Shown here one piece after another: positions 1 through 64,000 of a stretch of DNA of 64,000 bases. Origin of the DNA: Escherichia coli 042 (GTDB taxonomy: Bacteria; Pseudomonadota; Gammaproteobacteria; Enterobacterales; Enterobacteriaceae). Within the stretch, counting starts at the first letter, position 1. The number at the start of each line of letters is the position of its first letter. The DNA lies in assembly GCF_000027125.1 (NCBI RefSeq), contig NC_017626.1; one strand, given 5' to 3'. The notes under the pieces were generated by a model. It was not told the DNA's origin. It saw only the letters and a program-made list of their open reading frames with translations, and made no database searches. Made by a program: the position numbers and the translations under genes.

Positions 1-443
1 GCATCGGGAAGCGATTCGGCAAAGGGGAGATACGGTTTGATATCCACCACCGGCGTCCCATCTACCAGATCCAGACTGCCGAGCTTCAGAATCACGCTGT
101 CTTTATGGCAAACAACCTCTTTCAGCTCTACCAGCGACATACCAATCGGGTTAGGGCGGAAAGTGGAGCGCGTAGCGAAAACACCCATTCTGGTATTACC
201 GCCGAGGCGCGGTGGACGCACAGTCGGACGCCAGCCGCCTTCCATCGTTTGATGAAAGACGAAAAGGATCCATAAATGGCTGAACGCTTCCAGGCCGCGA
301 ACGGCGTCGGCCTGGTTGTAGGGAGCAATGAGATGCAGTTCGCCGTTGGCGCTTTTTACCAGACCTGGCTGGCGCGGAACGGCGAATTTTTCTTTATAGG
401 GCGAGCGAATAACGCCTATTTGCTCGAATTGGAAACTGCTCAT
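1..443 (-). CDS. tsaA: tRNA threonylcarbamoyladenosine-related methyltransferase TsaA (YaeB), N-terminal part; 3' end lies beyond the window start
   Basis: Reverse-strand translation from the ATG at 443 reads MSSFQFEQIGVIRSPYKEKFAVPRQPGLVKSANGELHL..., recognised as YaeB/TsaA. Not in the ORF track because its stop is outside the window. Start overlaps the rcsF stop in an ATGA arrangement. Confidence 0.85.
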   Translation of the reverse strand, partial: MSSFQFEQIGVIRSPYKEKFAVPRQPGLVKSANGELHLIAPYNQADAVRGLEAFSHLWILFVFHQTMEGGWRPTVRPPRLGGNTRMGVFATRSTFRPNPIGMSLVELKEVVCHKDSVILKLGSLDLVDGTPVVDIKPYLPFAESLPD

Positions 444-844
444 TTCGCCGTGATGTTAAGCGCAGAACCGATACATACAGCCTGACGATAGCAACCTGGC
501 GTACCGCTGGTGACTTCGCAGCTATGCAGTAATACCGCATTGGCTTTCATTTTAGAGGCGTTGATTTGCATCCGCTTACGTGCGGTTGGAATGCTCGGCG
601 GAGAGTCCTGATTAGAGGCCTGGCAAGAGTCGCCACTGACTTCACCGAGATCGCGGAACGGTTTGCCGACTAATTCTTCTGCATTGGTATAAATTCGGAC
701 CGGCGTGGCGCGCGGCGCTTTCGGTTTTGCAGGCTCCGCTTTCGGCTGGGGTGCAGTGCTTTGAACGGGTTCGACAGGGGATCTGCTTAACATGGAACAG
801 CCGCTTAGCATGAGTGCTACTAAACAGATCGGTAAAGCACGCAT
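440..844 (-). CDS. rcsF: Outer membrane lipoprotein RcsF (Rcs phosphorelay sensor)
   Basis: 134 aa ORF with lipoprotein signal (LSGC lipobox), proline/lysine-rich linker and C-terminal Cys-containing domain, recognised as RcsF; conserved position next to metQ. Confidence 0.9.
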   Translation of the reverse strand: MRALPICLVALMLSGCSMLSRSPVEPVQSTAPQPKAEPAKPKAPRATPVRIYTNAEELVGKPFRDLGEVSGDSCQASNQDSPPSIPTARKRMQINASKMKANAVLLHSCEVTSGTPGCYRQAVCIGSALNITAK

Positions 845-890
845 AGTATTTCCTCAATGTATGATCAAAACGTCAATATTGAATCAGGAG

Positions 891-924
891 CTTGTAAAAA
901 TGACAAGACGGGCAAGCGCCCGTC
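891..924 (-). terminator. Rho-independent terminator downstream of metQ
   Basis: GC hairpin gacgggcgcttgcccgtc followed by a T-run on the minus strand, immediately after the metQ stop. Confidence 0.6.
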
Positions 925-961
925 CTGAATGATATTACAAATTGTGGAAACAGCCTAAAAA

Positions 962-1777
962 TTACCAGCCTTTAACAGCGCCGCCGTTAAACACTTTGTT
1001 TGCTGCTTCGTAAACTTCGTCAGACTGATAAGCCTGGACGAATTTCTTCACGTTCTCGGCGTCTTTGTTATCTTCACGCGTCACGATCAGGTTTACGTAC
1101 GGGGAGTCTTTATCTTCGACAAAGATACCGTCTTTCGCCGGAGTCAGGCCAATCTGGCTGGCATAGGTGGTATTGATAACTGCCAGAGCGATTTGCGCGT
1201 CGTCCAGAGAGCGAGGCAGCTGCGGTGCTTCCAGCTCAACAATTTTCAGATTTTTTGGGTTCTCAACAACATCAAGAACGGTCGGCAGCAGGCCAACGCC
1301 ATCTTTCAGTTTGATCAAGCCCACTTTTTGCAGCAGCAGCAGTGAACGACCAAGGTTAGTTGGGTCGTTTGGCACGGCAACCTGCGAACCATCCTGCAGT
1401 TCATCCAGCGATTTGATTTTCTTGGAGTAACCTGCAATCGGATAAACAAAAGTGTTGCCTACTGCGACCAGTTTGTAGCCACGATCTTTCAGTTGCTGAT
1501 CAAGGTACGGTTTATGCTGGAAGGCGTTGGCGTCGATATCGCCTTTGCTCAATGCTTCGTTTGGCAGAACATAGTCGTTGAAGGTTACCAGCTCAACGTC
1601 CAGGCCATATTTGTCTTTCGCAACTTTCTGCGCGACTTCTGCAACCTGCTGTTCGGCACCAACAATCACGCCGACTTTAATGTGGTTTGGATCTTTTTCA
1701 TCCTGACCGCAGCCTACCAGTGCCAGTGATCCAATCAGGGCTCCCACTGCCGCAAAGGTTTTGAATTTGAACGCCAT
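962..1777 (-). CDS. metQ: D-methionine ABC transporter substrate-binding lipoprotein MetQ
   Basis: 271 aa ORF with lipoprotein signal (LVGC), NlpA-family sequence; last gene of the metNIQ operon. Confidence 0.92.
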   Translation of the reverse strand: MAFKFKTFAAVGALIGSLALVGCGQDEKDPNHIKVGVIVGAEQQVAEVAQKVAKDKYGLDVELVTFNDYVLPNEALSKGDIDANAFQHKPYLDQQLKDRGYKLVAVGNTFVYPIAGYSKKIKSLDELQDGSQVAVPNDPTNLGRSLLLLQKVGLIKLKDGVGLLPTVLDVVENPKNLKIVELEAPQLPRSLDDAQIALAVINTTYASQIGLTPAKDGIFVEDKDSPYVNLIVTREDNKDAENVKKFVQAYQSDEVYEAANKVFNGGAVKGW

Positions 1778-1816
1778 ACCTTATTCCTTCTTCAATTATT
1801 TATGTTGTGTTGAACG

Positions 1817-2470
1817 TTACTTGCGAGTGACAGCCCGGACGATGCGGTCGCCTGCGAACTGAATTAAATAAACCAGAATGACCAGCAATACCAGTACCGT
1901 ATTCATCACCGTCGCGTTGTAGCCGATGTAGCCATACTGATAGCCAATCTGACCTAAACCACCGGCACCGACTGCACCACCCATCGCGGAATAACCGACC
2001 AGGGTAATCAGGGTGATAGTCGCAGCATTCACCAGACCCGGCAATGCTTCCGGTAACAGCACTTTACGGACGATCTGCATCGGCGTGGCACCCATTGCGC
2101 GGGAAGCTTCAATTAGCCCGGTTGGGATCTCCAGCAGAGCGTTCTCGACCATACGGGCAATAAACGGTGCTGCACCAACGGTTAACGGAACAATCGCTGC
2201 CTGCAAACCAATCGATGTACCGACAATAACGCGGGTAAACGGAATCATCCATACCAGCAAGATAATGAACGGGATAGAACGGAAAATGTTCACAATCGCA
2301 GAAACGGTACGATACAGCTTCGCGTTAGCAATAATTTGCCCCGGGCGCGTAACATAAAGCAGGACGCCGACCGGCAGACCAATCACAAACCCAAAAAATC
2401 CGGATACGAAGGTCATTGCCAGCGTTTCCCATACGCCACGAACCAGCAGCCACATCATCGGCTCAGACAT
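1817..2470 (-). CDS. metI: D-methionine ABC transporter permease MetI
   Basis: 217 aa polytopic membrane protein between metN and metQ. Confidence 0.92.
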
Positions 2471-3494
2471 AACCCAGTACCTCTACTTTTACATGGTGTT
2501 CCTGCAGCCAGGCAATGGCGGCTTGCGTATCTTGTTGTGTGCCGTGCATTTCAGTCAGCATGATGCCGAACTTAACGCCACCGGCGTAATCCATCTGCGC
2601 GCTAATAATGTTGTTGTTGACGTTGAAACGACGCGCGGTTTCAGAAAGCAGTGGGGCATCGACCGATTGACCGGTAAACTCCAGACGCAGCATCGGCACG
2701 CAGTCAGTGAATGGCTCCGCTTGCAGACGCTCCTGATAATCTTCCGGGATATCCAGATGCAGGGTCGACTGAATAAACTTCTGCGCCAGCGGCGTTTTCG
2801 GATGCGAGAACACTTCACTTACCGTGTCCTGCTCGATCAGTTCGCCATTACTGATGACCGCCACGCAATCACAAATGCGCTTCACAACGTCCATTTCGTG
2901 GGTGATCAACAGAATCGTCAAACCCAGACGGCGGTTAATGTCTTTCAGCAGTTCGAGAATAGAACGTGTCGTTGCCGGGTCCAGCGCGCTGGTGGCTTCA
3001 TCACACAGCAATACTTTGGGATTGCTGGCTAATGCACGGGCAATCGCCACACGTTGTTTCTGCCCACCGGAAAGATTCGACGGGTAGCTATCATGCTTAT
3101 CGCCAAGACCAACCAATGACAGCAATTCCGTCACGCGACGTTTGATCTCGTCTTTCGGTGTATTGTCCAGCTCCAGCGGCAGAGCCACGTTGCCAAAAAC
3201 AGTACGCGAAGAGAGCAGGTTAAAATGCTGGAAAATCATACCAATCTGGCGGCGAGCTTTGGTCAACTCGGATTCTGACAGCGTGGTCAGTTCCTGTCCA
3301 TCGACCAGCACGCTACCCTCGGTTGGGCGCTCCAGCAGGTTTACACAACGTATAAGCGTACTCTTACCCGCGCCTGAGGCACCGATAACGCCATAAATTT
3401 GCCCAGCTGGCACATGCAGGCTGACGTTGTTCAACGCCTGGATGGTGCGGGTGCCCTGGTGGAACACTTTGGTGATATTCGAAAGTTTTATCAT
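2463..3494 (-). CDS. metN: D-methionine ABC transporter ATP-binding protein MetN
   Basis: 343 aa; Walker [13 protein letters not shown] signature LSGGQKQR, Walker [12 protein letters not shown]; stop overlaps the metI start by 8 bp. Confidence 0.93.
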
Positions 3495-3576
3495 TGATTA
3501 TTTATTATCGTCATTAAGTTAGTCGTGGCATTTCGAATGCCTGAAACGGGCAACGCCGTCAATGAAATGGATGTTA

Positions 3577-3600
3577 AGGCATCCAGACGTCTAAATCAAT
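3577..3600 (-). promoter_or_regulatory. Candidate MetJ operator (met box) in the metN promoter region
   Basis: Perfect AGACGTCT octamer at 3585..3592 flanked by related octamers, about 90 bp upstream of the metN start. Confidence 0.45.
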
Positions 3601-3681
3601 CAGGTTTATGCGAAGAGCACTTTCTTGCAGGTCGAAACATGCGATACTAGCGTCACATGCCTTATTAAGGAGCTATAAAAG

Positions 3682-4254
3682 GTGGCGAAGAGCGTACCCG
3701 CAATTTTTCTTGACCGTGATGGCACCATTAATGTCGATCACGGCTATGTCCATGAGATCGATAACTTTGAATTTATCGACGGTGTTATTGACGCCATGCG
3801 CGAGCTAAAAAAAATGGGCTTCGCGCTGGTGGTAGTCACCAACCAGTCTGGCATTGCTCGCGGTAAATTTACTGAAGCACAGTTTGAAACGCTGACCGAG
3901 TGGATGGACTGGTCGCTGGCGGACCGCGATGTCGATCTGGATGGTATCTATTATTGCCCGCATCATCCGCAGGGTAGTGTTGAAGAGTTTCGCCAGGTCT
4001 GCGACTGCCGCAAACCACATCCGGGGATGCTTTTGTCGGCACGCGATTATTTGCATATTGATATGGCTGCTTCTTATATGGTGGGCGATAAATTAGAAGA
4101 TATGCAGGCAGCTGCTGCGGCGAACGTGGGAACAAAAGTGCTGGTGCGTACGGGTAAACCTGTTACGCCTGAAGCAGAAAACGCGGCGGATTGGGTGTTA
4201 AATAGCCTGGCAGACCTGCCGCAAGCGATAAAAAAGCAGCAAAAACCGGCGTAA
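3682..4254 (+). CDS. gmhB: D-glycero-beta-D-manno-heptose-1,7-bisphosphate 7-phosphatase GmhB (HAD family)
   Basis: 190 aa ORF with HAD motif FLDRDGTIN; sits immediately upstream of the rrnH promoters. Confidence 0.9.
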
Positions 4255-4297
4255 TGATTAAAAGATGAGCGGTTGAAATAAAAATGCATTTTTCCGC

Positions 4298-4325
4298 TTG
4301 TCTTCCTGAGCCGACTCCCTATAAT
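4298..4325 (+). promoter_or_regulatory. rrnH promoter P1
   Basis: -35 TTGTCT (4298..4303), 16 bp spacer, -10 TATAAT (4320..4325), GC-rich discriminator GCGCC; matches rrn P1 architecture. Confidence 0.75.
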
Positions 4326-4407
4326 GCGCCTCCATCGACACGGCGGATGTGAATCACTTCACACAAACAGTCGGTTCGGTTGAAGAGAAAAATCCTGAAA
4401 TTCAGGG

Positions 4408-4435
4408 TTGACTCTGAAAGAGGAAAGCGTAATAT
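4408..4435 (+). promoter_or_regulatory. rrnH promoter P2
   Basis: -35 TTGACT (4408..4413), 16 bp spacer, -10 TAATAT (4430..4435). Confidence 0.7.
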
Positions 4436-4475
4436 ACGCCACCTCGCGACAGTGAGCTGAAAGCCGCGTCGCAAC

Positions 4476-4488
4476 TGCTCTTTAACAA
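4476..4488 (+). promoter_or_regulatory. rrn leader boxA antitermination element
   Basis: Exact TGCTCTTTAACAA in the 16S leader; a second boxA-like copy (TGCTCTTTAAAAA) lies in the 16S-23S spacer at 6488..6500. Confidence 0.8.
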
Positions 4489-4619
4489 TTTATCAGACAA
4501 TCTGTGTGGGCACTCGAAGATACGGATTCTTAACGTCGCAAGACGAAAAATGAATACCAAGTCTCAAGAGTGAACACGTAATTCATTACGAAGTTTAATT
4601 CTTTGAGCATCAAACTTTT

Positions 4620-6161
<1,542 letters not shown>

Positions 6162-6229
6162 CCTTAAAGAAGCGTACTTTGCAGTGCTCACACAGATTGT
6201 CTGATGAAAATGAGCAGTAAAACCTCTAC

Positions 6230-6306
<77 letters not shown>

Positions 6307-6348
6307 AATTTGCACGGCAAATTTGAAGAGGTTTTAACTACATGTTAT

Positions 6349-6424
6349 GGGGCTATAGCTCAGCTGGGAGAGCGCCTGCTTTGCACGCAGGAGGTCTGCG
6401 GTTCGATCCCGCATAGCTCCACCA
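6349..6424 (+). tRNA. alaV: tRNA-Ala (TGC) in the 16S-23S spacer
   Basis: GGGGCTATAGCTCAGCTGGGAGAGCGCCTGCTTTGCACGCAGGAGGTCTGCGGTTCGATCCCGCATAGCTCCACCA, 76 nt. Confidence 0.97.
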
Positions 6425-6607
6425 TCTCTGTAGTGATTAAATAAAAAATACTTCAGAGTGTACCTGCAAAGGTTCACTGCGAAGTTTTGCTCTTTAAAAA
6501 TCTGGATCAAGCTGAAAATTGAAACACTGAACAACGAAAGTTGTTCGTGAGTCTCTCAAATTTTCGCAACACGATGATGAATCGAAAGAAACATCTTCGG
6601 GTTGTGA

Positions 6608-9513
<2,906 letters not shown>

Positions 9514-9606
9514 ACAACGCCGAAGATGTTTTGGCGGATAGAGAGAAGATTTTCAGCCTGATACAGATTAAATCAGAACGCAGAAGCGGTCTGATAAAAC
9601 AGAATT

Positions 9607-9726
9607 TGCCTGGCGGCCTTAGCGCGGTGGTCCCACCTGACCCCATGCCGAACTCAGAAGTGAAACGCCGTAGCGCCGATGGTAGTGTGGGGTCTCCCCA
9701 TGCGAGAGTAGGGAACTGCCAGGCAT
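9607..9726 (+). rRNA. rrfH: 5S ribosomal RNA (rrfH)
   Basis: TGCCTGGCGGCCTTAGCGCGGTGGTCCCACCTGACCCCATGCCGAACTCAGAAGTGAAACGCCGTAGCGCC...GGAACTGCCAGGCAT, 120 nt. Confidence 0.97.
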
Positions 9727-9778
9727 CAAATTAAGCAGTAAGCCGGTCATAAAACCGGTGGTTGTAAAAGAATTCGGT

Positions 9779-9855
9779 GGAGCGGTAGTTCAGTCGGTTA
9801 GAATACCTGCCTGTCACGCAGGGGGTCGCGGGTTCGAGTCCCGTCCGTTCCGCCA
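9779..9855 (+). tRNA. aspU: tRNA-Asp (GTC), distal tRNA of the rrnH operon
   Basis: GGAGCGGTAGTTCAGTCGGTTAGAATACCTGCCTGTCACGCAGGGGGTCGCGGGTTCGAGTCCCGTCCGTTCCGCCA, 77 nt. Confidence 0.97.
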
Positions 9856-9865
9856 CTTATTAAGA

Positions 9866-9896
9866 AGCCTCGAGTTAACGCTCGAGGTTTTTTTTC
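9866..9896 (+). terminator. rrnH operon Rho-independent terminator
   Basis: Hairpin GCCTCGAG..CTCGAGGT followed by an 8-nt T-run. Confidence 0.8.
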
Positions 9897-10016
9897 GTCT
9901 GGATATCTATTATTGCCAGAATCGCAAAAATCCTCTGCGTTTTACGCTCTTTTCCGCAACAGTCTGAAGCCCATAATCACCTCAGTTAACGAAAATAGCA
10001 TTAAAAGAGGTATATT

Positions 10017-10820
10017 ATGGCTATCCCTGCATTTGGTTTAGGTACTTTCCGTCTGAAAGACGACGTTGTTATTTCATCTGTGAAAACGGCGCTTGAACTT
10101 GGTTATCGCGCAATTGATACCGCACAAATCTATGATAACGAAGCCGCAGTAGGTCAGGCGATTGCAGAAAGTGGCGTGCCACGTCATGAATTCTACATCA
10201 CCACTAAAATCTGGATTGAAAATCTCAGCAAAGACAAATTGATCCCGAGTCTGAAAGAGAGCCTGCAAAAATTGCGTATCGATTATGTTGATCTGACGCT
10301 AATCCACTGGCCGTCACCAAACGATGAAGTCTCTGTTGAAGAGTTTATGCAGGCGCTGCTGGAAGCCAAAAAACAAGGGCTGACGCGTGAGATCGGTATT
10401 TCCAACTTCACGATCCCATTGATGGAAAAGGCGATTGCTGCTGTTGGCGCTGAAAACATCGCTACTAACCAGATTGAACTCTCTCCTTATCTGCAAAACC
10501 GTAAAGTGGTTGCCTGGGCTAAACAGCACGGCATCCATATTACTTCCTATATGACACTGGCGTATGGTAAGGCCCTGAAAGATGAGGTTATTGCTCGTAT
10601 CGCAGCTAAACACAATGCGACTCCGGCACAAGTGATTCTGGCATGGGCTATGGGGGAAGGTTACTCAGTAATTCCTTCTTCTACTAAACGTAAAAACCTG
10701 GAAAGTAATCTTAAGGCACAAAATTTACAGCTTGATGCCAAAGATAAAAAAGCGATCGCCGCACTGGATTGCAACGACCGCCTGGTTAGCCCGGAAGGTC
10801 TGGCTCCTGAATGGGATTAA
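10017..10820 (+). CDS. dkgB: 2,5-diketo-D-gluconate reductase B / methylglyoxal reductase (aldo-keto reductase)
   Basis: 267 aa aldo-keto reductase sequence (LIHWPSP); conserved position after rrnH. Confidence 0.9.
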
Positions 10821-11731
10821 GCCTCTCTGACAGCTCCTCCAGGAGCTGTTTTTACATGCTCGCTAAGGAAATCGATAAAAGCCCGGATGCGCGTACTTAC
10901 CGCACGGTCGCTGTAATAGACTGCACTGAATGGCATTTCCACTGGCAATACTTTATCTGCCATTAACTCCACCAATTCTCCGCGAGCGATTTCTCTGTCG
11001 ATCATGTAGTCGGACAAACACGCAATCCCGTTGCCACTTAGGCAAAGCTGTTTCAGTGTTTCCCCACTATTGGATGACAAACCGTACTTCACCTCATGTA
11101 ATTGTCCATCGCTACAGGCTATCGGCCAGGTATTGAGGGAAGCGGGTTCAGTGAATCCCAGGCAAACATGTTGCTTTAAATCGTCGAGCGTTTCAGACTT
11201 CCCATAGCGGGAAATATAATCGGGGGAGGCTATAATTTTTCGATAACTGTTAAATAACGGCCTGGCACGTAAGCTGGAATCCGTTAACGTACCGGCGCGT
11301 ATCGCGACATCCACTTTTCTTTCGATCAAATTAATAATCGTTTCGGAGGAGACTAGTGATAAAGTGACTTCCGGATAGCGTTCACGGAAAGGCTTAATCA
11401 ACGGCATCAGAAAGTGTAGCACCACTGGAGTTGCGGCATCGATGTGCAACAGTCCACGCGGTGTATTACGCGTCTCCATAATTTCTGATTCTGCCGCTGC
11501 CATCTCCTGCAAAATTGACTGTACGCGACGAAAATAACGCTCGCCTTCTTCCGTCAGGCTAAGTTGCCGCGTGGTCCGATTAAGCAGGCTAACGCCAAGT
11601 TTCATCTCCAGCTTTTTCACCGCCCGGCTTACCGCTGAGTTTGCTTGCCCTAATTGTTCCGCTGCCCGGCTAAAGCTGCCGCTTTCGACGACCGAAACAA
11701 AAATGGCGAGTTCTTCCGACGTGGCTTTCAT
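10817..11731 (-). CDS. yafC: LysR-family transcriptional regulator YafC
   Basis: 304 aa with N-terminal helix-turn-helix typical of LysR regulators; convergent with dkgB, with overlapping stop codons. Confidence 0.85.
10830..10854 (+). terminator. Candidate terminator for dkgB, embedded in the 3' end of the convergent yafC
   Basis: Hairpin ACAGCTCCT..AGGAGCTGT followed by TTTTT just after the dkgB stop. Confidence 0.45.
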
Positions 11732-11920
11732 TTTTGCTCCTGTTGCAAAATAGATGAGATATTTTGAATTTATTTGTCATTAAACCATCAGGATGCGTGA
11801 TATGTCATCCGATTTAATGTTCTCAATCATGAGCAAATTTCTGACCGGTGTAAGCACTTGCTTACATAACAATATACAATTGCTCGTTGAAAGAGTGAGC
11901 TAAAATCCCTATAACAGTAG

Positions 11921-12772
<852 letters not shown>

Positions 12773-12848
12773 GGTATGTCAGGTCTGCCACAGGGCAGAC
12801 CAACGTTTGGCGCTGCCCTTTTTAATCAAACAATAAAAGGACAGCACA

Positions 12849-13619
12849 ATGACAACACAATCCCACCATGACCACGTTGAAAAGCAGTTTAGCTCGCAGG
12901 CCAGTGAGTATTTAACCAGTACCGTACATGCATCCGGGCGAGATTTACAGCGCCTGGCGGTGCGTCTGGCTGATTATCCTGATGCAAGTGTACTTGATAT
13001 GGGCTGCGGAGCAGGGCATGCCAGCTTTGTCGCTGCGCAGAACGTGAGCGCGGTGGTGGCGTATGACTTATCTGCCCAAATGCTGGATGTCGTGGCACAA
13101 GCTGCCGAAGCCCGGCAACTGAAAAATATCACCACCCGCCAGGGTTATGCCGAAAGTCTGCCATTTGCCGATAACGCATTTGATATTGTTATCAGCCGTT
13201 ATTCTGCCCATCACTGGCATGATGTTGGTGCAGCACTGCGTGAAGTGAATCGGGTATTGAAACCCGGCGGTAGGCTGATTGTGATGGACGTAATGTCTCC
13301 GGGTCATCCAGTGCGCGACATCTGGTTACAGACGGTAGAAGCATTACGCGATACCTCTCACGTACGAAACTACACCAGCGGTGAGTGGTTGACGTTAATC
13401 AATGAAGCCAATCTGATAGTTGATAATTTAATTACAGATAAGTTACCTCTGGAATTTTCTTCATGGGTCGCGAGAATGCGTACGCCAGAAGCGTTAGTAG
13501 ACGCTATTCGCATTTACCAACAGAGCGCATCGACAGAGGTGAGAACGTATTTTGCCTTGCAGAATGACGGCTCTTTCACCAGTGATATCATCATGGTAGA
13601 AGCACATAAAGCAGCATAA
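12849..13619 (+). CDS. yafE: SAM-dependent methyltransferase YafE (UbiE/COQ5-like)
   Basis: 256 aa with methyltransferase motif I VLDMGCGAGH. The true start may be internal. Confidence 0.8.
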   Translation: MTTQSHHDHVEKQFSSQASEYLTSTVHASGRDLQRLAVRLADYPDASVLDMGCGAGHASFVAAQNVSAVVAYDLSAQMLDVVAQAAEARQLKNITTRQGYAESLPFADNAFDIVISRYSAHHWHDVGAALREVNRVLKPGGRLIVMDVMSPGHPVRDIWLQTVEALRDTSHVRNYTSGEWLTLINEANLIVDNLITDKLPLEFSSWVARMRTPEALVDAIRIYQQSASTEVRTYFALQNDGSFTSDIIMVEAHKAA

Positions 13620-13620
13620 A

Positions 13621-13656
13621 TAAAAAAGGCACCGGGGGAATCGGTGCCTTTTTATT
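13621..13656. terminator. Bidirectional Rho-independent terminator between yafE and mltD
   Basis: AAAAAA-GGCACCG..CGGTGCC-TTTTTATT; A-run and T-run flank a GC hairpin. Confidence 0.8.
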
Positions 13657-13666
13657 ATCTGGTTTG

Positions 13667-15025
13667 TCAGGAATCTGGCATGTTGTTGTTTTTCACAAAC
13701 AACGTCAGCTTATCGCCTGGTTGCAGATTCGCAGTATCGCTGTTCCAGCGCATCACATCTTTGATGTTCACGCCGTGGCGTTTAGCAATGCTTGAAAGCG
13801 AATCGCCTTTGCGCACACGATACGTAATGCTATCGCTGTTGTTTGCCAACCGCTGTGCGCTACTACCTGCGCCAATCGTCAAGCTTTGGCCTGGCTTCAG
13901 CTTAGATCCGCGCAGTTTGTTCCACTGCTGCAAATCTTTGGTGCTAACGCCGAGACGTGAAGCGATACTTGAAAGCGTGTCGCCAGAGCGTACGGTGTAA
14001 ACACGGCTGTTAAGCGGCGTATTGTCGGCAACCAGCGTCGACTGTACAGCAGCAATTTCGCCCGAAGCCAGAGATTCACGCAGTTGATCTGCATGCTTCT
14101 TTGGCACCATCACGTACTGCGGACCACTTGCGCCCAGCGTGGAGCCTTTCACGCCAGCGTTGAATGTCTTCAGCTTGCTGACGGAAATCCCCGCCATATC
14201 TGCAACCTTCGCCATTTCAACTGGGCTGCTCAGGTGCACACGCGCCAGAGCACGGCTTTCATCGGTCGTTGGCAGACGTACGCCATAACGCTTGCTGTTT
14301 TTGAGAATATCACTCAATGCCAGCATTTTAGGCACGTACTGCTTCGTTTCCTGCGGCAACGGTAACGACCAGAAGTCCGTGGATTTCCCACGCGCTTTGT
14401 TCGTTTTAATTGCCTTCATGACTCGACCTTCGCCGCTGTTATAAGCCGCTACGGTCAGAAGCCAGTCGCCGTCAAACATCTTGTTCAGACGCTGCATCAT
14501 GTTCAGCGCGGCAGTTGTTGAAGCAACAACATCGCGACGCGCGTCATAATTGCGGGTCTGTTTCAAACCATAATTGCGCCCCGTGCTCGGAATGATCTGC
14601 CAGATGCCTGCGGCATTGGCGCCAGACGTTGCGTGAGGATCAAAAGCGCTCTCCACTATGGGTAGTAGTACCAGTTCCATAGGCATGTTACGTTTTTTAA
14701 CTTGCCCGGCTATCCAGTACATATACGGCTCTGCCCGTAAAGTTACATCGTGGAGATAGCTCTTATTGCGTAAATATTTCTGTTTCTGTTCGCGAATCCG
14801 GTCATTTTCCGGAATTCCCATCTTTAGCTCGTCGCCAATGAAAGCCCACAAGTCACCATCTGGCGCGATAGACGTCCCATCGTCCATCCATCGTGCCTGA
14901 CTTGTAAACTTTGCTGCTTCCCCTTGACCAGCTGCAGAAAGGCTCTGTGCGTGCTGTTGAACGTTGCCGGTACTCTGGCAACCCACGAGCAGGACAGAGG
15001 CGAGTAATATCGCTTTTGCCTTCAT
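13667..15025 (-). CDS. mltD: Membrane-bound lytic murein transglycosylase D (lipoprotein with LysM repeats)
   Basis: 452 aa; lipoprotein signal LLVGC, transglycosylase domain, two C-terminal LysM-like repeats. Confidence 0.92.
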   Translation of the reverse strand: MKAKAILLASVLLVGCQSTGNVQQHAQSLSAAGQGEAAKFTSQARWMDDGTSIAPDGDLWAFIGDELKMGIPENDRIREQKQKYLRNKSYLHDVTLRAEPYMYWIAGQVKKRNMPMELVLLPIVESAFDPHATSGANAAGIWQIIPSTGRNYGLKQTRNYDARRDVVASTTAALNMMQRLNKMFDGDWLLTVAAYNSGEGRVMKAIKTNKARGKSTDFWSLPLPQETKQYVPKMLALSDILKNSKRYGVRLPTTDESRALARVHLSSPVEMAKVADMAGISVSKLKTFNAGVKGSTLGASGPQYVMVPKKHADQLRESLASGEIAAVQSTLVADNTPLNSRVYTVRSGDTLSSIASRLGVSTKDLQQWNKLRGSKLKPGQSLTIGAGSSAQRLANNSDSITYRVRKGDSLSSIAKRHGVNIKDVMRWNSDTANLQPGDKLTLFVKNNNMPDS

Positions 15026-15096
15026 GTGTGTGTCAATAGTTGCTTAAAAGACGACCGATCATAACGGCGAACGGAGCCGATGACAAGAAAGTTTTA

Positions 15097-15855
<759 letters not shown>

Positions 15856-15867
15856 TTACCTCTCAGT

Positions 15868-16608
15868 GTGAAACGGAAGGTTGTGATGAAACCGGCAAGA
15901 GTCCCTCAAACTGTCGTGGCTCCTGATTGCTGGGGCGATTTGCCCTGGGGAGAGCTTTATCGCAAGGCGCTGGAGCGCCAGCTCAACCCGTGGTTCACTA
16001 AAATGTATGGTTTTCATCTGCTTAAGATTGGCAATTTAAGCGCAGAAATCAATTGCGAAGCGTGCGCGGTTTCTCATCAAGTGAATGTTTCTGCGCAAGG
16101 AATGCCCGTCCAGGTGCAGGCGGACCCACTTCATCTTCCTTTTGCCGATAAATCCGTTGATGTTTGTCTACTGGCACATACATTGCCGTGGTGCACCGAT
16201 CCGCATCGTTTATTGCGTGAAGCCGATCGGGTATTGATTGATGATGGCTGGCTGGTGATTAGTGGCTTCAATCCCATCAGTTTAATGGGATTACGCAAAC
16301 TTGTGCCGGTATTGCGAAAAACCTCTCCCTATAACAGCCGGATGTTTACTCTGATGCGGCAGCTGGACTGGCTCTCTTTGTTGAATTTTGAAGTGCTACA
16401 CGCCAGCCGTTTCCACGTTCTCCCGTGGAACAAACACGGTGGAAAATTATTAAATGCGCATATTCCTGCGCTTGGTTGCTTACAACTTATTGTCGCCCGG
16501 AAACGGACTATTCCTTTAACGCTAAATCCGATGAAACAGAGTAAAAACAAGCCACGAATTCGCCAGGCGGTTGGAGCCACCCGGCAATGTCGTAAACCAC
16601 AGGCTTAA
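15868..16608 (+). CDS. yafS: Putative SAM-dependent methyltransferase YafS
   Basis: 246 aa ORF divergent from gloB; the true start is probably the internal Met at 15886. Confidence 0.8.
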
Positions 16609-17072
16609 ACTTCGACTTGATAGCCCGTATCTTCCAGTGTGGGATTCATCGCTGCGGCACGAGCCAGTTCATCGCAACGTTCGTTTTCTGGATGACCGGC
16701 ATGGCCTTTAACCCATTCCCATTTGATTTGATGCTGCCCCAGCGCAGCATCAAGACGTTGCCAGAGATCGACATTTTTTACTGGTTTTTTGTCTGCTGTT
16801 TTCCAGCCACGTTTTTTCCAGTTATGGATCCACTGGGTGATACCCTGGCGGACATACTGGCTGTCGGTACTCAAAATGACTTCGCAATGTTCTTTTAACG
16901 CCTCCAGCGCGACAATAGCGGCCATCAACTCCATACGGTTGTTGGTGGTGCGGGTGTAGCCTGCGCTAAAGGTTTTCTCGCGTCCGCGATAGCGTAAAAT
17001 AGCGCCGTAACCCCCAGGTCCTGGATTACCCAGACACGAACCGTCGGTGAAAATTTCTACCTGTTTAAGCAT
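16605..17072 (-). CDS. rnhA: Ribonuclease HI
   Basis: The ORF track gives 179 aa, but the recognised RNase HI sequence begins at the internal [23 protein letters not shown] (155 aa), so the start is placed at 17072. Confidence 0.93.
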
Positions 17073-17136
17073 CTCTGGTAGACTTCCTGTAATTGAATCG
17101 AACTGTAAAACGACAAGTCTGACATAAATGACCGCT

Positions 17137-17868
17137 ATGAGCACTGCAATTACACGCCAGATCGTTCTCGATACCGAAACTACCGGTATGAACCAGATTG
17201 GTGCGCACTATGAAGGCCACAAGATCATTGAGATTGGTGCCGTTGAAGTGGTGAACCGTCGCCTGACGGGCAATAACTTCCATGTTTATCTCAAACCCGA
17301 GCGGCTGGTGGATCCGGAAGCCTTTGGCGTACATGGTATTGCCGATGAGTTTTTGCTCGATAAGCCCACGTTTGCCGAGGTAGCCGATGAGTTCATGAAC
17401 TATATCCGCGGCGCGGAGCTGGTGATCCATAACGCAGCGTTCGATATCGGCTTTATGGACTACGAGTTTTCGTTGCTTAAGCGCGATATTCCGAAGACCA
17501 ATACCTTCTGTAAGGTCACCGATAGCCTTGCGGTGGCGAGGAAAATGTTTCCCGGTAAGCGCAACAGCCTCGATGCGTTATGTGCCCGCTACGAAATAGA
17601 TAACAGTAAACGAACGCTGCACGGGGCATTACTCGATGCCCAGATCCTTGCGGAAGTTTATCTGGCGATGACCGGTGGTCAAACGTCGATGGCTTTTGCG
17701 ATGGAAGGAGAGACACAACAGCAACAAGGTGAAGCAACAATTCAGCGCATTGTGCGTCAGGCAAGTAAGTTACGCGTTGTTTTTGCGACAGATGAAGAGC
17801 TTGCGGCACATGAAGCCCGTCTCGATCTGGTGCAGAAAAAGGGCGGAAGCTGCCTCTGGCGGGCATAA
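17137..17868 (+). CDS. dnaQ: DNA polymerase III epsilon subunit (3'-5' proofreading exonuclease)
   Basis: 243 aa from [19 protein letters not shown] (exo I motif); divergent from rnhA with a 64 bp intergenic region. Confidence 0.93.
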
Positions 17869-18000
17869 ATACCTGTAAAAGGCGCTAAAAATAGCGACTT
17901 GGGCGATTTTTGCAGCAAACGATTCAAAAGATGAGAAAAACCGTTGACGAAGGGTGAGGCAATCCGTAATATTCGCCTCGTTCCCAACGGAACACAACGC

Positions 18001-18077
18001 GGAGCGGTAGTTCAGTCGGTTAGAATACCTGCCTGTCACGCAGGGGGTCGCGGGTTCGAGTCCCGTCCGTTCCGCCA
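18001..18077 (+). tRNA. aspV: tRNA-Asp (GTC), a known genomic-island integration hotspot
   Basis: Identical 77 nt sequence to the rrnH-distal tRNA-Asp; followed by a hairpin and T-run terminator around 18106..18137. Confidence 0.97.
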
Positions 18078-18403
18078 AATTCACTCATGAAAATGAGTTC
18101 AGAGAACCGCGAGATTTTTAATTTTGCGGTTTTTTTGCATTTAAATCCCGCTATTTCTCTGTTCAATGATTTTACTCTGGCGTAAGTGCGTGATTCTCGC
18201 TTGTTGTCTCATTTATTAAAATTCAATAATGATATCGAACCATTCAGCTTAAATATATTTTCTGAGAATGATTTTATATTGATTAAATGAATGTATATTT
18301 CATATTGATTTTGTTTGTTATTATTTAAGTGGGGTATATAATTAGAGTCCGTTATCAGTACTAAATATTCTAATCATCATGACAGGCGAGGGAGTGTCCG
18401 ATT

Positions 18404-19189
18404 ATGAATTCAAAAAAGGTTTGTTGCATATGTGTGTTATTCTCGCTGCTTGCAGGATGTGCCTCTGAATCTCCTATTGATGAAAAAAAGAAAAAAGCTC
18501 AAGTTACACAAAGTAATATTAATAAAAACACTCCCCCGCAACTGACAGACAAAGATTTATTCGGTAATGAAACCACTCTGGCTGTATCCGAGGAGGATAT
18601 TCAAGCTGCGCTTGAAGGAGATGAGTTTCGTGTGCCCCTCAGTTCTCCTGTAATACTTGTTCAGTCTGGTAGTCGCGCACCGGAAACCATTATGCAGGAG
18701 GAGATGAGAAAATATTATACAGTTGCCACATTTTCTGGCATTCCTGACAGGCAAAAAACTTTAACCTGTAATAAAGACAAAAACAAAGATGAAAGCCTAG
18801 ATATTGTAGATGCCGAAAATATGAACTGGATGCAGGCATTGCGTTTTGTTGCAGCAAAAGGCCATCAGAAAGCAATTATTGTTTTCCAGGATACGTTGCA
18901 GACAGGAAAATATGACTCTGGATTAAAATCAATAGTTTGGACAGATTATAAAAATCAAAAATTGACTGACACGATGTCACTGCGTTATTTGGTTCGATTC
19001 ACGCTGGTGGATGTGGCTACAGGTGAGTGGGCTACCTGGTCGCCTGTGAATTATGAATCGAAACTGATTTTTCCGCAGATAGGGAATAAAAATTCTGACA
19101 GCCTTGATGTGGCAGAACAGCAGATTTCACAACTTAAGCAGAAAACGTACGCAGCAGTGGTTAAAGACCTGGTGAATCGATATCAGTAG
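18404..19189 (+). CDS. yafT: Lipoprotein YafT
   Basis: 261 aa; signal peptide with lipobox LLAGC; AT-rich gene in an AT-rich neighbourhood. Confidence 0.8.
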
Positions 19190-19528
19190 TGAGGTTTTAT
19201 ACCAGACGTTTTAGTGGTACTTAGCAGGAAAGAGCATTTTTCTTTTCTGTTTTACACTATGGAACAAGTCTGCTAATTAATTTTACATATATTTTTTAGG
19301 AGTAGTAAAAATTTTCCTCAAGTTATTTGTTGTCCTCTCAACATATAAGCTGTAGTTCGAGTTTTCGGTTGAACTGTCAAAAATACATCACATACATCTA
19401 TAAAACAGCAGGTACGGTTAATTAAGAATTTTTATTCGTGATTAACCGTACTTTGTCATTTTATCCTATAATGTTAAATTGCCTTTTTAAAATATAACAA
19501 TAATGCAGATGAAAGACTCCCAGGTAAC

Positions 19529-20008
19529 TTAGAAAATCCGTTCACTCCACAGACTGTACGCACTGGTTCCGGCGACGATGTGCTCCCAGTTGATGCTCTC
19601 ATAGGTAAATGACACAGACTCTTCCGGCTGCCCTGGGCTGTCGTTAATGGTATGGGGAACGGTAAGGCCGATGTTTGAGATCCGGGCATTAGTCAGTTTC
19701 AGCTTGTAGTACGGCTCATTAATACCAAAACGGTTGGTGCGATAGAAGACAAAATCACAGGTCAGACATTCATTCTCCGAAATGGCCTTGCCCAGAAGGG
19801 GGGAGGATTTGTCCACCGGTTTCGTGATAGTCAGTTCCTGGTGATTGACGTTCTGTGCGCGACTCAGCCCATGGGACAGTGACATCACCATGATCTGATC
19901 CTGATGTGCAATCTGGGCCTTGTTACCGATGGACGGCATTGACGAGCATCCGGATGAAATCAGTCCCTGGAGTTCTCCGTTTAGTGTCAGATAGACGGGA
20001 TTTGCCAT
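19529..20008 (-). CDS. hcp: Type VI secretion tube protein Hcp (TssD), second copy at the distal end of the main T6SS operon
   Basis: The ORF track's 288 aa form is an N-terminal over-extension. An Hcp-like 159 aa protein starts at MANPVYLTLNGELQG with an AGGAGA ribosome-binding site upstream of the ATG at 20008. Confidence 0.8.
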   Translation of the reverse strand: MANPVYLTLNGELQGLISSGCSSMPSIGNKAQIAHQDQIMVMSLSHGLSRAQNVNHQELTITKPVDKSSPLLGKAISENECLTCDFVFYRTNRFGINEPYYKLKLTNARISNIGLTVPHTINDSPGQPEESVSFTYESINWEHIVAGTSAYSLWSERIF

Positions 20009-20025
20009 TGTTATTCTCCTTAACC

Positions 20026-21384
20026 TCAATGAGTCGGATGGACAGGTTCGGTTCTGGTATCCGTTGCCATATCCTGTCCGGTATTTTTCAGCAGTAGCCA
20101 GCGGCTTAACAGCCCGTCCAGCCGTTCGTTGATCTCTTTTTCCAGCGCCTGTGTGTCCTGCTTCCGTGCGCGTGTCTCCTGGTACTGTGTCAGCAGGTAC
20201 TCCAGCGGTGTTTCCTGATTCAGTAACCGTTCGGCCTGCCAGGTCACCGTCTTGATATACGAGAGGGTGAAACCCTGTTTCTCCGTCTCCTTTTTCATCA
20301 TCAGATCCGCAAAGTCCCGCAAATTCTGCCGCGCCTGTTGCCAGCCCTTCATCTGCGGACTGGCTTGCGCCCGGTTTCTCAGCGTGTTGCTCCACATCCT
20401 GCTGGCTTCCTGCTGTTGCAGGCTTTCCGGCCAGAGGGTGTCTGCGGTGCGCATCATCTGCATTCCGGTTTCCAGCGGCTGTAGTGGCGGGGCATCCAGA
20501 AGCTGTTGCAGGTACTGTTCATATTCTTTCAGTACCGGGGAGGCCAACCAGGCGGTGGCGGCTCCCTGTGCGGTATCCCTGACTTGCGTAAGCTGCCGTT
20601 GTATCGGATACGCCTGCCACCACCAGAGTACTGCCGCGATAACGGCAGTACAGGCGGCACCGGCAACAAAACCTTTTACCGTGCTGCCCTGTCTAACGTT
20701 GTCGGCGTTATTTGCCACACCGCGCACCTCCACCCGCATTTCCGGCAGGTCGGGCAGGGGAGGCACGGCTTCCGCTGTGGTGGAAGCCGTGCTTTCCGGC
20801 GCATAGACCAGCGTCCGGACCGTGGTCTGTGCCGCCGTATCAGTACGGTTTCCGGGCTGCGGCTCAAACCGCTTGCGTGTGTTCTGCACAAAATAAAGCA
20901 GGTTTTCCACGCGCGGCTGGCGCTTCAGTTCCACCTGCTGGAGTTTGTCGCAAATAAGCTGTAAAGCCCGTTCCGTGCGGTAGAGCAACGGCAGATCATT
21001 TTCGGAAAAGGACACCTGCTGGCGCAGAATATTCCCGGTGCGGGTATTGAACCAGTCCAGCATCTCAGTCCGCGCCGGGCCACCCTGCGGCCAGAATTTA
21101 TCCCATTCGTGGGTGATCATCGCAGCCAGCAGTTCCGAGCCTTCGCAGAACCCTGCCAGCCCCTGATTACGGGTACGCGCCAGCGTATAGTAGGTGGCGG
21201 TATGCAAATCCACCCCGTTGGCCTTAAAAATCGACAGCGCCAGCGATTCCACCAGTTTCCAGTTCAGCTCCGGCTGTGACGGGTGGTTAGCTTTGTTAAT
21301 TTCTTCGCGGATGGCGCTGAACTCCGGCAGGGCGCGCGGATCGCTGCCGGTAACGATAGTTTGTGTCAGTGCGTAATTGCTCAT
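20026..21384 (-). CDS. T6SS-associated ImpA N-terminal-domain membrane protein (VasL-like)
   Basis: The 499 aa ORF-track form overlaps tssM; the start is placed at the internal Met (MSNYALTQTIVTGSDPRALPEF) preceded by an AAGGGGA ribosome-binding site. ImpA_N-like N-terminus plus one predicted transmembrane helix (AGAACTAVIAAVLWWW). Confidence 0.6.
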   Translation of the reverse strand: MSNYALTQTIVTGSDPRALPEFSAIREEINKANHPSQPELNWKLVESLALSIFKANGVDLHTATYYTLARTRNQGLAGFCEGSELLAAMITHEWDKFWPQGGPARTEMLDWFNTRTGNILRQQVSFSENDLPLLYRTERALQLICDKLQQVELKRQPRVENLLYFVQNTRKRFEPQPGNRTDTAAQTTVRTLVYAPESTASTTAEAVPPLPDLPEMRVEVRGVANNADNVRQGSTVKGFVAGAACTAVIAAVLWWWQAYPIQRQLTQVRDTAQGAATAWLASPVLKEYEQYLQQLLDAPPLQPLETGMQMMRTADTLWPESLQQQEASRMWSNTLRNRAQASPQMKGWQQARQNLRDFADLMMKKETEKQGFTLSYIKTVTWQAERLLNQETPLEYLLTQYQETRARKQDTQALEKEINERLDGLLSRWLLLKNTGQDMATDTRTEPVHPTH

Positions 21385-21394
21385 CACTATCCCC

Positions 21395-24300
21395 TTAATA
21401 CAACGTATCCGGTAAACGGAACAGGCTGAACAGACCGCCGGTGAACGGGTTATCTTCGGTATCCACATGCACCCGGTAAACCATTGCGCCGCCGTCCACG
21501 TTAAAGCGCACGTTAAAGGTGTCACTGGTCACATTGGTCAACTGGCCCGCGCCGAACAGGCGGAACTGCGCCCACGGTCCACTGAACGCGATACTGTGCG
21601 GTGCTCTGCCGCTGGTGCCAATCAGCGTCAGCTTGCTTTCATTGCCTTCACGCATGTTGTTCGGCCAGACCAGATGGGCGGTGTAGTTGCGTCCCTGGCT
21701 GTAGTCCACTAACTGGCCGTCCAGGTTAAGTACGCTGCGCCGCTTATTGCCGGAAAGCGATACGGTTTCCACGGCAAACTGTGCGCCCAGCCCGTTCTGC
21801 TGGCTGAAGAAGATGTCGCGGATTTTCTGCGCGGTATCCAGTTGCTGCCGGATATCTTCACGGATTAACACTCTGCCGTCGTCGCCAAAGGTCAGATCGT
21901 TTTCAAGGAACAGGCGCAGGTTGTTCTTGTAGAAATTGTCCAGAATGCCATCCGGTTTAAAGAAACGTTCAAACGAATCCAGTGAGGCATCCTGTGTGGC
22001 GCGCGGATTAAACGGATAGTTATCGGCAAGCTGCTCGTTGAAGGGTTTCACTACATTGTCGCGCCAGTCCACTTCCATGTAACGAACGGCTTCCACCATC
22101 ACCACATGCCAGGCCTGATCCGCGAGCTTACCTACCCAGCGGTTAAGCGGTGCAGGGAGAGTTTTTGCCATCTGGCGGGTAGCGAAGATTGGATCGCTGC
22201 TGTTTTGATCCAGACGTAGCTGTACTGCTTTCAGCGCCGATTTCCCCGGCACTGGCGAGTTCTGGATCGCCAGCAGGTAACGGTGCAGCTCGGTCAGTTG
22301 CTGGTACACGGCCTGTAGCGTACTCGCCTTGTCCTTTTGCTCCTCCAGTGCGCTGTTTTCCGGTGCGAACTCATGCCCCAGCCGGGATAACAGGCGGTAA
22401 TCCATCTCATTTATTGCCGCTTCCCTCGCCTTATCATCCAGTTTGCCGGAGAGCGTCAGCGCGTGGGTATTATCGCGCAGCGCCGTCAGCGCACGCTGGA
22501 ATGGCTGATCGCCGCTGATAATCTGCTCCAGCGCGTCGGTCAGCGCCGACATGGCCTCATAGTCACGGACGTTGAGGTTATCCATTCCGGCACGCCAGGT
22601 GGCGGTATAGTCACTGATGTACTGTTCGGTGATATGGCGCTGGATCTCTTCACGGTCGGCCTCGCTGTAGGCGACGCTTTGCGTCAGGTTCAGTACCCAC
22701 GAATCCAGCGCGGTCAGCTCAACGAGGCCCTCACGCTGTTTGACAAAATAGCTTTGCAGTCCATAGCGGGTGAGGAACTGCGGGATCACCAGTTTTTCAT
22801 CATTACCGGCGACGAACACGTTGTCGAAGGTGGGACCAACCTGGTCGCGCAAATTCAAATCGGCGGGCAACACGCTTAATGCTTTGGTGCGCAGGGTCTG
22901 GTAGACACGCTGGTATATGGGCAGCTTGCTCAGTTCCTGCTGCGCATTAATGACCGGTTTATCATAGGGGGTCCAGCGGCTGACAGCATCGCTGTCACCG
23001 CTCTGGCGCTGCGCGTGCCAGTCGGTGTGCTCCAGCGCATAGTCCAGATGCGCCATCAGTTGCGCCTGAATATCGCGCTGGCCGTGAAATTCATTGCTCC
23101 AGCGCCGCGCCATGTACTGTTTTACCGCCTCGTTGTTGCGCCCACTTTTGTCTTCCATCATGCGCAGTACGCGCAGCACGGCGAGCTTTTCTTCGCTCTC
23201 TGGCGGGGCATTGTTTAGATCCCGGATCAGGCCGTTCATTAACGAGGGGAGATAACGCTGCTCAAGAAGCTGAATGTAGGTTTGCTCCACATACGGCCCT
23301 ACGCGGACGCCCTGGTACAATCCCATATCCGCCAGAAAACCGCGATCGCGGTAATCGCCATAGGCCAGGGTGGCATCGCGTACCGGATTAAGCAACGACA
23401 GTTGCAGATTGCCGAATTCATCCGTTCCTTGCGGTGGTGGTACGTCCATAAAGGCTTTAGCCTGTGCCAGTACGTTAACGCCGGACTGCCAGTTCTGATT
23501 GTAATAATGGTGCCAGCTTCCGACCAGCAATGCCGCCAGCGCCGCGCCACAGGCGGAAAAGGCGGTCAGCCTGCGCCGGGAGCTGTTCAGCCAGACGCTG
23601 TTTTCACCCGCCAGGTTCGGCTCAGCCAGCAGGACTTCAGGGAAGAGGCGGCGAGTAAAATACGGCGTCGTCTCCACCAGAGGCCAGGTTGCCAGCGAGC
23701 TGTTACCCAGCCCGTACTGGCGGGCGGCGGACTGCGTGAAAATATCATCCACCTGGCCACGCTGTAGCGATGATGTGAGCCAGACGCCACGCAGCATTAC
23801 ATCCATGTTCTCACCGTCCAGCAATGCGGCGAGCAGTGCGGTGACGATTTCTCCTGTTCCCTGCATCTGACGGGAGAAGCTGAACACGGCGCTGCGGGGA
23901 GCAGCACCGGTTTGTGCGAGCATCAGATCCGACAGCGCCAGGTTCACCTGTTGTACCCACGTCTGCCAGAAAGCCCCCAGTTCGCTGCGCCAGTCGTCAC
24001 TTTCATGGGCGCGGCGGGTAAACGTGACGCCGAGGATCGCATCGCGGTCTTTTTTATCCAGTGAATGGAACAGCGCGGCAAAGCCGGTCAGCAGATCCAG
24101 CCGTGTCAGCACCACGTAAACGGGCAGACGGCAGTGCAGACTCTGGCGGATCTCCTGAAGTTGCTGGCGCAAATTTTGTACCAGTGTCTCACGGCGGGAT
24201 TTATCCGCCGTCAGCAGATCGGGAAGATCGAGCGTCAGGATCAGGCCGTTGAGCGGCTGGCGCGCGCGCGTTTGCATCAGCCAGCCCAGCCAGTGTTCGC

Positions 24301-24922
24301 GCAGGCGGCGGTGGAGCAGATCATCCCCGCCGGGCGAGGTCAGTACGCCGTCAACATCGAAAATCACCGCTTGGTTGCCCACTCGCGGTGTGATCAGCGG
24401 ATGGTATTCCGTACCCCGGATGCTTTCCGGCGTGTAAATAATGTCAGATGGAAAGCCCTCGCGCAGCAGAGCGCTTTTACCGCTACCCGCAGGACCAATG
24501 ACCATATACCACGGCAACTGCCACAGATAACGGCGGTTATCCAGATGGCGGCGCAGGCGCAGCAGCCAGTGATCCAGATATTGCTGCTGGCGGTGGAGTT
24601 CCACGGTCAACGGATCTTTTTCTTCCTCCCGCTGCTGTTTCTGCTGTTTTTCCAGCTTTTGCAGACGCTTCATTACCCGCCAGGTGAGCCAGATCAGAGC
24701 GATAAGCCCCCAGACGGCGGTCGCCAGCCAGCGGTTTGTTAGAGGAGCCAGCCAGTGCTGCTCATAGAGCGTCCATTTCGGACCTTGCCACCAGATCCAC
24801 ACCAGCAGAAAAATCCATGCCAGCGCCAGCAGCCAGGCGGCGGATACCCTGAATCGCGGCATCGCTGGCCTGAGAGCAGATCTCAGCGTGCTGAACAGTC
24901 GGGATGTCGGAAATCTGAACAC
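21395..24922 (-). CDS. tssM: T6SS membrane complex protein TssM (IcmF)
   Basis: 1175 aa; N-terminal transmembrane helices, Walker A GPAGSGKS, large periplasmic C-terminal domain; IcmF-family architecture. Confidence 0.9.
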   Translation of the reverse strand: MFRFPTSRLFSTLRSALRPAMPRFRVSAAWLLALAWIFLLVWIWWQGPKWTLYEQHWLAPLTNRWLATAVWGLIALIWLTWRVMKRLQKLEKQQKQQREEEKDPLTVELHRQQQYLDHWLLRLRRHLDNRRYLWQLPWYMVIGPAGSGKSALLREGFPSDIIYTPESIRGTEYHPLITPRVGNQAVIFDVDGVLTSPGGDDLLHRRLREHWLGWLMQTRARQPLNGLILTLDLPDLLTADKSRRETLVQNLRQQLQEIRQSLHCRLPVYVVLTRLDLLTGFAALFHSLDKKDRDAILGVTFTRRAHESDDWRSELGAFWQTWVQQVNLALSDLMLAQTGAAPRSAVFSFSRQMQGTGEIVTALLAALLDGENMDVMLRGVWLTSSLQRGQVDDIFTQSAARQYGLGNSSLATWPLVETTPYFTRRLFPEVLLAEPNLAGENSVWLNSSRRRLTAFSACGAALAALLVGSWHHYYNQNWQSGVNVLAQAKAFMDVPPPQGTDEFGNLQLSLLNPVRDATLAYGDYRDRGFLADMGLYQGVRVGPYVEQTYIQLLEQRYLPSLMNGLIRDLNNAPPESEEKLAVLRVLRMMEDKSGRNNEAVKQYMARRWSNEFHGQRDIQAQLMAHLDYALEHTDWHAQRQSGDSDAVSRWTPYDKPVINAQQELSKLPIYQRVYQTLRTKALSVLPADLNLRDQVGPTFDNVFVAGNDEKLVIPQFLTRYGLQSYFVKQREGLVELTALDSWVLNLTQSVAYSEADREEIQRHITEQYISDYTATWRAGMDNLNVRDYEAMSALTDALEQIISGDQPFQRALTALRDNTHALTLSGKLDDKAREAAINEMDYRLLSRLGHEFAPENSALEEQKDKASTLQAVYQQLTELHRYLLAIQNSPVPGKSALKAVQLRLDQNSSDPIFATRQMAKTLPAPLNRWVGKLADQAWHVVMVEAVRYMEVDWRDNVVKPFNEQLADNYPFNPRATQDASLDSFERFFKPDGILDNFYKNNLRLFLENDLTFGDDGRVLIREDIRQQLDTAQKIRDIFFSQQNGLGAQFAVETVSLSGNKRRSVLNLDGQLVDYSQGRNYTAHLVWPNNMREGNESKLTLIGTSGRAPHSIAFSGPWAQFRLFGAGQLTNVTSDTFNVRFNVDGGAMVYRVHVDTEDNPFTGGLFSLFRLPDTLY

Positions 24923-24941
24923 GGTAACTCCTTGTTATCTT

Positions 24942-26384
24942 TTACTGTTCTGCCGTGAATTTTTGTTCCAGTGCTTCCAGCAGGGACGGTTCCCATTCGG
25001 ACAGCATCATGTGTAATCCTGTTCTGAAGAGTATCCGGTACTGCTGTTGTGCAAGCTGAACCATACCGGCCTCTTCCAGTAACTGCGCGCCGAAAAACTG
25101 GCGGTGAAACTGGTGGCGGGGATCACCTTCGGGCAGGTTTTCCAGGTACCGCAGCGCGGCTTCCAGCCCGTTTTCATCGAAGCACGCCCTGGCCGCCTGT
25201 AATTCTTCATCGGTCTGTACAACCGGGGCGGTCTGGTTGACTGAGCCGGATGATGCCAGCCACTGTTTCGTCTGTTCGGACACAAACGGAGTGCGGTCGT
25301 TAAACAACAGGTTGATCAGTGCGGGCAGGCGGGCCAGAAAACCGGTAACTTCATCACGGATAGCATCCGCCACCTGTTTATAACCGAGGCGCAGCGCGGT
25401 CTGTGCTGAGAGGTAATGACCGTCCAGCCAGTACGGGGCCAGCAGCAGGCTTTTTTCCACCTGCTGCCACAGCGCCATGTCGGCATTGTTCAGCCGCGCC
25501 AGGTAATCATCCATCATATCGACAGGGAAGGCTGCCAGTGGGGTCCGGCCATCGCTTTCTGCCTGCGGGGTACTGGTGATGGTCTGCCACAGAGCATGGC
25601 GGCGCAGTCGGTAACCCTGCGGTGACTCCGGCTGGCGCTCACAGAGAATGGCGGCCACCTTCAGCAGGGTGTCGCGCCATGCTTTATCGTCGTGGCTGTC
25701 AACAGTGACCTGCGGGATTGGAGTGGCTGCAACAGGAGGCTGAGCGGCAACCGTGTGCGGTGACATATCCGGTACAGATCCGGCTGTGGCCTGCGGCGCA
25801 ATGGCGGCGGTTCGTGCAGATGATGGCATTTCAGGCGCTACATCACGAAACGCGCGCTGAAACAGGGCAAATAAATCGTCTGTCGCCTTAGCCAGCTCAG
25901 GAGCGTTGTGCGCCTGCCAGCACTGTGCCAGTTTTGCCAGCTCTCCCAGCAAAGCATCGCGCTGTATTGTCGCAGCATTCCCGGCAAAGTCCTGAACGGC
26001 AGACTCAAAGCGTTTTATCACCTGGGCGGCAAAGCGTTTTTTGTGGGCCATGTTCTGCGGTGCGGCGCATGTCCAGTAGTGTTCTGTATATTGTGCCAGC
26101 ATCCTGGAGGCCAGCAGAATATCACCGGCATGTTGCAGGGTACGCAGCAGGTGGGCCAGCAGGCGAAAATCTTTGGTTTCTGAGGCCAGAAGCATCAGGC
26201 CCCGGCGCTGAAGTTCCGGGATATCAAGCTGGCTGTGCGCCAGTGAACCGAGCTTGACGATTTCGCTGTCGACAAACTCCCAGTCTGCATTGCCATCATC
26301 AAGCGCGGCGGACAGCTTATCTTCCGGCAGGTTTTCCAGCAGGTGTGCAAGCCATACATCGGGATTACGTAAGTCCATTGCCAT
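24942..26384 (-). CDS. tssA: T6SS protein TssA (ImpA family)
   Basis: The ORF-track start at 26450 is an over-extension into the upstream gene; start taken at MAMDLRNPDVW, preceded by a GGGAGA ribosome-binding site. ImpA-like N-terminus. Confidence 0.8.
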   Translation of the reverse strand: MAMDLRNPDVWLAHLLENLPEDKLSAALDDGNADWEFVDSEIVKLGSLAHSQLDIPELQRRGLMLLASETKDFRLLAHLLRTLQHAGDILLASRMLAQYTEHYWTCAAPQNMAHKKRFAAQVIKRFESAVQDFAGNAATIQRDALLGELAKLAQCWQAHNAPELAKATDDLFALFQRAFRDVAPEMPSSARTAAIAPQATAGSVPDMSPHTVAAQPPVAATPIPQVTVDSHDDKAWRDTLLKVAAILCERQPESPQGYRLRRHALWQTITSTPQAESDGRTPLAAFPVDMMDDYLARLNNADMALWQQVEKSLLLAPYWLDGHYLSAQTALRLGYKQVADAIRDEVTGFLARLPALINLLFNDRTPFVSEQTKQWLASSGSVNQTAPVVQTDEELQAARACFDENGLEAALRYLENLPEGDPRHQFHRQFFGAQLLEEAGMVQLAQQQYRILFRTGLHMMLSEWEPSLLEALEQKFTAEQ

Positions 26385-26388
26385 ATTC

Positions 26389-27132
26389 TTATTCTCCCGC
26401 CCAGTGGCAGGCGTCGCGTAGCGGCGCAATAACCCGTGCCAGCCCGTCAATGTTAAAGGTCAGCTTTCCGGCGGCGTTGTCTGTGTCGGTATCCACCGTC
26501 AGCGTTTTTGCGCCGAACAGTTGCTTAATTTCATCGATACCGGATAACCCCCGGCTGGACTCCAGCAGGGTGCCGTTCTCGCGCACAAACCAGTGGCTGC
26601 GTAATGCCCGGCTGTCGGCATTCAGGGTGACGGCGATATCATGGACATCCAGAGGGTGCATCAGCGCCACCTGCATCCGGGTGATATTGTCCACGCAACT
26701 GAACATCAGCACCGGGCGCGGCGGAACATGGCCGATAGCCGGGGTGGTTATCACTACCGTCGGGCGTTCACCCGGCACCTGCGTCACCAGCAGCCCTGTG
26801 GTATTGCCCTGGCGGCGTTTTTCCTGCTCTGTGGCGCGGGTCCAGGCTTCGCCCTGGTAACGGGCTTTCACCAGTGCAGCCCCACCAAAGGCTGGCTGCT
26901 CTGGCGAAAGAATGCGGTCATAACAGTCAAGCCGCTCCAGCGCCGCAGGCTCCCGCCGACAGGACCGCATGGACTGTAACGTGGCTGCCGCATCCGAAGG
27001 TGTCGCTGTTGCAGCGGCTACCGCCACACCGGCCATTGACGATGTTTCTGCGGGCGCGGCACTGGCGGGTAAGCCCGCCATCAGGCCCGCGATAAACCAT
27101 CCTGTCTGCAGGAAAACGCGCAACCTGCTCAT
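26389..27132 (-). CDS. T6SS-associated secreted protein (VasI/TagO-like)
   Basis: 247 aa with N-terminal signal peptide (FIAGLMAGLPASAAPA); sits between clpV and tssA as in other T6SS clusters; 4 bp overlap with the clpV stop. Confidence 0.55.
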   Translation of the reverse strand: MSRLRVFLQTGWFIAGLMAGLPASAAPAETSSMAGVAVAAATATPSDAAATLQSMRSCRREPAALERLDCYDRILSPEQPAFGGAALVKARYQGEAWTRATEQEKRRQGNTTGLLVTQVPGERPTVVITTPAIGHVPPRPVLMFSCVDNITRMQVALMHPLDVHDIAVTLNADSRALRSHWFVRENGTLLESSRGLSGIDEIKQLFGAKTLTVDTDTDNAAGKLTFNIDGLARVIAPLRDACHWAGE

Positions 27133-29861
27133 AAAACCGTTTCATCCTCTGTGACGGACTCGTCGTTCAGAACATCTTCCACGTCTGCTGTGAATGCACC
27201 GTCTGCCACCGACAGGCGAATCCGGGCAATCGCCGTGTTAGCCGCCATTTTCTGCAACAGCAGCAGCGAGAGCGGCGGCAGCATGTCGCCGTCAATGACC
27301 GATTCGAGCATCCTCGCGCCGTTTTCCGCGCGGGTGACGCGGCTCATGATTTCGTCCGTCACTTCCGGTTCAATAATCACGTCCGCACCAAAGCGGCTGC
27401 GCAGCACGTTATCCAGGCGGGCCAGTTTCCCGGCAATAATGGTAGCGAGCGTCGCTTTCGACAGCGGCAGGTATGGCACCACTTCCATACGCGCCAGCAG
27501 GGCGGGTTTAAAGAAGTCTGCCAGCACCGGATACAGGGCTTCCTGCATGGTTTCCGGGTCATCGGCGTGTTCGACAATCACCTGATAGCCGAGGTTGGAG
27601 GTGAGGAAGAAGACGATGTTTTTACAGTCAATCAGGCGGCCCTCGCCGTCCGCCATCTCGCCCTTGTCAAACGCCTGGTAGAACAGGTTGAGCACATCCG
27701 GGTGCGCTTTTTCCACTTCATCGAGAAGTACCACCGAGTAGGGTTTCTGGCGGATGGCCTCAGTCAGCACGCCGCCTTCGCCATAGCCGACATAGCCCGG
27801 AGGGGAACCAATCAGCCGCGAGACGGTGTGCTTCTCCTGGAACTCGGACATATTGATGGTGGTCAGGTACTGGCGACCGCCGTAGAGCAGCTCTGCCAGT
27901 TGCAGGACGGTTTCGGTTTTACCCACGCCACTGGGACCAGCCAGCAGAAACGCGCCAAGCGGGCGTCCCGGACGGCGCAGGTCGGCGCGTGCGGTCAGCA
28001 GGTGTTTATGCAGGCTGGCAATCGCCAGGTCCTGGCCTTTGATGGTGTCACCAAGCCACTTCGGCAGGTCGGTGATGACCGACATTTCATTCTGCGACAG
28101 GCGGTTAAGCGGAACACCAGTCCATTCGGCAATTACCGCCGCAATCTGTTTTTTATCGACATGCGGAGAGACCAGCAACCGATCGTTATGCAGGGCGTCC
28201 AGTTCGGCAGTAAGCTGTGCCAGCCGCTGTACCGGGGAAACTGTTTCAGCGGTCTCTTCCGGCTGTACGCTGCCAGCTTCATCAGCCGGTATGGCACCAG
28301 TATTATCCTGTTCTGACTCTGGCGGCGTATCCACTACGGCATCTGTGTCCTCTGCAACGCCCAGTAACTGCTGGCGTAGCGTAATAATCTCCTGTACCAG
28401 CGCCTGTTGCTGGTGCCAGGCGGCTTCCAGTTCATCCAGCGCCGTCAGTGTTTCATCGTACTGCACCAGCACTTCCGTCATCCGGGCGGTATCGGTACGC
28501 AGCCCGATACGCCTTTCGCGCTCAAGCTGGCGGATTTCCGTCTCCTGCTGCTGGCTTAACGTGGCCAGCGCCGAAATCTGTTTCGGCGGCGAAGAAAGGT
28601 TGATTGCCACGCGGGCGCAGGCGGTGTCCAGCACATCAATCGCTTTGTCCGGCAACTGACGTCCGGAGAGATAACGCTCGCTCAGTGTTGCTGCGGCTTG
28701 TAAGGCCTCATCGTCAATCAGCACACCGTGAGACTGTTCATAGACCGCCGACAGGCCACGCAGAATAATCGTCGCTTCGGCAGCGTTAGGTTCGCTGACC
28801 TTAACTAACTGGAAGCGGCGCGATAAGGCAGCGTCTTTTTCGAAGTATTTTTTGTATTCGCTCCAGGTTGTGGCGGCGATGGTTTTCAGTTCGCCACGCG
28901 CCAGCGCCGGTTTGAGCAGGTTGGAGATATCCAGCCCGCCCTGCTGGTTGCCCGCGCCAATCAGGGTATGCGCTTCGTCGATAAACAGAATGATCGGCAC
29001 CGGGGAGGAAATGACCTCCGCCATCAGCCCTTTGAAACGTTTTTCGAATTCGCCCTTCACCGACGCTCCGGCCTGCAATGCGCCCAGGTCAAGGGTCATG
29101 ATATCGGTGTTTTTCAGCTTGTCCGGCACCTGGCCTGCCACGATGCGCAGCGCCAGCCCTTCAATCAGTGCGCTTTTGCCCACGCCCGCTTCGCCCACTA
29201 CCACCGGGTTATTTTTACGACGGCGGCAGAGAATGTCGATCATCAAATCGATTTCGTGGTCGCGGCACAGTACCGGATCGAGTTTTCCGTTACGGGCGTC
29301 TTCGGTCATATTTTTGGCATAGCGGGCAAGCAGGGTGTCGCCGGTTTCTGTTGCACGGAACGCTTGCCCACCAGCCAGATCCACGGATTCGGCGGATTCT
29401 TTTGTCCATGCGGTGAAATCCTGCTGTAACTGGTCACGGTTTATGGCCGTCAGCAGACGGGCAGCAGCGGGTGGAATATAGCGCAGCGGTGAATGCAGCA
29501 GAGTAAGCAGCAGGACGCCGCTGCGCAGTTCGCTGTGCTGCATCTGGGCTGAGGCCAGCAGCCATGACTCCTTGAGCCATTCGATCAGCATCGGGGAGAA
29601 GCTGGGATAGCCTTCGGCGGAACGTCCGCCGGGATAACTCTCCACGGTCAGCGCCTGGCGTAAATCCTCCGCACTGATGCCTGTGCGTTCGGCAATCACC
29701 CTTACGTCGCTGCGCGGGATAACCAGCATCTGCAACAGCATATGGGCAACGGTGATCTCACTGGCCTGCTGGCTCATACACTCCGAGGCAGCCATTTCCA
29801 GCGCCTGTTTTGCAAAGGGGTTAAGCCGCTTTACCAGCGTGGCTAAATCAATCTGGATCAT
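27129..29861 (-). CDS. clpV: T6SS AAA+ ATPase ClpV (TssH)
   Basis: 910 aa with two AAA+ modules (Walker A GEAGVGKSA and GPSGVGKT); ClpB-like but in T6SS context. Confidence 0.93.
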   Translation of the reverse strand: MIQIDLATLVKRLNPFAKQALEMAASECMSQQASEITVAHMLLQMLVIPRSDVRVIAERTGISAEDLRQALTVESYPGGRSAEGYPSFSPMLIEWLKESWLLASAQMQHSELRSGVLLLTLLHSPLRYIPPAAARLLTAINRDQLQQDFTAWTKESAESVDLAGGQAFRATETGDTLLARYAKNMTEDARNGKLDPVLCRDHEIDLMIDILCRRRKNNPVVVGEAGVGKSALIEGLALRIVAGQVPDKLKNTDIMTLDLGALQAGASVKGEFEKRFKGLMAEVISSPVPIILFIDEAHTLIGAGNQQGGLDISNLLKPALARGELKTIAATTWSEYKKYFEKDAALSRRFQLVKVSEPNAAEATIILRGLSAVYEQSHGVLIDDEALQAAATLSERYLSGRQLPDKAIDVLDTACARVAINLSSPPKQISALATLSQQQETEIRQLERERRIGLRTDTARMTEVLVQYDETLTALDELEAAWHQQQALVQEIITLRQQLLGVAEDTDAVVDTPPESEQDNTGAIPADEAGSVQPEETAETVSPVQRLAQLTAELDALHNDRLLVSPHVDKKQIAAVIAEWTGVPLNRLSQNEMSVITDLPKWLGDTIKGQDLAIASLHKHLLTARADLRRPGRPLGAFLLAGPSGVGKTETVLQLAELLYGGRQYLTTINMSEFQEKHTVSRLIGSPPGYVGYGEGGVLTEAIRQKPYSVVLLDEVEKAHPDVLNLFYQAFDKGEMADGEGRLIDCKNIVFFLTSNLGYQVIVEHADDPETMQEALYPVLADFFKPALLARMEVVPYLPLSKATLATIIAGKLARLDNVLRSRFGADVIIEPEVTDEIMSRVTRAENGARMLESVIDGDMLPPLSLLLLQKMAANTAIARIRLSVADGAFTADVEDVLNDESVTEDETVL

Positions 29862-29870
29862 AAGATGTCC

Positions 29871-30644
29871 TTATCGGAGTAATTTATTGAGCTGATGCAG
29901 AATATCCTGTGTCTGGCTGTCCAGACGCAGCAGATAAAACAGATAAAATACGGCCAGCACAACAAGACCGCCGCACAGTACATGCCTGATGGTCAGCCGC
30001 CGGATTAACTGATAACGCCCGCCCTGTATGTTGTTCTTCTGGTGAAGCAGCGGAAATGGCGCGTCACCGCGCAGTTTGTGCAGGGCATGGTGCAGGCGCT
30101 GGTAGATCCGCTCAAATTCATCCTGTTGCTGAATGGCAACCTTGTAGCGCCCGCGAAAGCCCAGCGAAAAGCAGAGGTATAAAAATTCCAGCAGATCCTG
30201 GTAACGTACCGGCTCCCGGATCAGGCGTTCGAGCAGGATAAACACTTTCTCGCCGCCCCAGGCTTCGTTATGGAAATGAACCAGTAGCGACTGTTTTATC
30301 CATTCGTTTTTGTTGGACCAGCCGTTGCCCAGCGCCGCTTCGTCAATAAACGTGCAGAGAATGTAGCGGAACGAAACAATGACGCCCGGCTCGTAACCCT
30401 GCTCCTGGAGTAGTTGTTCCACAGCCTGGACATCGGTTACCACCTGGGCAAACAGATGTTCCGGCATGGCCTGGCTGTTCATGGTGGACAGACGCATCAC
30501 CATGCCGAGCAACGGCGTGGCGGCGTCAATCATTGGGTTCAGGCTGTTGCCGCGAAGGGCGAGACGGTACTGACGTCCTGATGTTCCGCTCTCCGGCTCC
30601 ATGGGAAAAACCGACGGTTCACCCATATCGCTGATATCGCTCAT
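29871..30644 (-). CDS. tssL: T6SS membrane protein TssL (DotU/IcmH family)
   Basis: 257 aa with cytoplasmic DotU-like domain and single C-terminal transmembrane helix (LVVLAVFYLFYLL). Confidence 0.85.
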   Translation of the reverse strand: MSDISDMGEPSVFPMEPESGTSGRQYRLALRGNSLNPMIDAATPLLGMVMRLSTMNSQAMPEHLFAQVVTDVQAVEQLLQEQGYEPGVIVSFRYILCTFIDEAALGNGWSNKNEWIKQSLLVHFHNEAWGGEKVFILLERLIREPVRYQDLLEFLYLCFSLGFRGRYKVAIQQQDEFERIYQRLHHALHKLRGDAPFPLLHQKNNIQGGRYQLIRRLTIRHVLCGGLVVLAVFYLFYLLRLDSQTQDILHQLNKLLR

Positions 30645-30648
30645 TCAC

Positions 30649-31995
30649 TTATCCCCTTATCGCCCAGAGCTGAAGGTTCAGATCGGGGAAGGTGCCGGAG
30701 ATATGCAGCGCCAGCGCGCCCGCTTTTATCACGTCCTGCCAGGCTGGGGTGCCTTTTTCCAGTTCGAAGTAAACATAACCTTCATGCCAGGGCAACTGAC
30801 GCGGCGCAGCGGTAAGAGTGTGCAGCGGAATACCCGGCACCTGCACGCTGACCACGCTGCGGATTTTGTCGGTAGCGGCCACTTTTGACTGCTGGATGAA
30901 CTGGCGTTGTACCTGGTCGTAGGGCATCCTGGCGCGCACTGCCAGTACCAGCTTGCAGGACTGCAACAGTGTGGGATCGCTGATGGTGGCGATCCAGGTC
31001 CCCTCTGAAAAGAACAGCGGCAGATTCTGCGCACGCGGCACCAGTACGGTATTGAGTGCGCGCCGCAGTTCCGGGATCACGGTTCTGGTGAAGGTCGCGG
31101 TAAGATCCCGGTGATTATACGGCTCCACGGTGCAGGGCAGGCGATTACCTTCGGTAAAGGTCATCAGTTCTCCCAGCAGCCCCACCAGATCTTGGTAGAA
31201 GGCTTCCGGATGCAGCGTGTGCAGTTGTGAACGGTGCGTGAACTGCATTTGATGGCGGTTAAGCATCTGCAACATCATAAATTCGGCCACATCGGCGATC
31301 CCGCTCTGTTCAGGCGAACCGATGCGCCCGGCCAGGTCGGCGGCGCGGGTGGCAAGCAGCCCCTGCACCTCGCCGGAGAATGCCCCGAGCAACCCGCTGA
31401 CACGGACGGCCTGAATGGTGGGAATAAAGGTGTTGTCCAGCACCAGTGCGCCGGTAGCATTTTTATTGAGGATACGGCACAGGGGGAGGGTCACCATCGC
31501 GCTGAGATCATCTGCGCCGCTGACTATCCTGGGGATCAACTGCCCCAGACCGACCGGCTGTTCGTCGCCTTCGTCAGTGTGAAAATCACGGACGCGGGTA
31601 TGGGTGAGGCGGTAACGCTCCGTACCCTGACCGGCGCTGTGCAACCCCTGGATTTCATTGATCACGTCGCTGATTACAGGCAGCGCCAGATAAATATTGT
31701 GGCTCTCTTTCGATGAAAGGGTTCCCGGCTGGAAAGGTTCCGGCAGCAGATCCTGGTCGGGAATGCTGAATACGGTGCCGTCAGGCATACAGCCCGCCGC
31801 ACGGTCAATCATGATTTTGCCCTGGGCAAGCAGTTCGGTATTGATGGAGAGTTCCGTAAAGCCCCAGAAAAAATCACCCAGTGCATCCAGACGACGGTTC
31901 AGCAGGTACTCGCAATGACGCTGCTGTTGCTGAAAATGCTGCGGCAGGGCAAACAGCCCTTCCTGCCAGATCACCTTGTTTTTCATTGTTGCCAT
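30649..31995 (-). CDS. tssK: T6SS baseplate protein TssK
   Basis: 448 aa; N-terminal VIWQEGLFALPQHFQQ motif typical of TssK. Confidence 0.9.
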   Translation of the reverse strand: MATMKNKVIWQEGLFALPQHFQQQQRHCEYLLNRRLDALGDFFWGFTELSINTELLAQGKIMIDRAAGCMPDGTVFSIPDQDLLPEPFQPGTLSSKESHNIYLALPVISDVINEIQGLHSAGQGTERYRLTHTRVRDFHTDEGDEQPVGLGQLIPRIVSGADDLSAMVTLPLCRILNKNATGALVLDNTFIPTIQAVRVSGLLGAFSGEVQGLLATRAADLAGRIGSPEQSGIADVAEFMMLQMLNRHQMQFTHRSQLHTLHPEAFYQDLVGLLGELMTFTEGNRLPCTVEPYNHRDLTATFTRTVIPELRRALNTVLVPRAQNLPLFFSEGTWIATISDPTLLQSCKLVLAVRARMPYDQVQRQFIQQSKVAATDKIRSVVSVQVPGIPLHTLTAAPRQLPWHEGYVYFELEKGTPAWQDVIKAGALALHISGTFPDLNLQLWAIRG

Positions 31996-31997
31996 CG

Positions 31998-32522
31998 TCA
32001 GTTTTCCTCTTTTTTCATCTCAATCGCACTGGCGCGGATATGCACCAGCAGGCGATAGTGGTGGCCGATACTTTCTACCGGCTCAATTTGTTTCCATTCT
32101 GTGGCCTGGTCGTCTGAAAAATAGGCAATGACACCGATATAACCGGTTTTCTCATCCAGCTTGATCGGCGGCAGTGTTTTTACGGTGTCCGGCAACAGGT
32201 TGAAGTCCTGGTGATCGATATAGTTCTTCCCCAGCACGTCGGGCAGCGCGGTGGTGGCAATCTGATCGTAATCGGCGGCCTGGAATTTGGAGTCGTCGCT
32301 CAGATACACCAACTGGACATCCACCGGCGCGGCTTCACCGTCCGCCGTCAGGTTGCTGTCCGGCTCGGTCAGCAGCGTGACGGTCAGCTCGGTTGACTGA
32401 TCCATCAGCTTTCCGACCTGAATATCCGGATTGCGGATCACCTGGCTGATTTTTTTCGCTGTTTCACAGCCAGTTAACACAACGCTCATCAGAACGCAGG
32501 CCAGAAACGCTTTGCCGTTCAT
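31998..32522 (-). CDS. tssJ: T6SS outer-membrane lipoprotein TssJ (SciN)
   Basis: 174 aa, lipobox LTGC, size and position typical of TssJ. Confidence 0.85.
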   Translation of the reverse strand: MNGKAFLACVLMSVVLTGCETAKKISQVIRNPDIQVGKLMDQSTELTVTLLTEPDSNLTADGEAAPVDVQLVYLSDDSKFQAADYDQIATTALPDVLGKNYIDHQDFNLLPDTVKTLPPIKLDEKTGYIGVIAYFSDDQATEWKQIEPVESIGHHYRLLVHIRASAIEMKKEEN

Positions 32523-33811
32523 GCTTCCGGCTCCCGCTGTTTTTCGCGCAGCACCCGGTCATAGACCTGGGCATAAACTTCATTGAACAGCATTTCAAAT
32601 CCCTGCTGTCGGCTGGAGGCCAGTTCATCGTAATAGTTGCTGTACATCTGCCATGCCCAGGCGTTGTCCATTTTCTGGCGCAGCTCATGGCTGCGGCGGT
32701 ATTGCGCAAAGCGGCGCATCAGGTTGCCCGGCGAGAAGGCGTCCAGCATGACACGCAACGCTTCCACAATCGCCGCCCGGTTGGCCTCTTCATGATGCCG
32801 GATGTTGCGCAGGCTTTCGGCGATGGCCGCAGGTGCGGCGAGATGTACCGGGCTTTTACCCTCGGCGAACATGACGTTCAGCGCGGTGGGATAGTCCATA
32901 TCAAGGCGCAACGGGTTGTCTTCCAGTGGACGCAGGTGTTTATCCGACAGGCTGTTCTGTTGTTGTTGCAGACTCAGCAATCCCTTAATGGCGGCCTGCA
33001 ACGCCCGTCCGGCCTCTTCGAGAAACTCATCCGCATCCTGAGAATTGTGCAGCGTCAGCGGACACTCCATACCGCGCAGCAGCGGGGTTACGGCCAGGTG
33101 GTACTGCGCCATGGCAGAAAATTCATCGCCGTCCTCATGACGGGCATTGCCGGGCGGCAGATCCATAAACGGCGTGTTGATCCCGTTTGCACCTGTCAGA
33201 TCGGAGGCGGGGGCAACGGGCCGGGAAACGCGTGGGGCGATCGGATCATCTGCCACCATCAGGCTTTCCGTCTGGAGTGCCTGGAGCGGATCGCTGGAAA
33301 AACCGTGCGCAACCGTGGGGGCAAGCTGATGCTGGAACGGCATTCCCGGATACGCCGGTTGTCCCTCGGTGGTCAACAGGGTGTCCGCCAGACTGTCGCG
33401 GTTCATTACAATCGTTTCCGGGGTCGCCATCCGCTCGTCATAGGTAACAGCTACACCGTCATGCAGAAACACTTTCAGCGCCAGTGCGCCGAGCTGGATC
33501 TCATCCCCCTGGCGCAGGCGGATGAGCGCATCGGAAGAGACCGGGGCCAGATTAATCATCAGTCCCGGCGTCAGGCACCGCAGGCAATAGGCTCCGTCGT
33601 GCCGGATAACGGTACAGGCACGCGCAGCAATGCTTCCCGCCCGGTCCTGTACCTGCCAGTGACATTCCGGCGTATGGCCAATATCACCGCCGTTTTCGCT
33701 GAACAGGCATTTTGCGGCGCGTCCGCTTTCCAGTTCGTTGCCATTCATCACCTGTAAAGTCAGTGAGGCCTGGCGGGATTGCTGTTTTTCCTCAGCCATA
33801 AGTGGTTCCAT
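32519..33811 (-). CDS. tagH: T6SS FHA-domain protein TagH (Fha)
   Basis: FHA-like N-terminal domain, proline-rich linker, C-terminal helical domain. The ORF-track start at 33907 overlaps tssG, so the start is placed at the internal Met near 33811; the exact start is uncertain. Confidence 0.8.
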   Translation of the reverse strand: MEPLMAEEKQQSRQASLTLQVMNGNELESGRAAKCLFSENGGDIGHTPECHWQVQDRAGSIAARACTVIRHDGAYCLRCLTPGLMINLAPVSSDALIRLRQGDEIQLGALALKVFLHDGVAVTYDERMATPETIVMNRDSLADTLLTTEGQPAYPGMPFQHQLAPTVAHGFSSDPLQALQTESLMVADDPIAPRVSRPVAPASDLTGANGINTPFMDLPPGNARHEDGDEFSAMAQYHLAVTPLLRGMECPLTLHNSQDADEFLEEAGRALQAAIKGLLSLQQQQNSLSDKHLRPLEDNPLRLDMDYPTALNVMFAEGKSPVHLAAPAAIAESLRNIRHHEEANRAAIVEALRVMLDAFSPGNLMRRFAQYRRSHELRQKMDNAWAWQMYSNYYDELASSRQQGFEMLFNEVYAQVYDRVLREKQREPEA

Positions 33812-33815
33812 AGAA

Positions 33816-34865
33816 TTATTCCCTGATTCGGATTGTGATGGCGGGCGGTACTTTCGGCTGACCAATAAAGCTGGTTCTGCCGAGGCGGGAGCTGGCAGGA
33901 TCGCCAAGGCGCATCCCTTTAGCCTGCTGTGGTGCTAGGCACAGCCGTAAATCCCAGGCAAACTGGTCGCGCAGAATAAAGGAAAGGAACATGGTCAGCG
34001 GCAGGTGATTTTCGCCATCGGGTAAAAATGAGAGATAACGCTCCCGCGACAGGCCGCCAATCTGCAACAGGAATTTTCCGCTGCGATCCGGCACCCGTGC
34101 GCCGAGGGTAAAATTAACGCCGAGTATGGAGCGTCCCGGAATATGTCCAGCCGTTTTTCCTTTCGGATTACGTACACCCAGCCGGTTCTGGTGTGCCGGA
34201 TCAATGGCGACTTTACGCAGTTGCCAGCGTTCAATGGTGACATCCGGCAAATCAAAACAGTGCGACACCAGATTACAGATAACCTCCGGCGCGCGGCCTG
34301 GTGTTGCCAGAATTCCGGCGTAGGCCAGCATTTTGCTGTGGTTAATGGCAAGCCTGTCACGCACGCTCTGATTACCCAGCCCGACCAGTGCGTACATGCG
34401 CTGTGAAAAGGTGTCAGTACCGCCGTTACGAAAGCAGATGTAGTAGCGGTATTTGCGCCAGGCATGATAGGCAAACTGTGTCCAGCGGTGGCTGAATAGA
34501 TCGAGAAATTCTTTCAGGCCGTCTTCGTTCTGTGCGGACTCCTGCGCCATCTGATCCAGATAATAGCCCGGTAGCGGCGACTGGCTGCCGGAAAAGCCCA
34601 GGAAACGGGTTTGCAGTACATACTGTCCGTTCTGGCTACGGGAAAGCACACTCAGGTCCGTACCCGGAAAACCGATATTGGCGTCAGAGCTGAAACGCAC
34701 GATCTCTTGGGCTGGCTCGGTACGCAGGGAAATATCCTGGCCCGGAGCGCCATACCGACGGTACAGCGCCTCCATCAGCACATAGAAATTGCAGTTGCGC
34801 ACATCCGCCGATAACGGCGGTTTTGTCGCTATATAAGGGCGTGCTGACCCATTTTCTCCTGCCAT
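33816..34865 (-). CDS. tssG: T6SS baseplate protein TssG
   Basis: 349 aa; position between tssF and tagH; TssG-like sequence. Confidence 0.85.
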   Translation of the reverse strand: MAGENGSARPYIATKPPLSADVRNCNFYVLMEALYRRYGAPGQDISLRTEPAQEIVRFSSDANIGFPGTDLSVLSRSQNGQYVLQTRFLGFSGSQSPLPGYYLDQMAQESAQNEDGLKEFLDLFSHRWTQFAYHAWRKYRYYICFRNGGTDTFSQRMYALVGLGNQSVRDRLAINHSKMLAYAGILATPGRAPEVICNLVSHCFDLPDVTIERWQLRKVAIDPAHQNRLGVRNPKGKTAGHIPGRSILGVNFTLGARVPDRSGKFLLQIGGLSRERYLSFLPDGENHLPLTMFLSFILRDQFAWDLRLCLAPQQAKGMRLGDPASSRLGRTSFIGQPKVPPAITIRIRE

Positions 34866-36688
34866 TCCCAGGCCTCCTGACTTTCCGTGTTGATGATTTT
34901 CAGACAGTGGTACGAATTGATGCTGGCGTAGAGAGCAAAAAAGTGCGAGAGCACTGTACCAAGAAGATAAATTTCACCTTCGCAGATAAATGGATCGGGA
35001 CGTATCCACAGCGTGGTCGCCAGCCCGCGAACCGGCACGCCTTTAAACAACCTGTCAACAGGTTTGGTTTCGAGTTTTTCTATGGCATCCAGTTTCTGGC
35101 GCGACAGTCTGGCCCGCTGCGGATGGTGAGCGCCTGGCAGGTCGAAGGTCCGCAGGATCTGGATCAGTGTCTCCCTGTCCAGCAGGGATAGGTAGTTCAG
35201 GTTCATCGCGGAAATCAGCGACCAGTGCATGTCGCCGTCCGTGACTGGCCAGAGCGGCTGCGTCGGGCGTGTGACATTATGAAATGAGGCCACCGCCGGG
35301 TTTTTGTTGACGGCCACGCAGATATCGCCGATATGCAGCCGAGCAGGGATCATACGGTTGGTACAGATTAATGACGTGGTGATCACATCATCATTAAACC
35401 GTGAGCTGTCCGGAATGCTGCCGTCCGCATGGACAAAGGCGATACTATGTTCAAGCCCGCGGTGAAACAGGGATGTTTTAGTCCGGTGATGCCAGTAGAC
35501 GACTTCCCGCTGGCGGCTGTACTCCATCTGGTGCTGGAAACTTTCAAATTCGGGCCAGACACGCGCCTGGCTGCCAGGGTTGGATTCAGTACCTGAAACT
35601 TTGACTTTGCTGGTGACTGTGCTTATCTGAAAAATGTCATAAGCGTCGGGATGCCGGTGGCTGGCGCGCAGCGGGTATTCCGCTATCCGCCCATCAGGCC
35701 TGACGGGTTCCGCATAATGCGTAAACAGGTTAATGGCTGGCGTACAGTGCAGACGCAGTGAGTCCCGGCGTAGCTTGATGTCGGCAGGTAACGGGCGGTT
35801 AAAGTGCAGGCGCAGCGTAAACGCGCTGGCCGGGAAATCGTCCGGTAGTGGCGCAACATCGCGCAGATGGAAAAAAAAGAAGGCTTCGGGATAGCAGAAA
35901 TACTCCTGGAGTACCCGATAGCCGCTGTGGACATTTTTCGGCCACGGCAGCAGTGCGTCCTGGTTTTCAAATCCGGCGGCCTCCAGCCACAGATCCGGCA
36001 GCGGCAGGCGGTACTCTCCGGCAATCAGTTCCGCATCCATCAGGCATTCGCAAAACCACAGATAAAGTTGGTGTCGGGTATAATCGTCTTCATTACCCAG
36101 CCAGAACGTTATTTTGTTCAGGTCAAGCATGGCGGGGGAGACATTGTTATCTGCGGTAAAACTGATATCTATGATGCCTTCTTTCAGGCTGCTGGCGTTG
36201 TGGGTGTCGAGAATGCGCAGTGGTTGCAGCCAGATATCGCGCGCCAGCGTGAAATGACAGGCTACGGAAGAAACGATTTTATCATGATTGTCAGACAGCA
36301 CCTTCTGAGCAGCCAGGGCGGACTTTTCTGAGCGGCTTCTGATCAGTTCATTACGGCAGACTTGAACAGGGACTTTTAACTGATCGGTTTTGGGTTCATA
36401 GGCAATAACCGTCATGGCCGGAACTGGGCGTAAATAGTTTGCCCACAGCATACGGATTAGCCCATGGGTGAATTCGGGGAATTCGTCCTCAAGTTTCTGA
36501 CGCAGGCTACCGGACATAAAGGCAAAGGCTTCCATCAGACGCTCCACGTCCGGATCACCCTCTTTCTCGGCCAGAAAGTGGGCCAGATGTGGTTTTTCCT
36601 GCGCCAGCAGTTTGCCAAGCTGGCGAAGATAATCCAGCTCTTCGCGGTAGTAACGTTCTTCAAAAGCCACAGAGATCACTCCACACAA
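34829..36688 (-). CDS. tssF: T6SS baseplate protein TssF
   Basis: 619 aa; N-terminal ERYYREELDYLRQLGKLLAQEKPHLA motif typical of TssF; overlaps tssE. Confidence 0.9.
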   Translation of the reverse strand: MCGVISVAFEERYYREELDYLRQLGKLLAQEKPHLAHFLAEKEGDPDVERLMEAFAFMSGSLRQKLEDEFPEFTHGLIRMLWANYLRPVPAMTVIAYEPKTDQLKVPVQVCRNELIRSRSEKSALAAQKVLSDNHDKIVSSVACHFTLARDIWLQPLRILDTHNASSLKEGIIDISFTADNNVSPAMLDLNKITFWLGNEDDYTRHQLYLWFCECLMDAELIAGEYRLPLPDLWLEAAGFENQDALLPWPKNVHSGYRVLQEYFCYPEAFFFFHLRDVAPLPDDFPASAFTLRLHFNRPLPADIKLRRDSLRLHCTPAINLFTHYAEPVRPDGRIAEYPLRASHRHPDAYDIFQISTVTSKVKVSGTESNPGSQARVWPEFESFQHQMEYSRQREVVYWHHRTKTSLFHRGLEHSIAFVHADGSIPDSSRFNDDVITTSLICTNRMIPARLHIGDICVAVNKNPAVASFHNVTRPTQPLWPVTDGDMHWSLISAMNLNYLSLLDRETLIQILRTFDLPGAHHPQRARLSRQKLDAIEKLETKPVDRLFKGVPVRGLATTLWIRPDPFICEGEIYLLGTVLSHFFALYASINSYHCLKIINTESQEAWEWQEKMGQHALI

Positions 36689-37101
36689 TAGCGTTGATGA
36701 TTGTCCAGCAAAATGTCAAATTCAAACACTCCCCTGGTTTCGCTGACATCGACCGTAGCCACAATATGAAAACGTAGTTCCACAGGGGCGTATTCATCCG
36801 GTGCCGCAGCCGTAACAACAACATCGGTAATACGAGGTTCGTAATGTAAAATGCACTGGCTAATGGACTTACGGATTTCTCGTCTGAAATCGCTGGAGGC
36901 CAGCGATTCATCATTTAAATCAGTAATCCCCAGCTCTGGTGAGCCATAACAACTGCCGGAGCGGGTATTCAGGACCTGTCGCAGGTTACGTCTGATGGAA
37001 CGTATCAGTGCTTCTTTTGTATTCTGGTATGAAGGCGGGTTGGCCGCCTCACGAATACGTTCAAAAAGACTGCTGGTTGGCCCTGAATCCCGTCTTTGCA
37101 T
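36676..37101 (-). CDS. tssE: T6SS baseplate protein TssE (gp25-like)
   Basis: 141 aa gp25/GPW-like protein. Confidence 0.88.
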   Translation of the reverse strand: MQRRDSGPTSSLFERIREAANPPSYQNTKEALIRSIRRNLRQVLNTRSGSCYGSPELGITDLNDESLASSDFRREIRKSISQCILHYEPRITDVVVTAAAPDEYAPVELRFHIVATVDVSETRGVFEFDILLDNHQRYCVE

Positions 37102-37105
37102 CTGA

Positions 37106-38590
37106 TTATTCCTTATCCAGTCGTCCGACCAGACTCAGGTCGAAACTGGCACCCATGTATTTAAAATGCGGTCTGACAGAAATCGCGACCTGGTACCAGC
37201 CTGGCTCACCATCCACATCAAGTACCTCGATCTTCGCCTGACGTAATGGTCGGTGGCTGCGGACTTCGGCAGGCGGATTCTCCTGGTCGGCCACATACTG
37301 GCGAATCCAGGTGTTCAGCTCACGCTCCAGGTCACTGCGTTCTTTCCATGAGCCAAGCTGTTCGCGCTGAATTACCTTGATGTAATGCGCTAACCTACTG
37401 ATTACAAATAAGTATGGCAGCTGAGTGCCGAGTTTATAGTTGGTCTCCGCAGCCTTGCCTTCGGGGGTTTTGGGGAATTTTTTGGGTTTCTGCACCGAGT
37501 TGGCCGAGAAAAAGCACGCATTATCAGATCCTTTACGCATGGTCAGTGTGATAAAGCCTTCTTCCGCCAGCTCATACTCTCTCCGGTCAGTGATCAACAC
37601 TTCAGTCGGAATTTTTGCCTGCATTTGCCCCATGGATTCATACAGATGCACCGGGAGGTCTTTGACTGCGCCGCCGCTGGAAGGGCCAATGATATTGGGA
37701 CACCAGCGATATTTAGCAAAACTTTCAGCCAGGTTCGCAGCTAGTAAAAACGAGGTGTTCCCCCACAAATAAGACTCGTGACTCTGGCTGACGTCTTCAT
37801 GGTAACGGAAGGTCCTGGCTGGGTTCTCATCTGGCGAGTAAGGGTGACGCAGCAGGAACCGGGGGGCAGTCAGTCCCAGGTAGCGTGAATCTTCAGATTC
37901 ACGCAAGGCACGCCAGCGGGAATAGGCCGGGCCTTCAAAGATTGCTCCTGGTTCTTTGATCCCTGGTAACTCTGTCCATGAGTCCAGACCGAAAAATTCG
38001 GATGATACTGATGAGAGGAACGGGCTGTGCGCCATCGCACTGACCTGGCTGATATATTTCAGCAACTTCATATCCGGCGTGGTGTTCTTAAAGGCAAAGT
38101 TGCCGATTACCGCCGCCACTGGCTCACCGCCAAATTGTCCGTAACCGCTTGAATATACATGCTTGTAATACGCAGACTGCGTGATTTCAGGTGCAAATTC
38201 GAAATCATCCAGCAGTTCTTCCTGAGTGACATTCAGGAAATGGACCTTGATGTTTTCCCGTGTATCCGCGCGTTCAACCAGCAGCTTCAGCGAGCGCAGC
38301 AGGGATTCCAGTTCCTGAAACTCCGGGGCATGAATAATGGCATCCATCTGCCTGCTGGTTCGGGCATCAATATCAGCAATCATGGCGTCAACGGCCAGGA
38401 TATTGATAGGTTCAGCGCTACTGTCGCCCTGTAACATGGCGGCAATAAAGGCGCTCACGCCCTGGCGGGTGATATCGTAGCTTTCTGATTTAGGCTGGAC
38501 GCGGGTTTGCGCCATGATTTCATCAAGCAGAGATGGGGGCGCGGCGGTTTGCGACGCGCTGACGGGAGCAATATCTTCCTTTACTGACAT
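37106..38590 (-). CDS. tssC: T6SS contractile sheath large subunit TssC (VipB)
   Basis: 494 aa VipB-family sequence immediately downstream of tssB. Confidence 0.93.
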   Translation of the reverse strand: MSVKEDIAPVSASQTAAPPSLLDEIMAQTRVQPKSESYDITRQGVSAFIAAMLQGDSSAEPINILAVDAMIADIDARTSRQMDAIIHAPEFQELESLLRSLKLLVERADTRENIKVHFLNVTQEELLDDFEFAPEITQSAYYKHVYSSGYGQFGGEPVAAVIGNFAFKNTTPDMKLLKYISQVSAMAHSPFLSSVSSEFFGLDSWTELPGIKEPGAIFEGPAYSRWRALRESEDSRYLGLTAPRFLLRHPYSPDENPARTFRYHEDVSQSHESYLWGNTSFLLAANLAESFAKYRWCPNIIGPSSGGAVKDLPVHLYESMGQMQAKIPTEVLITDRREYELAEEGFITLTMRKGSDNACFFSANSVQKPKKFPKTPEGKAAETNYKLGTQLPYLFVISRLAHYIKVIQREQLGSWKERSDLERELNTWIRQYVADQENPPAEVRSHRPLRQAKIEVLDVDGEPGWYQVAISVRPHFKYMGASFDLSLVGRLDKE

Positions 38591-38612
38591 ACTGAAAATC
38601 CTTCTGTGAAAA

Positions 38613-39116
38613 TTATTTCTGAGCGGCGATACCCAGTTCTTGGATCAGCTGCTCGCGGCTGTCTTCGTTTTCCAGTAGCGCCTGAAGTTGTGCGCGGAAG
38701 GCCGGAATATTGCCTAGTGGAGACTTAAGTGCGACCAGAGCTTCACGCAATTCGAGCAGACGTTTTATTTCTGGTACCTGGCTGGCAATATGGTCCGGAG
38801 AAAGGTCATCCATAGATTTGACTTTCAGGTTGACGTACATTTGCTCATTGGGAGCGTCACTGAGTTCAGCCGGAACAACAAACTCCCGTTCAATGTCAGC
38901 TTCTGAAATGACTGCGTTGAGGTTATAGCGGTTGATAGCAATGGCAGTTCGCTCGTCCAACGGCGTGTTATCTGGTTTCCCTTTCAGATTGCCGGTGATC
39001 AATAAATTCAGCGGCAATTCGATATCAGCAGCCACCCCATCAACTTTTGGTGTATACCGAACGCTGATTCTTTCTTTCGGCGCGACACTGCCGCCATTGT
39101 TGTTCATTTTGCTCAT
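38613..39116 (-). CDS. tssB: T6SS contractile sheath small subunit TssB (VipA)
   Basis: 167 aa VipA-family sequence; first gene of the minus-strand operon. Confidence 0.93.
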   Translation of the reverse strand: MSKMNNNGGSVAPKERISVRYTPKVDGVAADIELPLNLLITGNLKGKPDNTPLDERTAIAINRYNLNAVISEADIEREFVVPAELSDAPNEQMYVNLKVKSMDDLSPDHIASQVPEIKRLLELREALVALKSPLGNIPAFRAQLQALLENEDSREQLIQELGIAAQK

Positions 39117-39818
39117 AAAAATGTTCCCGTTCAGGCCATGAGCACAGCATTTTCGTACTGCATAAAAATACCGAAGATACCGTTTCAGTGGCAGTTAGAT
39201 AATGTAACCTTCCTTCTGTTGTGATCGGTATTCTACTCATGAAATAAAATATTAAAAGAACTATTTATATTTTAGAAAGAGATGTATTCTTCCTTGCTAA
39301 TATATTATAGTGAAATAAATTTTGGTATTTATAGACTTGATGAATATGATTTTACGGTCAATAAAATGCCATAATATATTGATTTATATGTATTTATTAA
39401 ATTTATTAATAAGTTTTATGTATGGTTTTATCAATTGATTAATTGCTGGCAATACATCATAAGGAATTCCTTTAAGGAATGTCTTAATTGCGTGCTGGAA
39501 CGATGGCTGAGTAAGTGTCGTAATAATTTGTTTTTGACGCGGCTGTGGATTTTTATGGGGGGAAGGATACGTTATGGATAATTCTGCTGTTGAAGTTGAT
39601 ATATTTTTAGCTTATGTGACCGTGTTCTGAAATTGACTAAAAATATATTTAAACACCATAAAAGAGTTTTTCAGTAGGTGCTAATTACGTGTGCCTGTAA
39701 CTCGAATAAAGAAAAGGGTGTGGTTCCTGATGTGAGCCGCATCACACTCTAACCCGTCGGGGATTAACGACGGGTTGTTCGTAAAACAGCAGTTGATAAT
39801 TTCACAAGGAGTTCATAA

Positions 39819-40337
39819 ATGCCAACCCCATGTTACATTTCAATTACAGGTCAGACCCAGGGGAACATCACTGCCGGTGCTTTCACCGCAGATTCTGTCG
39901 GCAATATCTACGTGCAGGGACACGAAGATGAAATGCTGGTGCAGGAGTTTCTGCATAACGTTACTGTTCCAACCGATCCACAGTCTGGTCAACCTTCCGG
40001 GCAGCGCGCGCACAAACCGTTCATTTTCACCGTGGCGCTGAACAAAGCCGTTCCGCTGCTGTACAACGCGCTGGCCTCCGGTGAAATGCTGCCGAAAGTG
40101 GAGCTGCACTGGTGGCGTACTTCAGTTGAAGGCAAGCAGGAGCACTACTTCACCACACGTCTTACTGACGCGACGATTGTGGACATGAACCTGCACATGC
40201 CGCACTGCCAGGACCCTGCACAGCGTGAGTTTACGCAATTGCTCGCAGTATCACTGGCATACCGTAAGGTTGAGTGGGAGCACATCAAATCCGGTACTTC
40301 TGGTGCCGATGACTGGCGTGCACCGCTGGAAGCATAA
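39819..40337 (+). CDS. hcp: Type VI secretion tube protein Hcp (TssD), first gene of the divergent operon
   Basis: 172 aa starting MPTPCYISITGQTQGNITAGAF, recognised as Hcp1-family; AAGGAG ribosome-binding site upstream. Confidence 0.93.
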   Translation: MPTPCYISITGQTQGNITAGAFTADSVGNIYVQGHEDEMLVQEFLHNVTVPTDPQSGQPSGQRAHKPFIFTVALNKAVPLLYNALASGEMLPKVELHWWRTSVEGKQEHYFTTRLTDATIVDMNLHMPHCQDPAQREFTQLLAVSLAYRKVEWEHIKSGTSGADDWRAPLEA

Positions 40338-40346
40338 ATCTGAGTC

Positions 40347-40382
40347 AACAACATCCTGCCTTCGTGCAGGATGTTGTTTTTG
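40347..40382 (+). terminator. Rho-independent terminator/attenuator between hcp and vgrG
   Basis: Long perfect hairpin CAACAACATCCTGC..GCAGGATGTTGTTG followed by a T-run. Confidence 0.8.
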
Positions 40383-40557
40383 TACGTGTAAAAAATGAGT
40401 GTCAGTAAGGAGTTACGCTTTCATGAGGGAGATGGCGGATGCCGGAAACCCGGGCGGTAGCGTACCTGAAAATGTAAAGATGAGTGTAACGCTGCACTGG
40501 CACCCTTTGCTGCATGGTAAGAATCATTTGGTCCGTGAATAAATCAGGGAGGTCATT

Positions 40558-42516
40558 ATGTCCTTAAAAGGTCTGCGCTTTACGCTGGAGATTGACGGCC
40601 AGGAGCCGGACACCTTTGCAGTGGTGCATTTCAGGTTAATCCAGAACCAGTCTTATCCGTTTGTGATGAGTGTGGATGTTGCCAGCGACTCTTTTATGCA
40701 GACGGCGGAGATGCTGCTGGAGAAGAAGGCGACGCTGACCATCTGGCAGGGCGTCATCCCGCTGCGTTATGTCACCGGCGTGGTGGCGGGTTTTGGCATG
40801 CAGGAGAACAATGGCTGGCAGATGCGTTATCACCTGCGTATTGAGCCGCCGTTATGGCGGTGCGGGCTGCGGCAGAACTTCCGTATCTTCCAGCAGCAGG
40901 ATATCCGGACGATATCGGCCACGTTACTGAACGAGAACGGCGTCACGGAGTGGACACCGCTGTTTTATGAGGACCATCCGGCGCGGGAGTTCTGTGTCCA
41001 GTACGGGGAAAGCGACCTGGCGTTTCTGGCGCGGTTGTGGGCGGAGGAGGGAATTTTCTTCTTTGAGCGGTTTGCGGCGGACAGTCCGGAGCAGAAGCTG
41101 ACGCTGTGCGACGATGTGGCGGGGCTGTCACAGGCGGGAGAGCTTCCGTTTAACCCGGACACATCGGCAGGAGCGGAGACAGAGTGTGTCAGTATGTTCC
41201 GTTATGAGGCGTATGTCCGCCCGTCGTCGGTGCAGAGCCAGGATTACACGTTTAAGGTGCCGGACTGGCCGGGGATGTATGAGCAGCAGGGTGAGAACCT
41301 GAACGGACAGCTGGAGCAGTATGAGATATTTGATTATCCGGGAAGGTTCAAGGATGAACAGCACGGCAAGGATTTCACGCTGTACCAGATGGAGAGCCTG
41401 CGCAGTGATGCGGAAAAGGCCACAGGGCAGAGTAATTCACCGAAGCTGTGGCCGGGAACGCGGTTTACGCTGACGGGGCATCCGCAGAAGATGCTGAACC
41501 GTGAATGGCAGGTGGTACAGAGTATTCTGTCAGGGGACCAGCCGCAGGCGCTGCACGGCAGCCAGGGGAGAGGAACCACGCTGGGAAATCAGTTAGAGGT
41601 GATACCGGCGGACCGGACGTGGCGTCCACGGCTGCAAAGCAAACCGAAGGTGGACGGGCCACAGAGCGCCATTGTCACCGGTCCTGCGGGAGAGGAAATC
41701 TTCTGCGACGAACACGGACGTGTGCGAGTGCAGTTTCACTGGGACAGGTATAACCCGGCAACGGAGGCGAGTTCATGCTGGGTGAGGGTGTCGCAGGCGT
41801 GGGCGGGGCCGGGATTTGGTAACCTGGCGATACCGCGCATCGGCCAGGAAGTGATTGTAGACTTCCTGAACGGCGACCCGGACCAGCCGATAATCATGGG
41901 GCGGACGTACCATGAGGACAACCGTTCGCCGGGGAGTCTGCCGGGGACGAAGACGCAGATGACGATACGGTCGAAGACCTATAAAGGAAGCGGCTTTAAT
42001 GAACTGCGGTTCGAGGACGCGACGGACAAGGAAGAAATTTACCTGCACGCACAGAAAAATATGCAAGTCGTTGTGCTGAACAGCAAGGATAAGCGGGTCA
42101 ACTATGACCGGACGGTCAGCATCGGGCATGATGAATCCCTGGTGGTGGCAAATGACCGGAAAGTGACGGTTGAAGGTAAACAGGACCATAAAACCACCAA
42201 AGACCATGTCAGCCTGACAGAGGGCAATCAGGGGCTGGAGGTGAAAGGCGATCTGGCACAGAAAATAAGCGGCGCGCTGGGTATCAGCGTACAGGGCGAT
42301 ATTGTTTTACAGAGCGACAGCAAAATCAGTCTGCGGGTGGGCGGTTCATTTGTGGTGATCCATTCCGGCGGCGTGGATATTAAGGGCGCGAAAATCAATC
42401 TTAACGGCGGAGGCAGTCCGGGAGACGTGATCCTGCCGATGCGCCCGGTGATCCTGAAAGCCGCAGCCGGAAGCGGGACAATGTTTGTGGCGCACTGCCC
42501 GAAGGAGGATAAGTGA
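40558..42516 (+). CDS. vgrG: T6SS spike protein VgrG (TssI)
   Basis: 652 aa; gp27-like N-terminus, gp5-like OB fold and repeat region; no obvious C-terminal effector extension. Confidence 0.92.
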   Translation: MSLKGLRFTLEIDGQEPDTFAVVHFRLIQNQSYPFVMSVDVASDSFMQTAEMLLEKKATLTIWQGVIPLRYVTGVVAGFGMQENNGWQMRYHLRIEPPLWRCGLRQNFRIFQQQDIRTISATLLNENGVTEWTPLFYEDHPAREFCVQYGESDLAFLARLWAEEGIFFFERFAADSPEQKLTLCDDVAGLSQAGELPFNPDTSAGAETECVSMFRYEAYVRPSSVQSQDYTFKVPDWPGMYEQQGENLNGQLEQYEIFDYPGRFKDEQHGKDFTLYQMESLRSDAEKATGQSNSPKLWPGTRFTLTGHPQKMLNREWQVVQSILSGDQPQALHGSQGRGTTLGNQLEVIPADRTWRPRLQSKPKVDGPQSAIVTGPAGEEIFCDEHGRVRVQFHWDRYNPATEASSCWVRVSQAWAGPGFGNLAIPRIGQEVIVDFLNGDPDQPIIMGRTYHEDNRSPGSLPGTKTQMTIRSKTYKGSGFNELRFEDATDKEEIYLHAQKNMQVVVLNSKDKRVNYDRTVSIGHDESLVVANDRKVTVEGKQDHKTTKDHVSLTEGNQGLEVKGDLAQKISGALGISVQGDIVLQSDSKISLRVGGSFVVIHSGGVDIKGAKINLNGGGSPGDVILPMRPVILKAAAGSGTMFVAHCPKEDK

Positions 42517-43355
42517 TGGAAACGGCACCCGTGCAGTACGCCATTGTGGATGGCGCTGTGGAGGAAGGATTGCTGGATTTTCTGAACGAGGTGAATCCCC
42601 CGCACTGTTGTCTGTATGCAGAACCCATACAACTGGATCTGGTCGCGCTAGCCCCCTATCTCGTGGAAGTCGTTCCGGAGGTTGAAGCATGGCTGAGTGT
42701 TAAGGCGTCGCCATGGGGAATATATCTGACTTCTGAGTCATCCATGCGTGAGCTACAGCAACACTTCAGACGTTATCTGTGGGTTAGGATCCCCGAACAG
42801 GAGAAACCTGTTCTCATGCGATTTTATGATCCCCGGAATATATGGGTATTAGTGGAAGTTCTGACCCCCCGCCAGCGTCTTTCTTTTATCAGTCCCGTCA
42901 GACAGCTAAGTACCCGTTATGGTGAAGAATGTCGTGAGGATAATTTTTCTTCCGTCCGTCCCGCAGAAACTATGAATATAAGGGCAGAACGGCCATCACA
43001 ACTGACGCTGAGTTACAGACAATATAGCCAACTGGAACGAAAGGCACGGGATAATTATCTTGATATATTATCTGCATTTATCGAAGAAAATGTAGATAAA
43101 AACGGATGGGATGATTCATCAAAAGCTGAATCATCCCGAATTCTGGCAGAAGATTATTTCTCTTTTTGCCAGTCATTAAATATAGCAGATGATCGTTCCG
43201 TCAGAACAATGACGCTTATATTACTGAAAAAAAATATAATCGATCTCAGATATATTCCGGATGACTGGTATGAACAACTCAGCAATCAGTCATACCCGGG
43301 ACATATTCGGGTACATGAACTTGCACAACAGGAACTGGGATTTATCCCACAATAA
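42513..43355 (+). CDS. DUF4123-family T6SS effector adaptor/chaperone (Tap/Tec-like)
   Basis: 280 aa; N-terminal QYAIVDGAV motif characteristic of DUF4123; start overlaps the vgrG stop by 4 bp. Confidence 0.7.
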   Translation: MMETAPVQYAIVDGAVEEGLLDFLNEVNPPHCCLYAEPIQLDLVALAPYLVEVVPEVEAWLSVKASPWGIYLTSESSMRELQQHFRRYLWVRIPEQEKPVLMRFYDPRNIWVLVEVLTPRQRLSFISPVRQLSTRYGEECREDNFSSVRPAETMNIRAERPSQLTLSYRQYSQLERKARDNYLDILSAFIEENVDKNGWDDSSKAESSRILAEDYFSFCQSLNIADDRSVRTMTLILLKKNIIDLRYIPDDWYEQLSNQSYPGHIRVHELAQQELGFIPQ

Positions 43356-43376
43356 AAAGACAAACGGATAGATTAT

Positions 43377-44948
43377 ATGACATCTCCATCTTCGACAGCC
43401 GGAAAGCCCTGTGTGGAATGCGGCATTCCTGATCCATGTATTTTTGATGTTATTAGTGATTTTCCAGAGGCCGGCGAGAAACATTTCTGGTCAAAAGAAG
43501 GAGTGGCGCGTTTTAAGCTACTGGATGATGGTTCCGGATGTGATGGTATAATTACCATTACCTACCAGTGCGATAAAAGTGGAACACATGAGGCATGGTT
43601 AGAGGAAGAATCAGAAAATAATCATAAGATACTGCAACCTTTCGGAATACCTAATAAGGTCACTTTGGATGATAACTTGTCTGAAGGTGAAATAATTGCT
43701 ATGGGTACATTTCGAGTACCATGGGATTATTTGGGGGCAATATCCTCTCCACTTAAGAATCATTATGAACCTGCCCATTATTCAGTCAGAATTGACAGTT
43801 GTTACGAATGTGGCAATTATGTTGAAATTGATGTTTATCCTACAGTGGAAATTAGGTTTACTACAGGGTTCAGCTATGAGATTTCGTCATCAAAACAGAC
43901 GAGAACAGTAAAAGAGCGGCGTGACGAAAGAATAAAAGCCAGGGACGCAATGGAGAACACCAAGCCCAGGGATAAAAATAAACTCCGTAGCGGCTGGACA
44001 AATACCACTGCTGAGTTTGAGTGGATAAACAAGACTTCCCTGACTGTCGATTTTGGCGTAAAAATAGCTAATGTTGAACACACAAGTGAATATGAAAAAG
44101 AGATAAAAAAACTTCGACAAACAAAGCAACTGGAACAGATAGGAAGAATTGACTCTCTGGTCAAGAATGTCAATAAATATTTTGCGCCAGATCCTGACAA
44201 TAATAATGGTACGCGCAAATATGCATTGTTCAGTGCAAAAATAGAACCCGTTAAACTGGGTATATCGTATGCCTATCAATATACCGATATCCAGGATGGC
44301 CCCTGTCATTTTTATGGTTTGTTTGGTGCCCCATTTTTTGAAGCGTCGTTCAGATTCGATATTATTTCATTTATATGTGCATATTGTAAAGTCGAGTCAT
44401 TGGTCAACAGATGTCGTGAATATCTCCGTAAAAACGGAGCCAGTGTTGAATGCTATATCGAGATTTCAGCGGAGATTAATCTTGATCTTGGCGCAGTATA
44501 CGCTGAAAAGGATAAAAAATGGGAGTTTAATGTAAAGGAAAGTAACATCAAGCTCGGTTTAAAAGGTGTGGTGAGTGCGACGTTTGAGGCGAATGTTTTT
44601 GTTGTACAACTGACCGCCGAAGCGACTGCCTCTATAGAAGCGAAAGCTGGATTTGGATTTGATTCACATGATGACGGACTGGACCTAGCATTATTTCATG
44701 ACGGCATTAAAGGGAAGTTTGAATTTAAGATTGATGTGTCTCATGGTGAAGTTGATGAAAAAGGAAAGGGGAAGGAAAAGAGCGAAAAACCTGAGAAGAA
44801 AGATACCGTTGAGTGGCAGTTATGTGATCCTATGGAGGTAAAGGATTCACCATTACGGGTTAATTTATACGGTAAAGAACGCACTGTGGAGAAAAAAGTA
44901 ACACCGCCGAAGCCAGTGACAACGTGGACGATAGGTATGGATTATTAA
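43377..44948 (+). CDS. Hypothetical protein, candidate T6SS cargo effector of unknown activity
   Basis: 523 aa, no signal peptide, Cys-rich N-terminal third, Lys/Glu-rich C-terminal tail; directly downstream of vgrG and the DUF4123 adaptor. No recognisable catalytic motif seen by eye. Confidence 0.55.
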   Translation: MTSPSSTAGKPCVECGIPDPCIFDVISDFPEAGEKHFWSKEGVARFKLLDDGSGCDGIITITYQCDKSGTHEAWLEEESENNHKILQPFGIPNKVTLDDNLSEGEIIAMGTFRVPWDYLGAISSPLKNHYEPAHYSVRIDSCYECGNYVEIDVYPTVEIRFTTGFSYEISSSKQTRTVKERRDERIKARDAMENTKPRDKNKLRSGWTNTTAEFEWINKTSLTVDFGVKIANVEHTSEYEKEIKKLRQTKQLEQIGRIDSLVKNVNKYFAPDPDNNNGTRKYALFSAKIEPVKLGISYAYQYTDIQDGPCHFYGLFGAPFFEASFRFDIISFICAYCKVESLVNRCREYLRKNGASVECYIEISAEINLDLGAVYAEKDKKWEFNVKESNIKLGLKGVVSATFEANVFVVQLTAEATASIEAKAGFGFDSHDDGLDLALFHDGIKGKFEFKIDVSHGEVDEKGKGKEKSEKPEKKDTVEWQLCDPMEVKDSPLRVNLYGKERTVEKKVTPPKPVTTWTIGMDY

Positions 44949-45014
44949 GTGATATTACAGAAATTAAAAGTGAACAGTATAATGAGTATTTTCCCCTTTT
45001 GAGAGAGAATAATT

Positions 45015-46025
45015 ATGAAGGCAAAACATTTAATATCGGTTATTTTACTGTCAGGAGTTGTTATGGGAACTGGATTTTGCTCTAACGATAACCAGCAAAA
45101 AATTCGCAGTAAGTTTAATATTGAAGAGTCATATTGTGCCATTAAGACTAATGGCGTCCTCGGGTTCAGTAACCGAAGAAGTGCCTGGCGGGCAAATGGT
45201 GATTCAACCGGGGCCATATCCAGCACCAATGCCATGATGCTGATGGCGAATGGAGAAAATGAAATCAGTCTGGAGATTGGGGCATTAGGATGGTTTTCTG
45301 ACAAGCCTGCCAGTATGGAAGAACGGGGGCGTTTTTTTCCAAAAGCAGGATGCAGCCTGGATTTGGTTCGTTTTATTAAACAGGAGGAAACGCTGCTTTC
45401 TTCAATAAAAGTGACCATCAACCAGCAGGGCATACCTGAAGCCCGGCCAGACAGCGTGCATCCCGTTATCCGGAAAGAGATTTTGGCTGAGCAGGCGGAG
45501 CCAGGATTTATTGATCCAGATTATTTTGATGAAACCTATTTCCCGAAAGGGATGAAGGTGTATCAGTTCACTCAAAAAGTTACCGTGACAGGGCTTCCTG
45601 AATGGGCCTGGACGCGGGCAACCCCCTATACCGGAAGCGACGAGCAGTTACGGAAGTTAAAAGCCGCCTATACCGAAATGGCAAGCATCATCAGTAGCCG
45701 GGACAGGGCACGTCTGAAAGCTTATAACAAAGAGGCGCTGAAGGCATGGTCAGCCACAACCGGTGACTCTGAGGATGACATATTACTCTCACTCTTCTCA
45801 AAAGATAATGTGGAGGGAGGGAAAGCCAGAATGCAGCCCATCAGGTGGGACGATTATGCCGTCCGGGTTATGAATGGTGGACGTATGGTGCAGCTATATA
45901 ATAAATCGAAACCAATATATTCCCCACTGACTTACCGTTTTACAGATGAAAGTGGTGAAGAGCGTATGGGGTATTACGCTCCGGTATTTTCGCTGATTGA
46001 TGGTCAGTTTATCCCTGTTACTTGA
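45015..46025 (+). CDS. Hypothetical exported protein, candidate cognate immunity protein
   Basis: 336 aa with N-terminal signal peptide (MKAKHLISVILLSGVVMGTGFC); immediately downstream of the candidate effector. Confidence 0.5.
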   Translation: MKAKHLISVILLSGVVMGTGFCSNDNQQKIRSKFNIEESYCAIKTNGVLGFSNRRSAWRANGDSTGAISSTNAMMLMANGENEISLEIGALGWFSDKPASMEERGRFFPKAGCSLDLVRFIKQEETLLSSIKVTINQQGIPEARPDSVHPVIRKEILAEQAEPGFIDPDYFDETYFPKGMKVYQFTQKVTVTGLPEWAWTRATPYTGSDEQLRKLKAAYTEMASIISSRDRARLKAYNKEALKAWSATTGDSEDDILLSLFSKDNVEGGKARMQPIRWDDYAVRVMNGGRMVQLYNKSKPIYSPLTYRFTDESGEERMGYYAPVFSLIDGQFIPVT

Positions 46026-46337
46026 TTAACCTGTTGGGCTACAAATCAGGATGTCCGGTAAGGTGATTATTACTGAGTTAAGCACCTTACCGTTTTTTAA
46101 ATTTTTTGTCGCTGATATTCCAGACAGGAAAACAATATGCCTTTAGCTGCCAGATTAAACGACAAAGGTACCGGCACAGGGAAAGATCACGTAACGCTGC
46201 TTTTTTGTACTAAATAATTCGCATTTTATGTTTAAAATTTGAGATATTCCTCATTACCTGAGGCTGTTTTTTATTACTTATACATGATCAAATACTCCTT
46301 ACATAATTAAGGGGAACAAAATGGAACTTAAAAATTG

Positions 46338-47262
46338 ATGGAACATATTTCTGTTATTCCCGATTACAGACAAGCCTGGAAAGTGGAACATAAATTGTCG
46401 GATATTCTACTGTTGACTATTTGTGCCGTTATTTCGGGTGCAGAAGGTTGGGAAGATATAGAGGATTTTGGGGAAACACATCTCGATTTTTTAAAACAAT
46501 ACGGTGATTTTGAAAATGGTATTCCTGTTCACGATACCATCGCCAGAGTTGTATCCTGTATCAGTCCTGCAAAATTTCACGAGTGCTTTATTAACTGGAT
46601 GCGAGATTGCCATACTTCAGATGATAAAGACGTCATCGCAATTGATGGAAAAACGCTCCGGCACTCTTATGACAAGAGTCGCCGCAGGGGAGCGATTCAT
46701 GTCATTAGTGCGTTCTCAACAATGCACAGCCTGGTCATCGGACAGATCAAGACGGATGAGAAATCCAATGAGATTACAGCTATCCCAGAACTTCTTAACA
46801 TGCTGGATATTAAAGGAAAAATCATCACAACTGATGCGATGGGTTGCCAGAAAGATATTGCAGAGAAGATACAAAAACAGGGCGGTGATTATTTATTCGC
46901 TGTAAAAGGAAATCAGGGGCGGCTTAATAAAGCCTTTGAGGAAAAATTCCCACTGAAAGAATTAAATAATCCAGAGCATGACAGTTACGCAATGAGTGAA
47001 AAGAGTCACGGCAGAGAAGAAATCCGTCTTCATATTGTTTGCGATGTCCCTGATGAACTTATTGATTTCACGTTTGAATGGAAAGGACTGAAGAAATTAT
47101 GCGTGGCAGTCTCCTTTCGGTCCATAATAGCAGAACAAAAGAAAGAGCCAGAAATGACGGTCAGATATTATATCAGTTCTGCTGATTTAACCGCAGAGAA
47201 GTTCGCCACAGCAATCCGAAACCACTGGCACGTGGAGAATAAGCTGCACTGGCGTCTGGACG
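46338..47262 (+). CDS. ISAs1-family transposase (H-repeat-associated protein), exon 1 of intron-interrupted gene
   Basis: Matches the intact copy at 49523..50659 up to ...[14 protein letters not shown] 1 nt shorter A-run than in copy 2 removes the MELKKL leader, so the start shifts to the ATG at 46338. The ORF-track tail [10 protein letters not shown] is intron-encoded read-through. Confidence 0.75.
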
Positions 47263-49153
47263 GTGTGCCGCAGGAACACAAGATAGCTGCATAAGGATAC
47301 GCAGTTAGCTTTTGTATAAGCTCATAAAGAGATGGTGGAAGGCCCACCGGGATCGGCTGTCGGAAGCAGATTCCAAACCACTTCATGCTGCTGTGGTAAA
47401 GAGCCATGGTAGTGAGCGATGAAGTAAAGCGTGAGTGAAAACTCAGCAGGTAAGATACTCATGAGACGAGTGAACCCGAACCCATGTTGACGCGTCGTAA
47501 ACCAGAGACTGACATCAAAACCGAAGGGGCGTCCAGCCTTCGGGATAAGTCTGCGAGTGAATTCCGAATGCTGCGCAGACGGTGTCCGGCGTAAAGTGGG
47601 CGTGACGGAGTATCAGGCTCTTCCTGGGAACTGCGGGAACCTGTCGTTGTGATGATAAGGGAGAAATGCAAGTCACTGAATTGGCGAGCATGAAAGTACC
47701 GATGCACAGCACAGGGACGGAGCCGTTCGTAGTAGTGATGAAGCTTCTGTAATGGAGGTGGAGCGAAGGGGCGGCATCAGACAGTCTTTGGACAGTGTTC
47801 AACTGAACATGTTCAGGAGGAGACAATGACAAAGACAAAAGCGTTTAACATTGATAAGTCACTGGTGGTCAGCGCGTACAGGCGAGTGAAGACCAGTGCA
47901 GGCGCGGCGGGAATTGATAAGCAATCGCTGGCGGACTTTGATAAACGGTTAGTTGATAATCTGTACAAAATCTGGAACCGACTTTCTTCAGGAAGTTATT
48001 TCCCACCGGCAGTGAAAGCGGTGGCAATTCCGAAGAAATTGGGTGGAGAGAGAATTCTGGGTATCCCGACAGTCAGCGATCGTATCGCGCAGACGGTGGT
48101 AAAACTGGCCTTTGAGCCACAGGTTGAGCCACATTTTCTGGCAGACTCTTACGGCTACAGACCGAATAAATCGGCACTGGATGCTATAGGGGTAACGCGT
48201 AAGCGTTGCTGGTATTACGACTGGGTACTGGAATTTGACATCAAAGGGCTGTTCGATAACATCCCGCACGAACTGATAATGAAAGCCGTGGACAAACACA
48301 ATCCGGCCCGGTGGGTAAAATTGTATATACAGCGGTGGCTGACAGCGCCGATGGTGATGTCAGACGGAGAAGTCAGAGCACGAACAATGGGAACGCCGCA
48401 GGGAGGTGTCATAAGTCCGTTGCTGGCAAACCTGTTCATGCATTATGTGTTTGATAAATGGCTGGCAAAATATTATCCGAAAGTGCCGTGGTATCGATAT
48501 GCTGATGATGGCATTTTGCATTGTCACAGCGAAGCAGAAGCGACTGAAATGCGAGAAGTATTACGCAAAAGATTTAGCGAATGCGGACTGGAAATGCATC
48601 CGGAGAAAACGCGAGTTATCTACTGCAAAGATGGAAGCCGGAAGGGTGATTATGAACATACCATGTTCGACTTTCTGGGGTACACATTCAGGCGACGCGT
48701 AGTAAAGAACGTTAAGCGAAACAGTCTGTTTGTAAGTTTTACCCCCGCAGCGAGCAAATCAGCGCTAAAGGCAATGCGTCGGGAAATCAAAGCGACAGGG
48801 ATAAGGAAAAGAGTGGATTTAAGCATTGAGCAGATAGCGAAATGGATAAATCCAAAACTGAATGGCTGGATAAATTATTACGGGCGATATACCTGTTCGG
48901 AATTATACAGCGTGTTCAGATATATCAATAAAGCACTGGTGAGGTGGGGGCGTAAGAAATATAAAATGCTCAGCCGATACAAGACAAGAGCCTCAAAATT
49001 TCTGGAAGAAATGGCGAAGCGAAGTCCACAGTTGTTTGCCCACTGGCGTCTGAAGATGAGAGGCGGACTTGTTTGATGGGAGCGGTATGAGCCGAGAGGT
49101 TCACGTACCGTTCTGCGAGAGGCTGCGGGGGAGGTTCCTGCGGCCTACTCACC
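47263..49153 (+). mobile_element. Group II intron (about 1.9 kb) inserted in the transposase gene
   Basis: Insert begins GTGTG (GUGYG consensus), contains the RT/maturase ORF in the position of domain IV, has a domain V-like hairpin (GAGCGGTATGAGCCGAGAGGTTCACGTACCGTTC, about 49080..49114) and ends just before the exon 2 sequence seen in the intact copy. Boundaries are good to about 1 nt. Confidence 0.8.
47826..49076 (+). CDS. Group II intron-encoded reverse transcriptase/maturase
   Basis: 416 aa; RT motifs including YADD ([11 protein letters not shown]) and a C-terminal maturase (domain X) region. Confidence 0.88.
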
Positions 49154-49347
49154 TGGTAATGAATGAAGACGACTGCAAAATAAGAAGAGGAAATGCAGCA
49201 GAATTATTTTCAGGGATACGGCACATCGCTATTAATATTTTGACGAATGATAAGGTATTCAAGGCAGGGTTAAGACGTAAGATGCGAAAAGCAGCCATGG
49301 ACAGAAACTATCTGGCGTCAGTCCTTGCGGGGTGCGGGCTTTCGTAA
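49154..49347 (+). CDS. ISAs1-family transposase, exon 2 (C-terminal 64 codons)
   Basis: Encodes [63 protein letters not shown], nearly identical to the C-terminus of the intact copy; joins exon 1 in frame. Confidence 0.75.
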
Positions 49348-49378
49348 TCTTTCCCTGGATGTGAAAAGCAGCTGCGGA

Positions 49379-50669
49379 CAGGGAAAGATCATCAGAAGTA
49401 CACTTTTTGTACTAAACAATTCGCATTTTATGTTTAAAAATTGAGATATTCCTCATTACCTGAAGCTGTTTTTTATTGCTTATACATGATCAAATACTCC
49501 TTACATAATTAAGGAGAACAAAATGGAACTTAAAAAATTGATGGAGCATATTTCTATTATCCCCGATTACAGACAAGCCTGGAAAGTGGAACATAAATTA
49601 TCGGATATTCTACTGTTGACTATTTGTGCCGTTATTTCTGGTGCAGAAGGTTGGGAAGATATAGAGGATTTTGGGGAAACACATCTCGATTTTTTGAAGC
49701 AATATGGTGATTTTGATAATGGTATTCCTGTTCACGATACCATTGCCAGAGTTGTATCCTGTATCAGTCCTGCAAAATTTCACGAGTGCTTTATTAACTG
49801 GATGCGTGACTGCCATTCTTCAGATGATAAAGACGTCATTGCAATTGATGGAAAAACGCTCCGACACTCTTATGACAAGAGTCGCCGCAGGGGAGCGATT
49901 CATGTCATTAGTGCGTTCTCAACAATGCACAGCCTGGTCATCGGACAGATCAGGACGGATGAGAAATCTAATGAGATTACAGCTATCCCTGAACTTATTA
50001 ACATGCTGGATATTAAAGGAAAAATCATCACAACTGATGCGATGGGTTGCCAGAAAGATATTGCAGAGAAGATACAAAAACAGGGAGGTGATTATTTATT
50101 CGCTGTAAAAGGAAACCAGGGGCGGCTAAATAAAGCCTTCGAGGAAAAATTTCTGCTGAAAGAATTAAATAATCCAGAGCATGACAGTTACGCAATTAGT
50201 GAAAAGAGTCACGGCAGAGAAGAAATCCGTCTTCACATTGTTTGCGATGTCCCTGATGAACTTATTGATTTCACGTTTGAATGGAAAGGTCTGAAGAAAT
50301 TATGCGTGGCAGTCTCCTTTCGGTCAATAATAGCAGAACAAAAGAAAGAGCCCCAAATGACGGTCAGATATTATATCAGTTCTGCTGATTTAACCGCAGA
50401 GAAGTTCGCCACAGCAATCCGAAACCACTGGCACGTGGAGAATAAGCTGCACTGGCGTCTGGACGTGGTAATGAATGAAGACGACTGCAAAATAAGAAGA
50501 GGAAACGCAGCAGAATTATTTTCAGGGATACGGCACATTGCTATTAATATTTTGACGAATGATAAGGTATTCAAGGCAGGGTTAAGACGTAAGATGCGAA
50601 AAGCAGCCATGGACAGAAACTACCTGGCGTCAGTCCTTGCGGGGAGCGGGCTTTCGTAATCTTGCCCTG
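49379..50669 (+). mobile_element. ISAs1-family (H-repeat) insertion sequence, copy 2 (intact), in tandem 21 bp after copy 1
   Basis: Inverted repeats CAGGGAAAGATCATC and TTCGTAATCTTGCCCTG at the ends; 1291 bp. Confidence 0.8.
49523..50659 (+). CDS. ISAs1-family transposase (H-repeat-associated protein), intact
   Basis: 378 aa, [50 protein letters not shown]...; DDE-type H-repeat transposase. Confidence 0.88.
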
Positions 50670-50778
50670 GTACAGTAAACAAACGAAAGTTGTTATTTCA
50701 ATGGTCAGGGCAAGAGCATGAAGTGTTTACTACACACTATGCTCTTGTCCTGGAGTCAGGTCTTGTTTGGAGGGATAA

Positions 50779-51282
50779 ATGGTAGATATTGTCGAGGCCG
50801 ATAAAACGGATATTTATTTCATTCAGGAGAGTGTTTATGGCAAAATCGGGTTGCCAGCTTTTGGTAATACAATAGGACCATCCGCACAGCAAGTTGTTAA
50901 AAAGGTATTCGCTGTCGTTAAAGAACGAGATAAGACACATGCAAAACAGAGATTATTGTTGGAATATAATGGTAACAAACTCTGGATGAATGCTATTGAT
51001 GGCAGTGAAGCTATCCTACCAACAGAATTTTCTAAGCGATACGAACTTTCATTATTTAATACTACTAATTTTGGAGAAGATCCTTTTCCTGATGTTAATT
51101 TATATAATAATATGAAATCAAGTTTTTTTGTAAGGTTTGGTGGAACATCCCATCCCGAGGCTTGGGCTATTTATAATGCAAGTACGAAAGAGGTTAAATA
51201 TATAGAAACTGCAAGAGAAATTGATAAAATATTCAGTGATTTTAACTTGAGTGGTACATTGCCAATTCACATTGGTCGATGA
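50779..51282 (+). CDS. Hypothetical protein (no signal peptide), AT-rich
   Basis: 167 aa ORF just right of the IS pair; no recognisable motif; may correspond to the small ORFs that sit between yafT and yafF in E. coli K-12 (unverified). Confidence 0.4.
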   Translation: MVDIVEADKTDIYFIQESVYGKIGLPAFGNTIGPSAQQVVKKVFAVVKERDKTHAKQRLLLEYNGNKLWMNAIDGSEAILPTEFSKRYELSLFNTTNFGEDPFPDVNLYNNMKSSFFVRFGGTSHPEAWAIYNASTKEVKYIETAREIDKIFSDFNLSGTLPIHIGR

Positions 51283-51348
51283 TTTTTTAAATTGTGTGAT
51301 TAAATAATTGAACATTAATGATGATTTATAGCATTATTATTCTATAAC

Positions 51349-51861
51349 ATGAATAAACGGATTGAATGTGTTATGTTAAAAATAAGTTTATACGTAATAA
51401 TATTGTTATTTTCCTTTCAGATTAGTGCAGCCATTACTAGCAAGGAAAGTGAGGTTGTTTCACCATTATTAATGGATGTTAATTCTTCACTAACAATGGA
51501 AAATATTTCTGAATTATCCACATCATCGGAACCATCGCAACAGGGGGTATTTCCTGTAATATGTACTCGACTTCATCCTGGCTCCGTAATGAAACGCCAG
51601 TTATTAACCGGCTGGGGGCCTGTTTTTATAATTGGTGATGATCCTTTTTCTCTGCGCTGGATGAGTGAACATCTGGAGATCCTTAAATCGCTAAATGCCC
51701 TTGGTTTGGTTGTTAATGTTGAATCAGTAGAACGAATGGAGGTATTACAGCAGCGGGCTGATGGGTTATTGTTATTGCCAGTTATCTGCGATAATTTCGT
51801 GCAAACTCTGCAATTAAATGCTTATCCGGTATTAATCACAGAGATGGAAATATCACAATGA
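51349..51861 (+). CDS. Hypothetical exported/membrane protein
   Basis: 170 aa with N-terminal hydrophobic signal (MLKISLYVIILLFSFQISAA); AT-rich; identity not resolved. Confidence 0.4.
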   Translation: MNKRIECVMLKISLYVIILLFSFQISAAITSKESEVVSPLLMDVNSSLTMENISELSTSSEPSQQGVFPVICTRLHPGSVMKRQLLTGWGPVFIIGDDPFSLRWMSEHLEILKSLNALGLVVNVESVERMEVLQQRADGLLLLPVICDNFVQTLQLNAYPVLITEMEISQ

Positions 51862-51887
51862 TTAATAACATAATTACTGCAAATAAT

Positions 51888-52102
51888 ATCGTAATTTTGA
51901 AAATGGTAATCCTGTTCACGGCACCATAATTAGAGTTATGTCTTGTATCCGTTCAGTATAATTTCACGAATGCTTTATTAACTGGATGCGAGATTGCCAT
52001 TCATCAAATGATAAAGACGTCATCGCAATTGATGGAAAAGCGCTTCCACACTCCTATGATAAAAGTGGTCGCAGGGGAGCGGGCTTTCGTAGTCTTAGCC
52101 CG
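51888..52102 (+). pseudogene. yafF: Internally deleted ISAs1-family (H-repeat) remnant, yafF-like pseudogene
   Basis: Matches transposase codons roughly 55 to 118 ([35 protein letters not shown]) fused at a GGGGAGCG microhomology to the last about 20 bp of the IS right end (GGCTTTCGTAGTCTTAGCCCG). Confidence 0.75.
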
Positions 52103-52132
52103 ACTCTCCCCGGCCCTAAACACAACACCCAC

Positions 52133-52912
52133 TCACCACAACCTAAACTCATCCGCATCCCGCCATGCCGGAAACTTTTCTCTATATTCCCGCAATGCCG
52201 CCATCGACAGCTCCGCATCAATGCGCGTTGCCTGATGCGCGTCGGCGGTGGCGATAATCTCGCCCTGTGGATTAATCACCCGGCTGTCACCGCGATAATG
52301 GCAGCCGTTGCCATCGCTGCCGACGCGATTGCATCCCGCCACATACGCTTGATTCTCAATCGCGCGGGCCGTCAGCAATGCCTGCCAGTGCAGAGAGCGC
52401 GGAGCCGGCCAGTTGGCGACGTACAGGGCGAGGTCGTAATCGTTGAGATTGCGCGACCACACAGGAAAACGTAAGTCGTAGCACACCAGCGGCAAAATAC
52501 GCCAGCCGCGCCATTCCACAATCACTCGCGCATTGCCCGCTTTATAATGCAGATGCTCATCTGCCATGCGGAACAGATGACGCTTATCATAAAAATGTAC
52601 CGTGCCGCCTGGCTCAACCAGCAAAAAGCGGTTAACCGAACCAGACTCCGTTTGTAATGCAACACTGCCTGCAATCAGCGCATTGCACTGCTGCGCTTTG
52701 GCTGTCATCCAGTTCACTACGTCATCTTGTGCTAGCGACGAAGCTGCCGCTTCCATGGCAAAGCCGCTGGTAAACATCTCCGGTAGAACGATCACATCGC
52801 GTCCGGTAATATCTTCCAGTTGACGATCAAAATGACGCAGGTTGGCAGGACCATCCATCCACACCAGTGGTTGCTGCAAAAGCGTAATCTTCAAACCAGG
52901 CACGGTGTACAA
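52133..52912 (-). CDS. yafV: Omega-amidase / nitrilase-superfamily hydrolase YafV
   Basis: Carbon-nitrogen hydrolase fold (catalytic Cys in VCYDLRFP); the start may be the GTG three codons in, at 52903. Confidence 0.88.
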
Positions 52913-53056
52913 CTCCTTTATGCGAAGGGTTTTATAACTTTAACACCTTATCAGGCAGTTGCCTTAGCGCAGAATAAATTGATAACAAATGCTGATATTG
53001 GAAATATCTGATTTGCAAATTATCGTGTTATCGCCAGGCTTTAGGAGGTTAATAAC

Positions 53057-53530
53057 ATGGGCAGGATAAGCTCGGGAGGAATGATGTTTAAGGCAATAAC
53101 GACAGTCGCCGCTCTGGTCATCGCCACCAGTGCAATGGCGCAGGATGATTTAACCATTAGCAGCCTTGCAAAGGGCGAAACCACCAAAGCTGCGTTTAAT
53201 CAGATGGTGCAAGGGCATAAGCTGCCTGCATGGGTGATGAAAGGCGGTACTTATACTCCCGCACAAACCGTAACGTTGGGAGATGAGACGTATCAGGTGA
53301 TGAGCGCGTGCAAACCGCATGACTGTGGCTCGCAACGTATCGCTGTGATGTGGTCCGAGAAATCTAATCAGATGACGGGGCTGTTCTCGACTATTGATGA
53401 GAAAACGTCGCAAGAGAAACTCACCTGGTTGAATGTGAACGATGCGCTTTCGATTGATGGTAAAACGGTGCTGTTCGCGGCGTTGACCGGCAGCCTGGAA
53501 AACCATCCGGATGGTTTTAATTTTAAATAA
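53057..53530 (+). CDS. ivy: Inhibitor of vertebrate lysozyme Ivy (periplasmic)
   Basis: 157 aa with signal peptide and the CKPHDCG lysozyme-inhibitory loop. Confidence 0.93.
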   Translation: MGRISSGGMMFKAITTVAALVIATSAMAQDDLTISSLAKGETTKAAFNQMVQGHKLPAWVMKGGTYTPAQTVTLGDETYQVMSACKPHDCGSQRIAVMWSEKSNQMTGLFSTIDEKTSQEKLTWLNVNDALSIDGKTVLFAALTGSLENHPDGFNFK

Positions 53531-53540
53531 TTAGCGGATA

Positions 53541-53570
53541 AAGAAACGGAGCCTTTCGGCTCCGTTATTC
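53541..53570. terminator. Bidirectional terminator between ivy and fadE
   Basis: Hairpin AACGGAGCC-TTTC-GGCTCCGTT flanked by A and T runs. Confidence 0.75.
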
Positions 53571-53572
53571 AA

Positions 53573-56017
53573 TTACGCGGCTTCAACTTTTCGCACTTTC
53601 TCCGGCAACTTTACCGGCTTCGTCGCAAGCTCTTCCGGATCAAAGTCATCGACATTAATACTGCGCAGACGGCTTTCTTCAGCTTTCACAAGAATAGCGG
53701 CTTCATCTTTATCAATCAGCCCCTTCGCCAGCGCGTTATGCGCCAGTTCATCCAGACGGGTAAACGGCAGGTTTTTACCCAGCTCTTTACAGATCCGCTG
53801 ATGAATTGGGTCGGCGGCAATCACATCCACCAGCGCCTCTTCCAGTAAACCAACCGGGTTATGCTCGCTCGGGGTCAGGTACTGACCGCGACCAATACGT
53901 GAACGGGTGGCGTTCGGCACTTGTAAAATCTTCGCCACCTTATGATCCAGCTTGTCAGACGGTGCCAGATAATGACGTCCGGTCGGGAAGATCACCACAT
54001 TCAGCAGCCCGGCAACCACGCGGTTCGGGAAGTTTTGCAGTAAATCGTCCATCGCCTGCTCTGCCTGATACAGCGCATCCTGTACGCCCCAGTGCACCAG
54101 CGGCAGGTCGGCTTCATTACGGCCTTCGTCGTCATAACGCTTCAGAACGGCAGAGGCGAGGTAAAGCTGGCTTAAAATATCCCCCAGACGTGCCGAGATA
54201 CGCTCGCGACGTTTCAAGCTGCCGCCCAGCACAGCCATCGAGACATCAGAAAGCAGGGCGAGGTTGGCGCTCAGGCGGTTCAGGTGCTGATAGTAGCGTT
54301 TAGTGGCATCGCCGGTTGGCGTGCTGCTGGTTAAACCGCGCGTCAGGCCCAGCCAGAAGCTGCGAACTTTGTTGCTACCGACGTGACCGATATGTTTGAA
54401 CAGCAGTTTATCGAACGCGTTTACGTCATTGTTCTTCGCCGCTTCCATCTCTTCCAGCACGTACGGATGGCAACGAATCGCCCCCTGACCGAAGATCATC
54501 ATGCTACGGGTCAGAATGTTGGCCCCTTCAACGGTGATGGCAATCGGTGCGCCCTGGTAAGCACGGGCCAGGAAGTTGCTCTGCCCGAGCATAATGCCTT
54601 TGCCACCAGTGATATCCATCGCATCAATAATCGACTGCTGCCCACGGTGGGTACAGTGATACTTAACGATAGCCGACAGCACGGCAGGTTTTTCACCGAG
54701 CATAATGCCGTAGGTAATCAGCGATGCCGCAGCATCCATTACATAAGCGTTTCCGGCAATACGCGCCAGCGGCTCTTCAATCCCTTCCATCTTACCAATA
54801 GAGATTTTGAACTGACGGCGGATGTGCGCATACGCACCCGTTGCCAGCGCTACCGATTTCACGCCGCCGGTTGAGTTGGAAGGCAGGGTGATACCGCGGC
54901 CTACCGAGAGGCACTCCACCAGCATCCGCCAGCCTTGTCCGGCCATTTTCGGCCCGCCGATAATGTAATCGATCGGTACGAAGACATCTTTACCGCGCGT
55001 CGGTCCGTTCTGGAACGGCACGTTCAGCGGGAAGTGGCGACGACCAATTTCCACGCCCGGCGTGGTGGTCGGGATCAGCGCACAGGTAATACCTAAATCT
55101 TCTGCGCCACCCAGCAGTTTTTCCGGGTCGGATAGTTTAAACGCCAGACCAAGCACGGTCGCAATCGGTGCGAGCGTAATGTAACGTTTGTTCCAGGTCA
55201 GACGCATCCCCAGCACCTGCTGGCCCTGCCATTCCCCCATGCAGACAATTCCGGTATCCGGAATCGCGCCCGCATCGGAACCCGCTTCCGGGCTGGTCAG
55301 TGCAAAGCAAGGGATTTCCTGACCACGCGCCAGACGCGGCAGATAGTGATCTTTCTGCTCGTCAGTGCCGTAATGTTGCAGTAGCTCACCCGGGCCTAAT
55401 GAGTTTGGCACACCGACGGTAATCGCCAGGATCCCGCTCACGCCGGAGAGTTTTTGCAGCACGCGAGACTGGGCATAAGCCGAGAACTCCAGCCCGCCGT
55501 ACTCTTTTTTGATGATCATCGCGAAGAAACGATGCTCTTTAAGGTACGCCCACAACTCCGGCGGCAGATCCGCCAGCTCATGAGTAATCTGGAAATCATT
55601 CGCCATCCGGCAGGCTTCTTCTACCGGGCCGTCGAGAAACGCTTGCTCTTCTGCGGTCAGGCGCGGCTGCGGATAGTTATGCAGCTTTTTCCAGTCCGGC
55701 TTGCCCTGGAACAAGTCGCCCTCCCACCAGGTGGTGCCCGCATCAATCGCTTCTTTCTCAGTGCGCGACATCGGCGGCATTACCTTACGGAAACCGCGAA
55801 ATACCGGCGCGGAAATCATCGACTTACGCATAGGCGCAAAGTTAAATGGCACGAGGATAATGGCCAGAGGCACCAGTACCCACGCCGACCACAGACCAGC
55901 AACGCCGAGGGCGGCTGTCCAGGCGAGCAAAATCAGACTGCTGATAAATAAGCTCACGCGGTGATAGAACAACGCGCCGAGCAGGACAACCGTAGCGAGA
56001 ATACTCAAAATCATCAT
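53573..56017 (-). CDS. fadE: Acyl-CoA dehydrogenase FadE
   Basis: The ORF-track start at 56095 is an over-extension; FadE begins [24 protein letters not shown] (814 aa). Spacing to ivy (42 bp) and gmhA (239 bp) fits the conserved arrangement. Confidence 0.92.
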
Positions 56018-56256
56018 AACGAAAAGCCCCTTACTTGTAGGAGGTCTGACCACTTGTGATGATATGGTTGTAGTGGATGTAAAAACATTTAGCAATGTGT
56101 TTACAATATAATTACAACAAAGCTCACATTGTTGCTGTTTTTATCCGCACTTCAGGTCAAAAAGTCCTGGTCATAGCACCTGCCCGTACTTCTCGCTTTT
56201 GGCGGTATCCGGTACACTGCATTTTGTCTATTACATTTATGCTGAAGGATATCCTC

Positions 56257-56835
56257 ATGTACCAGGATCTTATTCGTAACGAACTGAACGAAGCGGCGGA
56301 AACGCTGGCTAACTTTTTAAAAGATGACGCCAATATTCACGCCATTCAGCGCGCGGCGGTCCTGTTAGCAGACAGCTTTAAAGCTGGTGGCAAAGTGCTT
56401 TCCTGCGGCAACGGCGGCTCCCATTGCGACGCTATGCACTTTGCCGAAGAGTTGACCGGTCGCTACCGTGAAAACCGTCCGGGCTACCCGGCGATTGCCA
56501 TTTCCGACGTTAGTCATATTTCCTGCGTCGGTAACGATTTTGGTTTCAATGATATTTTCTCCCGTTACGTTGAAGCGGTAGGTCGCGAAGGCGATGTACT
56601 GCTGGGGATCTCCACCTCAGGTAACTCTGCAAACGTGATCAAAGCGATCGCGGCGGCGCGTGAGAAGGGGATGAAAGTGATCACCCTGACCGGTAAAGAC
56701 GGCGGTAAAATGGCTGGCACAGCGGATATCGAAATTCGCGTACCGCACTTTGGTTATGCCGACCGCATTCAGGAGATCCACATTAAAGTGATCCATATCC
56801 TGATCCAGTTAATTGAAAAAGAGATGGTTAAGTAA
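56257..56835 (+). CDS. gmhA: Phosphoheptose isomerase GmhA (LpcA)
   Basis: The ORF-track start at 56095 is an over-extension; the protein begins [24 protein letters not shown] (192 aa) with a SIS domain. Confidence 0.92.
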
Positions 56836-56841
56836 GTCTGG

Positions 56842-56976
<135 letters not shown>

Positions 56977-57040
56977 CCTGAAAATACTTAAATCAATCTT
57001 CGCCGGGGGCCATGCGCTCCCGCTGTTGTGGAGGTTACCC

Positions 57041-57808
57041 ATGTGCGAATTGCTCGGGATGAGCGCCAACGTCCCTACCGATATCTGCTTTAGTTTCACC
57101 GGGCTTGTACAGCGTGGTGGTGGAACCGGGCCACATAAAGATGGCTGGGGCATCACCTTTTACGAAGGTAAAGGCTGTCGCACATTTAAAGATCCACAAC
57201 CCAGCTTTAATTCCCCCATCGCCAAACTTGTCCAGGACTACCCGATAAAATCCTGTTCGGTTGTGGCTCATATTCGGCAGGCCAATCGGGGCGAGGTGGC
57301 GCTGGAAAATACTCACCCGTTTACCCGCGAGTTATGGGGACGCAACTGGACTTATGCCCATAACGGGCAACTGACGGGCTACAAATCACTGGAAACCGGC
57401 AACTTCCGCCCGGTCGGTGAAACCGATAGCGAAAAAGCCTTTTGCTGGCTCCTGCATAAATTAACGCAGCGTTACCCGCGCACACCGGGCAACATGGCGG
57501 CAGTGTTTAAATATATCGCCTCACTGGCGGATGAACTGCGGCAGAAGGGCGTTTTCAACATGCTGCTTTCAGACGGGCGCTATGTAATGGCGTATTGCTC
57601 GACTAATTTACACTGGATCACCCGCCGCGCGCCGTTTGGCGTGGCAACGTTGCTGGATCAGGATGTGGAAATCGACTTCAGCTCGCAGACCACACCTAAT
57701 GATGTGGTCACGGTGATTGCGACACAGCCGCTGACGGGCAATGAAACCTGGCAAAAGATTATGCCAGGCGAATGGCGCTTATTTTGCCTCGGGGAGCGTG
57801 TAGTTTGA
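57041..57808 (+). CDS. yafJ: Class II glutamine amidotransferase-like protein YafJ
   Basis: 255 aa from [19 protein letters not shown] (N-terminal nucleophile Cys after the initiator Met); convergent 30 bp overlap with yafK. Confidence 0.88.
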
Positions 57809-58519
57809 TGCCAGCTGTGGTTGCACAACTTCGTGGCTTAACGGCTTGCTGACCACGTAACGGCCATTGACCACAGAAACGGTCGGTGGCTTACGGGTTT
57901 GCTCAAAGTAGTCGTAGCCCGGTTTCAGTTGCTCCCAGAAGTCCTTAAAGTTGGAATACTTATGGCGCTTCATATTAGCGTCGGTCATACGGAACGGGTA
58001 AATACTCACTTGCACGCTCGGCTGACCAAACACCAGCGCACCAGTAACGAACTGGAAGATCTCATCAATACCCTGATTGGTCATCGCGTAGCAGCCGATG
58101 GAAACACAATCGCCGTGGATCATCAGGTATTTCCCTTCATAACCATGCGCACGGTCATAGGCATTGGGGAATCCAATATTAATCGCTTTGTAGTAACGGC
58201 TGTCTGGTTTTAACTGATTACGCTGGACGCTATAAAACCCTTCCGGGCTTTTGAAATCGCCCTGACGCTGTTTTGGTCCTAAGCCGCCGGAATATTTACA
58301 GATTTTATAGCTGTCGAGCAGTTGATATTGCTCGCCCATTTTGACGTAGAGATCGAGCGTACGTTCTTCCTTGAAGATCTGGATGTAGACAGGGGATCCC
58401 ATCAACTGCTGCTTATACTCTTTGCTCACTGGCGTGGTCGAGCTACTGCTGCCCAGCAAACCGGCAAACGAAACGCACGGGATCAACAACATCGCAAGAA
58501 TTAATGCGATTTTACGCAT
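57779..58519 (-). CDS. yafK: L,D-transpeptidase-like periplasmic protein YafK (YkuD domain)
   Basis: 246 aa, signal peptide, catalytic motif HGDCVSIGC. Confidence 0.9.
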
Positions 58520-58810
58520 ACTGCTTATTCCTTGATAAAACGGTTACACACGCCAGGACGGCAAAATGGATCCCAAATCGGAATAGTCTGGATTTGGAAG
58601 GCTCACATTATCACCAAAAGAGTTTTACGCAAGCCTGTCGGCGCAGGGTTTACAAATTTAGCACAGGGGCAGTTTTCATTAGTCCGAAAAGCGCATGTAT
58701 CATTTATTTCCTAAGATTATGAAACCTCAATAGTAATATGCAAATAAGCAATTAATAATCCCGTTTACTCCTCCGGTCTTTTAAAATTCTCCCCTTCATT
58801 CAGCCGGTTT

Positions 58811-59569
58811 ATGTCCTTCATGTCTTCGTTCTTTCACGGCAGATTTCTGCATCCAGGCGTGTTTTCGTTATGCGTTTTGCTCCCTTTACTCGCCAGCGCC
58901 ACCACATCACATATCTCTTTCAGCTACGCCGCCCGCCAGCGGATGCAAAACCGTGCGCGTTTATTAAAACAGTACCAAACCCATCTGAAAAAACAGGCCA
59001 GCTATATTGTGGAAGGCAATGCCGAAAGCAGAAAGGCGCTGCGCCAGCACAACCGCGAACAGATAAAACAGCATCCAGAATGGTTTCCTGCGCCGCTCAA
59101 GGCGAGTGACAGACGCTGGCAGGCGCTGGCGGAGAACAACCATTTCTTAAGCAGCGACCATCTGCACAACATCACCGAAGTGGCGATTCACCGCCTGGAG
59201 CAGCAGCTTGGTAAGCCTTACGTCTGGGGCGGCACGCGGCCCGATCAAGGCTTCGACTGTAGCGGGTTGGTTTTTTATGCCTACAACAAGATCCTCGAGG
59301 CGAAGCTCCCGCGCACGGCCAATGAGATGTATCACTACCATCGGGCAACGATTGTGGCGAATAACGACCTGCGCCGGGGAGATTTGCTGTTTTTCCATAT
59401 TCACAGCCGTGAGATTGCCGATCATATGGGCGTGTATCTGGGAGACGGTCAGTTTATCGAGTCGCCGCGCACCGGGGAAACCATTCGGGTAAGTCGGTTA
59501 GCTGAACCTTTCTGGCAGGATCATTTTTTAGGCGCGCGCAGGATTTTGACGGAAGAGACGATTTTGTAG
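58811..59569 (+). CDS. yafL: NlpC/P60-family peptidase lipoprotein YafL
   Basis: 252 aa; NlpC/P60 catalytic region (DCSGLVFYAY with catalytic Cys, downstream His). Confidence 0.88.
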   Translation: MSFMSSFFHGRFLHPGVFSLCVLLPLLASATTSHISFSYAARQRMQNRARLLKQYQTHLKKQASYIVEGNAESRKALRQHNREQIKQHPEWFPAPLKASDRRWQALAENNHFLSSDHLHNITEVAIHRLEQQLGKPYVWGGTRPDQGFDCSGLVFYAYNKILEAKLPRTANEMYHYHRATIVANNDLRRGDLLFFHIHSREIADHMGVYLGDGQFIESPRTGETIRVSRLAEPFWQDHFLGARRILTEETIL

Positions 59570-59650
59570 GACGGATAAGGCGTTCACGCCGCATCCGGCA
59601 ATAGTGCACCGATGCCTGATGCGACGCTGCCGCGTCTTATCATGCCTACG
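59570..59650. repeat. REP pair (BIME) downstream of yafL
   Basis: GGACGGATAAGGCGTTCACGCCGCATCCGGCA and GATGCCTGATGCGACGCTGCCGCGTCTTATCATGCCTAC. Confidence 0.85.
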
Positions 59651-59745
59651 AGTCTGCGAATTTTTTGCGAGCTGCTTTCCCGATATAACACAACTTCATT
59701 GTCGACTTTTCCTTTTCTTCTTATCGTTGAGAAAAAGGAGTCGCC

Positions 59746-60243
59746 ATGTCTGAATATCGTCGTTATTACATCAAGGGGGGAACATGGTTTTTCACGGTAC
59801 ATTTACGGAATCGTCGAAGCCAACTTTTGACCACCCAGTACCAGACACTCCGTAACGCCATTATTAAAGTTAAGCAGGCCAGACCTTTTGAAATTAACGC
59901 CTGGGTAGTTTTGCCAGAGCATATGCACTGTATCTGGACATTACCCGAAAGTGATGATGATTTTTCCTCTCGCTGGCGGGAGATTAAAAAGCAGTTCACC
60001 CATGCTTGCGGATTGAAAAATATCTGGCAACCGCGTTTTTGGGAGCATGCCATTCGCAATACAAAAGATTATCGCCATCATGTTGATTATATTTATATAA
60101 ATCCAGTGAAACATGGCTGGGTAAAGCAGGTGAGTGATTGGCCATTCTCAACGTTCCATCGCGATGTAGCGCGAGGGTTATATCCCATTGATTGGGCGGG
60201 AGACATAACGGATTTTAGTGCCGGGGAGCGTATTATTTTATAA
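59746..60243 (+). CDS. rayT: REP-associated tyrosine transposase RayT (YafM; HUH Y1 transposase)
   Basis: 165 aa with HUH motif (HMHCIW) and C-terminal catalytic Tyr region; flanked on both sides by REP sequences. Confidence 0.9.
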   Translation: MSEYRRYYIKGGTWFFTVHLRNRRSQLLTTQYQTLRNAIIKVKQARPFEINAWVVLPEHMHCIWTLPESDDDFSSRWREIKKQFTHACGLKNIWQPRFWEHAIRNTKDYRHHVDYIYINPVKHGWVKQVSDWPFSTFHRDVARGLYPIDWAGDITDFSAGERIIL

Positions 60244-60665
60244 TTGTGCGCGGATGCCTGATGCGACGCAGGCGCGTCTTATCATGCCTACAAACTTGTG
60301 CCGGATCGGTGGGCCGGATAAGGCGTTCACACCGCATCCGGCAATTGTGCACCGGTGCCTGATGCGACGCTGGCGCGTCTTATCATGCCTACAAACCTGT
60401 GCCGGATCGGTGGGCCGGATAAGGCGTTCACACCGCATCCGGTAATTGTGCACCGGTGCCTGATGCGACGCTGGCGCGTCTTATCATGCCTACAAACCTG
60501 TGCCGGATCGGTGGGCTGGATAAGGCGTTCACACCGCATCCGGCAATTGTGCGCAGATGCCTGATGCGACGCTGACGCGTCTTATCATGCCTACAAACTT
60601 GTGCCGGATCGGTAGGCCGGATAAGGCGTTCACGCCGCATCCGGCAATTGTGCACCGATGCCGGA
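60244..60665. repeat. Tandem REP/BIME array of about four 101 bp units downstream of rayT
   Basis: TGCCTGATGCGACGC recurs at about 60255, 60357, 60458 and 60559 (101 to 102 bp period); each unit holds two REP palindromes in opposite orientation. Confidence 0.88.
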
Positions 60666-60681
60666 TTCGCCCCAAAGGCCA

Positions 60682-62775
60682 TCAACTCAACGCCCCCATA
60701 ATCTTCAACTCCAGCTCATCCGGCACTTCGTTATACGACAGCACATGCAGACCCGGCGCAAACAACCTTGCATAACGCGCCAGCAAAGGACGCAGCTGCG
60801 GCGGCACCAGCAGCACAGGGGCTTTCCCCGCTGCTTTCATCTGCTCCTTCACCTGCGGCATCGTACTCTGGAACTGGTTGAGCATATTCGGGTCAACCGG
60901 CACGCTGTCGAGCATCACTTTGCCGGCCTGTTGCGCCTGATTCACCACATTGGTCAGCAGATTTTCCAGCTCATTATTCAGCGTATACACCGTCAGCTCC
61001 TGTTTGCGAACGAACGGATGGGTAATGCTGCGCCGCAGCGCCAGGCGCACATCGGCCGCCAGCAGAATATGATCTTTGGTCAATGTGCTACTGGCGACCA
61101 GCACAGTGGCGATGGTGACGATATCGCGCAGGGAAACGCCTTCGGTCAGTAATGCACGGTACACTTTCAGCAACTGGCTGTAATTGAGCGCTGCGCTCAA
61201 ATCTTCCGCCAGTCGCGGTGCCATCGACGACAAACGATTATGCAACTGCGTAATATCGTCATAGTTAAATAAATCAGGAATATAGCTGCGCACAATCTTA
61301 TTCACATGGGTGGCAATCACGCTGGCGCTGTCGATCACCTGATACCCCATATTCAGCGCCTTCGCTTTCTGCGCGGGCTGGATCCAGGTCACCGGCATCC
61401 CGTACGCCGGGTCGTTCCCCAGCACGCCGTCAATCTCGCCGTAGGTTTCGCTGGAGGGCAGGGCCATCAGTTTATCCGCCGGAATATCCGCTTCATCAGC
61501 CTTAATGCCATTGATGAAAATGGCGTACTGGCTGGGCTTGAGGCGGAAGTTTTCCCGAATACGGATCTCCGGCAGCAGCACGCCGTTGCCGTCGGAAATC
61601 ACCTGCCGCACGCCGCGAATCCGCTGGGTGAGCGGGTTACCTTGGGCTTTATCGACTAGCGCCACCAGCTTGTAGCCGAGGCTTAAGCTGATGGGCTCGA
61701 TCAGCGGAATGGTTTCCCAACTGACCTGTTGCTCGCTGGTTTCGGTGATGGTTCGGGTCAGCGTTTCGAGGCTTTTCTCCTCCGCCTCCGCCGCCTGCGG
61801 GCGTTTGCTCATCCGCCAGCCGGTAAAGCCAAGCAGGGCGCTGAACAGCAAAAATGGCAGATGCGGCATCCCCGGCACCACCGCCAGCACAAACATGATC
61901 CCGGTGGCGGTGTAGAGCACCGACGGGCTTGCCAGCAGCTGGTGGCGCACGTCATGGGCGATATCGCCGTTGTCGCTGACGCGGGTGACGATAATTGCCG
62001 CTGCGGTGGAGAGCAGCAGGGACGGGATCTGCGCCACCAGCCCGTCGCCGATGGTCATCAGCACATACTGCTGGAAGGCGGCGTCGGCGCTCAGGTTGTA
62101 TTTGAAGATGCCGATACAGACGCCGCCGATCAGGTTGATCGCCAGAATCATCATCCCGGCGATGGCGTCCCCGCGCACAAACTTCGATGCCCCGTCCATC
62201 GCGCCGTAGAAATCGGCCTCGCTGGCAACATCTTTACGCCGGGTTTGCGCCTGCGCCTGGTTGATCAACCCAGCGTTAAGATCGGCGTCAATCGCCATCT
62301 GTTTACCGGGCATCGCGTCTAAGGTAAAGCGGGCAGAAACCTCGGAAATACGCTCGGCCCCTTTGGTGACGACGATAAAGTTGATGATCATCAGGATGAT
62401 AAACACCACAAAGCCGACGACAAAGTTGCCGCCAATCACCACCTGACCAAATGACTCAATTACCTTACCCGCCGCGCCCGCGCCGAGATGCCCGTGCAGC
62501 AACACCACGCGCGTAGAAGCAACGTTGAGCGTCAGGCGCATTAAGGTGGTGATCAGCAAAATGGTCGGGAACAGGCTGAATTCCAGCGGCCTTTTCGCTG
62601 ACACCGCCACCAGCAGTACCATCACCGCCAGCACAATGTTGAAGGTGAACAGAATATCCAGCAGCGCAGGCGGCAGCGGCAAAATAACCATCGCCAGAAT
62701 ACACAGGATCACCAGCGGCACGCCGAGATTGCCGCCGCGCAGTAGCGCGAGGAACGATTTAGTTGTTTTCGCCAT
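60682..62775 (-). CDS. lfhA: Flagellar type III export apparatus protein FlhA paralog (Flag-2 locus)
   Basis: 697 aa full-length FlhA-family protein (N-terminal transmembrane domain, FHIPEP region, cytoplasmic C-terminal domain); located next to rayT where the Flag-2 cluster begins. Confidence 0.85.
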   Translation of the reverse strand: MAKTTKSFLALLRGGNLGVPLVILCILAMVILPLPPALLDILFTFNIVLAVMVLLVAVSAKRPLEFSLFPTILLITTLMRLTLNVASTRVVLLHGHLGAGAAGKVIESFGQVVIGGNFVVGFVVFIILMIINFIVVTKGAERISEVSARFTLDAMPGKQMAIDADLNAGLINQAQAQTRRKDVASEADFYGAMDGASKFVRGDAIAGMMILAINLIGGVCIGIFKYNLSADAAFQQYVLMTIGDGLVAQIPSLLLSTAAAIIVTRVSDNGDIAHDVRHQLLASPSVLYTATGIMFVLAVVPGMPHLPFLLFSALLGFTGWRMSKRPQAAEAEEKSLETLTRTITETSEQQVSWETIPLIEPISLSLGYKLVALVDKAQGNPLTQRIRGVRQVISDGNGVLLPEIRIRENFRLKPSQYAIFINGIKADEADIPADKLMALPSSETYGEIDGVLGNDPAYGMPVTWIQPAQKAKALNMGYQVIDSASVIATHVNKIVRSYIPDLFNYDDITQLHNRLSSMAPRLAEDLSAALNYSQLLKVYRALLTEGVSLRDIVTIATVLVASSTLTKDHILLAADVRLALRRSITHPFVRKQELTVYTLNNELENLLTNVVNQAQQAGKVMLDSVPVDPNMLNQFQSTMPQVKEQMKAAGKAPVLLVPPQLRPLLARYARLFAPGLHVLSYNEVPDELELKIMGALS

Positions 62776-63898
62776 CCAGTTTAAGCACCTCTTTGGGAAT
62801 GGAAATATGTCTGTTCAGGGCCGGGCGCGGCTGTGCACCATCGCGCCAGTGTTTCATTTGCAGGACGTAGGTCAGAACGTGGGCGATAGCCCGGTAAAGC
62901 TGAAAAGGAATTTGCTGATTCACCTGAGTGGTGTAGTAAACCGAGCGCGCCAGCCGCGGGAACTCGACCACTTCCACCTGACTTTCAGCAGCGACCTGGC
63001 GAATATAGAGGGCGATTTCATCGGTGCCTTTCGCCACCACAAACGGCGCGGCGGCACGCGACTGGTCATACTGCAACGCCACGGCGTAGTGGGTCGGGTT
63101 GGTGATCACCACGTTGGCCTTTGGCACCACTTTGCGAATTTGCCCCATCGCCAGTTGCCGTTGCAGCCGCCGCACGCGCGCCTTCACTTCCGGCTTGCCT
63201 TCCTGATTTTTGTACTCTTCTTTCAGTTTTTGTTTGGTCATCTTCAGCCCTTTGGTGAACAGGGCTTTCGCCAGCGGCACGTCGAGAAGCGCAAAGAAAA
63301 TAAACAGGATGACAAAGTTGCGCATCACGCTGGCGTAGAGCGACAAACCGTCATTCATCGCCAGTTTGAACGGCAGCGCCTGCAGGCCGAGAAAGGCGGC
63401 AAAGTTATTGCGCAGGCTTACCCACAGCATCACCAGCACCACGGCAGACTTCACCGTCATCTTTCCCGTTTCCGCCAGATGTTCACTGGAAAACAGCCGC
63501 CTAATCCCTTTTAACGGACTGATTTTGCTGAAATCCGGGAGGATTTTTTTCGGCAGAAACAGCCAGCCGCCGGGCACCAGTGAGGAGAGCAGCGCGGCGG
63601 CGGGCATTGGCAGCAAGGTAAGAATAAACTTGCCGAGAATTAACAGGTGATGGCGCAGAAACTGGCCGATAGCGTCCGGGTTATTAATCTCCTGCGCGTA
63701 CTGATGCACGCTGATAAAACTCTCGCGCACAAAATCGGCATACCACGGGAAGCTGCTGGAGATCACCACAAACGCCGCAAACAGGCTCGCCGCCAGCCCC
63801 ATATCCTTCGAGCGCGGCAGTTGCCCCTCTTCACGCGCTTTACGCAGCTTTTGCGCCGAGGGTTTCTCTGTTTTTTCTTCGCTGCTGCTATCCGCCAT
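62759..63898 (-). CDS. lfhB: Flagellar export apparatus protein FlhB paralog (Flag-2 locus)
   Basis: 379 aa FlhB-family protein with NPTH autocleavage motif (VITNPTHYAVAL); overlaps lfhA by 17 bp. Confidence 0.85.
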   Translation of the reverse strand: MADSSSEEKTEKPSAQKLRKAREEGQLPRSKDMGLAASLFAAFVVISSSFPWYADFVRESFISVHQYAQEINNPDAIGQFLRHHLLILGKFILTLLPMPAAALLSSLVPGGWLFLPKKILPDFSKISPLKGIRRLFSSEHLAETGKMTVKSAVVLVMLWVSLRNNFAAFLGLQALPFKLAMNDGLSLYASVMRNFVILFIFFALLDVPLAKALFTKGLKMTKQKLKEEYKNQEGKPEVKARVRRLQRQLAMGQIRKVVPKANVVITNPTHYAVALQYDQSRAAAPFVVAKGTDEIALYIRQVAAESQVEVVEFPRLARSVYYTTQVNQQIPFQLYRAIAHVLTYVLQMKHWRDGAQPRPALNRHISIPKEVLKLDGENN

Positions 63899-64000
63899 AG
63901 TGACCTTTCAGCGCGTCGAGTTGTTGCAGGACAAAATTCGCCAGATGCAGATAGTGATCCGGCAGGTTGTAAAGCAGGGTGGCAAAGCAGACCAGCCCCA
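63888..64000 (-). CDS. lfiR: C-terminal end of the upstream export-apparatus gene, probably a FliR paralog (partial, start beyond window end)
   Basis: Open frame ...GLVCFATLLYNLPDHYLHLANFVLQQLDALKGHYGG ending in TAG and overlapping the lfhB start by 11 bp; assignment rests on synteny only. Confidence 0.45.
   Translation of the reverse strand, partial: GLVCFATLLYNLPDHYLHLANFVLQQLDALKGHYGG

Follow-up and report, generated by a model that had tools for sequence, protein, structure and literature searches.

The rnhA-dnaQ control region of Escherichia coli 042: a known divergent locus whose promoters very probably interleave

The window analysed here, a 64,000-nucleotide stretch of contig NC_017626.1 of Escherichia coli 042, carries the genes for RNase HI and DNA polymerase III epsilon head to head, as annotated in RefSeq:

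16605 to 17072, minus strand: rnhA coding sequence, RNase HI, 155 aa, start ATG at 17072-17070 (RefSeq and PDB)
17137 to 17868, plus strand: dnaQ coding sequence, DNA polymerase III epsilon, 243 aa (RefSeq and PDB)
17073 to 17136, no strand: 64-bp gap between the rnhA and dnaQ start codons (sequence, RefSeq)

Direct reading places CAT, the minus-strand rnhA ATG, at 17070-17072 and the dnaQ ATG at 17137-17139. The same genes with the same spacing are annotated in E. coli K-12 MG1655 (rnhA 235535-236002, minus; dnaQ 236067-236798, plus; head to head with 64 bp between them), whose coordinates convert to those of the window by subtracting 218930. Between 16980 and 17230, only 3 of 251 positions differ between the window and K-12, all of them in coding sequence; the 64-bp gap is identical, and nothing in the control region differs. 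The identical E. coli genome Ecol_316 is likewise annotated in RefSeq with divergent rnhA and dnaQ exactly 64 bp apart, and a megablast search with 16600-17900 found the locus once each in 5,424 of 5,426 complete E. coli genomes, some of the matches being 100% identical. Both products match PDB chains (RNase HI, E = 1.8e-107; epsilon, E = 7.5e-157). The 64-bp head-to-head spacing is thereby confirmed as real, and chance is not at issue, because the gap is the distance between two annotated genes. The gene identities, the divergent orientation and the spacing proposed in an earlier, sequence-only reading of this DNA are all borne out by RefSeq and by the identity with K-12. The control region of this strain is an already known locus, described in 1983-85, and we agree with that reading in regarding the feature as ordinary, since 'overlap of the promoter regions' already stands in the title of Maki, Horiuchi and Sekiguchi (1983, PNAS 80:7137).

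At its far end, rnhA overlaps yafS (15886-16608, plus strand) tail to tail by 4 bp (16605-17072 being the rnhA interval). Upstream, at about 4621-9854 of the window, lies a complete rRNA operon (16S, tRNA-Ile, tRNA-Ala, 23S, 5S, tRNA-Asp), followed by dkgB, yafC, yafD, a methyltransferase gene, mltD and gloB. On the other side, tRNA-Asp (aspV, 18001-18077) and a yafT-like gene are followed from about 19529 by a type VI secretion cluster (hcp, a VasL-domain gene, tssM, tssA, vasI, tssH and icmH/dotU), which occupies the place of yafT and its usual neighbours in K-12 and therefore constitutes an island beside a tRNA gene. Epsilon of this strain differs from that of K-12 at three residues (D55E, D88N and I224L; codons 17299-17301, 17398-17400 and 17806-17808), none of them catalytic; the PDB-alignment differences around epsilon residues 183-186 belong to the engineered 5FKU chain and not to this strain.

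To place the gap in its family context, one genome per species was scanned, yielding 80 Enterobacteriaceae loci (epsilon 85-99% identity), 79 of them scorable for both genes. The divergent layout is present in all 79 scorable loci, with gaps of 52-66 bp. In the resulting alignment of 81 sequences, the gap measures 64 bp in 45 (a count that takes in the window and two annotated E. coli loci), 63 bp in 12, 52 bp in 10, 65 bp in six, 62 bp in five, 66 bp in two and 53 bp in one. The description of the arrangement as conserved, made in the earlier reading, thus holds within the Enterobacteriaceae (79/79) but does not extend to a universal rule: the gloB-yafS-rnhA-dnaQ neighbourhood is widespread in Proteobacteria, yet rnhA and dnaQ run in the same direction in Pseudomonas aeruginosa, so the head-to-head layout is a lineage feature. 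The coupling of RNase HI with the proofreading subunit epsilon that the earlier reading attached to the arrangement would be a putative function. A dnaQ copy in Citrobacter sp. Awk 4 (L058, 1-2309) has its first ~10 codons and upstream region replaced; two functionally uncharacterised ORFs stand upstream where rnhA would be, and this copy may represent a rearranged or additional dnaQ locus at the end of a contig.

The 64-bp figure depends on the accepted start codons, because the program-made ORFs are longer for both genes, running from GTG 17144 for rnhA (179 aa) and from ATG 17128 for dnaQ (246 aa). For rnhA, the RNase HI chains in PDB are 155 aa long, start with MLKQ and align to residues 25-179 of the long ORF. 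Gap lengths of 52, 53 and 62-66 bp among the 79 scorable loci mean that the gap region cannot be coding, and 17 loci have an in-frame stop, unaccompanied by a start codon, at most 12 codons upstream of the rnhA ATG. We rejected the long ORF from GTG 17144 on the strength of these indels that are not multiples of three, the in-frame stops and the 155-aa PDB chains. The correction of the rnhA start to ATG 17072-17070, which had been taken to be confirmed by the compact layout and checkable against mapped start sites, is sound; it is the comparative and structural evidence, and not the start sites, that establishes it.

Transcription of dnaQ could be assessed from K-12 start-site maps, which were carried over to the window because the sequence is identical to that of K-12. 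The elements that bear on it are as follows:

17091 (K-12 236021), plus strand: main dnaQ start, 46-nt leader (Kim 2012, Cappable-seq, Cho 2014)
17076 to 17084, plus strand: extended -10 TGgTAGACT of the main dnaQ promoter, classical P2, 6 nt upstream of 17091 (81/81 sequences)
17046 to 17072, minus strand: rnhA codons 1-9, holding the P2 -35 and spacer (TCTACC, 17056-17061) and the -10 GAAAAT at 17049-17054 (alignment, scan)
17061 (K-12 235991), plus strand: minor dnaQ-direction start inside rnhA (Cappable-seq; scan match from GAAAAT)
16973 to 17007, plus strand: classical P1 inside rnhA, with -35 TTTTCT at 16973-16978, -10 TAAAAT at 16995-17000 and start at 17007 (Cappable-seq, promoter list, scan)
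17083 to 17088, minus strand: Shine-Dalgarno-like AGGAAG, putatively of rnhA, 10 nt upstream of its ATG (sequence; within the invariant block 17073-17090)

Three independent genome-wide datasets agree on the dnaQ start at 17091 (K-12 236021, plus strand). Kim et al. (2012) recorded it with 122 reads and a 46-nt leader, and found a leader of likewise 46 nt for dnaQ in Klebsiella pneumoniae, whose upstream sequence is almost identical. Cappable-seq, for which we considered the plus-strand rows, gives it a score of 405, and Cho et al. (2014) report it with 203 reads in a sigma-70 binding region, together with a second start at 236027 (17097; plus strand, 35 reads) in a sigma-70 binding region. 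The weaker plus-strand Cappable-seq sites lie at 235991 (17061; score 24), a minor dnaQ-direction start inside rnhA, at 235937 (17007; score 21), also inside rnhA, and at 236046 (17116; score 5). A promoter list quoted in a preprint places dnaQP1 at 235934 and dnaQP2 at 236017, which are the 17007 and 17091 sites to within 3-4 nt. The supplements of Mendoza-Vargas 2009, of SMRT-Cappable-seq and of tetracycline ribosome profiling contain no rnhA or dnaQ entries, and neither gene is named in the main text of the papers on retapamulin and tetracycline profiling.

A position-weight promoter scan of both strands, with a bonus for an extended -10, ranked four plus-strand candidates highest: TAAAAT at 16995-17000 (predicted start 17007), TGgTAGACT at 17076-17084 (predicted start 17091), TAACTT at 17274-17279 (predicted start near 17286, inside dnaQ, with no mapped counterpart) and GAAAAT at 17049-17054 (predicted start 17061). 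The first, second and fourth of these coincide exactly with the three plus-strand sites that are mapped most strongly. A strict consensus promoter scan of 16850-17350 returned no promoter, and a terminator-like match at 16946-16968, inside rnhA, was at chance level. Together, these data show that most dnaQ transcription starts at 17091, driven by a sigma-70 promoter with an extended -10. Published starts, promoter list and scan also agree on two dnaQ promoters, the upstream one inside rnhA, as in the known E. coli locus; RNA from P1 runs antisense to the rnhA coding sequence over its first 66 nt.

Only about 3-4 nt separate the extended -10 of P2 from the rnhA start codon, and this element lies over the ribosome-binding region of rnhA, at AGGAAG 17083-17088 of the opposite strand, while the upstream half of P2 falls within rnhA codons 1-9. 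The statement in the sequence-only reading that both genes are transcribed from the 64-bp region therefore needs to be divided: the overlap of promoters stands, but the 64 bp do not suffice on their own, since the upstream half of P2 and two weaker dnaQ starts are inside rnhA. This geometry bears directly on the simplest reading of the gene map, in which back-to-back promoters confined to the gap would fire apart and produce no overlapping transcripts, a reading with which the lack of a divergent excludon call for rnhA-dnaQ in MG1655 RNA-seq is in keeping. With a dnaQ start at 17091, the -35 and spacer fall within rnhA codons, and rnhA harbours further dnaQ starts; the 18 nt left for an rnhA leader (17073-17090) cannot hold both AGGAAG 17083-17088 and a start. 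In addition, the title of Nomura, Aiba and Ishihama (1985, J Biol Chem 260:7122) speaks of 'convergent overlapping dnaQ-rnh genes'. We consider separate back-to-back promoters extremely unlikely.

The rnhA side is less sharply defined, and three candidate starts were weighed:

17116 to 17124, minus strand: mirror element TGtCAGACT, candidate rnhA extended -10 with a predicted start near 17109 (81/81 sequences; part of a dyad arm; putative promoter role)
17102 to 17107, minus strand: TACAGT, alternative candidate rnhA -10 with a predicted start near 17095 (scan)
17187 (K-12 236117), minus strand: reported rnhA start inside dnaQ codon 17 (Cho 2014; 20 reads, sigma-70 region)

An rnhA start further left than 17091 would leave a leader of at most 18 nt and cut AGGAAG, which means that the start must lie to the right of that position. 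The one rnhA start retrieved from genome-wide data, 17187 from Cho et al. (2014), is inside dnaQ and would produce a 115-nt leader running antisense to the beginning of dnaQ; Kim et al. (2012) list for rnhA just one site with 2 reads, far inside dnaQ. The minus-strand scan produced no well-scoring rnhA candidate. Its best -10 hexamer was TACAGT at 17102-17107, and TGTAAT at 17154-17149 gave a predicted start near 17142. The hexamer of the mirror element, CAGACT, has C at -12 and is accompanied by no -35. With candidate starts near 17095, near 17109 and at 17187, an overlap of the polymerase footprint with the dnaQ promoters is forced by geometry. The assertion that the two promoters must overlap is accordingly upheld by the mapped dnaQ start at 17091 together with an rnhA start to its right.

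Conservation across the 81 sequences divides the region into zones, the first of which is an invariant block at 17044-17090. The remaining features are:

17091 to 17112, no strand: variable spacer, the sole part of the gap that tolerates indels (81-sequence alignment)
17113 to 17151, plus strand: conserved block beginning AC AAGTCTGACATAAATGAC and running to dnaQ codon 5, nearly invariant (81-sequence alignment)
17128 to 17130, plus strand: in-frame ATG 9 nt upstream of the accepted dnaQ start (alignment of 81 sequences)

A 12-bp deletion within 17091-17112 produces the 52-bp gap of Kosakonia, Trabulsiella and Yokenella. Codons 1-9 of rnhA are almost frozen at synonymous sites, with a single codon in all sequences at positions 4, 5, 7, 8 and 9; codons 10-24 use 2-5 codons each, and synonymous conservation is raised again over codons 25-37, which overlie the upstream dnaQ promoter P1. 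On the other side, synonymous changes are nearly absent from dnaQ codons 2-5, and Ser2 is AGC in every sequence. TGnTAGACT and its mirror TGnCAGACT are both present in 81/81 sequences, 19-33 nt apart, and the intervening stretch alone varies.

The conservation of 17113-17151 fits a dnaQ translation initiation region at least as well as it fits an rnhA promoter. The block spans about -24 to +15 relative to ATG 17137, which corresponds to the footprint of an initiating ribosome, and it includes the frozen codons 2-5. No strong Shine-Dalgarno sequence for dnaQ is present in it. The dnaQ leader folds no better than shuffled sequences (z = 0.57), nor does the 148-nt rnhA leader from 17187 (z = -0.97), and an Rfam search at a permissive threshold matched tRNA alone; we rejected an RNA-structure explanation of the conserved blocks because both leaders fold like their shuffles. 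It is quite possible, although short of likely, that 17113-17151 is purely a dnaQ translation initiation region, with neither Shine-Dalgarno nor structure, an idea to which the unstructured dnaQ leader lends itself, and that the rnhA promoter lies elsewhere, at TACAGT or upstream of 17187. TACAGT does have the best minus-strand -10 score and 17187 is the only experimentally reported rnhA start retrieved; yet TACAGT sits in the non-conserved spacer and is deleted in the genera with a 52-bp gap, while 17187 has only 20 reads and no good -10 before it, its putative -10 CAATCT being variable across species at position -11. The mirror element, by comparison, repeats the pattern of the validated P2 element (TGnYAGACTT), without variation in 81/81 sequences, and roles in translation initiation and in the rnhA promoter are not mutually exclusive. 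We therefore tentatively prefer the invariant mirror element TGtCAGACT (17116-17124, minus strand) as the rnhA core promoter, with a start near 17109 and a 19-nt overlap, giving this assignment a little under an even chance. Translation of dnaQ is probably initiated in the block 17113-17151, which overlaps the candidate rnhA promoter and probably serves both roles.

The mirror element forms part of a 16-nt hyphenated dyad, 75% complementary, with arms at 17070-17085 and 17115-17130. Each arm holds TGnYAGACTT, and the outer ends are the rnhA ATG and the dnaQ ATG 17128. Four copies of the 10-mer TGNYAGACTT occur in the window against 0.59 expected; by a rough estimate, extension of the dyad beyond its 6-nt seed is not statistically unusual for the region. 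A dimeric regulator that co-controls rnhA and dnaQ through these arms would account for their complementarity and for the phylogenetic invariance of both. The spacer between them, however, varies by up to 14 nt, with an arm distance of 19-33 nt among genera, unlike one fixed dimer site; the left arm is already accounted for by the mapped -10 and the start codon; and the modest statistics of the extension also count against such a site, which we regard as very unlikely. By eye, the gap holds no convincing match to a LexA or DnaA box. Separately, a perfect 8-nt inverted repeat, TGTAATTG and CAATTACA at 17088-17095 and 17147-17154, places one arm where dnaQ transcription starts and its partner within dnaQ codons 4-6; it may be due to chance.

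The outer end of the right arm raises the matter of the dnaQ start codon. ATG 17128 is kept in 81/81 Enterobacteriaceae sequences and the accepted ATG 17137 in 80/81, the exception being a Pluralibacter metagenome-assembled genome (L078) with ATT at that position. An in-frame TAA at 17125-17127 directly precedes ATG 17128 and is kept in 79/81. Translation of dnaQ wholly or partly from ATG 17128 would give an epsilon of 246 aa and a true gap of 55 bp and would make the start correction wrong or incomplete. ATG 17128 is the first ATG of the dnaQ ORF, the 6 nt separating it from ATG 17137 show neither indel nor stop in the 81 sequences, and, within the dyad, it is the mirror counterpart of the rnhA start codon, both sharing the spacing AAGUCU-N7-AUG. 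The 243-aa epsilon is nevertheless the form used by RefSeq curation and by every PDB construct, the PDB chains starting with MSTAITRQ; in the second codon between the two ATGs the middle base is the most variable (Ala, Asp or Val), as in a spacer and not in constrained protein; conservation reaches +15 of ATG 17137; and the ATT at the accepted position comes from a single metagenome-assembled genome. A good Shine-Dalgarno is absent at both ATGs. The mapped dnaQ starts all lie upstream of both 17128 and 17137, and for this reason they cannot choose between them: they are compatible with the corrected dnaQ start, as the sequence-only reading expected, but equally with its rival. Initiation at ATG 17128 appears improbable to us, and we retain 17137 as the dnaQ start, with ATG 17128 as a codon that may compete with it. 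A bolder proposal is that the TGnYAGACTT mirror pair, each copy beside an opposite-strand ATG, constitutes a symmetric module, in which face-to-face extended -10 promoters would interfere reciprocally and ATG 17128 would truly serve as a dnaQ start, alternative or ancestral, so that annotation and structural work would have overlooked an epsilon isoform of 246 aa; we hold this to be similarly doubtful.

How the region relates to other promoter arrangements can be judged first against K-12 itself, whose classical description has two dnaQ promoters (P1 inside rnh and P2 at the gap) and one opposing rnh promoter. In ilvY-ilvC and argE-argCBH, two other divergent E. coli pairs, the promoters likewise share one short segment; a dedicated regulator (IlvY, ArgR) is bound there, whereas rnhA-dnaQ has no evident regulator site and a variable arm spacing. 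In bidirectional promoters arising from -10 symmetry, which Warman et al. are said to have described in 2021 (Nat Microbiol), the -10 hexamers of the two strands reportedly overlap, with divergent starts separated by about 18 bp. The present region resembles that class in having two opposite-strand sigma-70 promoters, the rnhA one putative, within tens of base pairs and in near-palindromic sequence. It differs in that its elements are 19-33 nt apart and face each other, with transcripts that would converge and overlap; in the window, the hexamers at 17079-17084 (plus) and 17116-17121 (minus) are 31 nt apart and facing, and we rejected assignment to this class. There is also some likeness to an excludon, in which neighbouring genes on opposite strands have 5' or 3' untranslated regions that overlap: the RNA from dnaQ P1 is antisense to the rnhA start region, and an rnhA start at 17187 would oppose the region where dnaQ begins. 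The table of divergent excludons in MG1655 does not list rnhA-dnaQ, so a long 5' overlap, if there is one, does not stand out in RNA-seq, and transcripts from the main promoters probably overlap over a short length. The pair formed at the opposite end of rnhA, yafS-rnhA, is listed as a convergent excludon in MG1655.

Taken as a whole, the locus is very likely the classical E. coli rnhA-dnaQ divergent pair with interleaved promoters that spill into the neighbouring coding sequences. Two start codons 64 bp apart leave too little room for separate promoters and leaders, and the promoters therefore interleave and reach into the coding sequences. Because the rnhA start is placed to the right of 17091, the two transcription units would lie face to face, and their 5' ends would overlap by 5, 19 or 97 nt for rnhA starts near 17095, near 17109 or at 17187, respectively. 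RNA polymerase footprints at the two promoters would overlap as well, and, judging from this geometry, occupancy of one promoter would be expected to hinder the other through occlusion or interference. The weaker dnaQ-direction starts at 17061 and 17007 yield RNA antisense to the 5' end of rnhA.

As a check, this is bookkeeping: the rnhA and dnaQ coordinates of the window agree with the accepted annotation, and the control region behaves in accordance with the descriptions of the 1980s and with modern start-site maps. The near-absence of synonymous variation in rnhA codons 1-9 and in dnaQ codons 2-5 is due to regulatory signals that these codons carry, serving either the neighbouring gene or translation. 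This is relevant to any recoding or deletion of rnhA or dnaQ: loss of the first rnhA codons removes the upstream half of P2, and an rnhA deletion that takes these codons also removes both weaker upstream dnaQ promoters.

What the first reader, a model, noticed from the sequence alone, without database searches (positions are those of the whole stretch)
19529..40382. Two divergent hcp genes with different contexts; strong hairpin between hcp and vgrG
One Hcp (172 aa) heads the hcp-vgrG-adaptor-cargo operon and is followed by a long perfect hairpin plus T-run, a likely attenuator that sets high Hcp to low VgrG stoichiometry. A second, clearly different Hcp (159 aa) closes the minus-strand structural operon. 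The two paralogs may build distinct tubes or carry different cargo.
Basis: seen in the sequence. Interest (0 to 1): 0.35.

Follow-up and report, generated by a model that had tools for sequence, protein, structure and literature searches.

The report
Hcp hairpin followed by RfaH loading site

Summary
Two intact hcp genes (159 aa, 19529-20008 minus; 172 aa, 39819-40337 plus; 30% identical) sit in E. coli T6SS-2 at tRNA-Asp. A perfect 13-bp hairpin with a T-run (40347-40383) starts 10 nt after the hcp stop.

The two genes are the published paralogues Hcp2A and Hcp2B. Deletions, secretion, regulation and co-transcription of hcp2B with vgrG2 are already in the literature.

The hairpin is real and under selection. 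In 23 enterobacterial loci, 8 of its 11 core pairs show compensatory changes, and the T-run is always kept. A second covarying hairpin lies in the hcp2B 5' UTR.

A 100-nt block inside it is far more conserved than neutral sites. Its core, GGCGGTAGCGTA (40453-40464), is the ops site that loads RfaH. The same 12-mer is RfaH-bound by ChIP in CFT073, upstream of a 97%-identical vgrG. The same order, hcp then hairpin then ops, occurs in T6SS-1, where ops is experimentally required.

Best reading: a leaky terminator or decay barrier makes abundant hcp2B mRNA, and RfaH then licenses the read-through into vgrG and its AT-rich cargo. The block looks like a relic of a vgrG 5' end. This is ordinary biology with a modest new twist.

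The parts
18001..18074 (+). tRNA-Asp (aspV), the chromosomal boundary of the T6SS-2 island
   Evidence: Rfam tRNA hit of 67.7 bits; annotated as tRNA-Asp in strain 118UI.
19412..19451 (-). AT-rich stem-loop 78 nt downstream of hcp2A, followed by CUGCUGUUUUAU. It may mark the operon end but is not a canonical intrinsic terminator.
   Evidence: The fold gives an 11+4 bp stem, but z is only -1.3 for the 141-nt context. Terminator d-score is -62.5.
19529..20008 (-). hcp2A (159 aa), last gene of the tssB-to-hcp2A structural operon
   Evidence: It lacks the L2,3 loop extension, as reported for Hcp2A in PMC5874247.
20026..39116 (-). T6SS-2 core operon, in order of transcription: tssB, tssC, tssE, tssF, tssG, tagH, tssJ, tssK, tssL, tssH, vasI, tssA, tssM, vasL
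   Evidence: PGAP annotation of the identical record; Pfam matches for vasL and tssB.
39117..39750 (.). AT-rich divergent control region between tssB and hcp2B (37.7% GC)
   Evidence: Composition profile. H-NS repression and a CpxR site in the hcp2B promoter are published.
39751..39776 (+). Conserved stem-loop in the hcp2B 5' UTR (AACCCGTCG / CGACGGGTT), ending 42 nt before the ATG
   Evidence: On 19 loci, 87.1% of cells are paired against 32-48% in slid controls, and 7 of 9 pairs show compensatory changes.
39819..40337 (+). hcp2B (172 aa), the canonical tube-type Hcp
   Evidence: Pfam 113 bits. E 9.6e-86 to PDB 5MXN/5OJQ Hcp. 81-100% identical in 80 loci across Gammaproteobacteria. The identical protein heads the vgrG-DUF2169-PAAR (XmtU-type) operon in another ExPEC strain.
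40347..40383 (+). Terminator-like hairpin (13-bp perfect stem, 6-nt loop) plus U-tract
   Evidence: dG -20.3 and z -5.1. The 11-bp core is 97.6% paired, with 8 of 11 pairs compensatory. At least 5 T in the first 8 nt after the core stem, and d-score above 0, in 23 of 23 loci.
40399..40505 (+). Conserved non-coding block that contains ops. It is a probable relic of a vgrG 5' end.
   Evidence: Mean pairwise identity is 78%, against 50% at hcp four-fold sites and 44-47% in the flanking spacer. Similarity to the vgrG 5' end is shown. There is no conserved ORF and no covariation-supported RNA fold.
40453..40464 (+). ops element GGCGGTAGCGTA (RfaH loading and pause site, with a G12-to-A variant)
   Evidence: The exact consensus 12-mer sits at the same place in 18 of the loci scanned. 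The identical 12-mer is listed as RfaH-bound in CFT073 (Hustmyer 2022, Data set S2A).
40558..42516 (+). vgrG2 (652 aa), an intact ORF
   Evidence: Pfam Phage_GPD, Phage_base_V and Gp5_trimer_C. 97% identical with no gaps to CFT073 c1883.
42516..43355 (+). DUF4123 adaptor/chaperone
   Evidence: PF13503, 90 bits; annotation.
43377..44948 (+). 523-aa putative cargo (effector), AT-rich, with no Pfam family
   Evidence: 74% identical to CFT073 c1885, which lies in the RfaH-bound island. GC is 39-40%.
45063..46025 (+). 320-aa hypothetical protein; putative immunity partner by position only
   Evidence: Annotation; no Pfam family.

Best explanation
The region is the E. coli T6SS-2 island. Hcp2B (172 aa) is the tube subunit that drives firing. 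Hcp2A (159 aa) is an accessory paralogue at the end of the structural operon.

The hcp2B message is bracketed by two conserved stem-loops. The 3' one, with its U-tract, acts as a leaky intrinsic terminator, and at the same time as a 3' decay barrier. Most transcripts therefore end there as a short, stable, abundant hcp2B mRNA.

Polymerases that read through enter a 220-nt untranslated spacer. 74 nt past the stem they pause at an ops site, where RfaH replaces NusG. RfaH-modified complexes then resist Rho and H-NS and help ribosome loading across vgrG2, the DUF4123 adaptor and the AT-rich cargo genes. The tube-to-spike/cargo ratio would thus be set in two steps: termination or stability at the hairpin, then RfaH licensing of what gets through.

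Shown here: the sequences, their conservation and covariation, and the ops identity.
Shown by others: co-transcription of hcp2B with vgrG2; RfaH binding to the identical 12-mer in CFT073; the requirement for ops after hcp in T6SS-1.
Inferred: termination efficiency and RfaH action at this particular locus.
For: - Hairpin: z = -5.1. The 11-bp core is 97.6% paired, with 8 of 11 pairs compensatory, against 35-61% paired in slid controls.
- U-tract: conserved in 23 of 23 loci, all with a positive terminator d-score. The window's score of 16.6 is in the lower half of the range, which fits a leaky terminator.
- Generality: 79 of 80 Hcp2B-type loci have a hairpin within 120 nt of the stop.
- 5' UTR hairpin: 7 of 9 pairs compensatory.
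- No sigma-70-like promoter on the plus strand between the hairpin and vgrG.
- RT-PCR shows hcp2B through xmtV is one operon. Deleting cpxR lowers hcp2B, vgrG and xmtU together.
- ops lies at 40453-40464 on the coding strand. It is the only intergenic GGTAGNNT in the island.
- The exact consensus 12-mer lies 115-133 nt after the hcp stop in 18 of the loci scanned, always alongside the homologous hairpin.
- The block is 78% conserved against 50% at neutral sites.
- The identical 12-mer is RfaH-bound in CFT073, upstream of a 97%-identical vgrG.
- In EAEC, ops1 between hcp and clpV is needed for downstream transcription. The CFT073 hcp-tssH spacer shows the same hairpin-then-ops order.
- The cargo genes are 39-40% GC against 55-60% for the core.
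Against: - No transcript 3' ends or termination efficiencies are available for this locus.
- In Y. pseudotuberculosis, mutating the stem-loop after hcp4 lowered hcp4 mRNA but did not raise downstream transcripts. A pure stabiliser role is therefore possible.
- The ops here has A at position 12 instead of G, which may weaken the pause.
- In CFT073, RfaH occupancy at the T6SS sites was seen only in the hns stpA double mutant.
- The loci in alignment A2 were chosen because they share the hairpin, which inflates the percentage paired, though not the count of compensatory changes.
- The d-score formula was recalled from memory.
Confidence: 0.6

Rival explanations
1. The hairpin is mainly a 3' mRNA-protective stem-loop. 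The hcp2B-vgrG2 transcript is made full-length, then cut in the spacer. The two stem-loops flanking hcp2B shield a short hcp2B RNA from exonucleases while the distal part decays. Stoichiometry would then be set by differential decay, not by termination.
For: Direct precedent exists in Y. pseudotuberculosis T6SS4. Stem-loops flank hcp4, a fragment of about 500 nt accumulates, and mutating the 3' stem lowers only hcp4 mRNA. Here both a 5' and a 3' stem-loop covary. In high-GC relatives, half of the post-hcp hairpins lack a T-run.
Against: In the enterobacterial group the U-tract directly after the stem is kept in 23 of 23 loci, while the next bases diverge to about 47% identity. A decay barrier has no need for a U-tract. 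The two roles are not exclusive.
Confidence: 0.22
2. The hairpin is an efficient terminator that ends an hcp2B monocistron. vgrG2 and the cargo genes are then transcribed from their own promoter in the spacer, with ops in a classical 5' leader as in waaQ, hly or kps.
For: ops normally lies in 5' leaders. The CFT073 orphan PAAR-vgrG island has the same ops in a leader with no hcp upstream. The block is retained where the next gene is not vgrG. The start of the block weakly resembles the 5' end of the waaQ leader RNA RirA.
Against: The simple scan finds no sigma-70-like promoter in 40338-40557. The stretch between the T-run and the block is poorly conserved, at 47%. RT-PCR spans the hcp2B-vgrG2 junction. 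vgrG and xmtU follow CpxR control of the hcp2B promoter. EAEC ops1 also works mid-operon, directly after hcp.
Confidence: 0.13
3. The two Hcp paralogues build distinct tubes or carry different cargo within one machine.
For: The paralogues are 30% identical and differ at the L2,3 loop. They are regulated differently in serum and by CpxR. In published phenotypes, Hcp2B is needed for XmtU delivery, deleting the 519-bp hcp lowers competition, and the 483-bp hcp acts in host-cell assays.
Against: No Hcp2A-dependent cargo is known. Hcp2A lacks the loop that Ma et al. found essential for secretion of Hcp1 and Hcp2B, so it may not form a tube alone. Nothing in the sequence tests this.
Confidence: 0.3
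4. The hairpin is a chance palindrome or a REP-like repeat with no role.
For: The E24377A-type arm contains GCCGGATGC, which resembles a REP core.
Against: Shuffles give z = -5.1. Covariation is seen across about 12 genera. The position is fixed 8-25 nt after the hcp stop. Rfam finds no repeat family there.
Confidence: 0.02

Closest known systems
Hcp2A / Hcp2B of APEC and ExPEC T6SS2 (Ma et al. 2018, PMC5874247; Peng et al. 2016, PMC4882540; Hcp1/Hcp2 of NMEC RS218)
   Same: Same island and gene order. The short Hcp closes the vipA-to-hcp2A operon, and a 519-bp hcp heads hcp2B-vgrG2. The L2,3 loop is present only in Hcp2B. The identical Hcp2B protein heads the DUF2169/PAAR (XmtU-type) operon in another ExPEC strain.
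   Different: In this strain the module after vgrG2 is DUF4123 plus a 523-aa cargo, not DUF2169 plus XmtU/XmtV. The parts of these papers read here do not mention the hairpin or the ops site.
ops1 in the hcp-clpV spacer of EAEC Sci-1 / T6SS-1 (Taillefer, Desjardins and Cascales 2025, bioRxiv 10.1101/2025.02.08.637259)
   Same: A consensus ops sits directly after hcp and mid-operon, and is needed for downstream transcription. In the CFT073 homologue I find the same order: hairpin plus T-run, then ops about 95 nt later. That spacer shares GGCGGTAGCGTGCCTGAACGC with the T6SS-2 block of strain E24377A.
   Different: Here the downstream gene is vgrG, not clpV. The ops has A at position 12. The preprint does not mention a hairpin or terminator before ops. 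It names EDL933 as carrying ops but does not describe the hcp2B-vgrG2 spacer.
RfaH-bound orphan PAAR-vgrG-DUF4123 island c1882-c1889 of UPEC CFT073 (Hustmyer et al. 2022, PMC9765446)
   Same: The identical 12-mer GGCGGTAGCGTA. VgrG is 97% identical and the cargo 74% identical. The locus is H-NS-bound.
   Different: That island has its own promoter and a JUMPStart-like leader, with no hcp or hairpin upstream. RfaH binding was seen only without H-NS and StpA.
Stem-loops flanking hcp4 in Y. pseudotuberculosis T6SS4 (PMC12503267)
   Same: A stem-loop lies directly after hcp and a second one before it, and hcp mRNA far exceeds the downstream genes.
   Different: There the loop was shown not to terminate transcription. 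Here a conserved U-tract follows the stem and an ops site follows that. The Hcp family and operon order also differ.
Intrinsic terminators and intercistronic stem-loops that set unequal expression within operons (for example pap, puf; general knowledge)
   Same: A stable hairpin after the highly expressed structural gene, with partial expression of the distal genes.
   Different: I did not find the pairing with an RfaH loading site immediately downstream described in the papers I read.

Membership tests
Hcp / TssD tube protein (PF05638) | Full-length match to the T6SS_HCP profile above the gathering score | tested here: met
   The 159-aa protein scores 85.3 bits over profile positions 1-129. 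The 172-aa protein scores 113 bits over positions 3-129. The cut-off is 23.5.
Hcp / TssD tube protein (PF05638) | Encoded within or next to a T6SS core cluster | tested here: met
   Both genes flank the tssB-to-vasL cluster.
Hcp / TssD tube protein (PF05638) | Forms hexameric rings that stack into the tube and is secreted | not testable with these tools
   Hcp2B matches the solved tube Hcp 5MXN at E 9.6e-86. Hcp2A's best match has E 5e-22. Secretion and antibody data exist only in the literature.
E. coli T6SS-2 island at aspV | Inserted next to tRNA-Asp; tssB and hcp transcribed divergently; a second hcp after vasL | tested here: met
   tRNA-Asp at 18001-18074. The gene order is identical to strain 118UI. 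Both ends are found at 80% coverage or more in about 580 of 5426 complete E. coli genomes.
Intrinsic (Rho-independent) terminator | Stable G+C-containing stem of 5-14 bp with a short loop | tested here: met
   13 bp with 6 G-C pairs and a 6-nt loop; dG -20.3.
Intrinsic (Rho-independent) terminator | U-tract directly 3' of the stem | tested here: met
   TTTTTGTA follows the 11-bp core. At least 5 T in the first 8 nt in 23 of 23 homologous loci.
Intrinsic (Rho-independent) terminator | Structure rather than sequence is conserved | tested here: met
   8 of 11 core pairs show compensatory changes, and 97.6% of cells are paired.
Intrinsic (Rho-independent) terminator | RNA 3' ends form at the U-tract, in vitro or in vivo | not testable with these tools
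   No transcript data. The Yersinia analogue did not terminate.
RfaH ops element | 12-nt consensus GGCGGTAGnnTG | tested here: inconclusive
   The window has GGCGGTAGCGTA, 11 of 12 with G12 changed to A. The core GGTAGNNT is intact. The consensus 12-mer is present in 18 related loci. The A12 variant is listed as RfaH-bound in CFT073.
RfaH ops element | Lies on the non-template strand, in the direction of transcription | tested here: met
   Plus strand, the same as hcp2B and vgrG. Always on the plus strand in related loci.
RfaH ops element | Lies in an untranslated stretch, not in a translated ORF | tested here: met
   It lies in the 220-nt spacer. No ORF is conserved across it: Buttiauxella lacks the ATG or is frameshifted.
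RfaH ops element | Precedes a long, horizontally acquired, H-NS-prone operon | tested here: met
   It precedes vgrG, the adaptor and the cargo genes. The cargo region is 39-40% GC. H-NS repression of the hcp2B cluster is published.
RfaH ops element | RfaH binds there and downstream expression depends on rfaH | not testable with these tools
   Indirect only: CFT073 ChIP at the identical 12-mer, and EAEC ops1 genetics.
mRNA-protective flanking stem-loops (Yersinia hcp4 type) | Stem-loops on both sides of hcp | tested here: met
   The 5' loop is at 39751-39776 and the 3' loop at 40347-40378. Both covary.
mRNA-protective flanking stem-loops (Yersinia hcp4 type) | Endonucleolytic processing yields a short, stable hcp RNA | not testable with these tools
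   This needs a northern blot or a half-life measurement.
Rfam RNA families | Any curated family matching the spacer or the 5' UTR | tested here: not met
   No hit at the gathering threshold. Only chance-level hits in E-value mode.

The most novel reading that the evidence does not exclude
hcp, then hairpin, then ops is a conserved three-part junction of enterobacterial T6SS loci, present in both T6SS-1 and T6SS-2. A terminator or decay barrier fixes the amount of tube mRNA, and an RfaH loading site placed just after it makes spike and cargo expression a separately licensed step.

In T6SS-2, the roughly 100-nt ops-bearing leader is an exapted relic of a vgrG 5' end. The ops aligns with the vgrG codons for Phe-Ala-Val-Val. 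Its remaining conserved sequence may carry a further, undescribed cis function. The G12-to-A change in the ExPEC lineage would tune cargo expression down.
Probability: 0.3. Interest if true: 0.55.

Novelty: new member of a known kind. Interest (0 to 1): 0.4.

Why it matters
A T6SS needs hundreds of Hcp subunits per shot, but only one VgrG trimer with its cargo. How that ratio is set is known for very few systems. Here the junction that would set it can be read from the sequence: a conserved terminator-like hairpin, followed by an RfaH loading site.

This gives precise bases to mutate, namely the stem, the U-tract, ops G5/T6 and ops position 12. It also links T6SS-2 cargo expression to the RfaH and H-NS counter-silencing circuit already shown for T6SS-1 and for orphan vgrG islands.

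It also explains why very different vgrG-effector modules can be swapped in behind the same hcp and still be expressed. The two-Hcp part of the finding adds nothing new.

Tried and rejected
- **Small ORF in the spacer** (38 aa, 40423-40541, with an SD-like AAGGAG upstream). Rejected: the frame is not kept in E24377A, Buttiauxella brennerae lacks the ATG, and Buttiauxella A111 has a 2-nt deletion and an early stop. The 45-aa hypothetical protein annotated in strain E94 starts inside the hairpin and is not conserved.
- **Structured RNA for the 100-nt block.** RNAalifold gives only -11.7 kcal/mol, a covariation term of -0.26, and 1 compensatory pair out of 16. The reverse strand is worse. Not supported.
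- **Rfam.** Nothing at the gathering threshold, and only chance-level hits in E-value mode.
- **Sigma-54 or sigma-70 promoter inside the block.** Inspection by eye and the consensus scan found none.
- **REP element.** Only a 9-nt resemblance in one variant, so rejected.
- **Gene conversion between the block and its own vgrG.** Same-locus identity is 0.580 against 0.582 for other loci, permutation p = 0.67. Rejected.
- **hcp2A downstream stem-loop as an intrinsic terminator.** The d-score is -62.5 and there is no proper U-tract. Not supported.
- **ops in the leader of the structural operon.** None found.
- **Wrong guess.** CFT073 1.735-1.785 Mb was the wrong region. The supplement of Hustmyer et al. 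gave the right coordinates. One search failed because the range was one base too long.
- **Built-in terminator scan.** It misses this hairpin, so I scored it by script.


Full report
**1. Observation**

The window is identical to E. coli 118UI (NZ_CP032515.1; window coordinate + 222000). The finding spans the T6SS-2 island inserted at tRNA-Asp (18001-18074).

- The 159-aa Hcp (19529-20008, minus) follows vasL and is the last gene of a 19.6-kb operon that starts at tssB (39116).
- The 172-aa Hcp (39819-40337, plus) is transcribed divergently from tssB. It is followed by vgrG (40558-42516), a DUF4123 adaptor, a 523-aa protein with no Pfam family, and a 320-aa protein.
- Both Hcps are full-length PF05638 matches. 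They are 30% identical, E 1e-25, with a 9-residue gap in the short one.
- The hairpin has a perfect 13-bp stem (40347-40359 / 40366-40378) and a 6-nt loop. Its dG is -20.3 kcal/mol and z is -5.1, and none of 200 shuffles fold as well. It starts 10 nt after the stop codon and runs into TTTTTGT.

**2. The two Hcps are already known**

Ma et al. 2018 describe exactly this layout in APEC and ExPEC T6SS2. hcp2A closes the vipA-to-hcp2A operon, and hcp2B heads hcp2B-vgrG2-adaptor-effector. Their main findings:
- RT-PCR shows one hcp2B operon.
- H-NS represses the cluster.
- Hcp2B and VgrG2 are required for delivery of the effector XmtU.
- Hcp2A lacks the extended L2,3 loop that is essential for secretion of Hcp1 and Hcp2B.

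The gap in my alignment falls at that loop. An ExPEC genome with the identical 172-aa protein carries the DUF2169 plus PAAR-like module of that paper, which settles the naming.

Other papers add to this:
- Yi et al. 2019 show that CpxR binds the hcp2B promoter, and that hcp2B, vgrG and xmtU fall together in a cpxR mutant, while vipA, clpV and hcp2A barely change.
- Peng et al. 2016 deleted a 483-bp and a 519-bp hcp from the same kind of cluster. The 519-bp gene carries most of the antibacterial activity.

Hcp2B is the canonical tube type. It matches the solved tube Hcp 5MXN at E 9.6e-86. It is 81-100% identical in 80 loci from Enterobacterales, Halomonadaceae, Vibrionaceae and Aeromonas. Hcp2A is much further from every solved Hcp.

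**3. The hairpin is under selection**

I fetched 80 loci that encode Hcp2B-type proteins. In 79 of them, a perfect stem of at least 6 bp lies within 120 nt of the stop. In most, the strongest hairpin starts 8-25 nt after the stop, whether or not vgrG follows.

In a subgroup from about 12 enterobacterial genera the hairpin is homologous (ACAGCATCC...GGATGCTGT plus TTTTTGT). On 23 such loci:
- the 11-bp core is 97.6% paired, against 35-61% when the partner column is slid;
- 8 of 11 pairs show changes on both sides;
- every locus keeps at least 5 T in the first 8 nt after the core stem;
- every locus has a positive terminator d-score. The window scores 16.6, in the lower half of the range. I recalled the formula from d'Aubenton Carafa et al. 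1990, so treat the score as approximate.

These loci were picked because they share the hairpin. That inflates the percentage paired, but not the count of compensatory changes.

A second stem-loop lies in the hcp2B 5' UTR (39751-39776) and also covaries: 87% paired, with 7 of 9 pairs compensatory. So the hcp2B message is bracketed by two conserved stem-loops.

**4.

The 220-nt spacer is not neutral. Between the hairpin and vgrG lies a block of about 100 nt (40399-40505). Its mean pairwise identity is 78%. By comparison, hcp four-fold degenerate sites are 50% identical, and the spacer on either side is 47% and 44%.

The block is not an ORF. It has no covariation-supported RNA fold and matches no Rfam family.

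Its invariant core is GGCGGTAGCGTG, the ops element that recruits the NusG paralogue RfaH.
- The window has GGCGGTAGCGTA (40453-40464, coding strand), which is 11 of 12.
- The exact consensus sits 115-133 nt after the hcp stop in 18 of the loci scanned. It is always on the coding strand and always accompanies the homologous hairpin.
- Loci with short hcp-vgrG spacers, and non-enterobacterial loci, have none.
- It is the only intergenic GGTAGNNT in the whole island. The structural operon has no ops in its leader.

**5. Experimental anchors from the literature**

- **Hustmyer et al. 2022.** RfaH ChIP-seq in UPEC CFT073 lacking H-NS and StpA found two T6SS loci. One, upstream of c1882, is listed with the ops sequence GGCGGTAGCGTA, the same variant as in the window. 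That island encodes PAAR, a VgrG 97% identical to the window's over all 652 residues, a DUF4123 protein, and a cargo 74% identical. This also shows that the window's vgrG, flagged as a pseudogene in the 118UI annotation, is a full-length ORF of the same length as an annotated intact gene.
- **Taillefer, Desjardins and Cascales 2025.** An rfaH frameshift arose when EAEC lost T6SS activity in experimental evolution. A consensus ops1 in the hcp-clpV spacer of Sci-1 (T6SS-1) is needed for transcription of everything downstream, but not upstream. They note ops in T6SS clusters of several enterobacteria, including EDL933. Their text does not mention a hairpin or terminator.
- **My own reading of CFT073.** In the homologous CFT073 hcp-tssH spacer, a 9-bp G+C-rich hairpin plus TTTTTGTTG starts 10 nt after the hcp stop. 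GGCGGTAGCGTGCCTGAA follows about 95 nt later.

The order hcp, hairpin with U-tract, ops is therefore shared by T6SS-1 and T6SS-2.

**6. Mechanism (best reading, confidence about 0.6)**

The hcp2B promoter is repressed by H-NS and activated by CpxR. It drives a transcript that mostly ends at the hairpin, or is trimmed back to it. This gives a short hcp2B mRNA protected at both ends.

The fraction that reads through loses its ribosome at the hcp2B stop and faces a long untranslated gap, followed by AT-rich cargo genes (39-40% GC, against 55-60% in the core). That situation favours Rho and H-NS. The ops pause loads RfaH, which excludes NusG, suppresses pausing and Rho termination, and helps ribosome recruitment. 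These RfaH properties are established knowledge and are summarised.

RfaH cannot act on the upstream hairpin, so the two elements act in series.

Further support:
- No sigma-70-like promoter is found in the spacer.
- RT-PCR spans the junction.
- vgrG and xmtU are co-regulated with hcp2B by CpxR.

Not shown: the termination efficiency, and RfaH dependence at this locus.

**7. Rivals**

- (a) **The hairpin is mainly a decay barrier.** In Yersinia T6SS4, mutating the stem after hcp4 lowered only hcp4 mRNA, and the authors propose endonucleolytic processing between two flanking stem-loops. The conserved U-tract here argues for real termination, but both roles can coexist.
- (b) **The hairpin terminates fully and vgrG has its own promoter.** This fits the classical leader position of ops and the orphan CFT073 island. 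It conflicts with the RT-PCR and CpxR data and with the lack of a promoter match.
- (c) **Distinct tubes or cargo for the two Hcps.** This remains open. Published phenotypes differ, but no Hcp2A cargo is known.

**8. Origin of the block**

A profile of the block also hits the first 60 nt or so of the adjacent vgrG coding sequence in 8 loci. Each hit starts 1-4 nt from the ATG and is on the same strand.
- Local alignments of each block to its own vgrG 5' end beat shuffles in 13 of 16 loci, with p of 0.023 or less and z up to 7.6.
- Global alignments give 73-83% identity over 83-96 aligned bases, with frame-breaking indels.
- In the joint alignment, the block starts at a former start codon (xTGTCA against ATGTCA). 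The ops aligns with the vgrG codons for Phe-Ala-Val-Val (TTTGCGGTGGTG).
- There is no sign of ongoing gene conversion: same-locus and other-locus identity are equal, p = 0.67.
- The blocks are more alike (81%) than the vgrG 5' ends are to each other (71%).

The simplest reading is an old vgrG 5' stub that was kept because it became the RfaH-loading leader. The rest of the block's conservation is still unexplained.

**9. Verdict**

The two-Hcp story is already published. The hairpin is a genuine conserved element of a known kind. The interesting part is its pairing with an ops site, which ties T6SS-2 spike and cargo expression to RfaH. RfaH control of T6SS is itself recently known, so this is a new member of a known kind. 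The shared hairpin-then-ops layout and the vgrG-relic origin are modest new points. Interest is 0.4.

Noticed in passing
window 40399-40505: The ops-bearing conserved block resembles the first 60-100 nt of the adjacent vgrG coding sequence, with frame-breaking indels. The ops aligns with the vgrG codons F-A-V-V. It looks like an ancient vgrG 5' stub reused as an RfaH-loading leader. The conservation outside the 12-nt ops is unexplained.
   Followed up: partly
window 39751-39776: Stem-loop in the hcp2B 5' UTR with strong covariation (7 of 9 pairs compensatory in 19 loci). A second possible hairpin lies just upstream (about 39722-39748, GTGTG...CACAC). No transcription start site is known, so it is unclear whether the stem-loop sits at the very 5' end of the mRNA.
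   Followed up: partly
window 40558-42516: vgrG is flagged as a pseudogene (missing C-terminus) in the RefSeq annotation of the identical strain 118UI. It is nevertheless an uninterrupted 652-aa ORF, 97% identical with no gaps to the CFT073 VgrG that is annotated as intact. In many other strains with 100%-identical flanks, this vgrG is split by ISEc31 or IS5.
   Followed up: partly
L003 (E. coli E94, NZ_CP119740.1) 2369-3108: A truncated vasL abuts a truncated hcp2B-type gene. The roughly 19-kb T6SS core has been deleted, while hcp2A, the hairpin, the ops block, vgrG and an Rhs gene remain. This is a natural loss of the T6SS machine that keeps the cargo arm.
   Followed up: no
L020, L022, L031 (Lelliottia, Citrobacter werkmanii), about 3517-5700: hcp2B-type gene, hairpin and ops block are followed not by vgrG but by unrelated ORFs. 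In L031 these are a 321-aa protein and a 204-aa hydrophobic protein. They may be Hcp-linked effector/immunity modules under the same RfaH leader.
   Followed up: no
window 46335-49153: An ISAs1-family transposase gene is interrupted by a group II intron. Rfam hits group-II-D1D4-2 at 47334-47451 and Intron_gpII at 49078-49153, and the ltrA reverse transcriptase/maturase lies at 47826-49076. This sits immediately downstream of the cargo genes.
   Followed up: no
window 4620-9852: A complete rRNA operon (16S, two tRNAs, 23S, 5S, then a tRNA) lies about 8 kb upstream of the island. StyR-44 is matched in the spacer just before the 23S gene.
   Followed up: no
window 56846-60591: Five matches to naRNA4 (REP/BIME-derived nucleoid-associated RNA), three of them in tandem at 60312-60591.
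   Followed up: no
window 13266-13277: The only exact match to GGCGGTAGNNTG in the window (GGCGGTAGGCTG, plus strand) lies far from the island. I did not check whether it is coding. ops-like sites inside coding regions are reported not to bind RfaH.
   Followed up: no
L085 (E. coli K-12) 2167-2239: The waaQ leader sRNA RirA carries the JUMPStart/ops sequence. Its 5' end (GTCAAAGTAAGTGCGTTA) weakly resembles the start of the T6SS-2 block (GTCAGTAAGGAGTTAC). This is possibly coincidence.
   Followed up: no

What the first reader, a model, noticed from the sequence alone, without database searches (positions are those of the whole stretch)
39117..39818. 700 bp AT-rich divergent control region between tssB and hcp with overlapping palindromes
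The intergenic region driving both T6SS operons is strongly AT-rich and contains a perfect 12 bp palindrome AAGGAATTCCTT (39461..39472) overlapping a second near-palindrome TTCCTTTAAGGAA. Long AT-rich tracts are typical of H-NS-silenced horizontally acquired promoters, and the palindromes are candidate operators for a dedicated regulator. I found no sigma-54 type TGGCAC-N5-TTGC element.
Basis: partly seen in the sequence, partly recalled or inferred. Interest (0 to 1): 0.4.

Follow-up and report, generated by a model that had tools for sequence, protein, structure and literature searches.

The report
E. coli T6SS-2 divergent promoter region
This is the AT-rich, H-NS-silenced control region between the two operons of an E. 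coli type VI secretion island, already studied in related strains, and the perfect palindrome is specific to one allele and sits next to a better-conserved site that resembles an RcsB binding box.

Summary
tssB (38613-39116, minus) and hcp (39819-40337, plus) flank 702 bp at 33% GC, against 51% for the window. AAGGAATTCCTT lies at 39461-39472 and overlaps ATTCCTTTAAGGAAT.

The locus is the ExPEC-type T6SS-2 island at tRNA-Asp. Published work on a 91.5%-identical APEC allele shows derepression in an hns mutant and no Fur effect. No sigma-54 or Fur site is present.

One 12-bp palindrome is unremarkable: 29% of shuffles have one. It is perfect in only 195 of 551 genomes that carry the block. The two palindromes come from two tandem copies of a 14-bp dyad.

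Only the hcp-side copy (39473-39486, TAAGGAATGTCTTA) recurs at the same position in two other diverged E. coli T6SS-2 variants, including the EHEC type. It is absent from the other genera. It fits the RcsB box with one mismatch, a candidate assignment only.

The elements conserved across the whole family lie elsewhere:
- a tssB -10 (TAGAAT, 39235-39230) with a dyad over the -35 zone;
- two covarying hairpins in the hcp leader, with GGA in one loop and in the Shine-Dalgarno sequence.

Verdict: an ordinary, largely known kind of region with some uncharacterised details.

The parts
38613..39116 (-). tssB coding sequence, first gene of the structural operon (tssB to hcp2A)
   Evidence: ORF list and RefSeq annotation of an identical genome
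39117..39818 (.). 702-bp AT-rich divergent control region
   Evidence: GC 0.33 against 0.513 for the window. Present in 552 of 5426 complete E. coli genomes. Homologous spacers of 579-724 bp at 29-35% GC occur in about nine genera.
39135..39192 (-). Conserved part of the tssB leader. Possible helices are 39135-38 with 39189-92 and 39144-50 with 39177-83.
   Evidence: 92% of cells pair across 12 lineages, but covariation does not exceed the shuffles, so the structure is compatible and not shown. The window's own fold is not unusual (z = -0.98).
39230..39235 (-). Predicted tssB -10 hexamer TAGAAT. The implied transcription start is near 39223, giving a leader of about 107 nt.
   Evidence: Family-wide conserved block GCATTCTACG. 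Other genera have TAAAAT, TAATAT or TAAGAT, which keeps the TAnnnT pattern. The start site is inferred, not mapped.
39251..39266 (.). Family-wide conserved dyad-like block ATTAAAAGAACTATTT (AAAAG-N2-CTTTT type) over the -35 zone of the predicted tssB promoter
   Evidence: Among the best-conserved blocks across 14 sequences. It is unique in the window. The binding factor is unknown.
39276..39291 (.). Conserved upstream block AAAGAGATGTATTCTT (family consensus AAAGAGAGGTATCCTT)
   Evidence: Alignment A3
39372..39384 (-). IHF-like core (WATCAANNNNTTR). The ATTGAT part is semi-conserved across genera.
   Evidence: Two exact core matches in the spacer against 0.12 expected (p = 0.008); alignment A3
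39429..39441 (+). Second IHF-like core TATCAATTGATTA, specific to this allele group
   Evidence: It carries one mismatch in the S88-type allele.
39460..39473 (.).
   Evidence: Perfect in 195 of 551 genomes. The alleles with two differences that were read have TAAGAAATTCCTTT. No counterpart exists in the EHEC-type spacer.
39466..39480 (.). 15-bp perfect palindrome ATTCCTT-T-AAGGAAT, formed at the junction of the two dyad copies
   Evidence: Conserved in the ExPEC-type alleles and E. whittamii. Its left arm is absent from the EHEC-type and CUVET16-type spacers.
39473..39486 (.). Dyad copy 2, TAAGGAATGTCTTA: the conserved element and a candidate RcsB-type box
   Evidence: The same position holds TAAGGAATATCTCA in the EHEC type and the perfect palindrome TAAGGATATCCTTA in the CUVET16 type. 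The joint chance of a match this good at this offset is 0.007. It is the only site within one mismatch of TN(G/A)GAN4TC(T/C)NA in each of these spacers except CUVET16, where the dyad has two mismatches and the one hit lies elsewhere.
39520..39539 (.). Degenerate copy (GTAATAATTTGTTTTTGACG) of the family-wide central block TATAATATTTATTCATGATTCAG
   Evidence: 20 of 20 bases are identical between EHEC-type E. coli and a Salmonella locus, but the block has diverged in this lineage.
39599..39648 (.). 12-bp perfect inverted repeat ATATATTTTTAG ... CTAAAAATATAT with 26 nt between the arms
   Evidence: No shuffle out of 300 reached 12 bp. It is specific to this lineage.
39609..39632 (+). Counterpart of the segment whose removal abolished the CpxR-P shift of the APEC hcp2B promoter probe. 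This allele has GTGACC where APEC has GTAATC.
   Evidence: Primer sequences in PMC6534853 mapped
39720..39740 (+). hcp leader hairpin H1 (GUGGUUC / GAGCCGC)
   Evidence: RNAalifold and pair counts over 12 lineages; 84% of cells pair
39731..39746 (.). Perfect CRP-type core TGTGA-N6-TCACA, overlapping the 3' arm of H1
   Evidence: No shuffle out of 1000 gave one. It is confined to the close relatives of this allele.
39751..39776 (+). hcp leader hairpin H2 (AACCCGUC / GACGGGUU, loop with GGA at 39761-39763)
   Evidence: 95.8% of cells pair and 6 of 8 pairs show compensatory changes. The G-U pairs fit only the hcp-sense strand. GGA is in the loop in 8 of 12 lineages.
39806..39811 (+). hcp Shine-Dalgarno sequence AAGGAG, invariant in all lineages
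39819..40337 (+). hcp (hcp2B type) coding sequence, first gene of the effector operon

Best explanation
The 702 bp are the bidirectional control region of the ExPEC-type T6SS-2 (T6SS-i1) island inserted next to a tRNA-Asp gene. The DNA is AT-rich and horizontally acquired, and H-NS keeps it silent. That step was shown experimentally for a 91.5%-identical APEC allele and for the EHEC-type homologue, and is inferred for this allele. The core signals are not the palindromes. tssB is read from a -10 hexamer conserved across the family (TAGAAT, 39235-39230, minus strand), with a conserved dyad-like block over its -35 zone and a leader of about 107 nt; all of this is inferred from conservation. hcp carries a leader of at least 100 nt with two hairpins, H1 and H2. 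H2 is shown by covariation. GGA in the H2 loop and GGA in the Shine-Dalgarno sequence give the two-site layout that CsrA-type repressors use (inferred). The palindromes sit at the midpoint of the spacer, about 245-255 bp upstream of the predicted tssB start. They are two tandem copies, 13 bp apart, of a 14-bp dyad of the form TAAGG-N4-YCTTA. Only the hcp-side copy (39473-39486) is kept in the other E. coli T6SS-2 variants. I think it is most likely a remote site for a dimeric response regulator, with RcsB the best candidate. Such a factor could counter H-NS silencing of both promoters, possibly helped by bending at the IHF-like sites that lie between it and the tssB promoter. This last step is inference. 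The perfect 12-bp palindrome itself results from a G/A polymorphism in the less conserved copy.
For: Identity of the locus and its divergent layout. H-NS derepression and the lack of a Fur effect in APEC XM: PMC5874247, with the XM spacer 91.5% identical. H-NS repression of the EHEC-type cluster. The tssB -10 and the block over -35 rank among the best-conserved columns across 14 sequences. H1 and H2: 90.4% of cells pair, 9 of 15 pairs have compensatory changes, no shuffle out of 500 reaches the covariation score, and slid controls pair at 34-45%. The window's own hcp leader folds with z = -2.5. CsrA repression of EHEC hcp3 and tssC is reported, as cited in PMC13141884. The dyad is a conserved patch between the most variable stretches among Escherichia alleles. 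It recurs about 350 bp from the tssB ATG in the EHEC-type and CUVET16-type spacers, with a joint chance of 0.007. In the EHEC-type lineage the 41-bp block around it is identical in 2167 of 2229 genomes. The RcsB box TN(G/A)GAN4TC(T/C)NA comes from PMC7913699, which also reports that an AGA-to-AGG change in one half-site still allowed binding, and lists TAAGGTTTATCCGA as the rcsA promoter box. The dyad is the only site within one mismatch of that box in the ExPEC-type, E. whittamii, EHEC-type and PCN033 spacers. RcsB is reported to control T6SS activity in porcine ExPEC strain PCN033 (review PMC10482370), and PCN033 carries the EHEC-type spacer with the dyad. In Serratia, RcsB footprints 418-438 nt upstream of the first T6SS gene, so remote RcsB sites do occur in T6SS control regions.
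Against: No transcription start, H-NS binding or RcsB binding has been measured for this allele. A match to the degenerate RcsB pattern is expected about once per 702 bp by chance: observed 2 strand hits against 2.03 in shuffles. The CUVET16 version has AGG in both half-sites, and PMC7913699 reports reduced binding for that change in the first half-site. I could not read the PCN033 paper (Hu 2021), so RcsB may act elsewhere or indirectly. The dyad is absent from the eight or nine other genera with the same layout. Within E. coli the two allele groups differ at 2 of 41 positions in the block, which is not clearly below the roughly 8% divergence of the whole spacer. In six EHEC-type alleles the dyad lies in a 111-bp invariant run, and 30% of 41-bp windows are also invariant. 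A promoter fragment that lacks the dyad still drives lacZ in APEC.
Confidence: 0.55

Rival explanations
1. The palindromes have no function. A 13-bp slippage duplication in AT-rich DNA created two dyad copies and a junction palindrome. The region works only through H-NS, the proximal promoters and the leaders.
For: 29% of shuffles contain a 12-bp palindrome. The repeat structure explains the overlap. The perfect form is allele-specific. The dyad is absent from other genera. A dyad-less fragment has promoter activity in APEC. Within-lineage conservation is not exceptional.
Against: An overlapping pair occurs in only 0.7% of shuffles. The hcp-side copy recurs at the same position in spacers that are otherwise almost unalignable, with joint p = 0.007. 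One of those variants has a perfect 14-bp palindrome at that spot. In E. whittamii the block is flanked by strongly diverged sequence.
Confidence: 0.3
2. The dyads are the operator of a regulator other than RcsB. Candidates are an E. coli-specific or island-associated helix-turn-helix dimer, or an Xre/MqsA-like protein that recognises TCCT-N3-AGGA.
For: The site has dyad symmetry and two tandem copies. The motif is restricted to spacers resident in E. coli. TCCT-N3-AGGA is absent from 1000 shuffles. The RcsB pattern match carries no statistical weight on its own.
Against: No regulator gene lies in or beside the island. The TCCT-N3-AGGA palindrome is missing from the EHEC-type and CUVET16-type spacers, where only TAAGGA(A)TATC is kept. 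No known motif other than the RcsB box fitted. The comparisons with MqsA, PmrA, IclR and others rest on my recall of their consensus sequences.
Confidence: 0.2
3. Expression is driven mainly by another known T6SS control scheme: a sigma-54 promoter with an enhancer-binding protein, a Fur/Dam switch as in EAEC sci1, or CRP and CpxR acting on the hcp side.
For: A perfect CRP core lies at 39731-39746, with none in 1000 shuffles. A CRP site was also predicted in silico for the Shigella sonnei homologue. CpxR-P shifts the APEC hcp2B promoter fragment.
Against: No sigma-54 match within 3 mismatches and no Fur box within 6 of 19 mismatches. Fur has no effect on this cluster in APEC. The CRP core is confined to this allele's close relatives and overlaps hairpin H1. 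The CpxR-dependent segment carries two substitutions in this allele, GTAATC to GTGACC.
Confidence: 0.1

Closest known systems
APEC/ExPEC T6SS2 vipA2-hcp2B divergent region (strains XM and DE719; PMC5874247, PMC6534853)
   Same: It is the same chromosomal locus with the same genes. The spacer is 91.5% identical in strain XM. H-NS derepression, serum induction and CpxR-P binding to the hcp-proximal ~210 bp have been reported.
   Different: The window carries the other main allele, identical to ST69-type genomes. It has a perfect palindrome where APEC has AAGAAATTCCTT, and GTGACC instead of GTAATC in the CpxR-dependent segment. Neither paper, as far as I could read, describes the central dyads, the tssB -10 or the hcp leader hairpins.
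EHEC O157:H7 T6SS-2 tssB-hcp3 bidirectional promoter region 't6sP' (PMC13141884; Kim et al. 2022, not readable here)
   Same: It has the same divergent layout at the same tRNA-Asp locus, a 696-bp AT-rich spacer and H-NS repression. It shares the conserved tssB -10, the -35-zone block, H1/H2, the Shine-Dalgarno sequence and the central dyad TAAGGAATATCTCA.
   Different: tssB is only about 70% identical at the DNA level, and the spacers give no BLASTN hit to each other. The EHEC type has one dyad copy, not two, and keeps the block TACAATATTTATTCATGATTCAG, which has degenerated in the window.
RcsB box and RcsB control of T6SS (Salmonella RcsB structures, PMC7913699; Serratia marcescens T6SS, PMC5565961; porcine ExPEC PCN033, Hu 2021, cited in PMC10482370)
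   Same: It is a 14-bp pseudo-palindrome of the form TN(G/A)GA-N4-TC(T/C)NA. Site 39473-39486 matches with one mismatch, of a kind reported to be tolerated. The Serratia precedent is also a remote upstream site. PCN033 carries the dyad.
   Different: Binding is untested here. The pattern is degenerate enough to occur by chance about once per spacer. Copy 1 fits worse in this allele, with AGG in both half-sites.
CsrA/RsmA-repressed T6SS leaders (Pseudomonas aeruginosa tssA1 and fha1; EHEC hcp3 and tssC reported as CsrA-repressed)
   Same: GGA sits in a hairpin loop, and a second GGA lies in the Shine-Dalgarno sequence about 45 nt downstream.
   Different: No binding data exist. GGA is in the loop in only 8 of 12 lineages. 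The element has no Rfam family.
EAEC sci1 (T6SS-1) promoter with overlapping Fur boxes and Dam sites
   Same: It is also a T6SS promoter in an E. coli genomic island that is under transcriptional repression.
   Different: The window has no Fur box and Fur has no effect on this cluster. It belongs to a different T6SS subclass and does not have the tssB-hcp divergent layout (my recollection of the sci1 organisation).

Membership tests
H-NS-silenced horizontally acquired promoter region | AT content well above the host genome average | tested here: met
   33% GC against 51% for the window, with a minimum near 23%. Homologous spacers are 29-35% GC.
H-NS-silenced horizontally acquired promoter region | Located in a variably present island at a tRNA gene | tested here: met
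   tRNA-Asp lies at 18001-18077 beside the island. This spacer type is found in 552 of 5426 complete E. coli genomes.
H-NS-silenced horizontally acquired promoter region | Derepression in an hns mutant and direct H-NS binding | not testable with these tools
   Derepression was reported for the 91.5%-identical APEC XM allele and for EHEC. Binding to the EHEC spacer is stated in PMC13141884.
Sigma-54-dependent T6SS promoter (VasH/Sfa type) | A -24/-12 element TGGCAC-N5-TTGCW and an enhancer-binding protein gene in the cluster | tested here: not met
   No match within 3 mismatches. No such gene is present in the island.
Fur-repressed T6SS promoter (sci1 type) | A 19-bp Fur box over the core promoter | tested here: not met
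   No match within 6 of 19 mismatches. Fur has no effect on clpV2 or hcp2B in APEC.
RcsB box | The 14-bp pseudo-palindrome TN(G/A)GAN4TC(T/C)NA | tested here: inconclusive
   39473-39486 matches with one mismatch, AGA plus AGG half-sites. Shuffles give as many matches.
RcsB box | RcsB binding and rcsB-dependent expression | not testable with these tools
   RcsB dependence of the T6SS in PCN033 is cited in a review. The primary paper is not held.
Palindromic operator of a dedicated, cluster-encoded regulator | Dyad symmetry conserved wherever the cluster occurs | tested here: not met
   The perfect palindrome occurs in 195 of 551 genomes. The dyad is absent from the homologous spacers of eight or nine other genera.
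Palindromic operator of a dedicated, cluster-encoded regulator | A cognate regulator gene in or next to the cluster | tested here: not met
   None is annotated in three annotated versions of the island.
CsrA-controlled leader | GGA in the loop of a hairpin plus GGA overlapping the Shine-Dalgarno sequence, 10-60 nt apart | tested here: met
   The H2 loop has GGA at 39761-63 and the Shine-Dalgarno AAGGAG is at 39806-11. H2 is supported by covariation.
CsrA-controlled leader | CsrA binding and translational repression | not testable with these tools
   There is only an indirect report for EHEC hcp3 and tssC.
CpxR-activated hcp2B promoter | A GTAAA-N4-8-GTAAA site in the hcp-proximal promoter | tested here: not met
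   No match within 2 mismatches in 39600-39818. The segment needed for the APEC shift has GTGACC here instead of GTAATC.
CRP-dependent promoter | A TGTGA-N6-TCACA core at a class I or class II distance from a mapped start | tested here: inconclusive
   A perfect core lies at 39731-39746. No start site is known, the core overlaps hairpin H1, and it is limited to close relatives.

The most novel reading that the evidence does not exclude
Two undescribed control elements sit in this well-known kind of region. The first is a pair of hairpins in the hcp leader, kept by compensatory changes across about nine genera of Enterobacterales and absent from Rfam. It would act as a docking site for CsrA or a similar RNA-binding regulator and gate Hcp translation. 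The second is the central dyad, which would be the point where an envelope-stress regulator (RcsB) lifts H-NS silencing of both operons in E. coli. The probability given is for the hairpin pair being a functional regulatory RNA element.
Probability: 0.45. Interest if true: 0.45.

Novelty: already known. Interest (0 to 1): 0.27.

Why it matters
T6SS-2 is the most widespread type VI system in E. coli, yet in EHEC and Shigella sonnei it stays silent in the laboratory and its natural inducing signals are still unknown. A map of which parts of the spacer are conserved, and at what phylogenetic depth, tells experimenters where to look. The tssB -10 and its -35-zone block, together with the hcp leader hairpins, are shared across genera. 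The central dyad is specific to E. coli and is the natural place to test the reported RcsB dependence. If RcsB binding were confirmed, it would link envelope damage to firing of the system. The perfect palindrome that drew attention is not a priority target.

Tried and rejected
- **Sigma-54 and Fur.** A sigma-54 promoter and a Fur box were searched for and not found.
- **CRP.** A perfect core exists at 39731-39746. It is restricted to this lineage and overlaps hairpin H1, so I did not adopt it as the main control.
- **CpxR.** The published APEC site region differs in this allele, and no consensus match is present.
- **PmrA/BasR.** TTTAAG-N6-CTTAAT has the right hexamers, but the spacer is one base longer than the box as I recall it. 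The CUVET16 variant lacks the TTAAG core.
- **MqsA-like ACCT-N3-AGGT.** The junction palindrome is TCCT-N3-AGGA and is not kept in the other E. coli variants.
- **Small ORF 39435-39581 (48 aa).** Alleles differ by one-base and four-base indels, so it is not coding.
- **Promoter on the palindrome.** The simple scan gave AAGACA-18-TATGAT on the minus strand over the palindrome. The final T of the -10 is lost in E. whittamii, and the region as a whole has no more promoter-like hits than shuffles.
- **Rfam.** Nothing meaningful was found.
- **IS remnant.** ISAs1-type left ends in the window carry TGAGATATTCCTCA, 13 of 14 bases matching the EHEC-type dyad. The pattern is expected about 3 times per window by chance, so I treat this as coincidence.
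- **tssB leader structure.** It is compatible with pairing but is not supported beyond sequence conservation.
- **Searches with poor yield.** The genome-contig scan returned only 3 loci. The key primary papers, Kim 2022 on EHEC start sites and Hu 2021 on RcsB in PCN033, are not held.
Full report
**Observation**

The window sequence shows tssB at 38613-39116 on the minus strand and hcp at 39819-40337 on the plus strand. They are separated by 702 bp. A RefSeq genome identical over this stretch (strain 118UI) annotates the same genes and nothing in the spacer.

The spacer is 33.0% GC against 51.3% for the window, and 200-bp windows fall to about 23%. AAGGAATTCCTT is at 39461-39472. The second palindrome is perfect and longer than reported: ATTCCTT-T-AAGGAAT at 39466-39480.

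A perfect palindrome of 12 bp or more occurs in 29% of dinucleotide shuffles of the spacer, and 13 occur in the window. The single palindrome is therefore unremarkable. An overlapping even-plus-odd pair is rare, at 0.7% of shuffles. The pair has a simple origin: it is a 13-bp tandem repeat, TAAGGAATTCCTT followed by TAAGGAATGTCTT. No sigma-54 element lies within three mismatches of the consensus.

**What the locus is**

The spacer is present in 552 of 5426 complete E. coli genomes. There are two main allele groups: 174 genomes at 99% identity or more, and 353 at 90-95%, the latter including S88, UTI89, APEC O1 and ExPEC XM.

The island lies between yafT and yafV beside a tRNA-Asp gene. It encodes tssB, tssC, tssE, tssF, tssG, tagH, tssJ, tssK, tssL, tssH, vasI, tssA, tssM, a VasL-domain protein and an Hcp on one strand. 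On the other strand it encodes hcp, vgrG and effector genes. No regulator gene is present. In the E. coli literature this is T6SS2, which corresponds to subclass i1.

**Published work on the locus**

- Ma et al. (PMC5874247) studied this locus in APEC XM. Inactivating hns raised clpV2, hcp2A and hcp2B. Iron limitation and Fur had no effect. Duck serum induced both directions.
- Yi et al. (PMC6534853) showed that a fragment equivalent to window 39609-39843 drives lacZ. They also showed that CpxR-P shifts the equivalent of 39609-39833, unless the first ~24 bp are removed. In the window allele that segment reads GTGACC where APEC has GTAATC.

The suggested fur experiment is unlikely to be informative.

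**Comparison with relatives**

A second, much commoner E. coli variant has the same layout at the same locus. This Z1002 type is found in 2265 genomes, including O157:H7 and PCN033. Its tssB is only about 70% identical at the DNA level, and its spacer gives no BLASTN hit to the window's spacer. It is the EHEC "t6sP" bidirectional promoter. That region is described as bound by H-NS, and its native promoters are still called unknown in a 2026 paper. A third variant occurs in strain CUVET16-465.

Searching with TssB recovered the same divergent hcp-tssB layout in Escherichia whittamii, Pseudocitrobacter, Salmonella (three types), Superficieibacter, Buttiauxella, Enterobacter, Kluyvera, Citrobacter and Hafnia. 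Their spacers are 579-724 bp long and 29-35% GC.

**Elements conserved across the whole family**

An alignment of 14 spacers, scored with the three near-identical Escherichia sequences down-weighted, gives these blocks.

- *tssB -10.* GCATTCTACG at 39228-39237 reads CGTAGAATGC on the tssB strand. The hexamer varies as TAGAAT, TAAAAT, TAATAT or TAAGAT, which keeps the TAnnnT pattern of a -10 element. I take it as the tssB -10. The start would then be near 39223 and the leader about 107 nt. This is inference only; no start site has been mapped.
- *Block over the -35 zone.* TTTAAAAGMACTTTTT at 39251-39266 is a dyad-like block. It is unique in the window. Its binding factor is unknown.
- *tssB leader.* The blocks around 39133-39141 and 39188-39193 can pair. 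However, covariation does not exceed the controls, and the window's own fold is unremarkable.
- *Central block.* TATAATATTTATTCATGATTCAG is identical over 20 bases between EHEC-type E. coli and a Salmonella locus. It has degenerated in the window lineage to GTAATAATTTGTTTTTGACG (39520-39539).
- *hcp side.* The conserved parts are the stem of a hairpin and the Shine-Dalgarno region.

**The hcp leader**

RNAalifold on 12 lineages predicts two hairpins: H1 (39720-26 with 39734-40) and H2 (39751-58 with 39769-76).

On the named structure, 90.4% of cells pair and 9 of 15 pairs show compensatory changes. No shuffle out of 500 reaches the covariation score, and partners slid by 1-3 columns pair at only 34-45%. 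H2 alone pairs in 95.8% of cells, and 6 of its 8 pairs show compensatory changes. The many G-U pairs fit only the hcp-sense strand, so this is an RNA feature. The hcp transcript must therefore start upstream of about 39720. The window's own leader folds into H1 and H2 with z = -2.5.

The H2 loop carries GGA in 8 of 12 lineages, and the invariant Shine-Dalgarno sequence AAGGAG supplies a second GGA about 45 nt downstream. This is the layout used by CsrA/RsmA repressors. CsrA repression of EHEC hcp3 and tssC has been reported, as cited in PMC13141884. Binding here is inference. Rfam has no family for the element.

**The palindromes**

Among Escherichia alleles, the block 39455-39489 has 1-2 variable columns per 25 bases. 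The stretches on either side have 8-14. The perfect 12-mer depends on a single G at 39464:

| Allele class of the 41-bp block 39452-39492 | Genomes (of 551) |
|---|---|
| Identical to the window | 195 |
| Two differences | 346 |
| Three differences | 10 |

Every sampled allele of the 90-95% group, and E. whittamii, reads AAGAAATTCCTT and has A instead of G at 39481. Two differences in 41 bases is not clearly below the roughly 8% divergence of the whole spacer.

The more telling result comes from the deep variants. At the same place, about 350-365 bp from the tssB ATG and 318-348 bp from the hcp ATG, the other two variants carry a related site:

| Variant | Sequence at the equivalent position |
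|---|---|
| Window (ExPEC type), copy 2 | TAAGGAATGTCTTA |
| EHEC type (Z1002, PCN033) | TTTAAGGAATATCTCAA |
| CUVET16 type | TAAGGATATCCTTA (perfect 14-bp palindrome) |

Between S88 and the EHEC type, this 17-mer is the best local alignment in the whole central 300 bp. The chance of a match that good at an offset within 10 bp is 0.007.

In the EHEC-type lineage, 2167 of 2229 genomes are identical over the 41 bp around it. That evidence is weak, however. In six sampled alleles the site lies in a 111-bp invariant run, and 30% of 41-bp windows are also invariant.

The motif is absent from the spacers of the other genera.

**What might bind**

The published RcsB box is TN(G/A)GAN4TC(T/C)NA (PMC7913699). 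Copy 2 matches with one mismatch on either strand. Read on the minus strand it is TAAGA-CATT-CCTTA, which gives AGA in one half-site and AGG in the other. PMC7913699 reports that AGA in the first half-site and AGG in the second each still allowed binding. It also lists TAAGGTTTATCCGA as the rcsA promoter box.

In the ExPEC-type, E. whittamii, EHEC-type and PCN033 spacers, this is the only site within one mismatch of the box. A review states that RcsB controls polymyxin-induced T6SS activity in porcine ExPEC PCN033, and PCN033 carries the EHEC-type spacer with the dyad. In Serratia, RcsB footprints 418-438 nt upstream of the first T6SS gene, so a remote position is not an obstacle.

Several points count against the assignment. 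The pattern is loose enough to occur about once per spacer by chance. The CUVET16 form has AGG in both halves. I could not read the PCN033 paper. I put RcsB at roughly one in three, some other factor at one in five, and no function at about three in ten.

Two exact IHF core matches (39372-84 and 39429-41) lie between the dyads and the tssB promoter, against 0.12 expected. Bending at these sites could let a remote factor act on the promoter. This is speculation.

**Other features in the spacer**

- A perfect CRP core lies at 39731-39746, with none in 1000 shuffles. It is limited to close relatives and overlaps H1.
- A 12-bp perfect inverted repeat at 39599-39610 and 39637-39648 brackets the CpxR-dependent segment. 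No shuffle out of 300 reached 12 bp. It is specific to this lineage.

**Verdict**

The finding is real but ordinary. It is the H-NS-silenced bidirectional control region of E. coli T6SS-2, already studied in APEC and, in its EHEC form, in several papers. The weight placed on the perfect palindrome and on a dedicated regulator is not supported.

The uncharacterised details worth recording are three:
- the E. coli-specific central dyad, which fits an RcsB box;
- the family-wide tssB -10 and the block over its -35 zone;
- the covarying hairpin pair in the hcp leader.

Noticed in passing
window 39720-39776: Two hairpins in the hcp 5' leader are kept by compensatory changes across about nine genera. 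GGA is in the H2 loop in 8 of 12 lineages. There is no Rfam family for the element.
   Followed up: yes
window 39251-39266 and 39230-39235: A dyad-like block (AAAAG-N2-CTTTT type) and a TAGAAT hexamer are the best-conserved spacer elements across all genera. They probably form the tssB core promoter together with an unknown factor's site.
   Followed up: partly
window 39520-39539; L013 4391-4413: The central block TACAATATTTATTCATGATTCAG is identical over 20 bases between EHEC-type E. coli and a Salmonella locus, but it has degenerated in the window's lineage. This suggests one control element was lost or replaced in the ExPEC type.
   Followed up: partly
window 39599-39610 and 39637-39648: A 12-bp perfect inverted repeat with 26 nt between the arms was never reached in 300 shuffles. 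It brackets the segment needed for the CpxR-P shift in APEC and overlaps a TTGACT hexamer at 39633-39638.
   Followed up: partly
window 39731-39746: A perfect CRP-type core TGTGAGCCGCATCACA lies about 80 bp upstream of the hcp ATG. It overlaps hairpin H1 and could form a competing stem with it.
   Followed up: partly
window 46240-46253 and 49442-49455: The left ends of two ISAs1-family elements carry TGAGATATTCCTCA, 13 of 14 bases matching the reverse complement of the EHEC-type dyad. This is probably coincidence.
   Followed up: partly
L010 (E. coli SCU-176) 3288-7543: Two IS1A copies have rearranged the locus. hcp keeps only 142 bp of its upstream region, and tssB now lies downstream on the same strand.
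   Followed up: no
L004 (Moellerella wisconsensis ATCC 35017, 285-bp contig): A 285-bp contig holds the start of tssB and 190 bp of the spacer, nearly identical to the E. coli S88-type allele. It looks like E. coli contamination of that assembly.
   Followed up: no
L023 (E. coli PCN033) 25391-27184: In the RefSeq annotation, tssG is split by an IS200C insertion and vgrG is frameshifted. Yet the strain's T6SS is reported in the literature as functional.
   Followed up: no
window 40558-42459 and 47826-49076: In the identical RefSeq genome, the vgrG next to hcp is annotated as incomplete (a pseudogene). A group II intron reverse transcriptase gene (ltrA) sits inside an ISAs1-family element downstream.
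   Followed up: no

Follow-up and report, generated by a model that had tools for sequence, protein, structure and literature searches.

A vgrG- and DUF4123-linked candidate effector-immunity cassette in an Escherichia coli T6SS-2 island

DUF4123 adaptors bridge the C-terminus of VgrG and an effector (Colautti et al. 2024; PMC11582642), and the Tle lipases, which act in the periplasm, have S-H-D triads and periplasmic or lipoprotein immunity proteins (PMC9860674). For the UPEC strain UMN026, Casiano González et al. [quoted passage not shown] Their proposal was based on domain searches, Bastion6, SignalP, AF2 docking, PCR/RT-PCR surveys and wild-type competitions, and did not include mutants, toxicity tests or a mechanism. 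In the docked models, the adaptor touches the N-terminus of the effector and the partner touches its C-terminus.

We have examined the genes downstream of vgrG in a 64 kb stretch of DNA (the window, at its full length), which is the E. coli T6SS-2 island at tRNA-Asp. [quoted passage not shown] The initial annotation had offered the pair as a new effector-immunity candidate; with the same three genes already proposed, that reading has been public since 2024 and the idea is not new.

Organization of the cassette

All members of the gene order that had been read from the DNA (vgrG, DUF4123 gene, 523 aa gene, 336 aa gene) were recovered as open reading frames on the plus strand (Table 1).

Table 1. 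Features of the cassette and its flanks (window positions, or residues of the protein named)
Feature	Position	Strand	Basis or remark
hcp (tssD), first gene of the hcp-vgrG-cargo operon	39819..40337	+	TIGR03344, E=3.4e-62
vgrG (tssI), 652 aa spike	40558..42516	+	TIGR03361, E=2.5e-179
DUF4123 (Tap/TEC) adaptor, 280 aa, ECUMN_0231	42513..43355	+	PF13503, E=2.7e-25, residues 9-122
Candidate effector, 523 aa, ECUMN_0232	43377..44948	+	
Effector N-terminus, Cys-containing, conserved	residues 1-75		nearly invariant between E. coli alleles
Effector Ig-like β domains			
Effector KERRDE helix, conserved	residues 176-193		
Effector C-terminal β-rich region, long amphipathic strands	residues 285-456		
Effector K/E-rich linker	residues 457-480		
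σ70-like promoter match, ATTACA-18 nt-TATAAT	44954..44983	+	consensus scan, 10/12 positions; pattern match only
Exported partner, 336 aa, ECUMN_0233, candidate immunity protein	45015..46025	+	
Partner N-terminal β-sandwich	residues 28-191		
Partner C-terminal NTF2-like domain	residues 209-334		
Terminator-like hairpin (GGTAAGGTG / CACCTTACC, 17 nt loop), then T-rich run	46057..46107	+	read from sequence
PAAR 5' remnant, 12 codons, MPLAARLNDKGT	46137..46172	+	36/36 nt identical to MSB2_1A PAAR gene

We observed that vgrG is cassette-specific from about codon 502 (window ~42063) to its end, that it ends in a conserved tail, ...ILKAAAGSGTMFVAHCPKEDK, and that identity with the Cpe1-type vgrG ends at window 42063. 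VgrGs of 651-656 aa also precede the related cassettes of Dickeya, Photobacterium, Celerinatantimonas and Halodesulfovibrio; the C-terminal tail is conserved in Dickeya and Photobacterium and, in Morganella, whose VgrG is longer (748 aa), it occurs as an internal motif. Because related cassettes carry VgrGs of this length with the conserved tail, the RefSeq flag on vgrG of strain 118UI (a pseudogene, 'missing C-terminus') looks spurious. The adaptor gene, which begins at GTG 42513 or at ATG 42516 (the RefSeq choice), overlaps the vgrG stop codon, and its product has a weak match, under the curated cutoff, to NCBIfam Tla1, the Tle1 chaperone (E=4.5e-10). Computation of GC content upheld the impression that the cargo is more AT-rich than the T6SS core (40-47% vs 56% GC): the values were 56.4% for the core, 57.5% for vgrG, 45.1% for the DUF4123 gene, 40.4% for the effector gene (GC3 35%) and 46.6% for the partner gene.

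A σ70-like match lies in the 66 bp gap between the effector and partner genes and is possibly an independent promoter for the immunity gene, which would fit the report that ECUMN_0233 is expressed in all isolates, even in those lacking expression of the upstream genes (PMC11114119). Beyond the partner gene, a terminator-like hairpin, omitted by our consensus scanner because its loop exceeds 8 nt, starts 31 nt past the stop codon. PAAR homology then stops at 46172, and from ~46177 the sequence is again ISAs1-related; at this junction, the PAAR gene of the cassette is truncated in this strain by an ISAs1-associated deletion.

The candidate effector and its exported partner

The 523 aa protein had been described as lacking a signal peptide and recognizable catalytic motifs, and we found the same: it has no N-terminal hydrophobic segment, its best 19-residue Kyte-Doolittle window (1.19) is internal, and a regex search found neither GxSxG nor HxKxxxxD. 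Its N-terminal third is indeed Cys-rich (7/13 Cys within the first 145 residues), and the Lys/Glu-rich tail corresponds to residues 457-480, immediately ahead of the C-terminal ~45 residues. Neither the effector nor its partner matched Pfam, NCBIfam, PADLOC, PHROG or PDB sequences. A confident match of the 523 aa protein to a structural or housekeeping family, which the initial annotation had named as evidence against its reading, was looked for by profile and structure and none was found; the effector is a member of a small family without known fold or activity. The predicted model, which is of moderate confidence, is β-rich, with amphipathic strands of ~20 residues that, as modelled, resemble those of outer-membrane barrels. 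Across the superfamily, three residues (Asp328, His441 and Ser491) are near-invariant, and Ser491 lies outside any GxSxG elbow.

The 336 aa partner has the signal peptide that had been ascribed to it, in a long form that starts MKAKHLISVILLSGVVMGTGFC and in which Cys22 gives a possible lipobox. RefSeq begins the protein at Met17 (window 45063; 320 aa), behind a good AGGAG Shine-Dalgarno sequence, and this shorter form would lose the signal peptide in E. coli. As homologs across the family retain the N-terminal signal peptide, the long form is preferred on comparative grounds.

Conservation, divergence and exchange of the cassette

The order of the cassette is conserved at eight loci in seven other genera, one of them (Yersinia) carrying it in degraded form, and a second E. 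coli allele has it too. The arrangement in Dickeya, Photobacterium, Morganella, Celerinatantimonas and Halodesulfovibrio is hcp-vgrG-DUF4123-effector-partner(s), usually followed by PAAR; no PAAR was seen in the Photobacterium or Celerinatantimonas cassette loci. VgrG, adaptor, effector and partner diverge in parallel, and a signal peptide or lipobox is present in partner homologs wherever the N-terminus was called. Partners occur in tandem, with 2 in Dickeya, Morganella and Photobacterium and at least 7 in Celerinatantimonas, and Photorhabdus has 5 effector-partner pairs in tandem. Partner sequences fall into 193 clusters, vs 37 for the effector.

Identities between the two E. coli alleles are 100% for Hcp, 96.9% for VgrG, 94.3% for the adaptor, 76.3% for the effector and 84.4% for the partner, so that the effector and partner genes are the most divergent; within the effector, the divergence lies beyond the first 75 residues. 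In other strains, the characterised DUF2169-Cpe1-Cpi1 cassette takes the place of this one; the hcp-vgrG backbone is shared and the breakpoint falls within vgrG. Strain MSB2_1A keeps PAAR-vgrG2-DUF2169 downstream of the cassette. The 3.7 kb segment is present in 339/5426 complete E. coli genomes (174 complete genomes have this allele at >=99% identity), and this frequency, together with conservation of the cassette in distant genera, means that the pattern is not chance. These in silico observations of gene content, conserved synteny, export signal, co-divergence and cassette exchange strongly support the earlier proposal of a VgrG-loaded, DUF4123-dependent effector with an exported immunity protein and a periplasmic or envelope target, as do the behaviour of the partner and the comparison of alleles.

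Proposed function, alternatives and known systems

The explanation that we favour, with a probability of roughly 0.55, is an adaptor-loaded toxin that acts from the periplasm on membrane or lipid, paired with an exported immunity protein. That the genes form a T6SS cargo cassette is highly likely, and an antibacterial effector-immunity pair is very likely; an envelope or periplasmic target is probable, and its identity as membrane or lipid is tentative, at slightly under even odds. For loading, delivery, toxicity, target and neutralisation, we infer the following course. In the attacker cytoplasm, the variable C-terminal lobe of the adaptor would bind the conserved N-terminal ~75 residues of the effector while its DUF4123 lobe binds the conserved tail of VgrG; so bridged, the toxin would ride on the spike. 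Sheath contraction would put it into the periplasm of a Gram-negative neighbour, where its C-terminal β-rich domain would attack the envelope, the likeliest target being membrane lipid. It might do so by hydrolysis, through Asp328/His441/Ser491 on a scaffold other than the α/β-hydrolase, or by insertion of amphipathic hairpins into the membrane. Sister cells would be shielded by the Sec-exported partner, possibly lipid-anchored in E. coli, binding the C-terminal region of the toxin. One published observation counts against this explanation: wild-type UMN026 also killed the Gram-positive E. faecalis (PMC11114119), an effect that a toxin acting in the periplasm would not account for.

Tae/Tge cell-wall effectors typically have exported, non-membrane-integral immunity proteins. 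Such immunity is common to cell-wall effectors and lipases (Tli: PMC9860674), and the effector could be a periplasmic peptidoglycan enzyme, from a new family of amidases, glycosidases or peptidases, whose active site is blocked by a soluble or lipid-anchored partner. A hydrolase site could be made up of the near-invariant Asp/His/Ser together with Arg181 and Arg347, and the NTF2-like domain of the partner bears a weak likeness to those of Csd6 and Pgp2, two cell-wall enzymes. Yet no Pfam, NCBIfam, PDB-sequence or fold match linked the effector to an amidase, NlpC/P60, lysozyme, transglycosylase or peptidase, and its β-meander with long amphipathic strands differs from known peptidoglycan hydrolases; we regard this explanation as unlikely. 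Similarly improbable is a toxin without enzymatic activity that would bind to an envelope machine or structural protein and jam it, with the immunity protein as decoy or cap; β-strand augmentation onto BamA, TamA, LptD or Lol-type proteins is one possibility. The barrel likeness is generic and of high RMSD, BteO is α-helical and unrelated, and catalysis would account better than an interface for the strict conservation of exactly one residue each of Asp, His and Ser.

A further explanation concerns the state of the locus. With PAAR down to 12 codons and no other PAAR homolog in the window, delivery may be impaired unless PAAR is encoded elsewhere in the genome, and the cassette could be a non-deliverable relic from which the ISAs1-associated deletion took PAAR and the second vgrG module still retained in MSB2_1A. 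Only the immunity gene would then matter, as a defence against kin still firing the toxin, in keeping with the promoter-like site directly 5' of it and with expression of ECUMN_0233 where the upstream genes are silent (PMC11114119). We consider this rather unlikely: the T6SS core, hcp, adaptor, effector and partner are annotated as intact in an identical strain, only vgrG being flagged; its presence at >=99% identity in 174 complete genomes indicates that the allele has not decayed; wild-type UMN026 kills a strain without these genes (PMC11114119); and a PAAR protein may lie beyond the window. That ECUMN_0232 is mainly an anti-host, eukaryote-directed T6SS-2 virulence effector, its exported neighbour not being an immunity protein, is very improbable. 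E. coli T6SS-2 is associated with virulence phenotypes, an excess of the three genes among UTI isolates has been reported, and Photorhabdus and Xenorhabdus, which are insect pathogens, carry an expanded set of family members, but gene presence was not linked to UTI symptoms (PMC11114119), and tandem arrays of exported partners, their co-divergence with the effector, and occurrence in plant-associated and free-living marine bacteria are hallmarks of antibacterial pairs.

The explanation of a membrane- or lipid-directed toxin can be set against described systems. Comparison of the effector with TonB-dependent receptors, porins, FapF, TamB, LptD and MTP/vitellogenin gave RMSDs of 5-15 Å at 3-12% identity; the effector differs from outer-membrane barrels in lacking a signal peptide and a conserved C-terminal β-signal, so the likeness to barrels and lipid-handling β-sheets is architectural only, with no evidence for homology. 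VasX, Tse4, Ssp6, Tme, Tse5-CT and TseVF share its presumed target, the prey membrane from the periplasm, but they are helical or have hydrophobic helices, whereas the effector is mostly β and has no hydrophobic helix; kinship with TseVF, a ~1,200 aa LysM and eight-helix toxin, was rejected. Tle1-4/Tli systems resemble this one in their exported immunity, in the near-invariant Asp, His and Ser, and in that Tla1 is the nearest named relative of the adaptor. They differ in that the effector is β-rich, without GxSxG, an α/β-hydrolase fold, DUF2235, DUF3274 or a lipase Pfam; it is not a Tle by motif, fold or Pfam match, and may possibly work like one. DUF2169-Cpe1-Cpi1, by RefSeq annotation, is alternative cargo at the same hcp-vgrG position, and a neighbouring cassette in MSB2_1A, with a different adaptor (DUF2169), a cysteine-protease effector, a 96 aa immunity protein and different C-terminal ~150 residues of VgrG. 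The VgrG-DUF4123 adaptor cargo systems VasW-VasX and Tap-1-TseL of V. cholerae and Tap6 and Tap14 of P. aeruginosa are described by Colautti et al. (2024; PMC11582642) alongside five DUF4123-associated effector classes (Rhs, Tle, α/β-hydrolase, MIX and MATE), outside which the 523 aa protein falls; like this locus, they combine vgrG, a DUF4123 gene, an effector without PAAR domain or signal peptide, and an immunity gene, with an adaptor of conserved DUF4123 N-lobe and variable C-terminal part and a cassette-specific VgrG tail.

The cargo cassette and its setting in the T6SS island

The open reading frames following hcp lie exactly where the initial annotation had placed them, in the order vgrG, DUF4123 adaptor gene, gene for a 523-aa protein and gene for a 336-aa protein, and the last 2, which are co-directional, are separated by a gap of 66 bp. 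The candidate effector gene, which encodes the 523-aa protein, is located immediately 3' of vgrG and the adaptor gene, inside a T6SS locus, and a full tssA-M cluster adjoins the cassette. The tssB to tssM core, on the minus strand, has a computed GC content of 56.4%, versus 45.1% for the adaptor, 40.4% for the 523-aa protein and 46.6% for the 336-aa protein; because of these values, the initial impression that the cargo is more AT-rich than the T6SS core (40.4-46.6% vs 56.4%) was correct. We put the probability that this is a T6SS cargo cassette at roughly 0.9, and we regard an effector-immunity relation between the 2 cargo proteins as very probable.

Coordinates, strand and supporting matches of features in and around the cassette (window positions)
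Feature	Position	Strand	Match or remark
tRNA-Asp gene	18001-18077		island begins just past its end
hcp	39819-40337	+	TIGRFAM match, E=3e-62
vgrG, 652 aa	40558-42516	+	TIGR03361, E=2.5e-179
DUF4123 adaptor gene	42513-43355	+	PF13503, E=2.7e-25
523-aa ORF, candidate effector	43377-44948	+	
σ70-like promoter match	44954-44983		in the 66-bp gap upstream of the partner gene
336-aa ORF, candidate immunity partner	45015-46025	+	
Hairpin and T-run	46057-46107		3' of the partner gene
ISAs1-family transposase gene, split by a group II intron	46335-49347		intron bears a reverse transcriptase/maturase
Intron RNA domains	47334-47451 and 49078-49153		Rfam RF01999, 105 bits; RF00029, 58 bits
ltrA	47826-49076		within the group II intron
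ISEc1, intact	49523-50659		after the intron-split ISAs1

Many E. coli chromosomes match the cassette segment with 100% identity, and it is present in 339 of 5426 complete E. coli genomes (~6%); identity is ≥99% in 174 of these and 80-90% in 145, a group that includes a second allele of the cassette. The annotation of an identical strain describes a complete T6SS-2-type cluster, bounded by tRNA-Asp and yafV; RefSeq labels both cargo proteins 'hypothetical protein'. Collinearity with the RefSeq-annotated strain 118UI places another hcp, together with a gene for a VasL-domain protein, at the far end of the island (~19529-21384), and the 18-20 kb stretch of the window is clearly AT-rich (38-43% GC). 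By the same collinearity, the yafV edge of the island carries 2 small genes flanked by IS copies (50779-51861; GC 34%), which encode a 167-aa hypothetical protein and a product annotated 'integrating conjugative element protein', and this gene pair is present in the Cpe1-type strain too.

In strain MSB2_1A, which carries the second allele, the partner gene is followed by a PAAR gene, then by another vgrG and a gene of the DUF2169 family, with which a further cargo module begins that resembles DUF2169-Cpe1-Cpi1 of strain DLL557. DNA alignment showed that only the first 36 nt (12 codons) of this PAAR gene persist in the window, at 46137-46172. Homology to MSB2_1A ends past 46172, and ISAs1 sequence, from 46177 onward, is found in place of the rest of PAAR, the second vgrG and the DUF2169 gene. 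We detected no other PAAR homolog in the 64-kb window, where tblastn matches were at chance level only.

Relation to ECUMN_0231-0233, cassette exchange and the exported partner

[quoted passage not shown] (PeerJ 2024, PMC11114119). The 18-residue signal peptide printed for ECUMN_0233, MKAKHLISVILLSGVVMG, matches the first residues of the 336-aa ORF without a difference; residues L101, A225, D226, D227, Y261 and P262 of ECUMN_0231 are all found at their stated positions in the window's adaptor, as are S6, T7, A8, C12, S39 and K40 of ECUMN_0232 in the 523-aa ORF. By sequence, then, the 12 of 12 quoted residues and the signal peptide identify the window triad as ECUMN_0231-0233. The PeerJ proposal was based on domain searches, Bastion6, SignalP-6, AF2 docking and PCR and RT-PCR surveys, and its competition assays used wild-type UMN026 only; SignalP-6 gave ECUMN_0233 a lipoprotein signal (SPII, 0.77) with cleavage at 21/22, and the genes were commonest in phylogroups B2, D and F (PMC11114119). 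Literature searches by RefSeq accession and locus tag returned this paper alone as naming the genes and no toxicity or rescue experiment for effector or partner, and the reviews and vgrG-island literature within reach do not mention the effector family. The effector-immunity reading of ECUMN_0232/0233 is thus supported by sequence comparison and remains a proposal.

Comparison of the 2 E. coli alleles (window vs MSB2_1A) showed identities of 100% for Hcp, 96.9% for VgrG, 94.3% for the adaptor, 76.3% for the effector and 84.4% for the partner, so that effector and partner are the most divergent genes. Residues 1-75 of the effector are nearly invariant between alleles sharing the adaptor and the remainder diverges, as would be expected if a module for loading at the N-terminus were fused to a toxin that diversifies. 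In other strains the same hcp-vgrG backbone is occupied by DUF2169-Cpe1-Cpi1. The homology breakpoint relative to the Cpe1-type vgrG lies inside the gene, at window position 42063 (codon ~502), and therefore the exchangeable unit takes in the VgrG C-terminal region (last ~150 residues), in agreement with the finding that the C-terminus of VgrG is where DUF4123 adaptors attach effectors (Colautti et al. 2024, PMC11582642). A conserved motif in the VgrG C-terminal tail recurs in Dickeya, Photobacterium and Morganella. There is indirect support, from the published AF2 docking, the VgrG tail and the invariant effector N-terminus, for an adaptor that would bridge the effector and the VgrG C-terminus. 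RefSeq flags vgrG in strain 118UI as 'pseudogene, missing C-terminus'. We considered and rejected a truncated vgrG, given VgrGs of 651-656 aa in 4 other genera, the shared tail motif and the intact annotation in other strains; the flag is likely an annotation problem.

The cassette architecture recurs in Dickeya, Photobacterium, Morganella, Halodesulfovibrio and Celerinatantimonas as hcp, vgrG, DUF4123, effector and from 1 to at least 7 genes of ~300-340 aa, with VgrGs of 651-656 aa (748 aa in Morganella) and a PAAR gene next in Dickeya, Morganella and Halodesulfovibrio. The downstream genes encode homologs of the 336-aa protein (E 1e-96 to 1e-7). Tandem partner paralogs occur in Dickeya, Morganella and Photobacterium, and at least 7 tandem partner genes in Celerinatantimonas (locus L013, 8744-15740); Photorhabdus thracensis CP011104 (L004, 1-12513) has 5 effector-partner pairs in tandem, and in Halodesulfovibrio (L012, 8550-15536) partner-PAAR units are repeated. 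The Yersinia copy is degraded, with vgrG split and the partner genes in fragments. Divergence runs in step in all 4 components: VgrG, the adaptor, the effector and the partner. At the level of sequence and gene order, these comparative features are the recognised marks of T6SS cargo effectors paired with a cognate immunity protein that works outside the cytoplasm.

The partner appears to be exported, as initially suggested: wherever an N-terminus was called, its homologs have an SPI-type or lipobox-type signal peptide. RefSeq starts the window's partner at Met17 (45063 vs 45015; 320 aa), which drops the family-conserved signal peptide and is likely an annotation problem. The partner family comprises 193 clusters, compared with 37 for the effector family, and several partner paralogs are often present on one contig. 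The promoter match and the hairpin on either side of the partner gene would allow its separate expression.

Sequence family and predicted structure of the effector

Inspection of the 523-aa protein bore out the features first read from it: there is no hydrophobic N-terminus and hence no signal peptide, pattern searches found neither GxSxG nor HxKxxxxD, the N-terminal third is Cys-rich (7 of 13 cysteines within the first 145 residues), and a Lys/Glu-rich stretch is present at residues 457-480. No Pfam domain was found in 33 of 33 family members scanned, so the effector is without a PAAR, VgrG or Hcp fusion. Neither effector nor partner matched Pfam (as single sequences and with all members of both alignments), NCBIfam, PADLOC, PHROGs or PDB sequences (phmmer and profiles), and profile searches matched no named family for either protein. 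The effector family consists of 37 clusters at 90% identity, in Enterobacterales only and all unnamed. A profile search of 1.84 billion protein representatives gave only 80 matches, likewise unnamed, and searching a third time for homologs, using the broad alignment A3, added no members. Distant members occur in Morganella, Providencia, Photorhabdus, Xenorhabdus, Yersinia, Photobacterium, Salinivibrio, Enterovibrio, Celerinatantimonas and Halodesulfovibrio (Desulfobacterota). Residues ~24-97 of the family profile (P0232) match 9 times within one metagenomic protein of 1507 aa, which suggests that the first β-domain of the effector is an Ig-like module able to repeat.

In alignments extending down to 15% identity, Cys 15, 21, 65 and 142, Arg181, Pro319 and Arg347 are kept. 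Asp328, His441 and Ser491 are each kept in 41 of 42 aligned sequences, each within a recognisable local motif, and suggest a candidate hydrolase triad; Ser491 lies outside any GxSxG elbow.

The AF2 model of the effector, built with 33 homologs, is of moderate confidence (pLDDT 66, pTM 0.59). Its N-terminus, which bears the conserved Cys motif, is poorly resolved; small β-sandwich units follow, and then a conserved basic/acidic helix, TVKERRDERIKARDAM. The C-terminal half is made up mostly of strands of 16-23 residues, with 2 helices interposed, and family members differ in how long their C-terminal tail is and in its sequence. The long strands have a dyad hydrophobic/polar pattern that is kept across the family (β-moment z=5.0 vs shuffles, residues 285-456), and we read them as one large sheet, curved and amphipathic, of a kind that could insert into a membrane or bind lipid. 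There are 5 such strands, and the structural matches are barrels; the dyad pattern occurs in soluble sheets as well, and the model is of moderate confidence. Foldseek searches of AFDB50 with the model matched, at probability 1.0, uncharacterised proteins of 550-1090 aa from Bacteroidota and some Proteobacteria, some of them annotated as OmpA-family or FN3-containing; A0A246G941, A0AAW6G6F7, A0A2H1E7B0, A0A4P7WY22 and A0A553DDP3 are among these.

Possible modes of action and comparison with known toxins

We propose that the effector would be loaded onto VgrG via the DUF4123 adaptor and would act in the prey periplasm as an antibacterial toxin that harms the envelope, and that the exported partner would neutralise it by binding its C-terminal region. 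An envelope target is probable. The likeliest target would be membrane lipid, attacked by hydrolysis at the Asp/His/Ser site or by insertion of amphipathic hairpins, but we hold a membrane or lipid target only tentatively, at somewhat below even odds. It is rather unlikely, though worth stating, that ECUMN_0232 is the first of a new class of T6SS toxin with a β-sheet, outer-membrane-barrel-like scaffold, either lipid hydrolase or β-type pore former. The hydrolase form would, by analogy with barrel enzymes such as OMPLA and PagL, constitute a sixth, non-α/β-hydrolase Tle-type family with an Asp-His-Ser site; in the pore form, amphipathic hairpins of ~20 residues would insert, which would make it the first T6SS effector to form pores of the β-type. 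The effector fold may be far more widely spread than its sequence family, and a new class so defined would reach larger uncharacterised proteins in Bacteroidota and other phyla.

Other explanations are less likely. A new peptidoglycan hydrolase would also suit a periplasmic site of action and an exported partner; the effector has no recognisable catalytic domain or fold of the Tae, Tge, NlpC/P60, lysozyme-like or M23 peptidoglycan hydrolases, and the conserved Asp, His and Ser could belong to the active site of such an enzyme. Alternatively, the effector may bind some envelope machine without acting as an enzyme, for which BteO is a precedent; the near-invariant Asp/His/Ser trio is easier to reconcile with catalysis. 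The cassette might also be a relic whose delivery has been lost in this strain: because PAAR is cut and the window holds no other PAAR homolog, delivery of the toxin in this lineage is questioned, and beside this stand the adjoining tssA-M cluster and cargo genes that are identical in many chromosomes. Finally, the effector could be directed against the host. The same genes were proposed by Nielsen et al. as markers of urinary-tract isolates, and a candidate immunity partner of the kind found across genera is encoded next to it.

The cassette is a well-supported, ordinary VgrG/Tap cargo effector-immunity pair, previously proposed in print, with a toxin domain that is uncharacterised and, as modelled, structurally unusual. 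Interest rests with the mechanism of the toxin rather than with its existence, and would be much higher if a β-scaffold lipase or β-pore proved true. T6SS-2 is the E. coli system with the least understood antibacterial arsenal, and a function for ECUMN_0232 would cover a toxin family spanning Enterobacterales, Vibrionales and beyond; the possible gain is a biochemically new way of attacking the envelope and, in the exported NTF2-containing partner, a new immunity family.

Two described pairs were considered as relatives and rejected. TseVF/TsiVF of Vibrio fluvialis is similarly periplasmic, lipid-binding and dependent on the VgrG C-terminus, but TseVF is a LysM plus α-helical toxin of ~1,200 aa. 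BteO/BtiO of Bacteroides, considered on account of the Bacteroidota and OmpA Foldseek matches, is helical and carries a transmembrane segment at its N-terminus, and BteO serves as a conceptual precedent only, for the non-enzymatic binder. Genuine outer-membrane proteins have a Sec signal and, for assembly by BAM, a conserved C-terminal aromatic β-signal, and the effector has neither. It differs also from the α-helical, colicin-like pore formers VasX, Tse4, Ssp6 and Tme, a class marked by helical hairpins of hydrophobic or amphipathic character or by predicted transmembrane helices, in that its maximum 19-residue hydropathy is 1.19 and its model is strand-dominated. Copies of the immunity gene in tandem are frequent at Tle loci. 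Tle1-4 are defined by GxSxG and an α/β-hydrolase fold and Tle5 by a dual HxKxxxxD; the effector, which had no lipase, DUF2235 or PLD match in Pfam or NCBIfam, has neither motif by pattern search, and its predicted structure is β-rich, unlike the α/β-hydrolase of Tle1-4.

What the first reader, a model, noticed from the sequence alone, without database searches (positions are those of the whole stretch)
40558..46025. No PAAR-domain gene in the locus; VgrG lacks a C-terminal extension
No small PAAR-like ORF is evident next to vgrG or elsewhere in the island, and the 652 aa VgrG ends soon after its gp5-like repeats. The spike tip protein must be encoded elsewhere, or this system fires without a dedicated PAAR. 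Either way, cargo loading probably relies on the DUF4123 adaptor.
Basis: inference. Interest (0 to 1): 0.3.

Follow-up and report, generated by a model that had tools for sequence, protein, structure and literature searches.

The report
IS-truncated PAAR gene beside T6SS spike module
This E. coli type VI secretion island has no working spike-tip (PAAR) gene because an insertion sequence cut its own PAAR gene down to 12 codons; an intact copy sits in a second small island elsewhere in genomes of the same lineage, so this is ordinary gene decay.

Summary
A Pfam scan of every stop-to-stop ORF of at least 55 aa across 17.9-53.1 kb, plus the annotated genes, finds no PAAR or DUF4150 domain. The same model scores a related 94-aa PAAR at 5e-21. 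VgrG (652 aa) is a minimal spike: it aligns end to end with the 643-aa P. aeruginosa VgrG1 and ends about 35 residues after the beta-helix.

The absence is secondary. At 46137-46172, 111 nt after the immunity gene, lie the first 36 nt (12 codons) of a 94-aa PAAR gene. They are 36/36 identical to the PAAR that follows the homologous immunity gene in strain EcPF14. The match stops where an ISAs1/ISEc1-family element begins, and the rest of the gene is nowhere in the window.

About 173 complete E. coli genomes carry this locus type, including an ST69 strain. Both proxy genomes examined, A10 and CE0007a, have an intact PAAR-VgrG(801 aa)-M35 island at yncG.

The vgrG-DUF4123-effector-immunity module is the published ECUMN_0231-0233 system of UPEC UMN026. 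Low novelty.

The parts
18001..18077 (+). tRNA-Asp (aspV), left boundary of the T6SS island
   Evidence: ARAGORN; annotation of CE0007a
19529..39116 (-). T6SS core block: second hcp, VasL/ImpA_N protein, tssM, tssA, vasI, tssH, tssL (dotU), tssK, tssJ, tagH, tssG, tssF, tssE, tssC, tssB. All are intact ORFs.
   Evidence: PGAP annotation of CE0007a, which is 99.98% identical; Pfam hits for hcp2 and VasL
39819..40337 (+). hcp (172 aa)
   Evidence: T6SS_HCP 1.5e-32
40558..42516 (+). vgrG/tssI, 652 aa. A minimal spike: gp27-like, OB and gp5 beta-helix domains up to about residue 620, then a tail of about 35 aa and no extension domain.
   Evidence: A 652-aa VgrG of the same length is annotated as intact in EcPF14 and FDAARGOS_1372.
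42516..43355 (+). DUF4123 adaptor (Tec/Tap class; ECUMN_0231 type). Its start overlaps the vgrG stop (TGATG).
   Evidence: PF13503 1.7e-25; weak match to the Tla1 chaperone model; its N-terminal domain is shared with the FDAARGOS_1372 adaptor while the C-terminal part differs
43377..44948 (+). Putative cargo effector, 523 aa (ECUMN_0232 type). No known domain and not PAAR-like.
   Evidence: PMC11114119
45015..46025 (+). Putative immunity lipoprotein, 336 aa (ECUMN_0233 type), with N-terminal signal peptide MKAKHLISVILLSGVVMG
   Evidence: Translation matches the signal peptide quoted in PMC11114119
46026..46136 (+). Intergenic region upstream of the former PAAR gene. It aligns without gaps, with 3 mismatches in 111 nt, to the immunity-PAAR intergenic region of EcPF14.
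   Evidence: Alignment A3
46137..46172 (+). PAAR gene stub: the first 12 codons (MPLAARLNDKGT), 36/36 nt identical to the start of a 94-aa PAAR gene
   Evidence: blastn E=2e-13 and tblastn; alignment
46173..49357 (+). ISAs1/ISEc1-family element, copy A. The terminal inverted repeats CAGGGAAAGAT / ATCTTTCCCTG begin at 46177. Its transposase gene is split by a group II intron.
47263..49153 (+). Group II intron with ltrA (47826-49076), inserted in IS copy A
   Evidence: RVT_1 and GIIM domains; Rfam RF01999 and RF00029; IS-A versus IS-B comparison
49378..50669 (+). ISEc1 copy B, intact (378-aa transposase)
51881..52096 (+). ISAs1-family fragment abutting yafV, at the right end of the island

Best explanation
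The region is the variable arm of the aspV-linked type VI secretion island of an E. coli lineage that includes an ST69 strain. It carries one complete cargo module. A minimal VgrG (652 aa) has a module-specific C-terminal part, and its short tail is read by a DUF4123 adaptor encoded by the next, translationally coupled gene. The adaptor loads a 523-aa domain-less effector, and a 336-aa lipoprotein gives self-protection. In the ancestral arrangement this module was followed by a 94-aa PAAR gene that opened the next PAAR-vgrG module. An ISAs1/ISEc1-family element now sits after codon 12 of that gene, and everything beyond it has been deleted. The island therefore has no PAAR of its own. The spike is most likely capped in trans by the one remaining free-standing PAAR of the lineage, encoded with a second vgrG (801 aa) and an M35 peptidase in a small island at yncG, about 1.3 Mb away. 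What is shown: the gene content, the stub, the IS junction and the presence of the distant PAAR in related genomes. What is inferred: trans-capping, adaptor-mediated loading and the effector's activity.
For: Stub and junction: the 36/36-nt match to the PAAR start, preceded by a near-identical intergenic region, ends where IS homology starts. No other PAAR or vgrG fragment lies in the window.

Ancestral layout: in EcPF14 the homologous immunity gene is followed by PAAR-vgrG801-M35. In the main cluster of FDAARGOS_1372, a vgrG652-DUF4123-effector-immunity module is followed by PAAR and a vgrG fragment. A sampled record of the 88%-identity variant keeps an intact PAAR at this position.

PAAR elsewhere: an identical island at yncG is present in A10 and CE0007a. 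It matches PAAR_motif at 5e-21 and NF033420 at 1.4e-46 and is nearly identical to the crystallised E. coli PAAR, PDB 4JIW chain D. The lineage counts agree, 178 against about 173, and at least 19 accessions are shared.

Machine intact: all core genes are unbroken.

Adaptor logic: the DUF4123 hit, the TGATG coupling, and an adaptor whose N-terminal 100 aa are conserved while its C-terminal part changes with the effector. The module is described as a chaperone/effector/immunity system, expressed in LB and urine (PMC11114119).
Against: Nothing shows that this T6SS fires, or that the distant PAAR fits VgrG652. The antibacterial activity of UMN026 was measured without T6SS mutants. The exact source genome of the window was not available, so 'elsewhere in the genome' rests on near-identical proxy genomes. 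PAAR-Rhs proteins elsewhere in the genome were not surveyed. No target-site duplication or deletion partner for the IS event was identified, so the order of insertion and deletion is unknown.
Confidence: 0.75

Rival explanations
1. The island is a decaying, non-functional T6SS. Loss of PAAR is one step in erosion by IS elements, and the module is no longer delivered.
For: Two IS copies, an IS fragment, a group II intron and an ICE gene fragment fill 46.2-52.1 kb. PGAP flags vgrG as a pseudogene in some records. The killing by UMN026 was not shown to depend on the T6SS.
Against: All core genes are intact and the locus is conserved at 99% identity or better in about 173 complete genomes. A 652-aa VgrG is annotated as intact in other genomes and matches functional minimal VgrGs in length. 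vgrG and the three module genes are transcribed (PMC11114119 abstract).
Confidence: 0.15
2. The system fires with a bare VgrG trimer and needs no PAAR.
For: There is no PAAR in the island. From general knowledge, PAAR-less mutants of some species keep residual T6SS activity.
Against: An intact PAAR of the same family is kept in the same genomes. From general knowledge (Shneider 2013; Cianfanelli 2016), PAAR is needed for efficient assembly in the systems tested.
Confidence: 0.08
3. Another protein of the module, such as the Cys-rich N-terminus of the 523-aa effector, takes the place of PAAR as a cryptic tip.
For: The effector family has invariant cysteines at positions 12, 15 and 21. An N-terminal motif is shared with the unrelated-looking effector of FDAARGOS_1372.
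Confidence: 0.02

Closest known systems
ECUMN_0231/0232/0233 chaperone-effector-immunity system of UPEC UMN026 (PMC11114119)
   Same: Same gene order after vgrG, a DUF4123 domain at residues 9-122, a domain-less effector, and an immunity protein with the identical signal peptide MKAKHLISVILLSGVVMG.
   Different: The paper does not mention the PAAR stub, the IS junction or where the spike tip comes from. UMN026 itself could not be fetched here.
E. coli free-standing PAAR c1882 (PDB 4JIW) and PAAR-vgrG orphan islands
   Same: The stub and the yncG PAAR belong to this 94-aa family. As in other strains, PAAR directly precedes a vgrG.
   Different: In the window only 12 codons remain. The working copy is outside the window.
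Minimal VgrG spikes such as P. aeruginosa VgrG1a (PDB 4MTK, 643 aa)
   Same: End-to-end alignment (residues 39-620 against 37-615) and no C-terminal effector or TTR domain.
   Different: The last ~150 residues are module-specific. The same E. coli lineage also has an 801-aa paralogue with an acidic linker and an extra C-terminal domain.
DUF4123 adaptors (V. cholerae Tap-1/Tec and VasW; A. tumefaciens Tap-1)
   Same: Pfam family, position between vgrG and the effector, and a cargo that lacks PAAR (PMC11114119, citing Liang 2015, Unterweger 2015 and Bondage 2016).
   Different: No binding data exist for this adaptor, and its effector belongs to an uncharacterised Enterobacterales family.

Membership tests
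PAAR (PF05488 / NF033420) | A PAAR-motif domain of about 70 aa detectable by the family HMM | tested here: not met
   No hit at E<=1 in any ORF of at least 55 aa across 17.9-53.1 kb. Only a 12-codon stub remains at 46137-46172. The control PAAR scores 5e-21 and 1.4e-46.
PAAR (PF05488 / NF033420) | An intact PAAR gene somewhere in the same genome | tested here: inconclusive
   Met in the proxy genomes A10 and CE0007a, with co-occurrence across the lineage. The window's own genome could not be scanned.
VgrG/TssI | gp27-like hub, OB fold and gp5 beta-helix | tested here: met
   Phage_GPD 5.5e-74, Phage_base_V 2e-14, Gp5_trimer_C 5.7e-23; TIGR03361 2.5e-179
Evolved/specialised VgrG | A C-terminal extension domain (DUF2345, TTR or a toxin) after the beta-helix | tested here: not met
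   No domain beyond residue 573 in Pfam. The alignment with a 643-aa VgrG ends at residue 620, followed by a tail of about 35 aa.
DUF4123 T6SS adaptor (Tec/Tap) | A PF13503 domain, with the gene lying between vgrG and its cargo | tested here: met
   1.7e-25 over residues 9-122; gene order
DUF4123 T6SS adaptor (Tec/Tap) | Binds the VgrG tail and the effector, and is required for effector secretion | not testable with these tools
   Only indirect support: the N-terminal domain is conserved alongside the same VgrG tail, while the C-terminal part varies with the effector.
ISAs1 family (ISEc1 / H-rpt) | DDE_Tnp_1 transposase with the DDE_Tnp_1_assoc domain, and terminal inverted repeats | tested here: met
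   Pfam; PGAP names; inverted repeats CAGGGAAAGAT / ATCTTTCCCTG read from the sequence
Group II intron | Catalytic RNA domains plus an RT/maturase ORF | tested here: met
   RF01999 at 105.5 bits and RF00029 at 58.3 bits; RVT_1 and GIIM

The most novel reading that the evidence does not exclude
The 523-aa ECUMN_0232-type cargo may represent an undescribed class of beta-rich, membrane-inserting T6SS toxin. In this lineage a single distant PAAR would then be the one tip shared by two different VgrG spikes (652 and 801 aa), so one small gene at yncG would gate delivery of both cargo modules.
Probability: 0.25. Interest if true: 0.4.

Novelty: already known. Interest (0 to 1): 0.15.

Why it matters
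It corrects a tempting misreading. The island is not a PAAR-independent T6SS. It lost its own tip gene to an IS element and probably borrows one from a satellite island. For people working on the ECUMN_0231-0233 module in ST69/UMN026-type UPEC, this points to the yncG PAAR as a gene to delete when testing whether the system is active. It also shows how IS elements, together with the near-identical 5' parts of vgrG paralogues, reshuffle and prune cargo modules. PGAP's 'missing C-terminus' flag on this vgrG in some records is probably an annotation artefact.

Tried and rejected
1. Six-frame Pfam scan for PAAR and DUF4150: nothing found.
2. tblastn and blastn of four E. coli PAARs against the whole window: only the stub, with all other hits at noise level.
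3. A search for the missing part of PAAR, or for any vgrG801 or M35 fragment, after each IS end: none found.
4. Effector as a hidden PAAR: hhalign probability 0.2%.
6. NCBIfam on the effector, the immunity protein and the 261- and 167-aa ORFs: no families.
7. UMN026 record NC_011751.1: not in the collection.
8. The afdb50 fold library: not available.
9. Paper searches on aspV and on PAAR reviews added nothing decisive.
10. I avoided committing to a T6SS-1 or T6SS-2 label. PMC11114119 assigns UMN026 to T6SS-2, but I did not check the classification myself.
Full report
**What the window is.** The window is E. coli chromosome running from metN and rrnH through tRNA-Asp (aspV, 18001-18077) to a Flag-2 flagellar cluster. 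It is 99.98% identical without gaps to strain CE0007a over 22000-56874 and 100% identical to strain A10 over 39500-64000, so their PGAP annotation can be carried over. Between aspV and yafV lies a type VI secretion island.

The island contains, in order:
- A 261-aa unknown ORF.
- On the minus strand, a second hcp and a VasL/ImpA_N gene, followed by tssM, tssA, vasI, tssH, tssL, tssK, tssJ, tagH, tssG, tssF, tssE, tssC and tssB, all intact.
- On the plus strand, hcp, vgrG, a DUF4123 gene, a 523-aa ORF and a 336-aa ORF.
- A stretch of mobile DNA.

**Checking the observation.** I listed all 271 stop-to-stop ORFs of at least 55 aa in six frames across 17.9-53.1 kb. The 247 that are not annotated genes were scanned against Pfam at E<=1. 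Ten of the 24 left out as annotated genes were scanned separately; the other 14 (the tss core genes, yafV and ivy) rest on their PGAP names in CE0007a. Neither PAAR_motif (PF05488) nor Tox-PAAR-like (PF13665) appears. As a positive control, the 94-aa PAAR genes of related E. coli loci score 5e-21 with the same model and 1.4e-46 with NCBIfam NF033420.

VgrG has the gp27-like, OB and gp5 domains and nothing after them. It aligns over residues 39-620 with the 643-aa VgrG1 of P. aeruginosa (PDB 4MTK), and its beta-helix matches the gp5 fragment used in the PAAR co-crystal 4JIW. After the shared end of the helix (...KINLNGGGSPG) only about 35 residues follow. A 652-aa VgrG of the same length, 91-100% identical across every alignment window, is annotated as intact in EcPF14 and FDAARGOS_1372. 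The 'missing C-terminus' flag in CE0007a is therefore likely an annotation artefact. Both parts of the observation are confirmed.

A tblastn and blastn search of four E. coli PAAR genes against the whole window gave one hit above noise. Window 46137-46172 is 36/36 nt identical (E=2e-13) to the first 12 codons (MPLAARLNDKGT) of the PAAR gene that follows the homologous immunity gene in EcPF14. The alignment shows the 3' end of the immunity gene, the 111-nt intergenic region (3 mismatches) and these 36 nt all colinear with EcPF14. The sequences then diverge completely at 46173.

From 46173-46177 onward the window matches the left end of ISAs1/ISEc1-family elements found in thousands of E. coli genomes. 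The inverted repeats CAGGGAAAGAT / ATCTTTCCCTG delimit copy A (to 49357), which is itself split by a group II intron at about 47263-49153. The intron is supported by ltrA, Rfam RF01999 and RF00029. A second, intact ISEc1 follows at 49378-50669, and a third fragment at 51881-52096 abuts yafV. Codons 13-94 of PAAR, and any vgrG or M35 fragment, are absent from the window. The island's own PAAR gene was therefore truncated by an IS-associated event that also removed whatever lay beyond it.

**What lay beyond it.** In EcPF14 an island at yncG reads PAAR, vgrG652, DUF4123, effector (frameshifted), immunity, PAAR, vgrG801, M35 peptidase. In the main cluster of FDAARGOS_1372, hcp, vgrG652, DUF4123, effector and immunity are followed by PAAR, a vgrG fragment, IS elements and further PAAR-vgrG modules. 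The variable arm of these islands is thus a chain of PAAR-vgrG-cargo modules.

All VgrG paralogues are 88-100% identical over their first ~500 residues and diverge after that. This gives ample homology for modules to be swapped or lost. About 173 complete genomes have the window-type immunity gene with the IS junction at 99% identity or better. A further set of about 150 covers at least 80% of the query at lower identity, and the one sampled (88%) has an intact PAAR at that position.

**Where the tip comes from.** Using gene order as a guide, I located the yncG locus in CE0007a and in A10, the best proxy for the window. Both have yncG, PAAR (94 aa, WP_001127492.1), VgrG (801 aa) and peptidase M35. 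This PAAR is nearly identical to the crystallised E. coli PAAR in 4JIW chain D. The 94-aa PAAR family occurs in 688 of 5426 complete genomes, and the A10 allele at 99% identity or better occurs in 177. The yncG-PAAR-vgrG junction at 99% or better is in 178 records. At least 19 accessions among the 60 listed also appear in my partial lists of genomes with the window-type locus, including an O15:H18 ST69 strain. The lineage therefore keeps a single free-standing PAAR outside the main island. That it caps VgrG652 is an inference.

**The cargo module.** The DUF4123 gene starts at the vgrG stop (TGATG). Its first ~100 residues are shared with the adaptor that follows the same VgrG in FDAARGOS_1372 (100%, 87% and 60% identity in successive 40-residue windows), whereas the rest is unrelated (17%), as are the effectors. 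This is the pattern expected if the DUF4123 domain reads the VgrG tail and the variable part holds the cargo.

The three genes are the ECUMN_0231/0232/0233 chaperone/effector/immunity system described in UPEC UMN026. The signal peptide quoted in that paper is identical to the N-terminus of the window's 336-aa ORF. The paper reports expression in LB and urine and antibacterial activity, but used no T6SS mutants and does not discuss PAAR supply.

**Verdict.** The added fact is that the absence is secondary: a 12-codon PAAR stub lies against an ISEc1-family end. This is ordinary IS-driven pruning of a modular T6SS arm in a locus already described in the literature, so novelty and interest are low. 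The main open points are experimental: whether this T6SS fires, and whether the yncG PAAR is needed for it.

Noticed in passing
window 47263-49153: A group II intron (ltrA 47826-49076; Rfam RF01999 at 47334-47451 and RF00029 at 49078-49153) is inserted inside the transposase gene of an ISEc1-family element: one mobile element nested in another.
   Followed up: partly
window 45015-46025: PGAP starts the immunity gene at 45063 (320 aa), which removes the signal peptide. The longer ORF from 45015 (336 aa) carries the signal/lipoprotein sequence reported for ECUMN_0233 and is the more plausible start.
   Followed up: partly
window 40558-42516; L001 18559-20460: PGAP marks this vgrG as a pseudogene ('missing C-terminus') in CE0007a and other records, yet a 652-aa protein of the same length is annotated as intact in EcPF14 and FDAARGOS_1372. 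This is probably an annotation artefact caused by longer paralogues.
   Followed up: yes
window 43377-43500; L004 13447-13560: Two otherwise very divergent DUF4123-linked effectors share an N-terminal motif (S-[ST]-TAG-x-P-x(1,2)-C-x(1,2)-C-x(0,1)-x-PD-x-C). In the 30-sequence family alignment C12, C15 and C21 are invariant. It may be the adaptor-recognition element.
   Followed up: partly
window 19529-21387: A second hcp (160 aa) and a VasL/ImpA_N (TssA-like) gene lie beyond tssM at the aspV end of the island, next to a 261-aa ORF (18404-19189) that matches no family.
   Followed up: partly
window 50779-51861: A 167-aa ORF with no family and a DUF2859 'integrating conjugative element protein' sit between ISEc1 copy B and an IS fragment. 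They have no similarity to the related T6SS loci that were fetched, and their origin is unknown.
   Followed up: partly
window 60682-64000: Start of a Flag-2 type second flagellar cluster (flhA, flhB, fliR and others). CE0007a has an ISEc31 insertion just before it that the window and strain A10 lack.
   Followed up: no
L003 13478-15027: In the yncG island of EcPF14, the copy of the 523-aa effector gene is frameshifted, while its adaptor, immunity gene and flanking PAAR genes are intact. The same module decays in a different way in another lineage.
   Followed up: no
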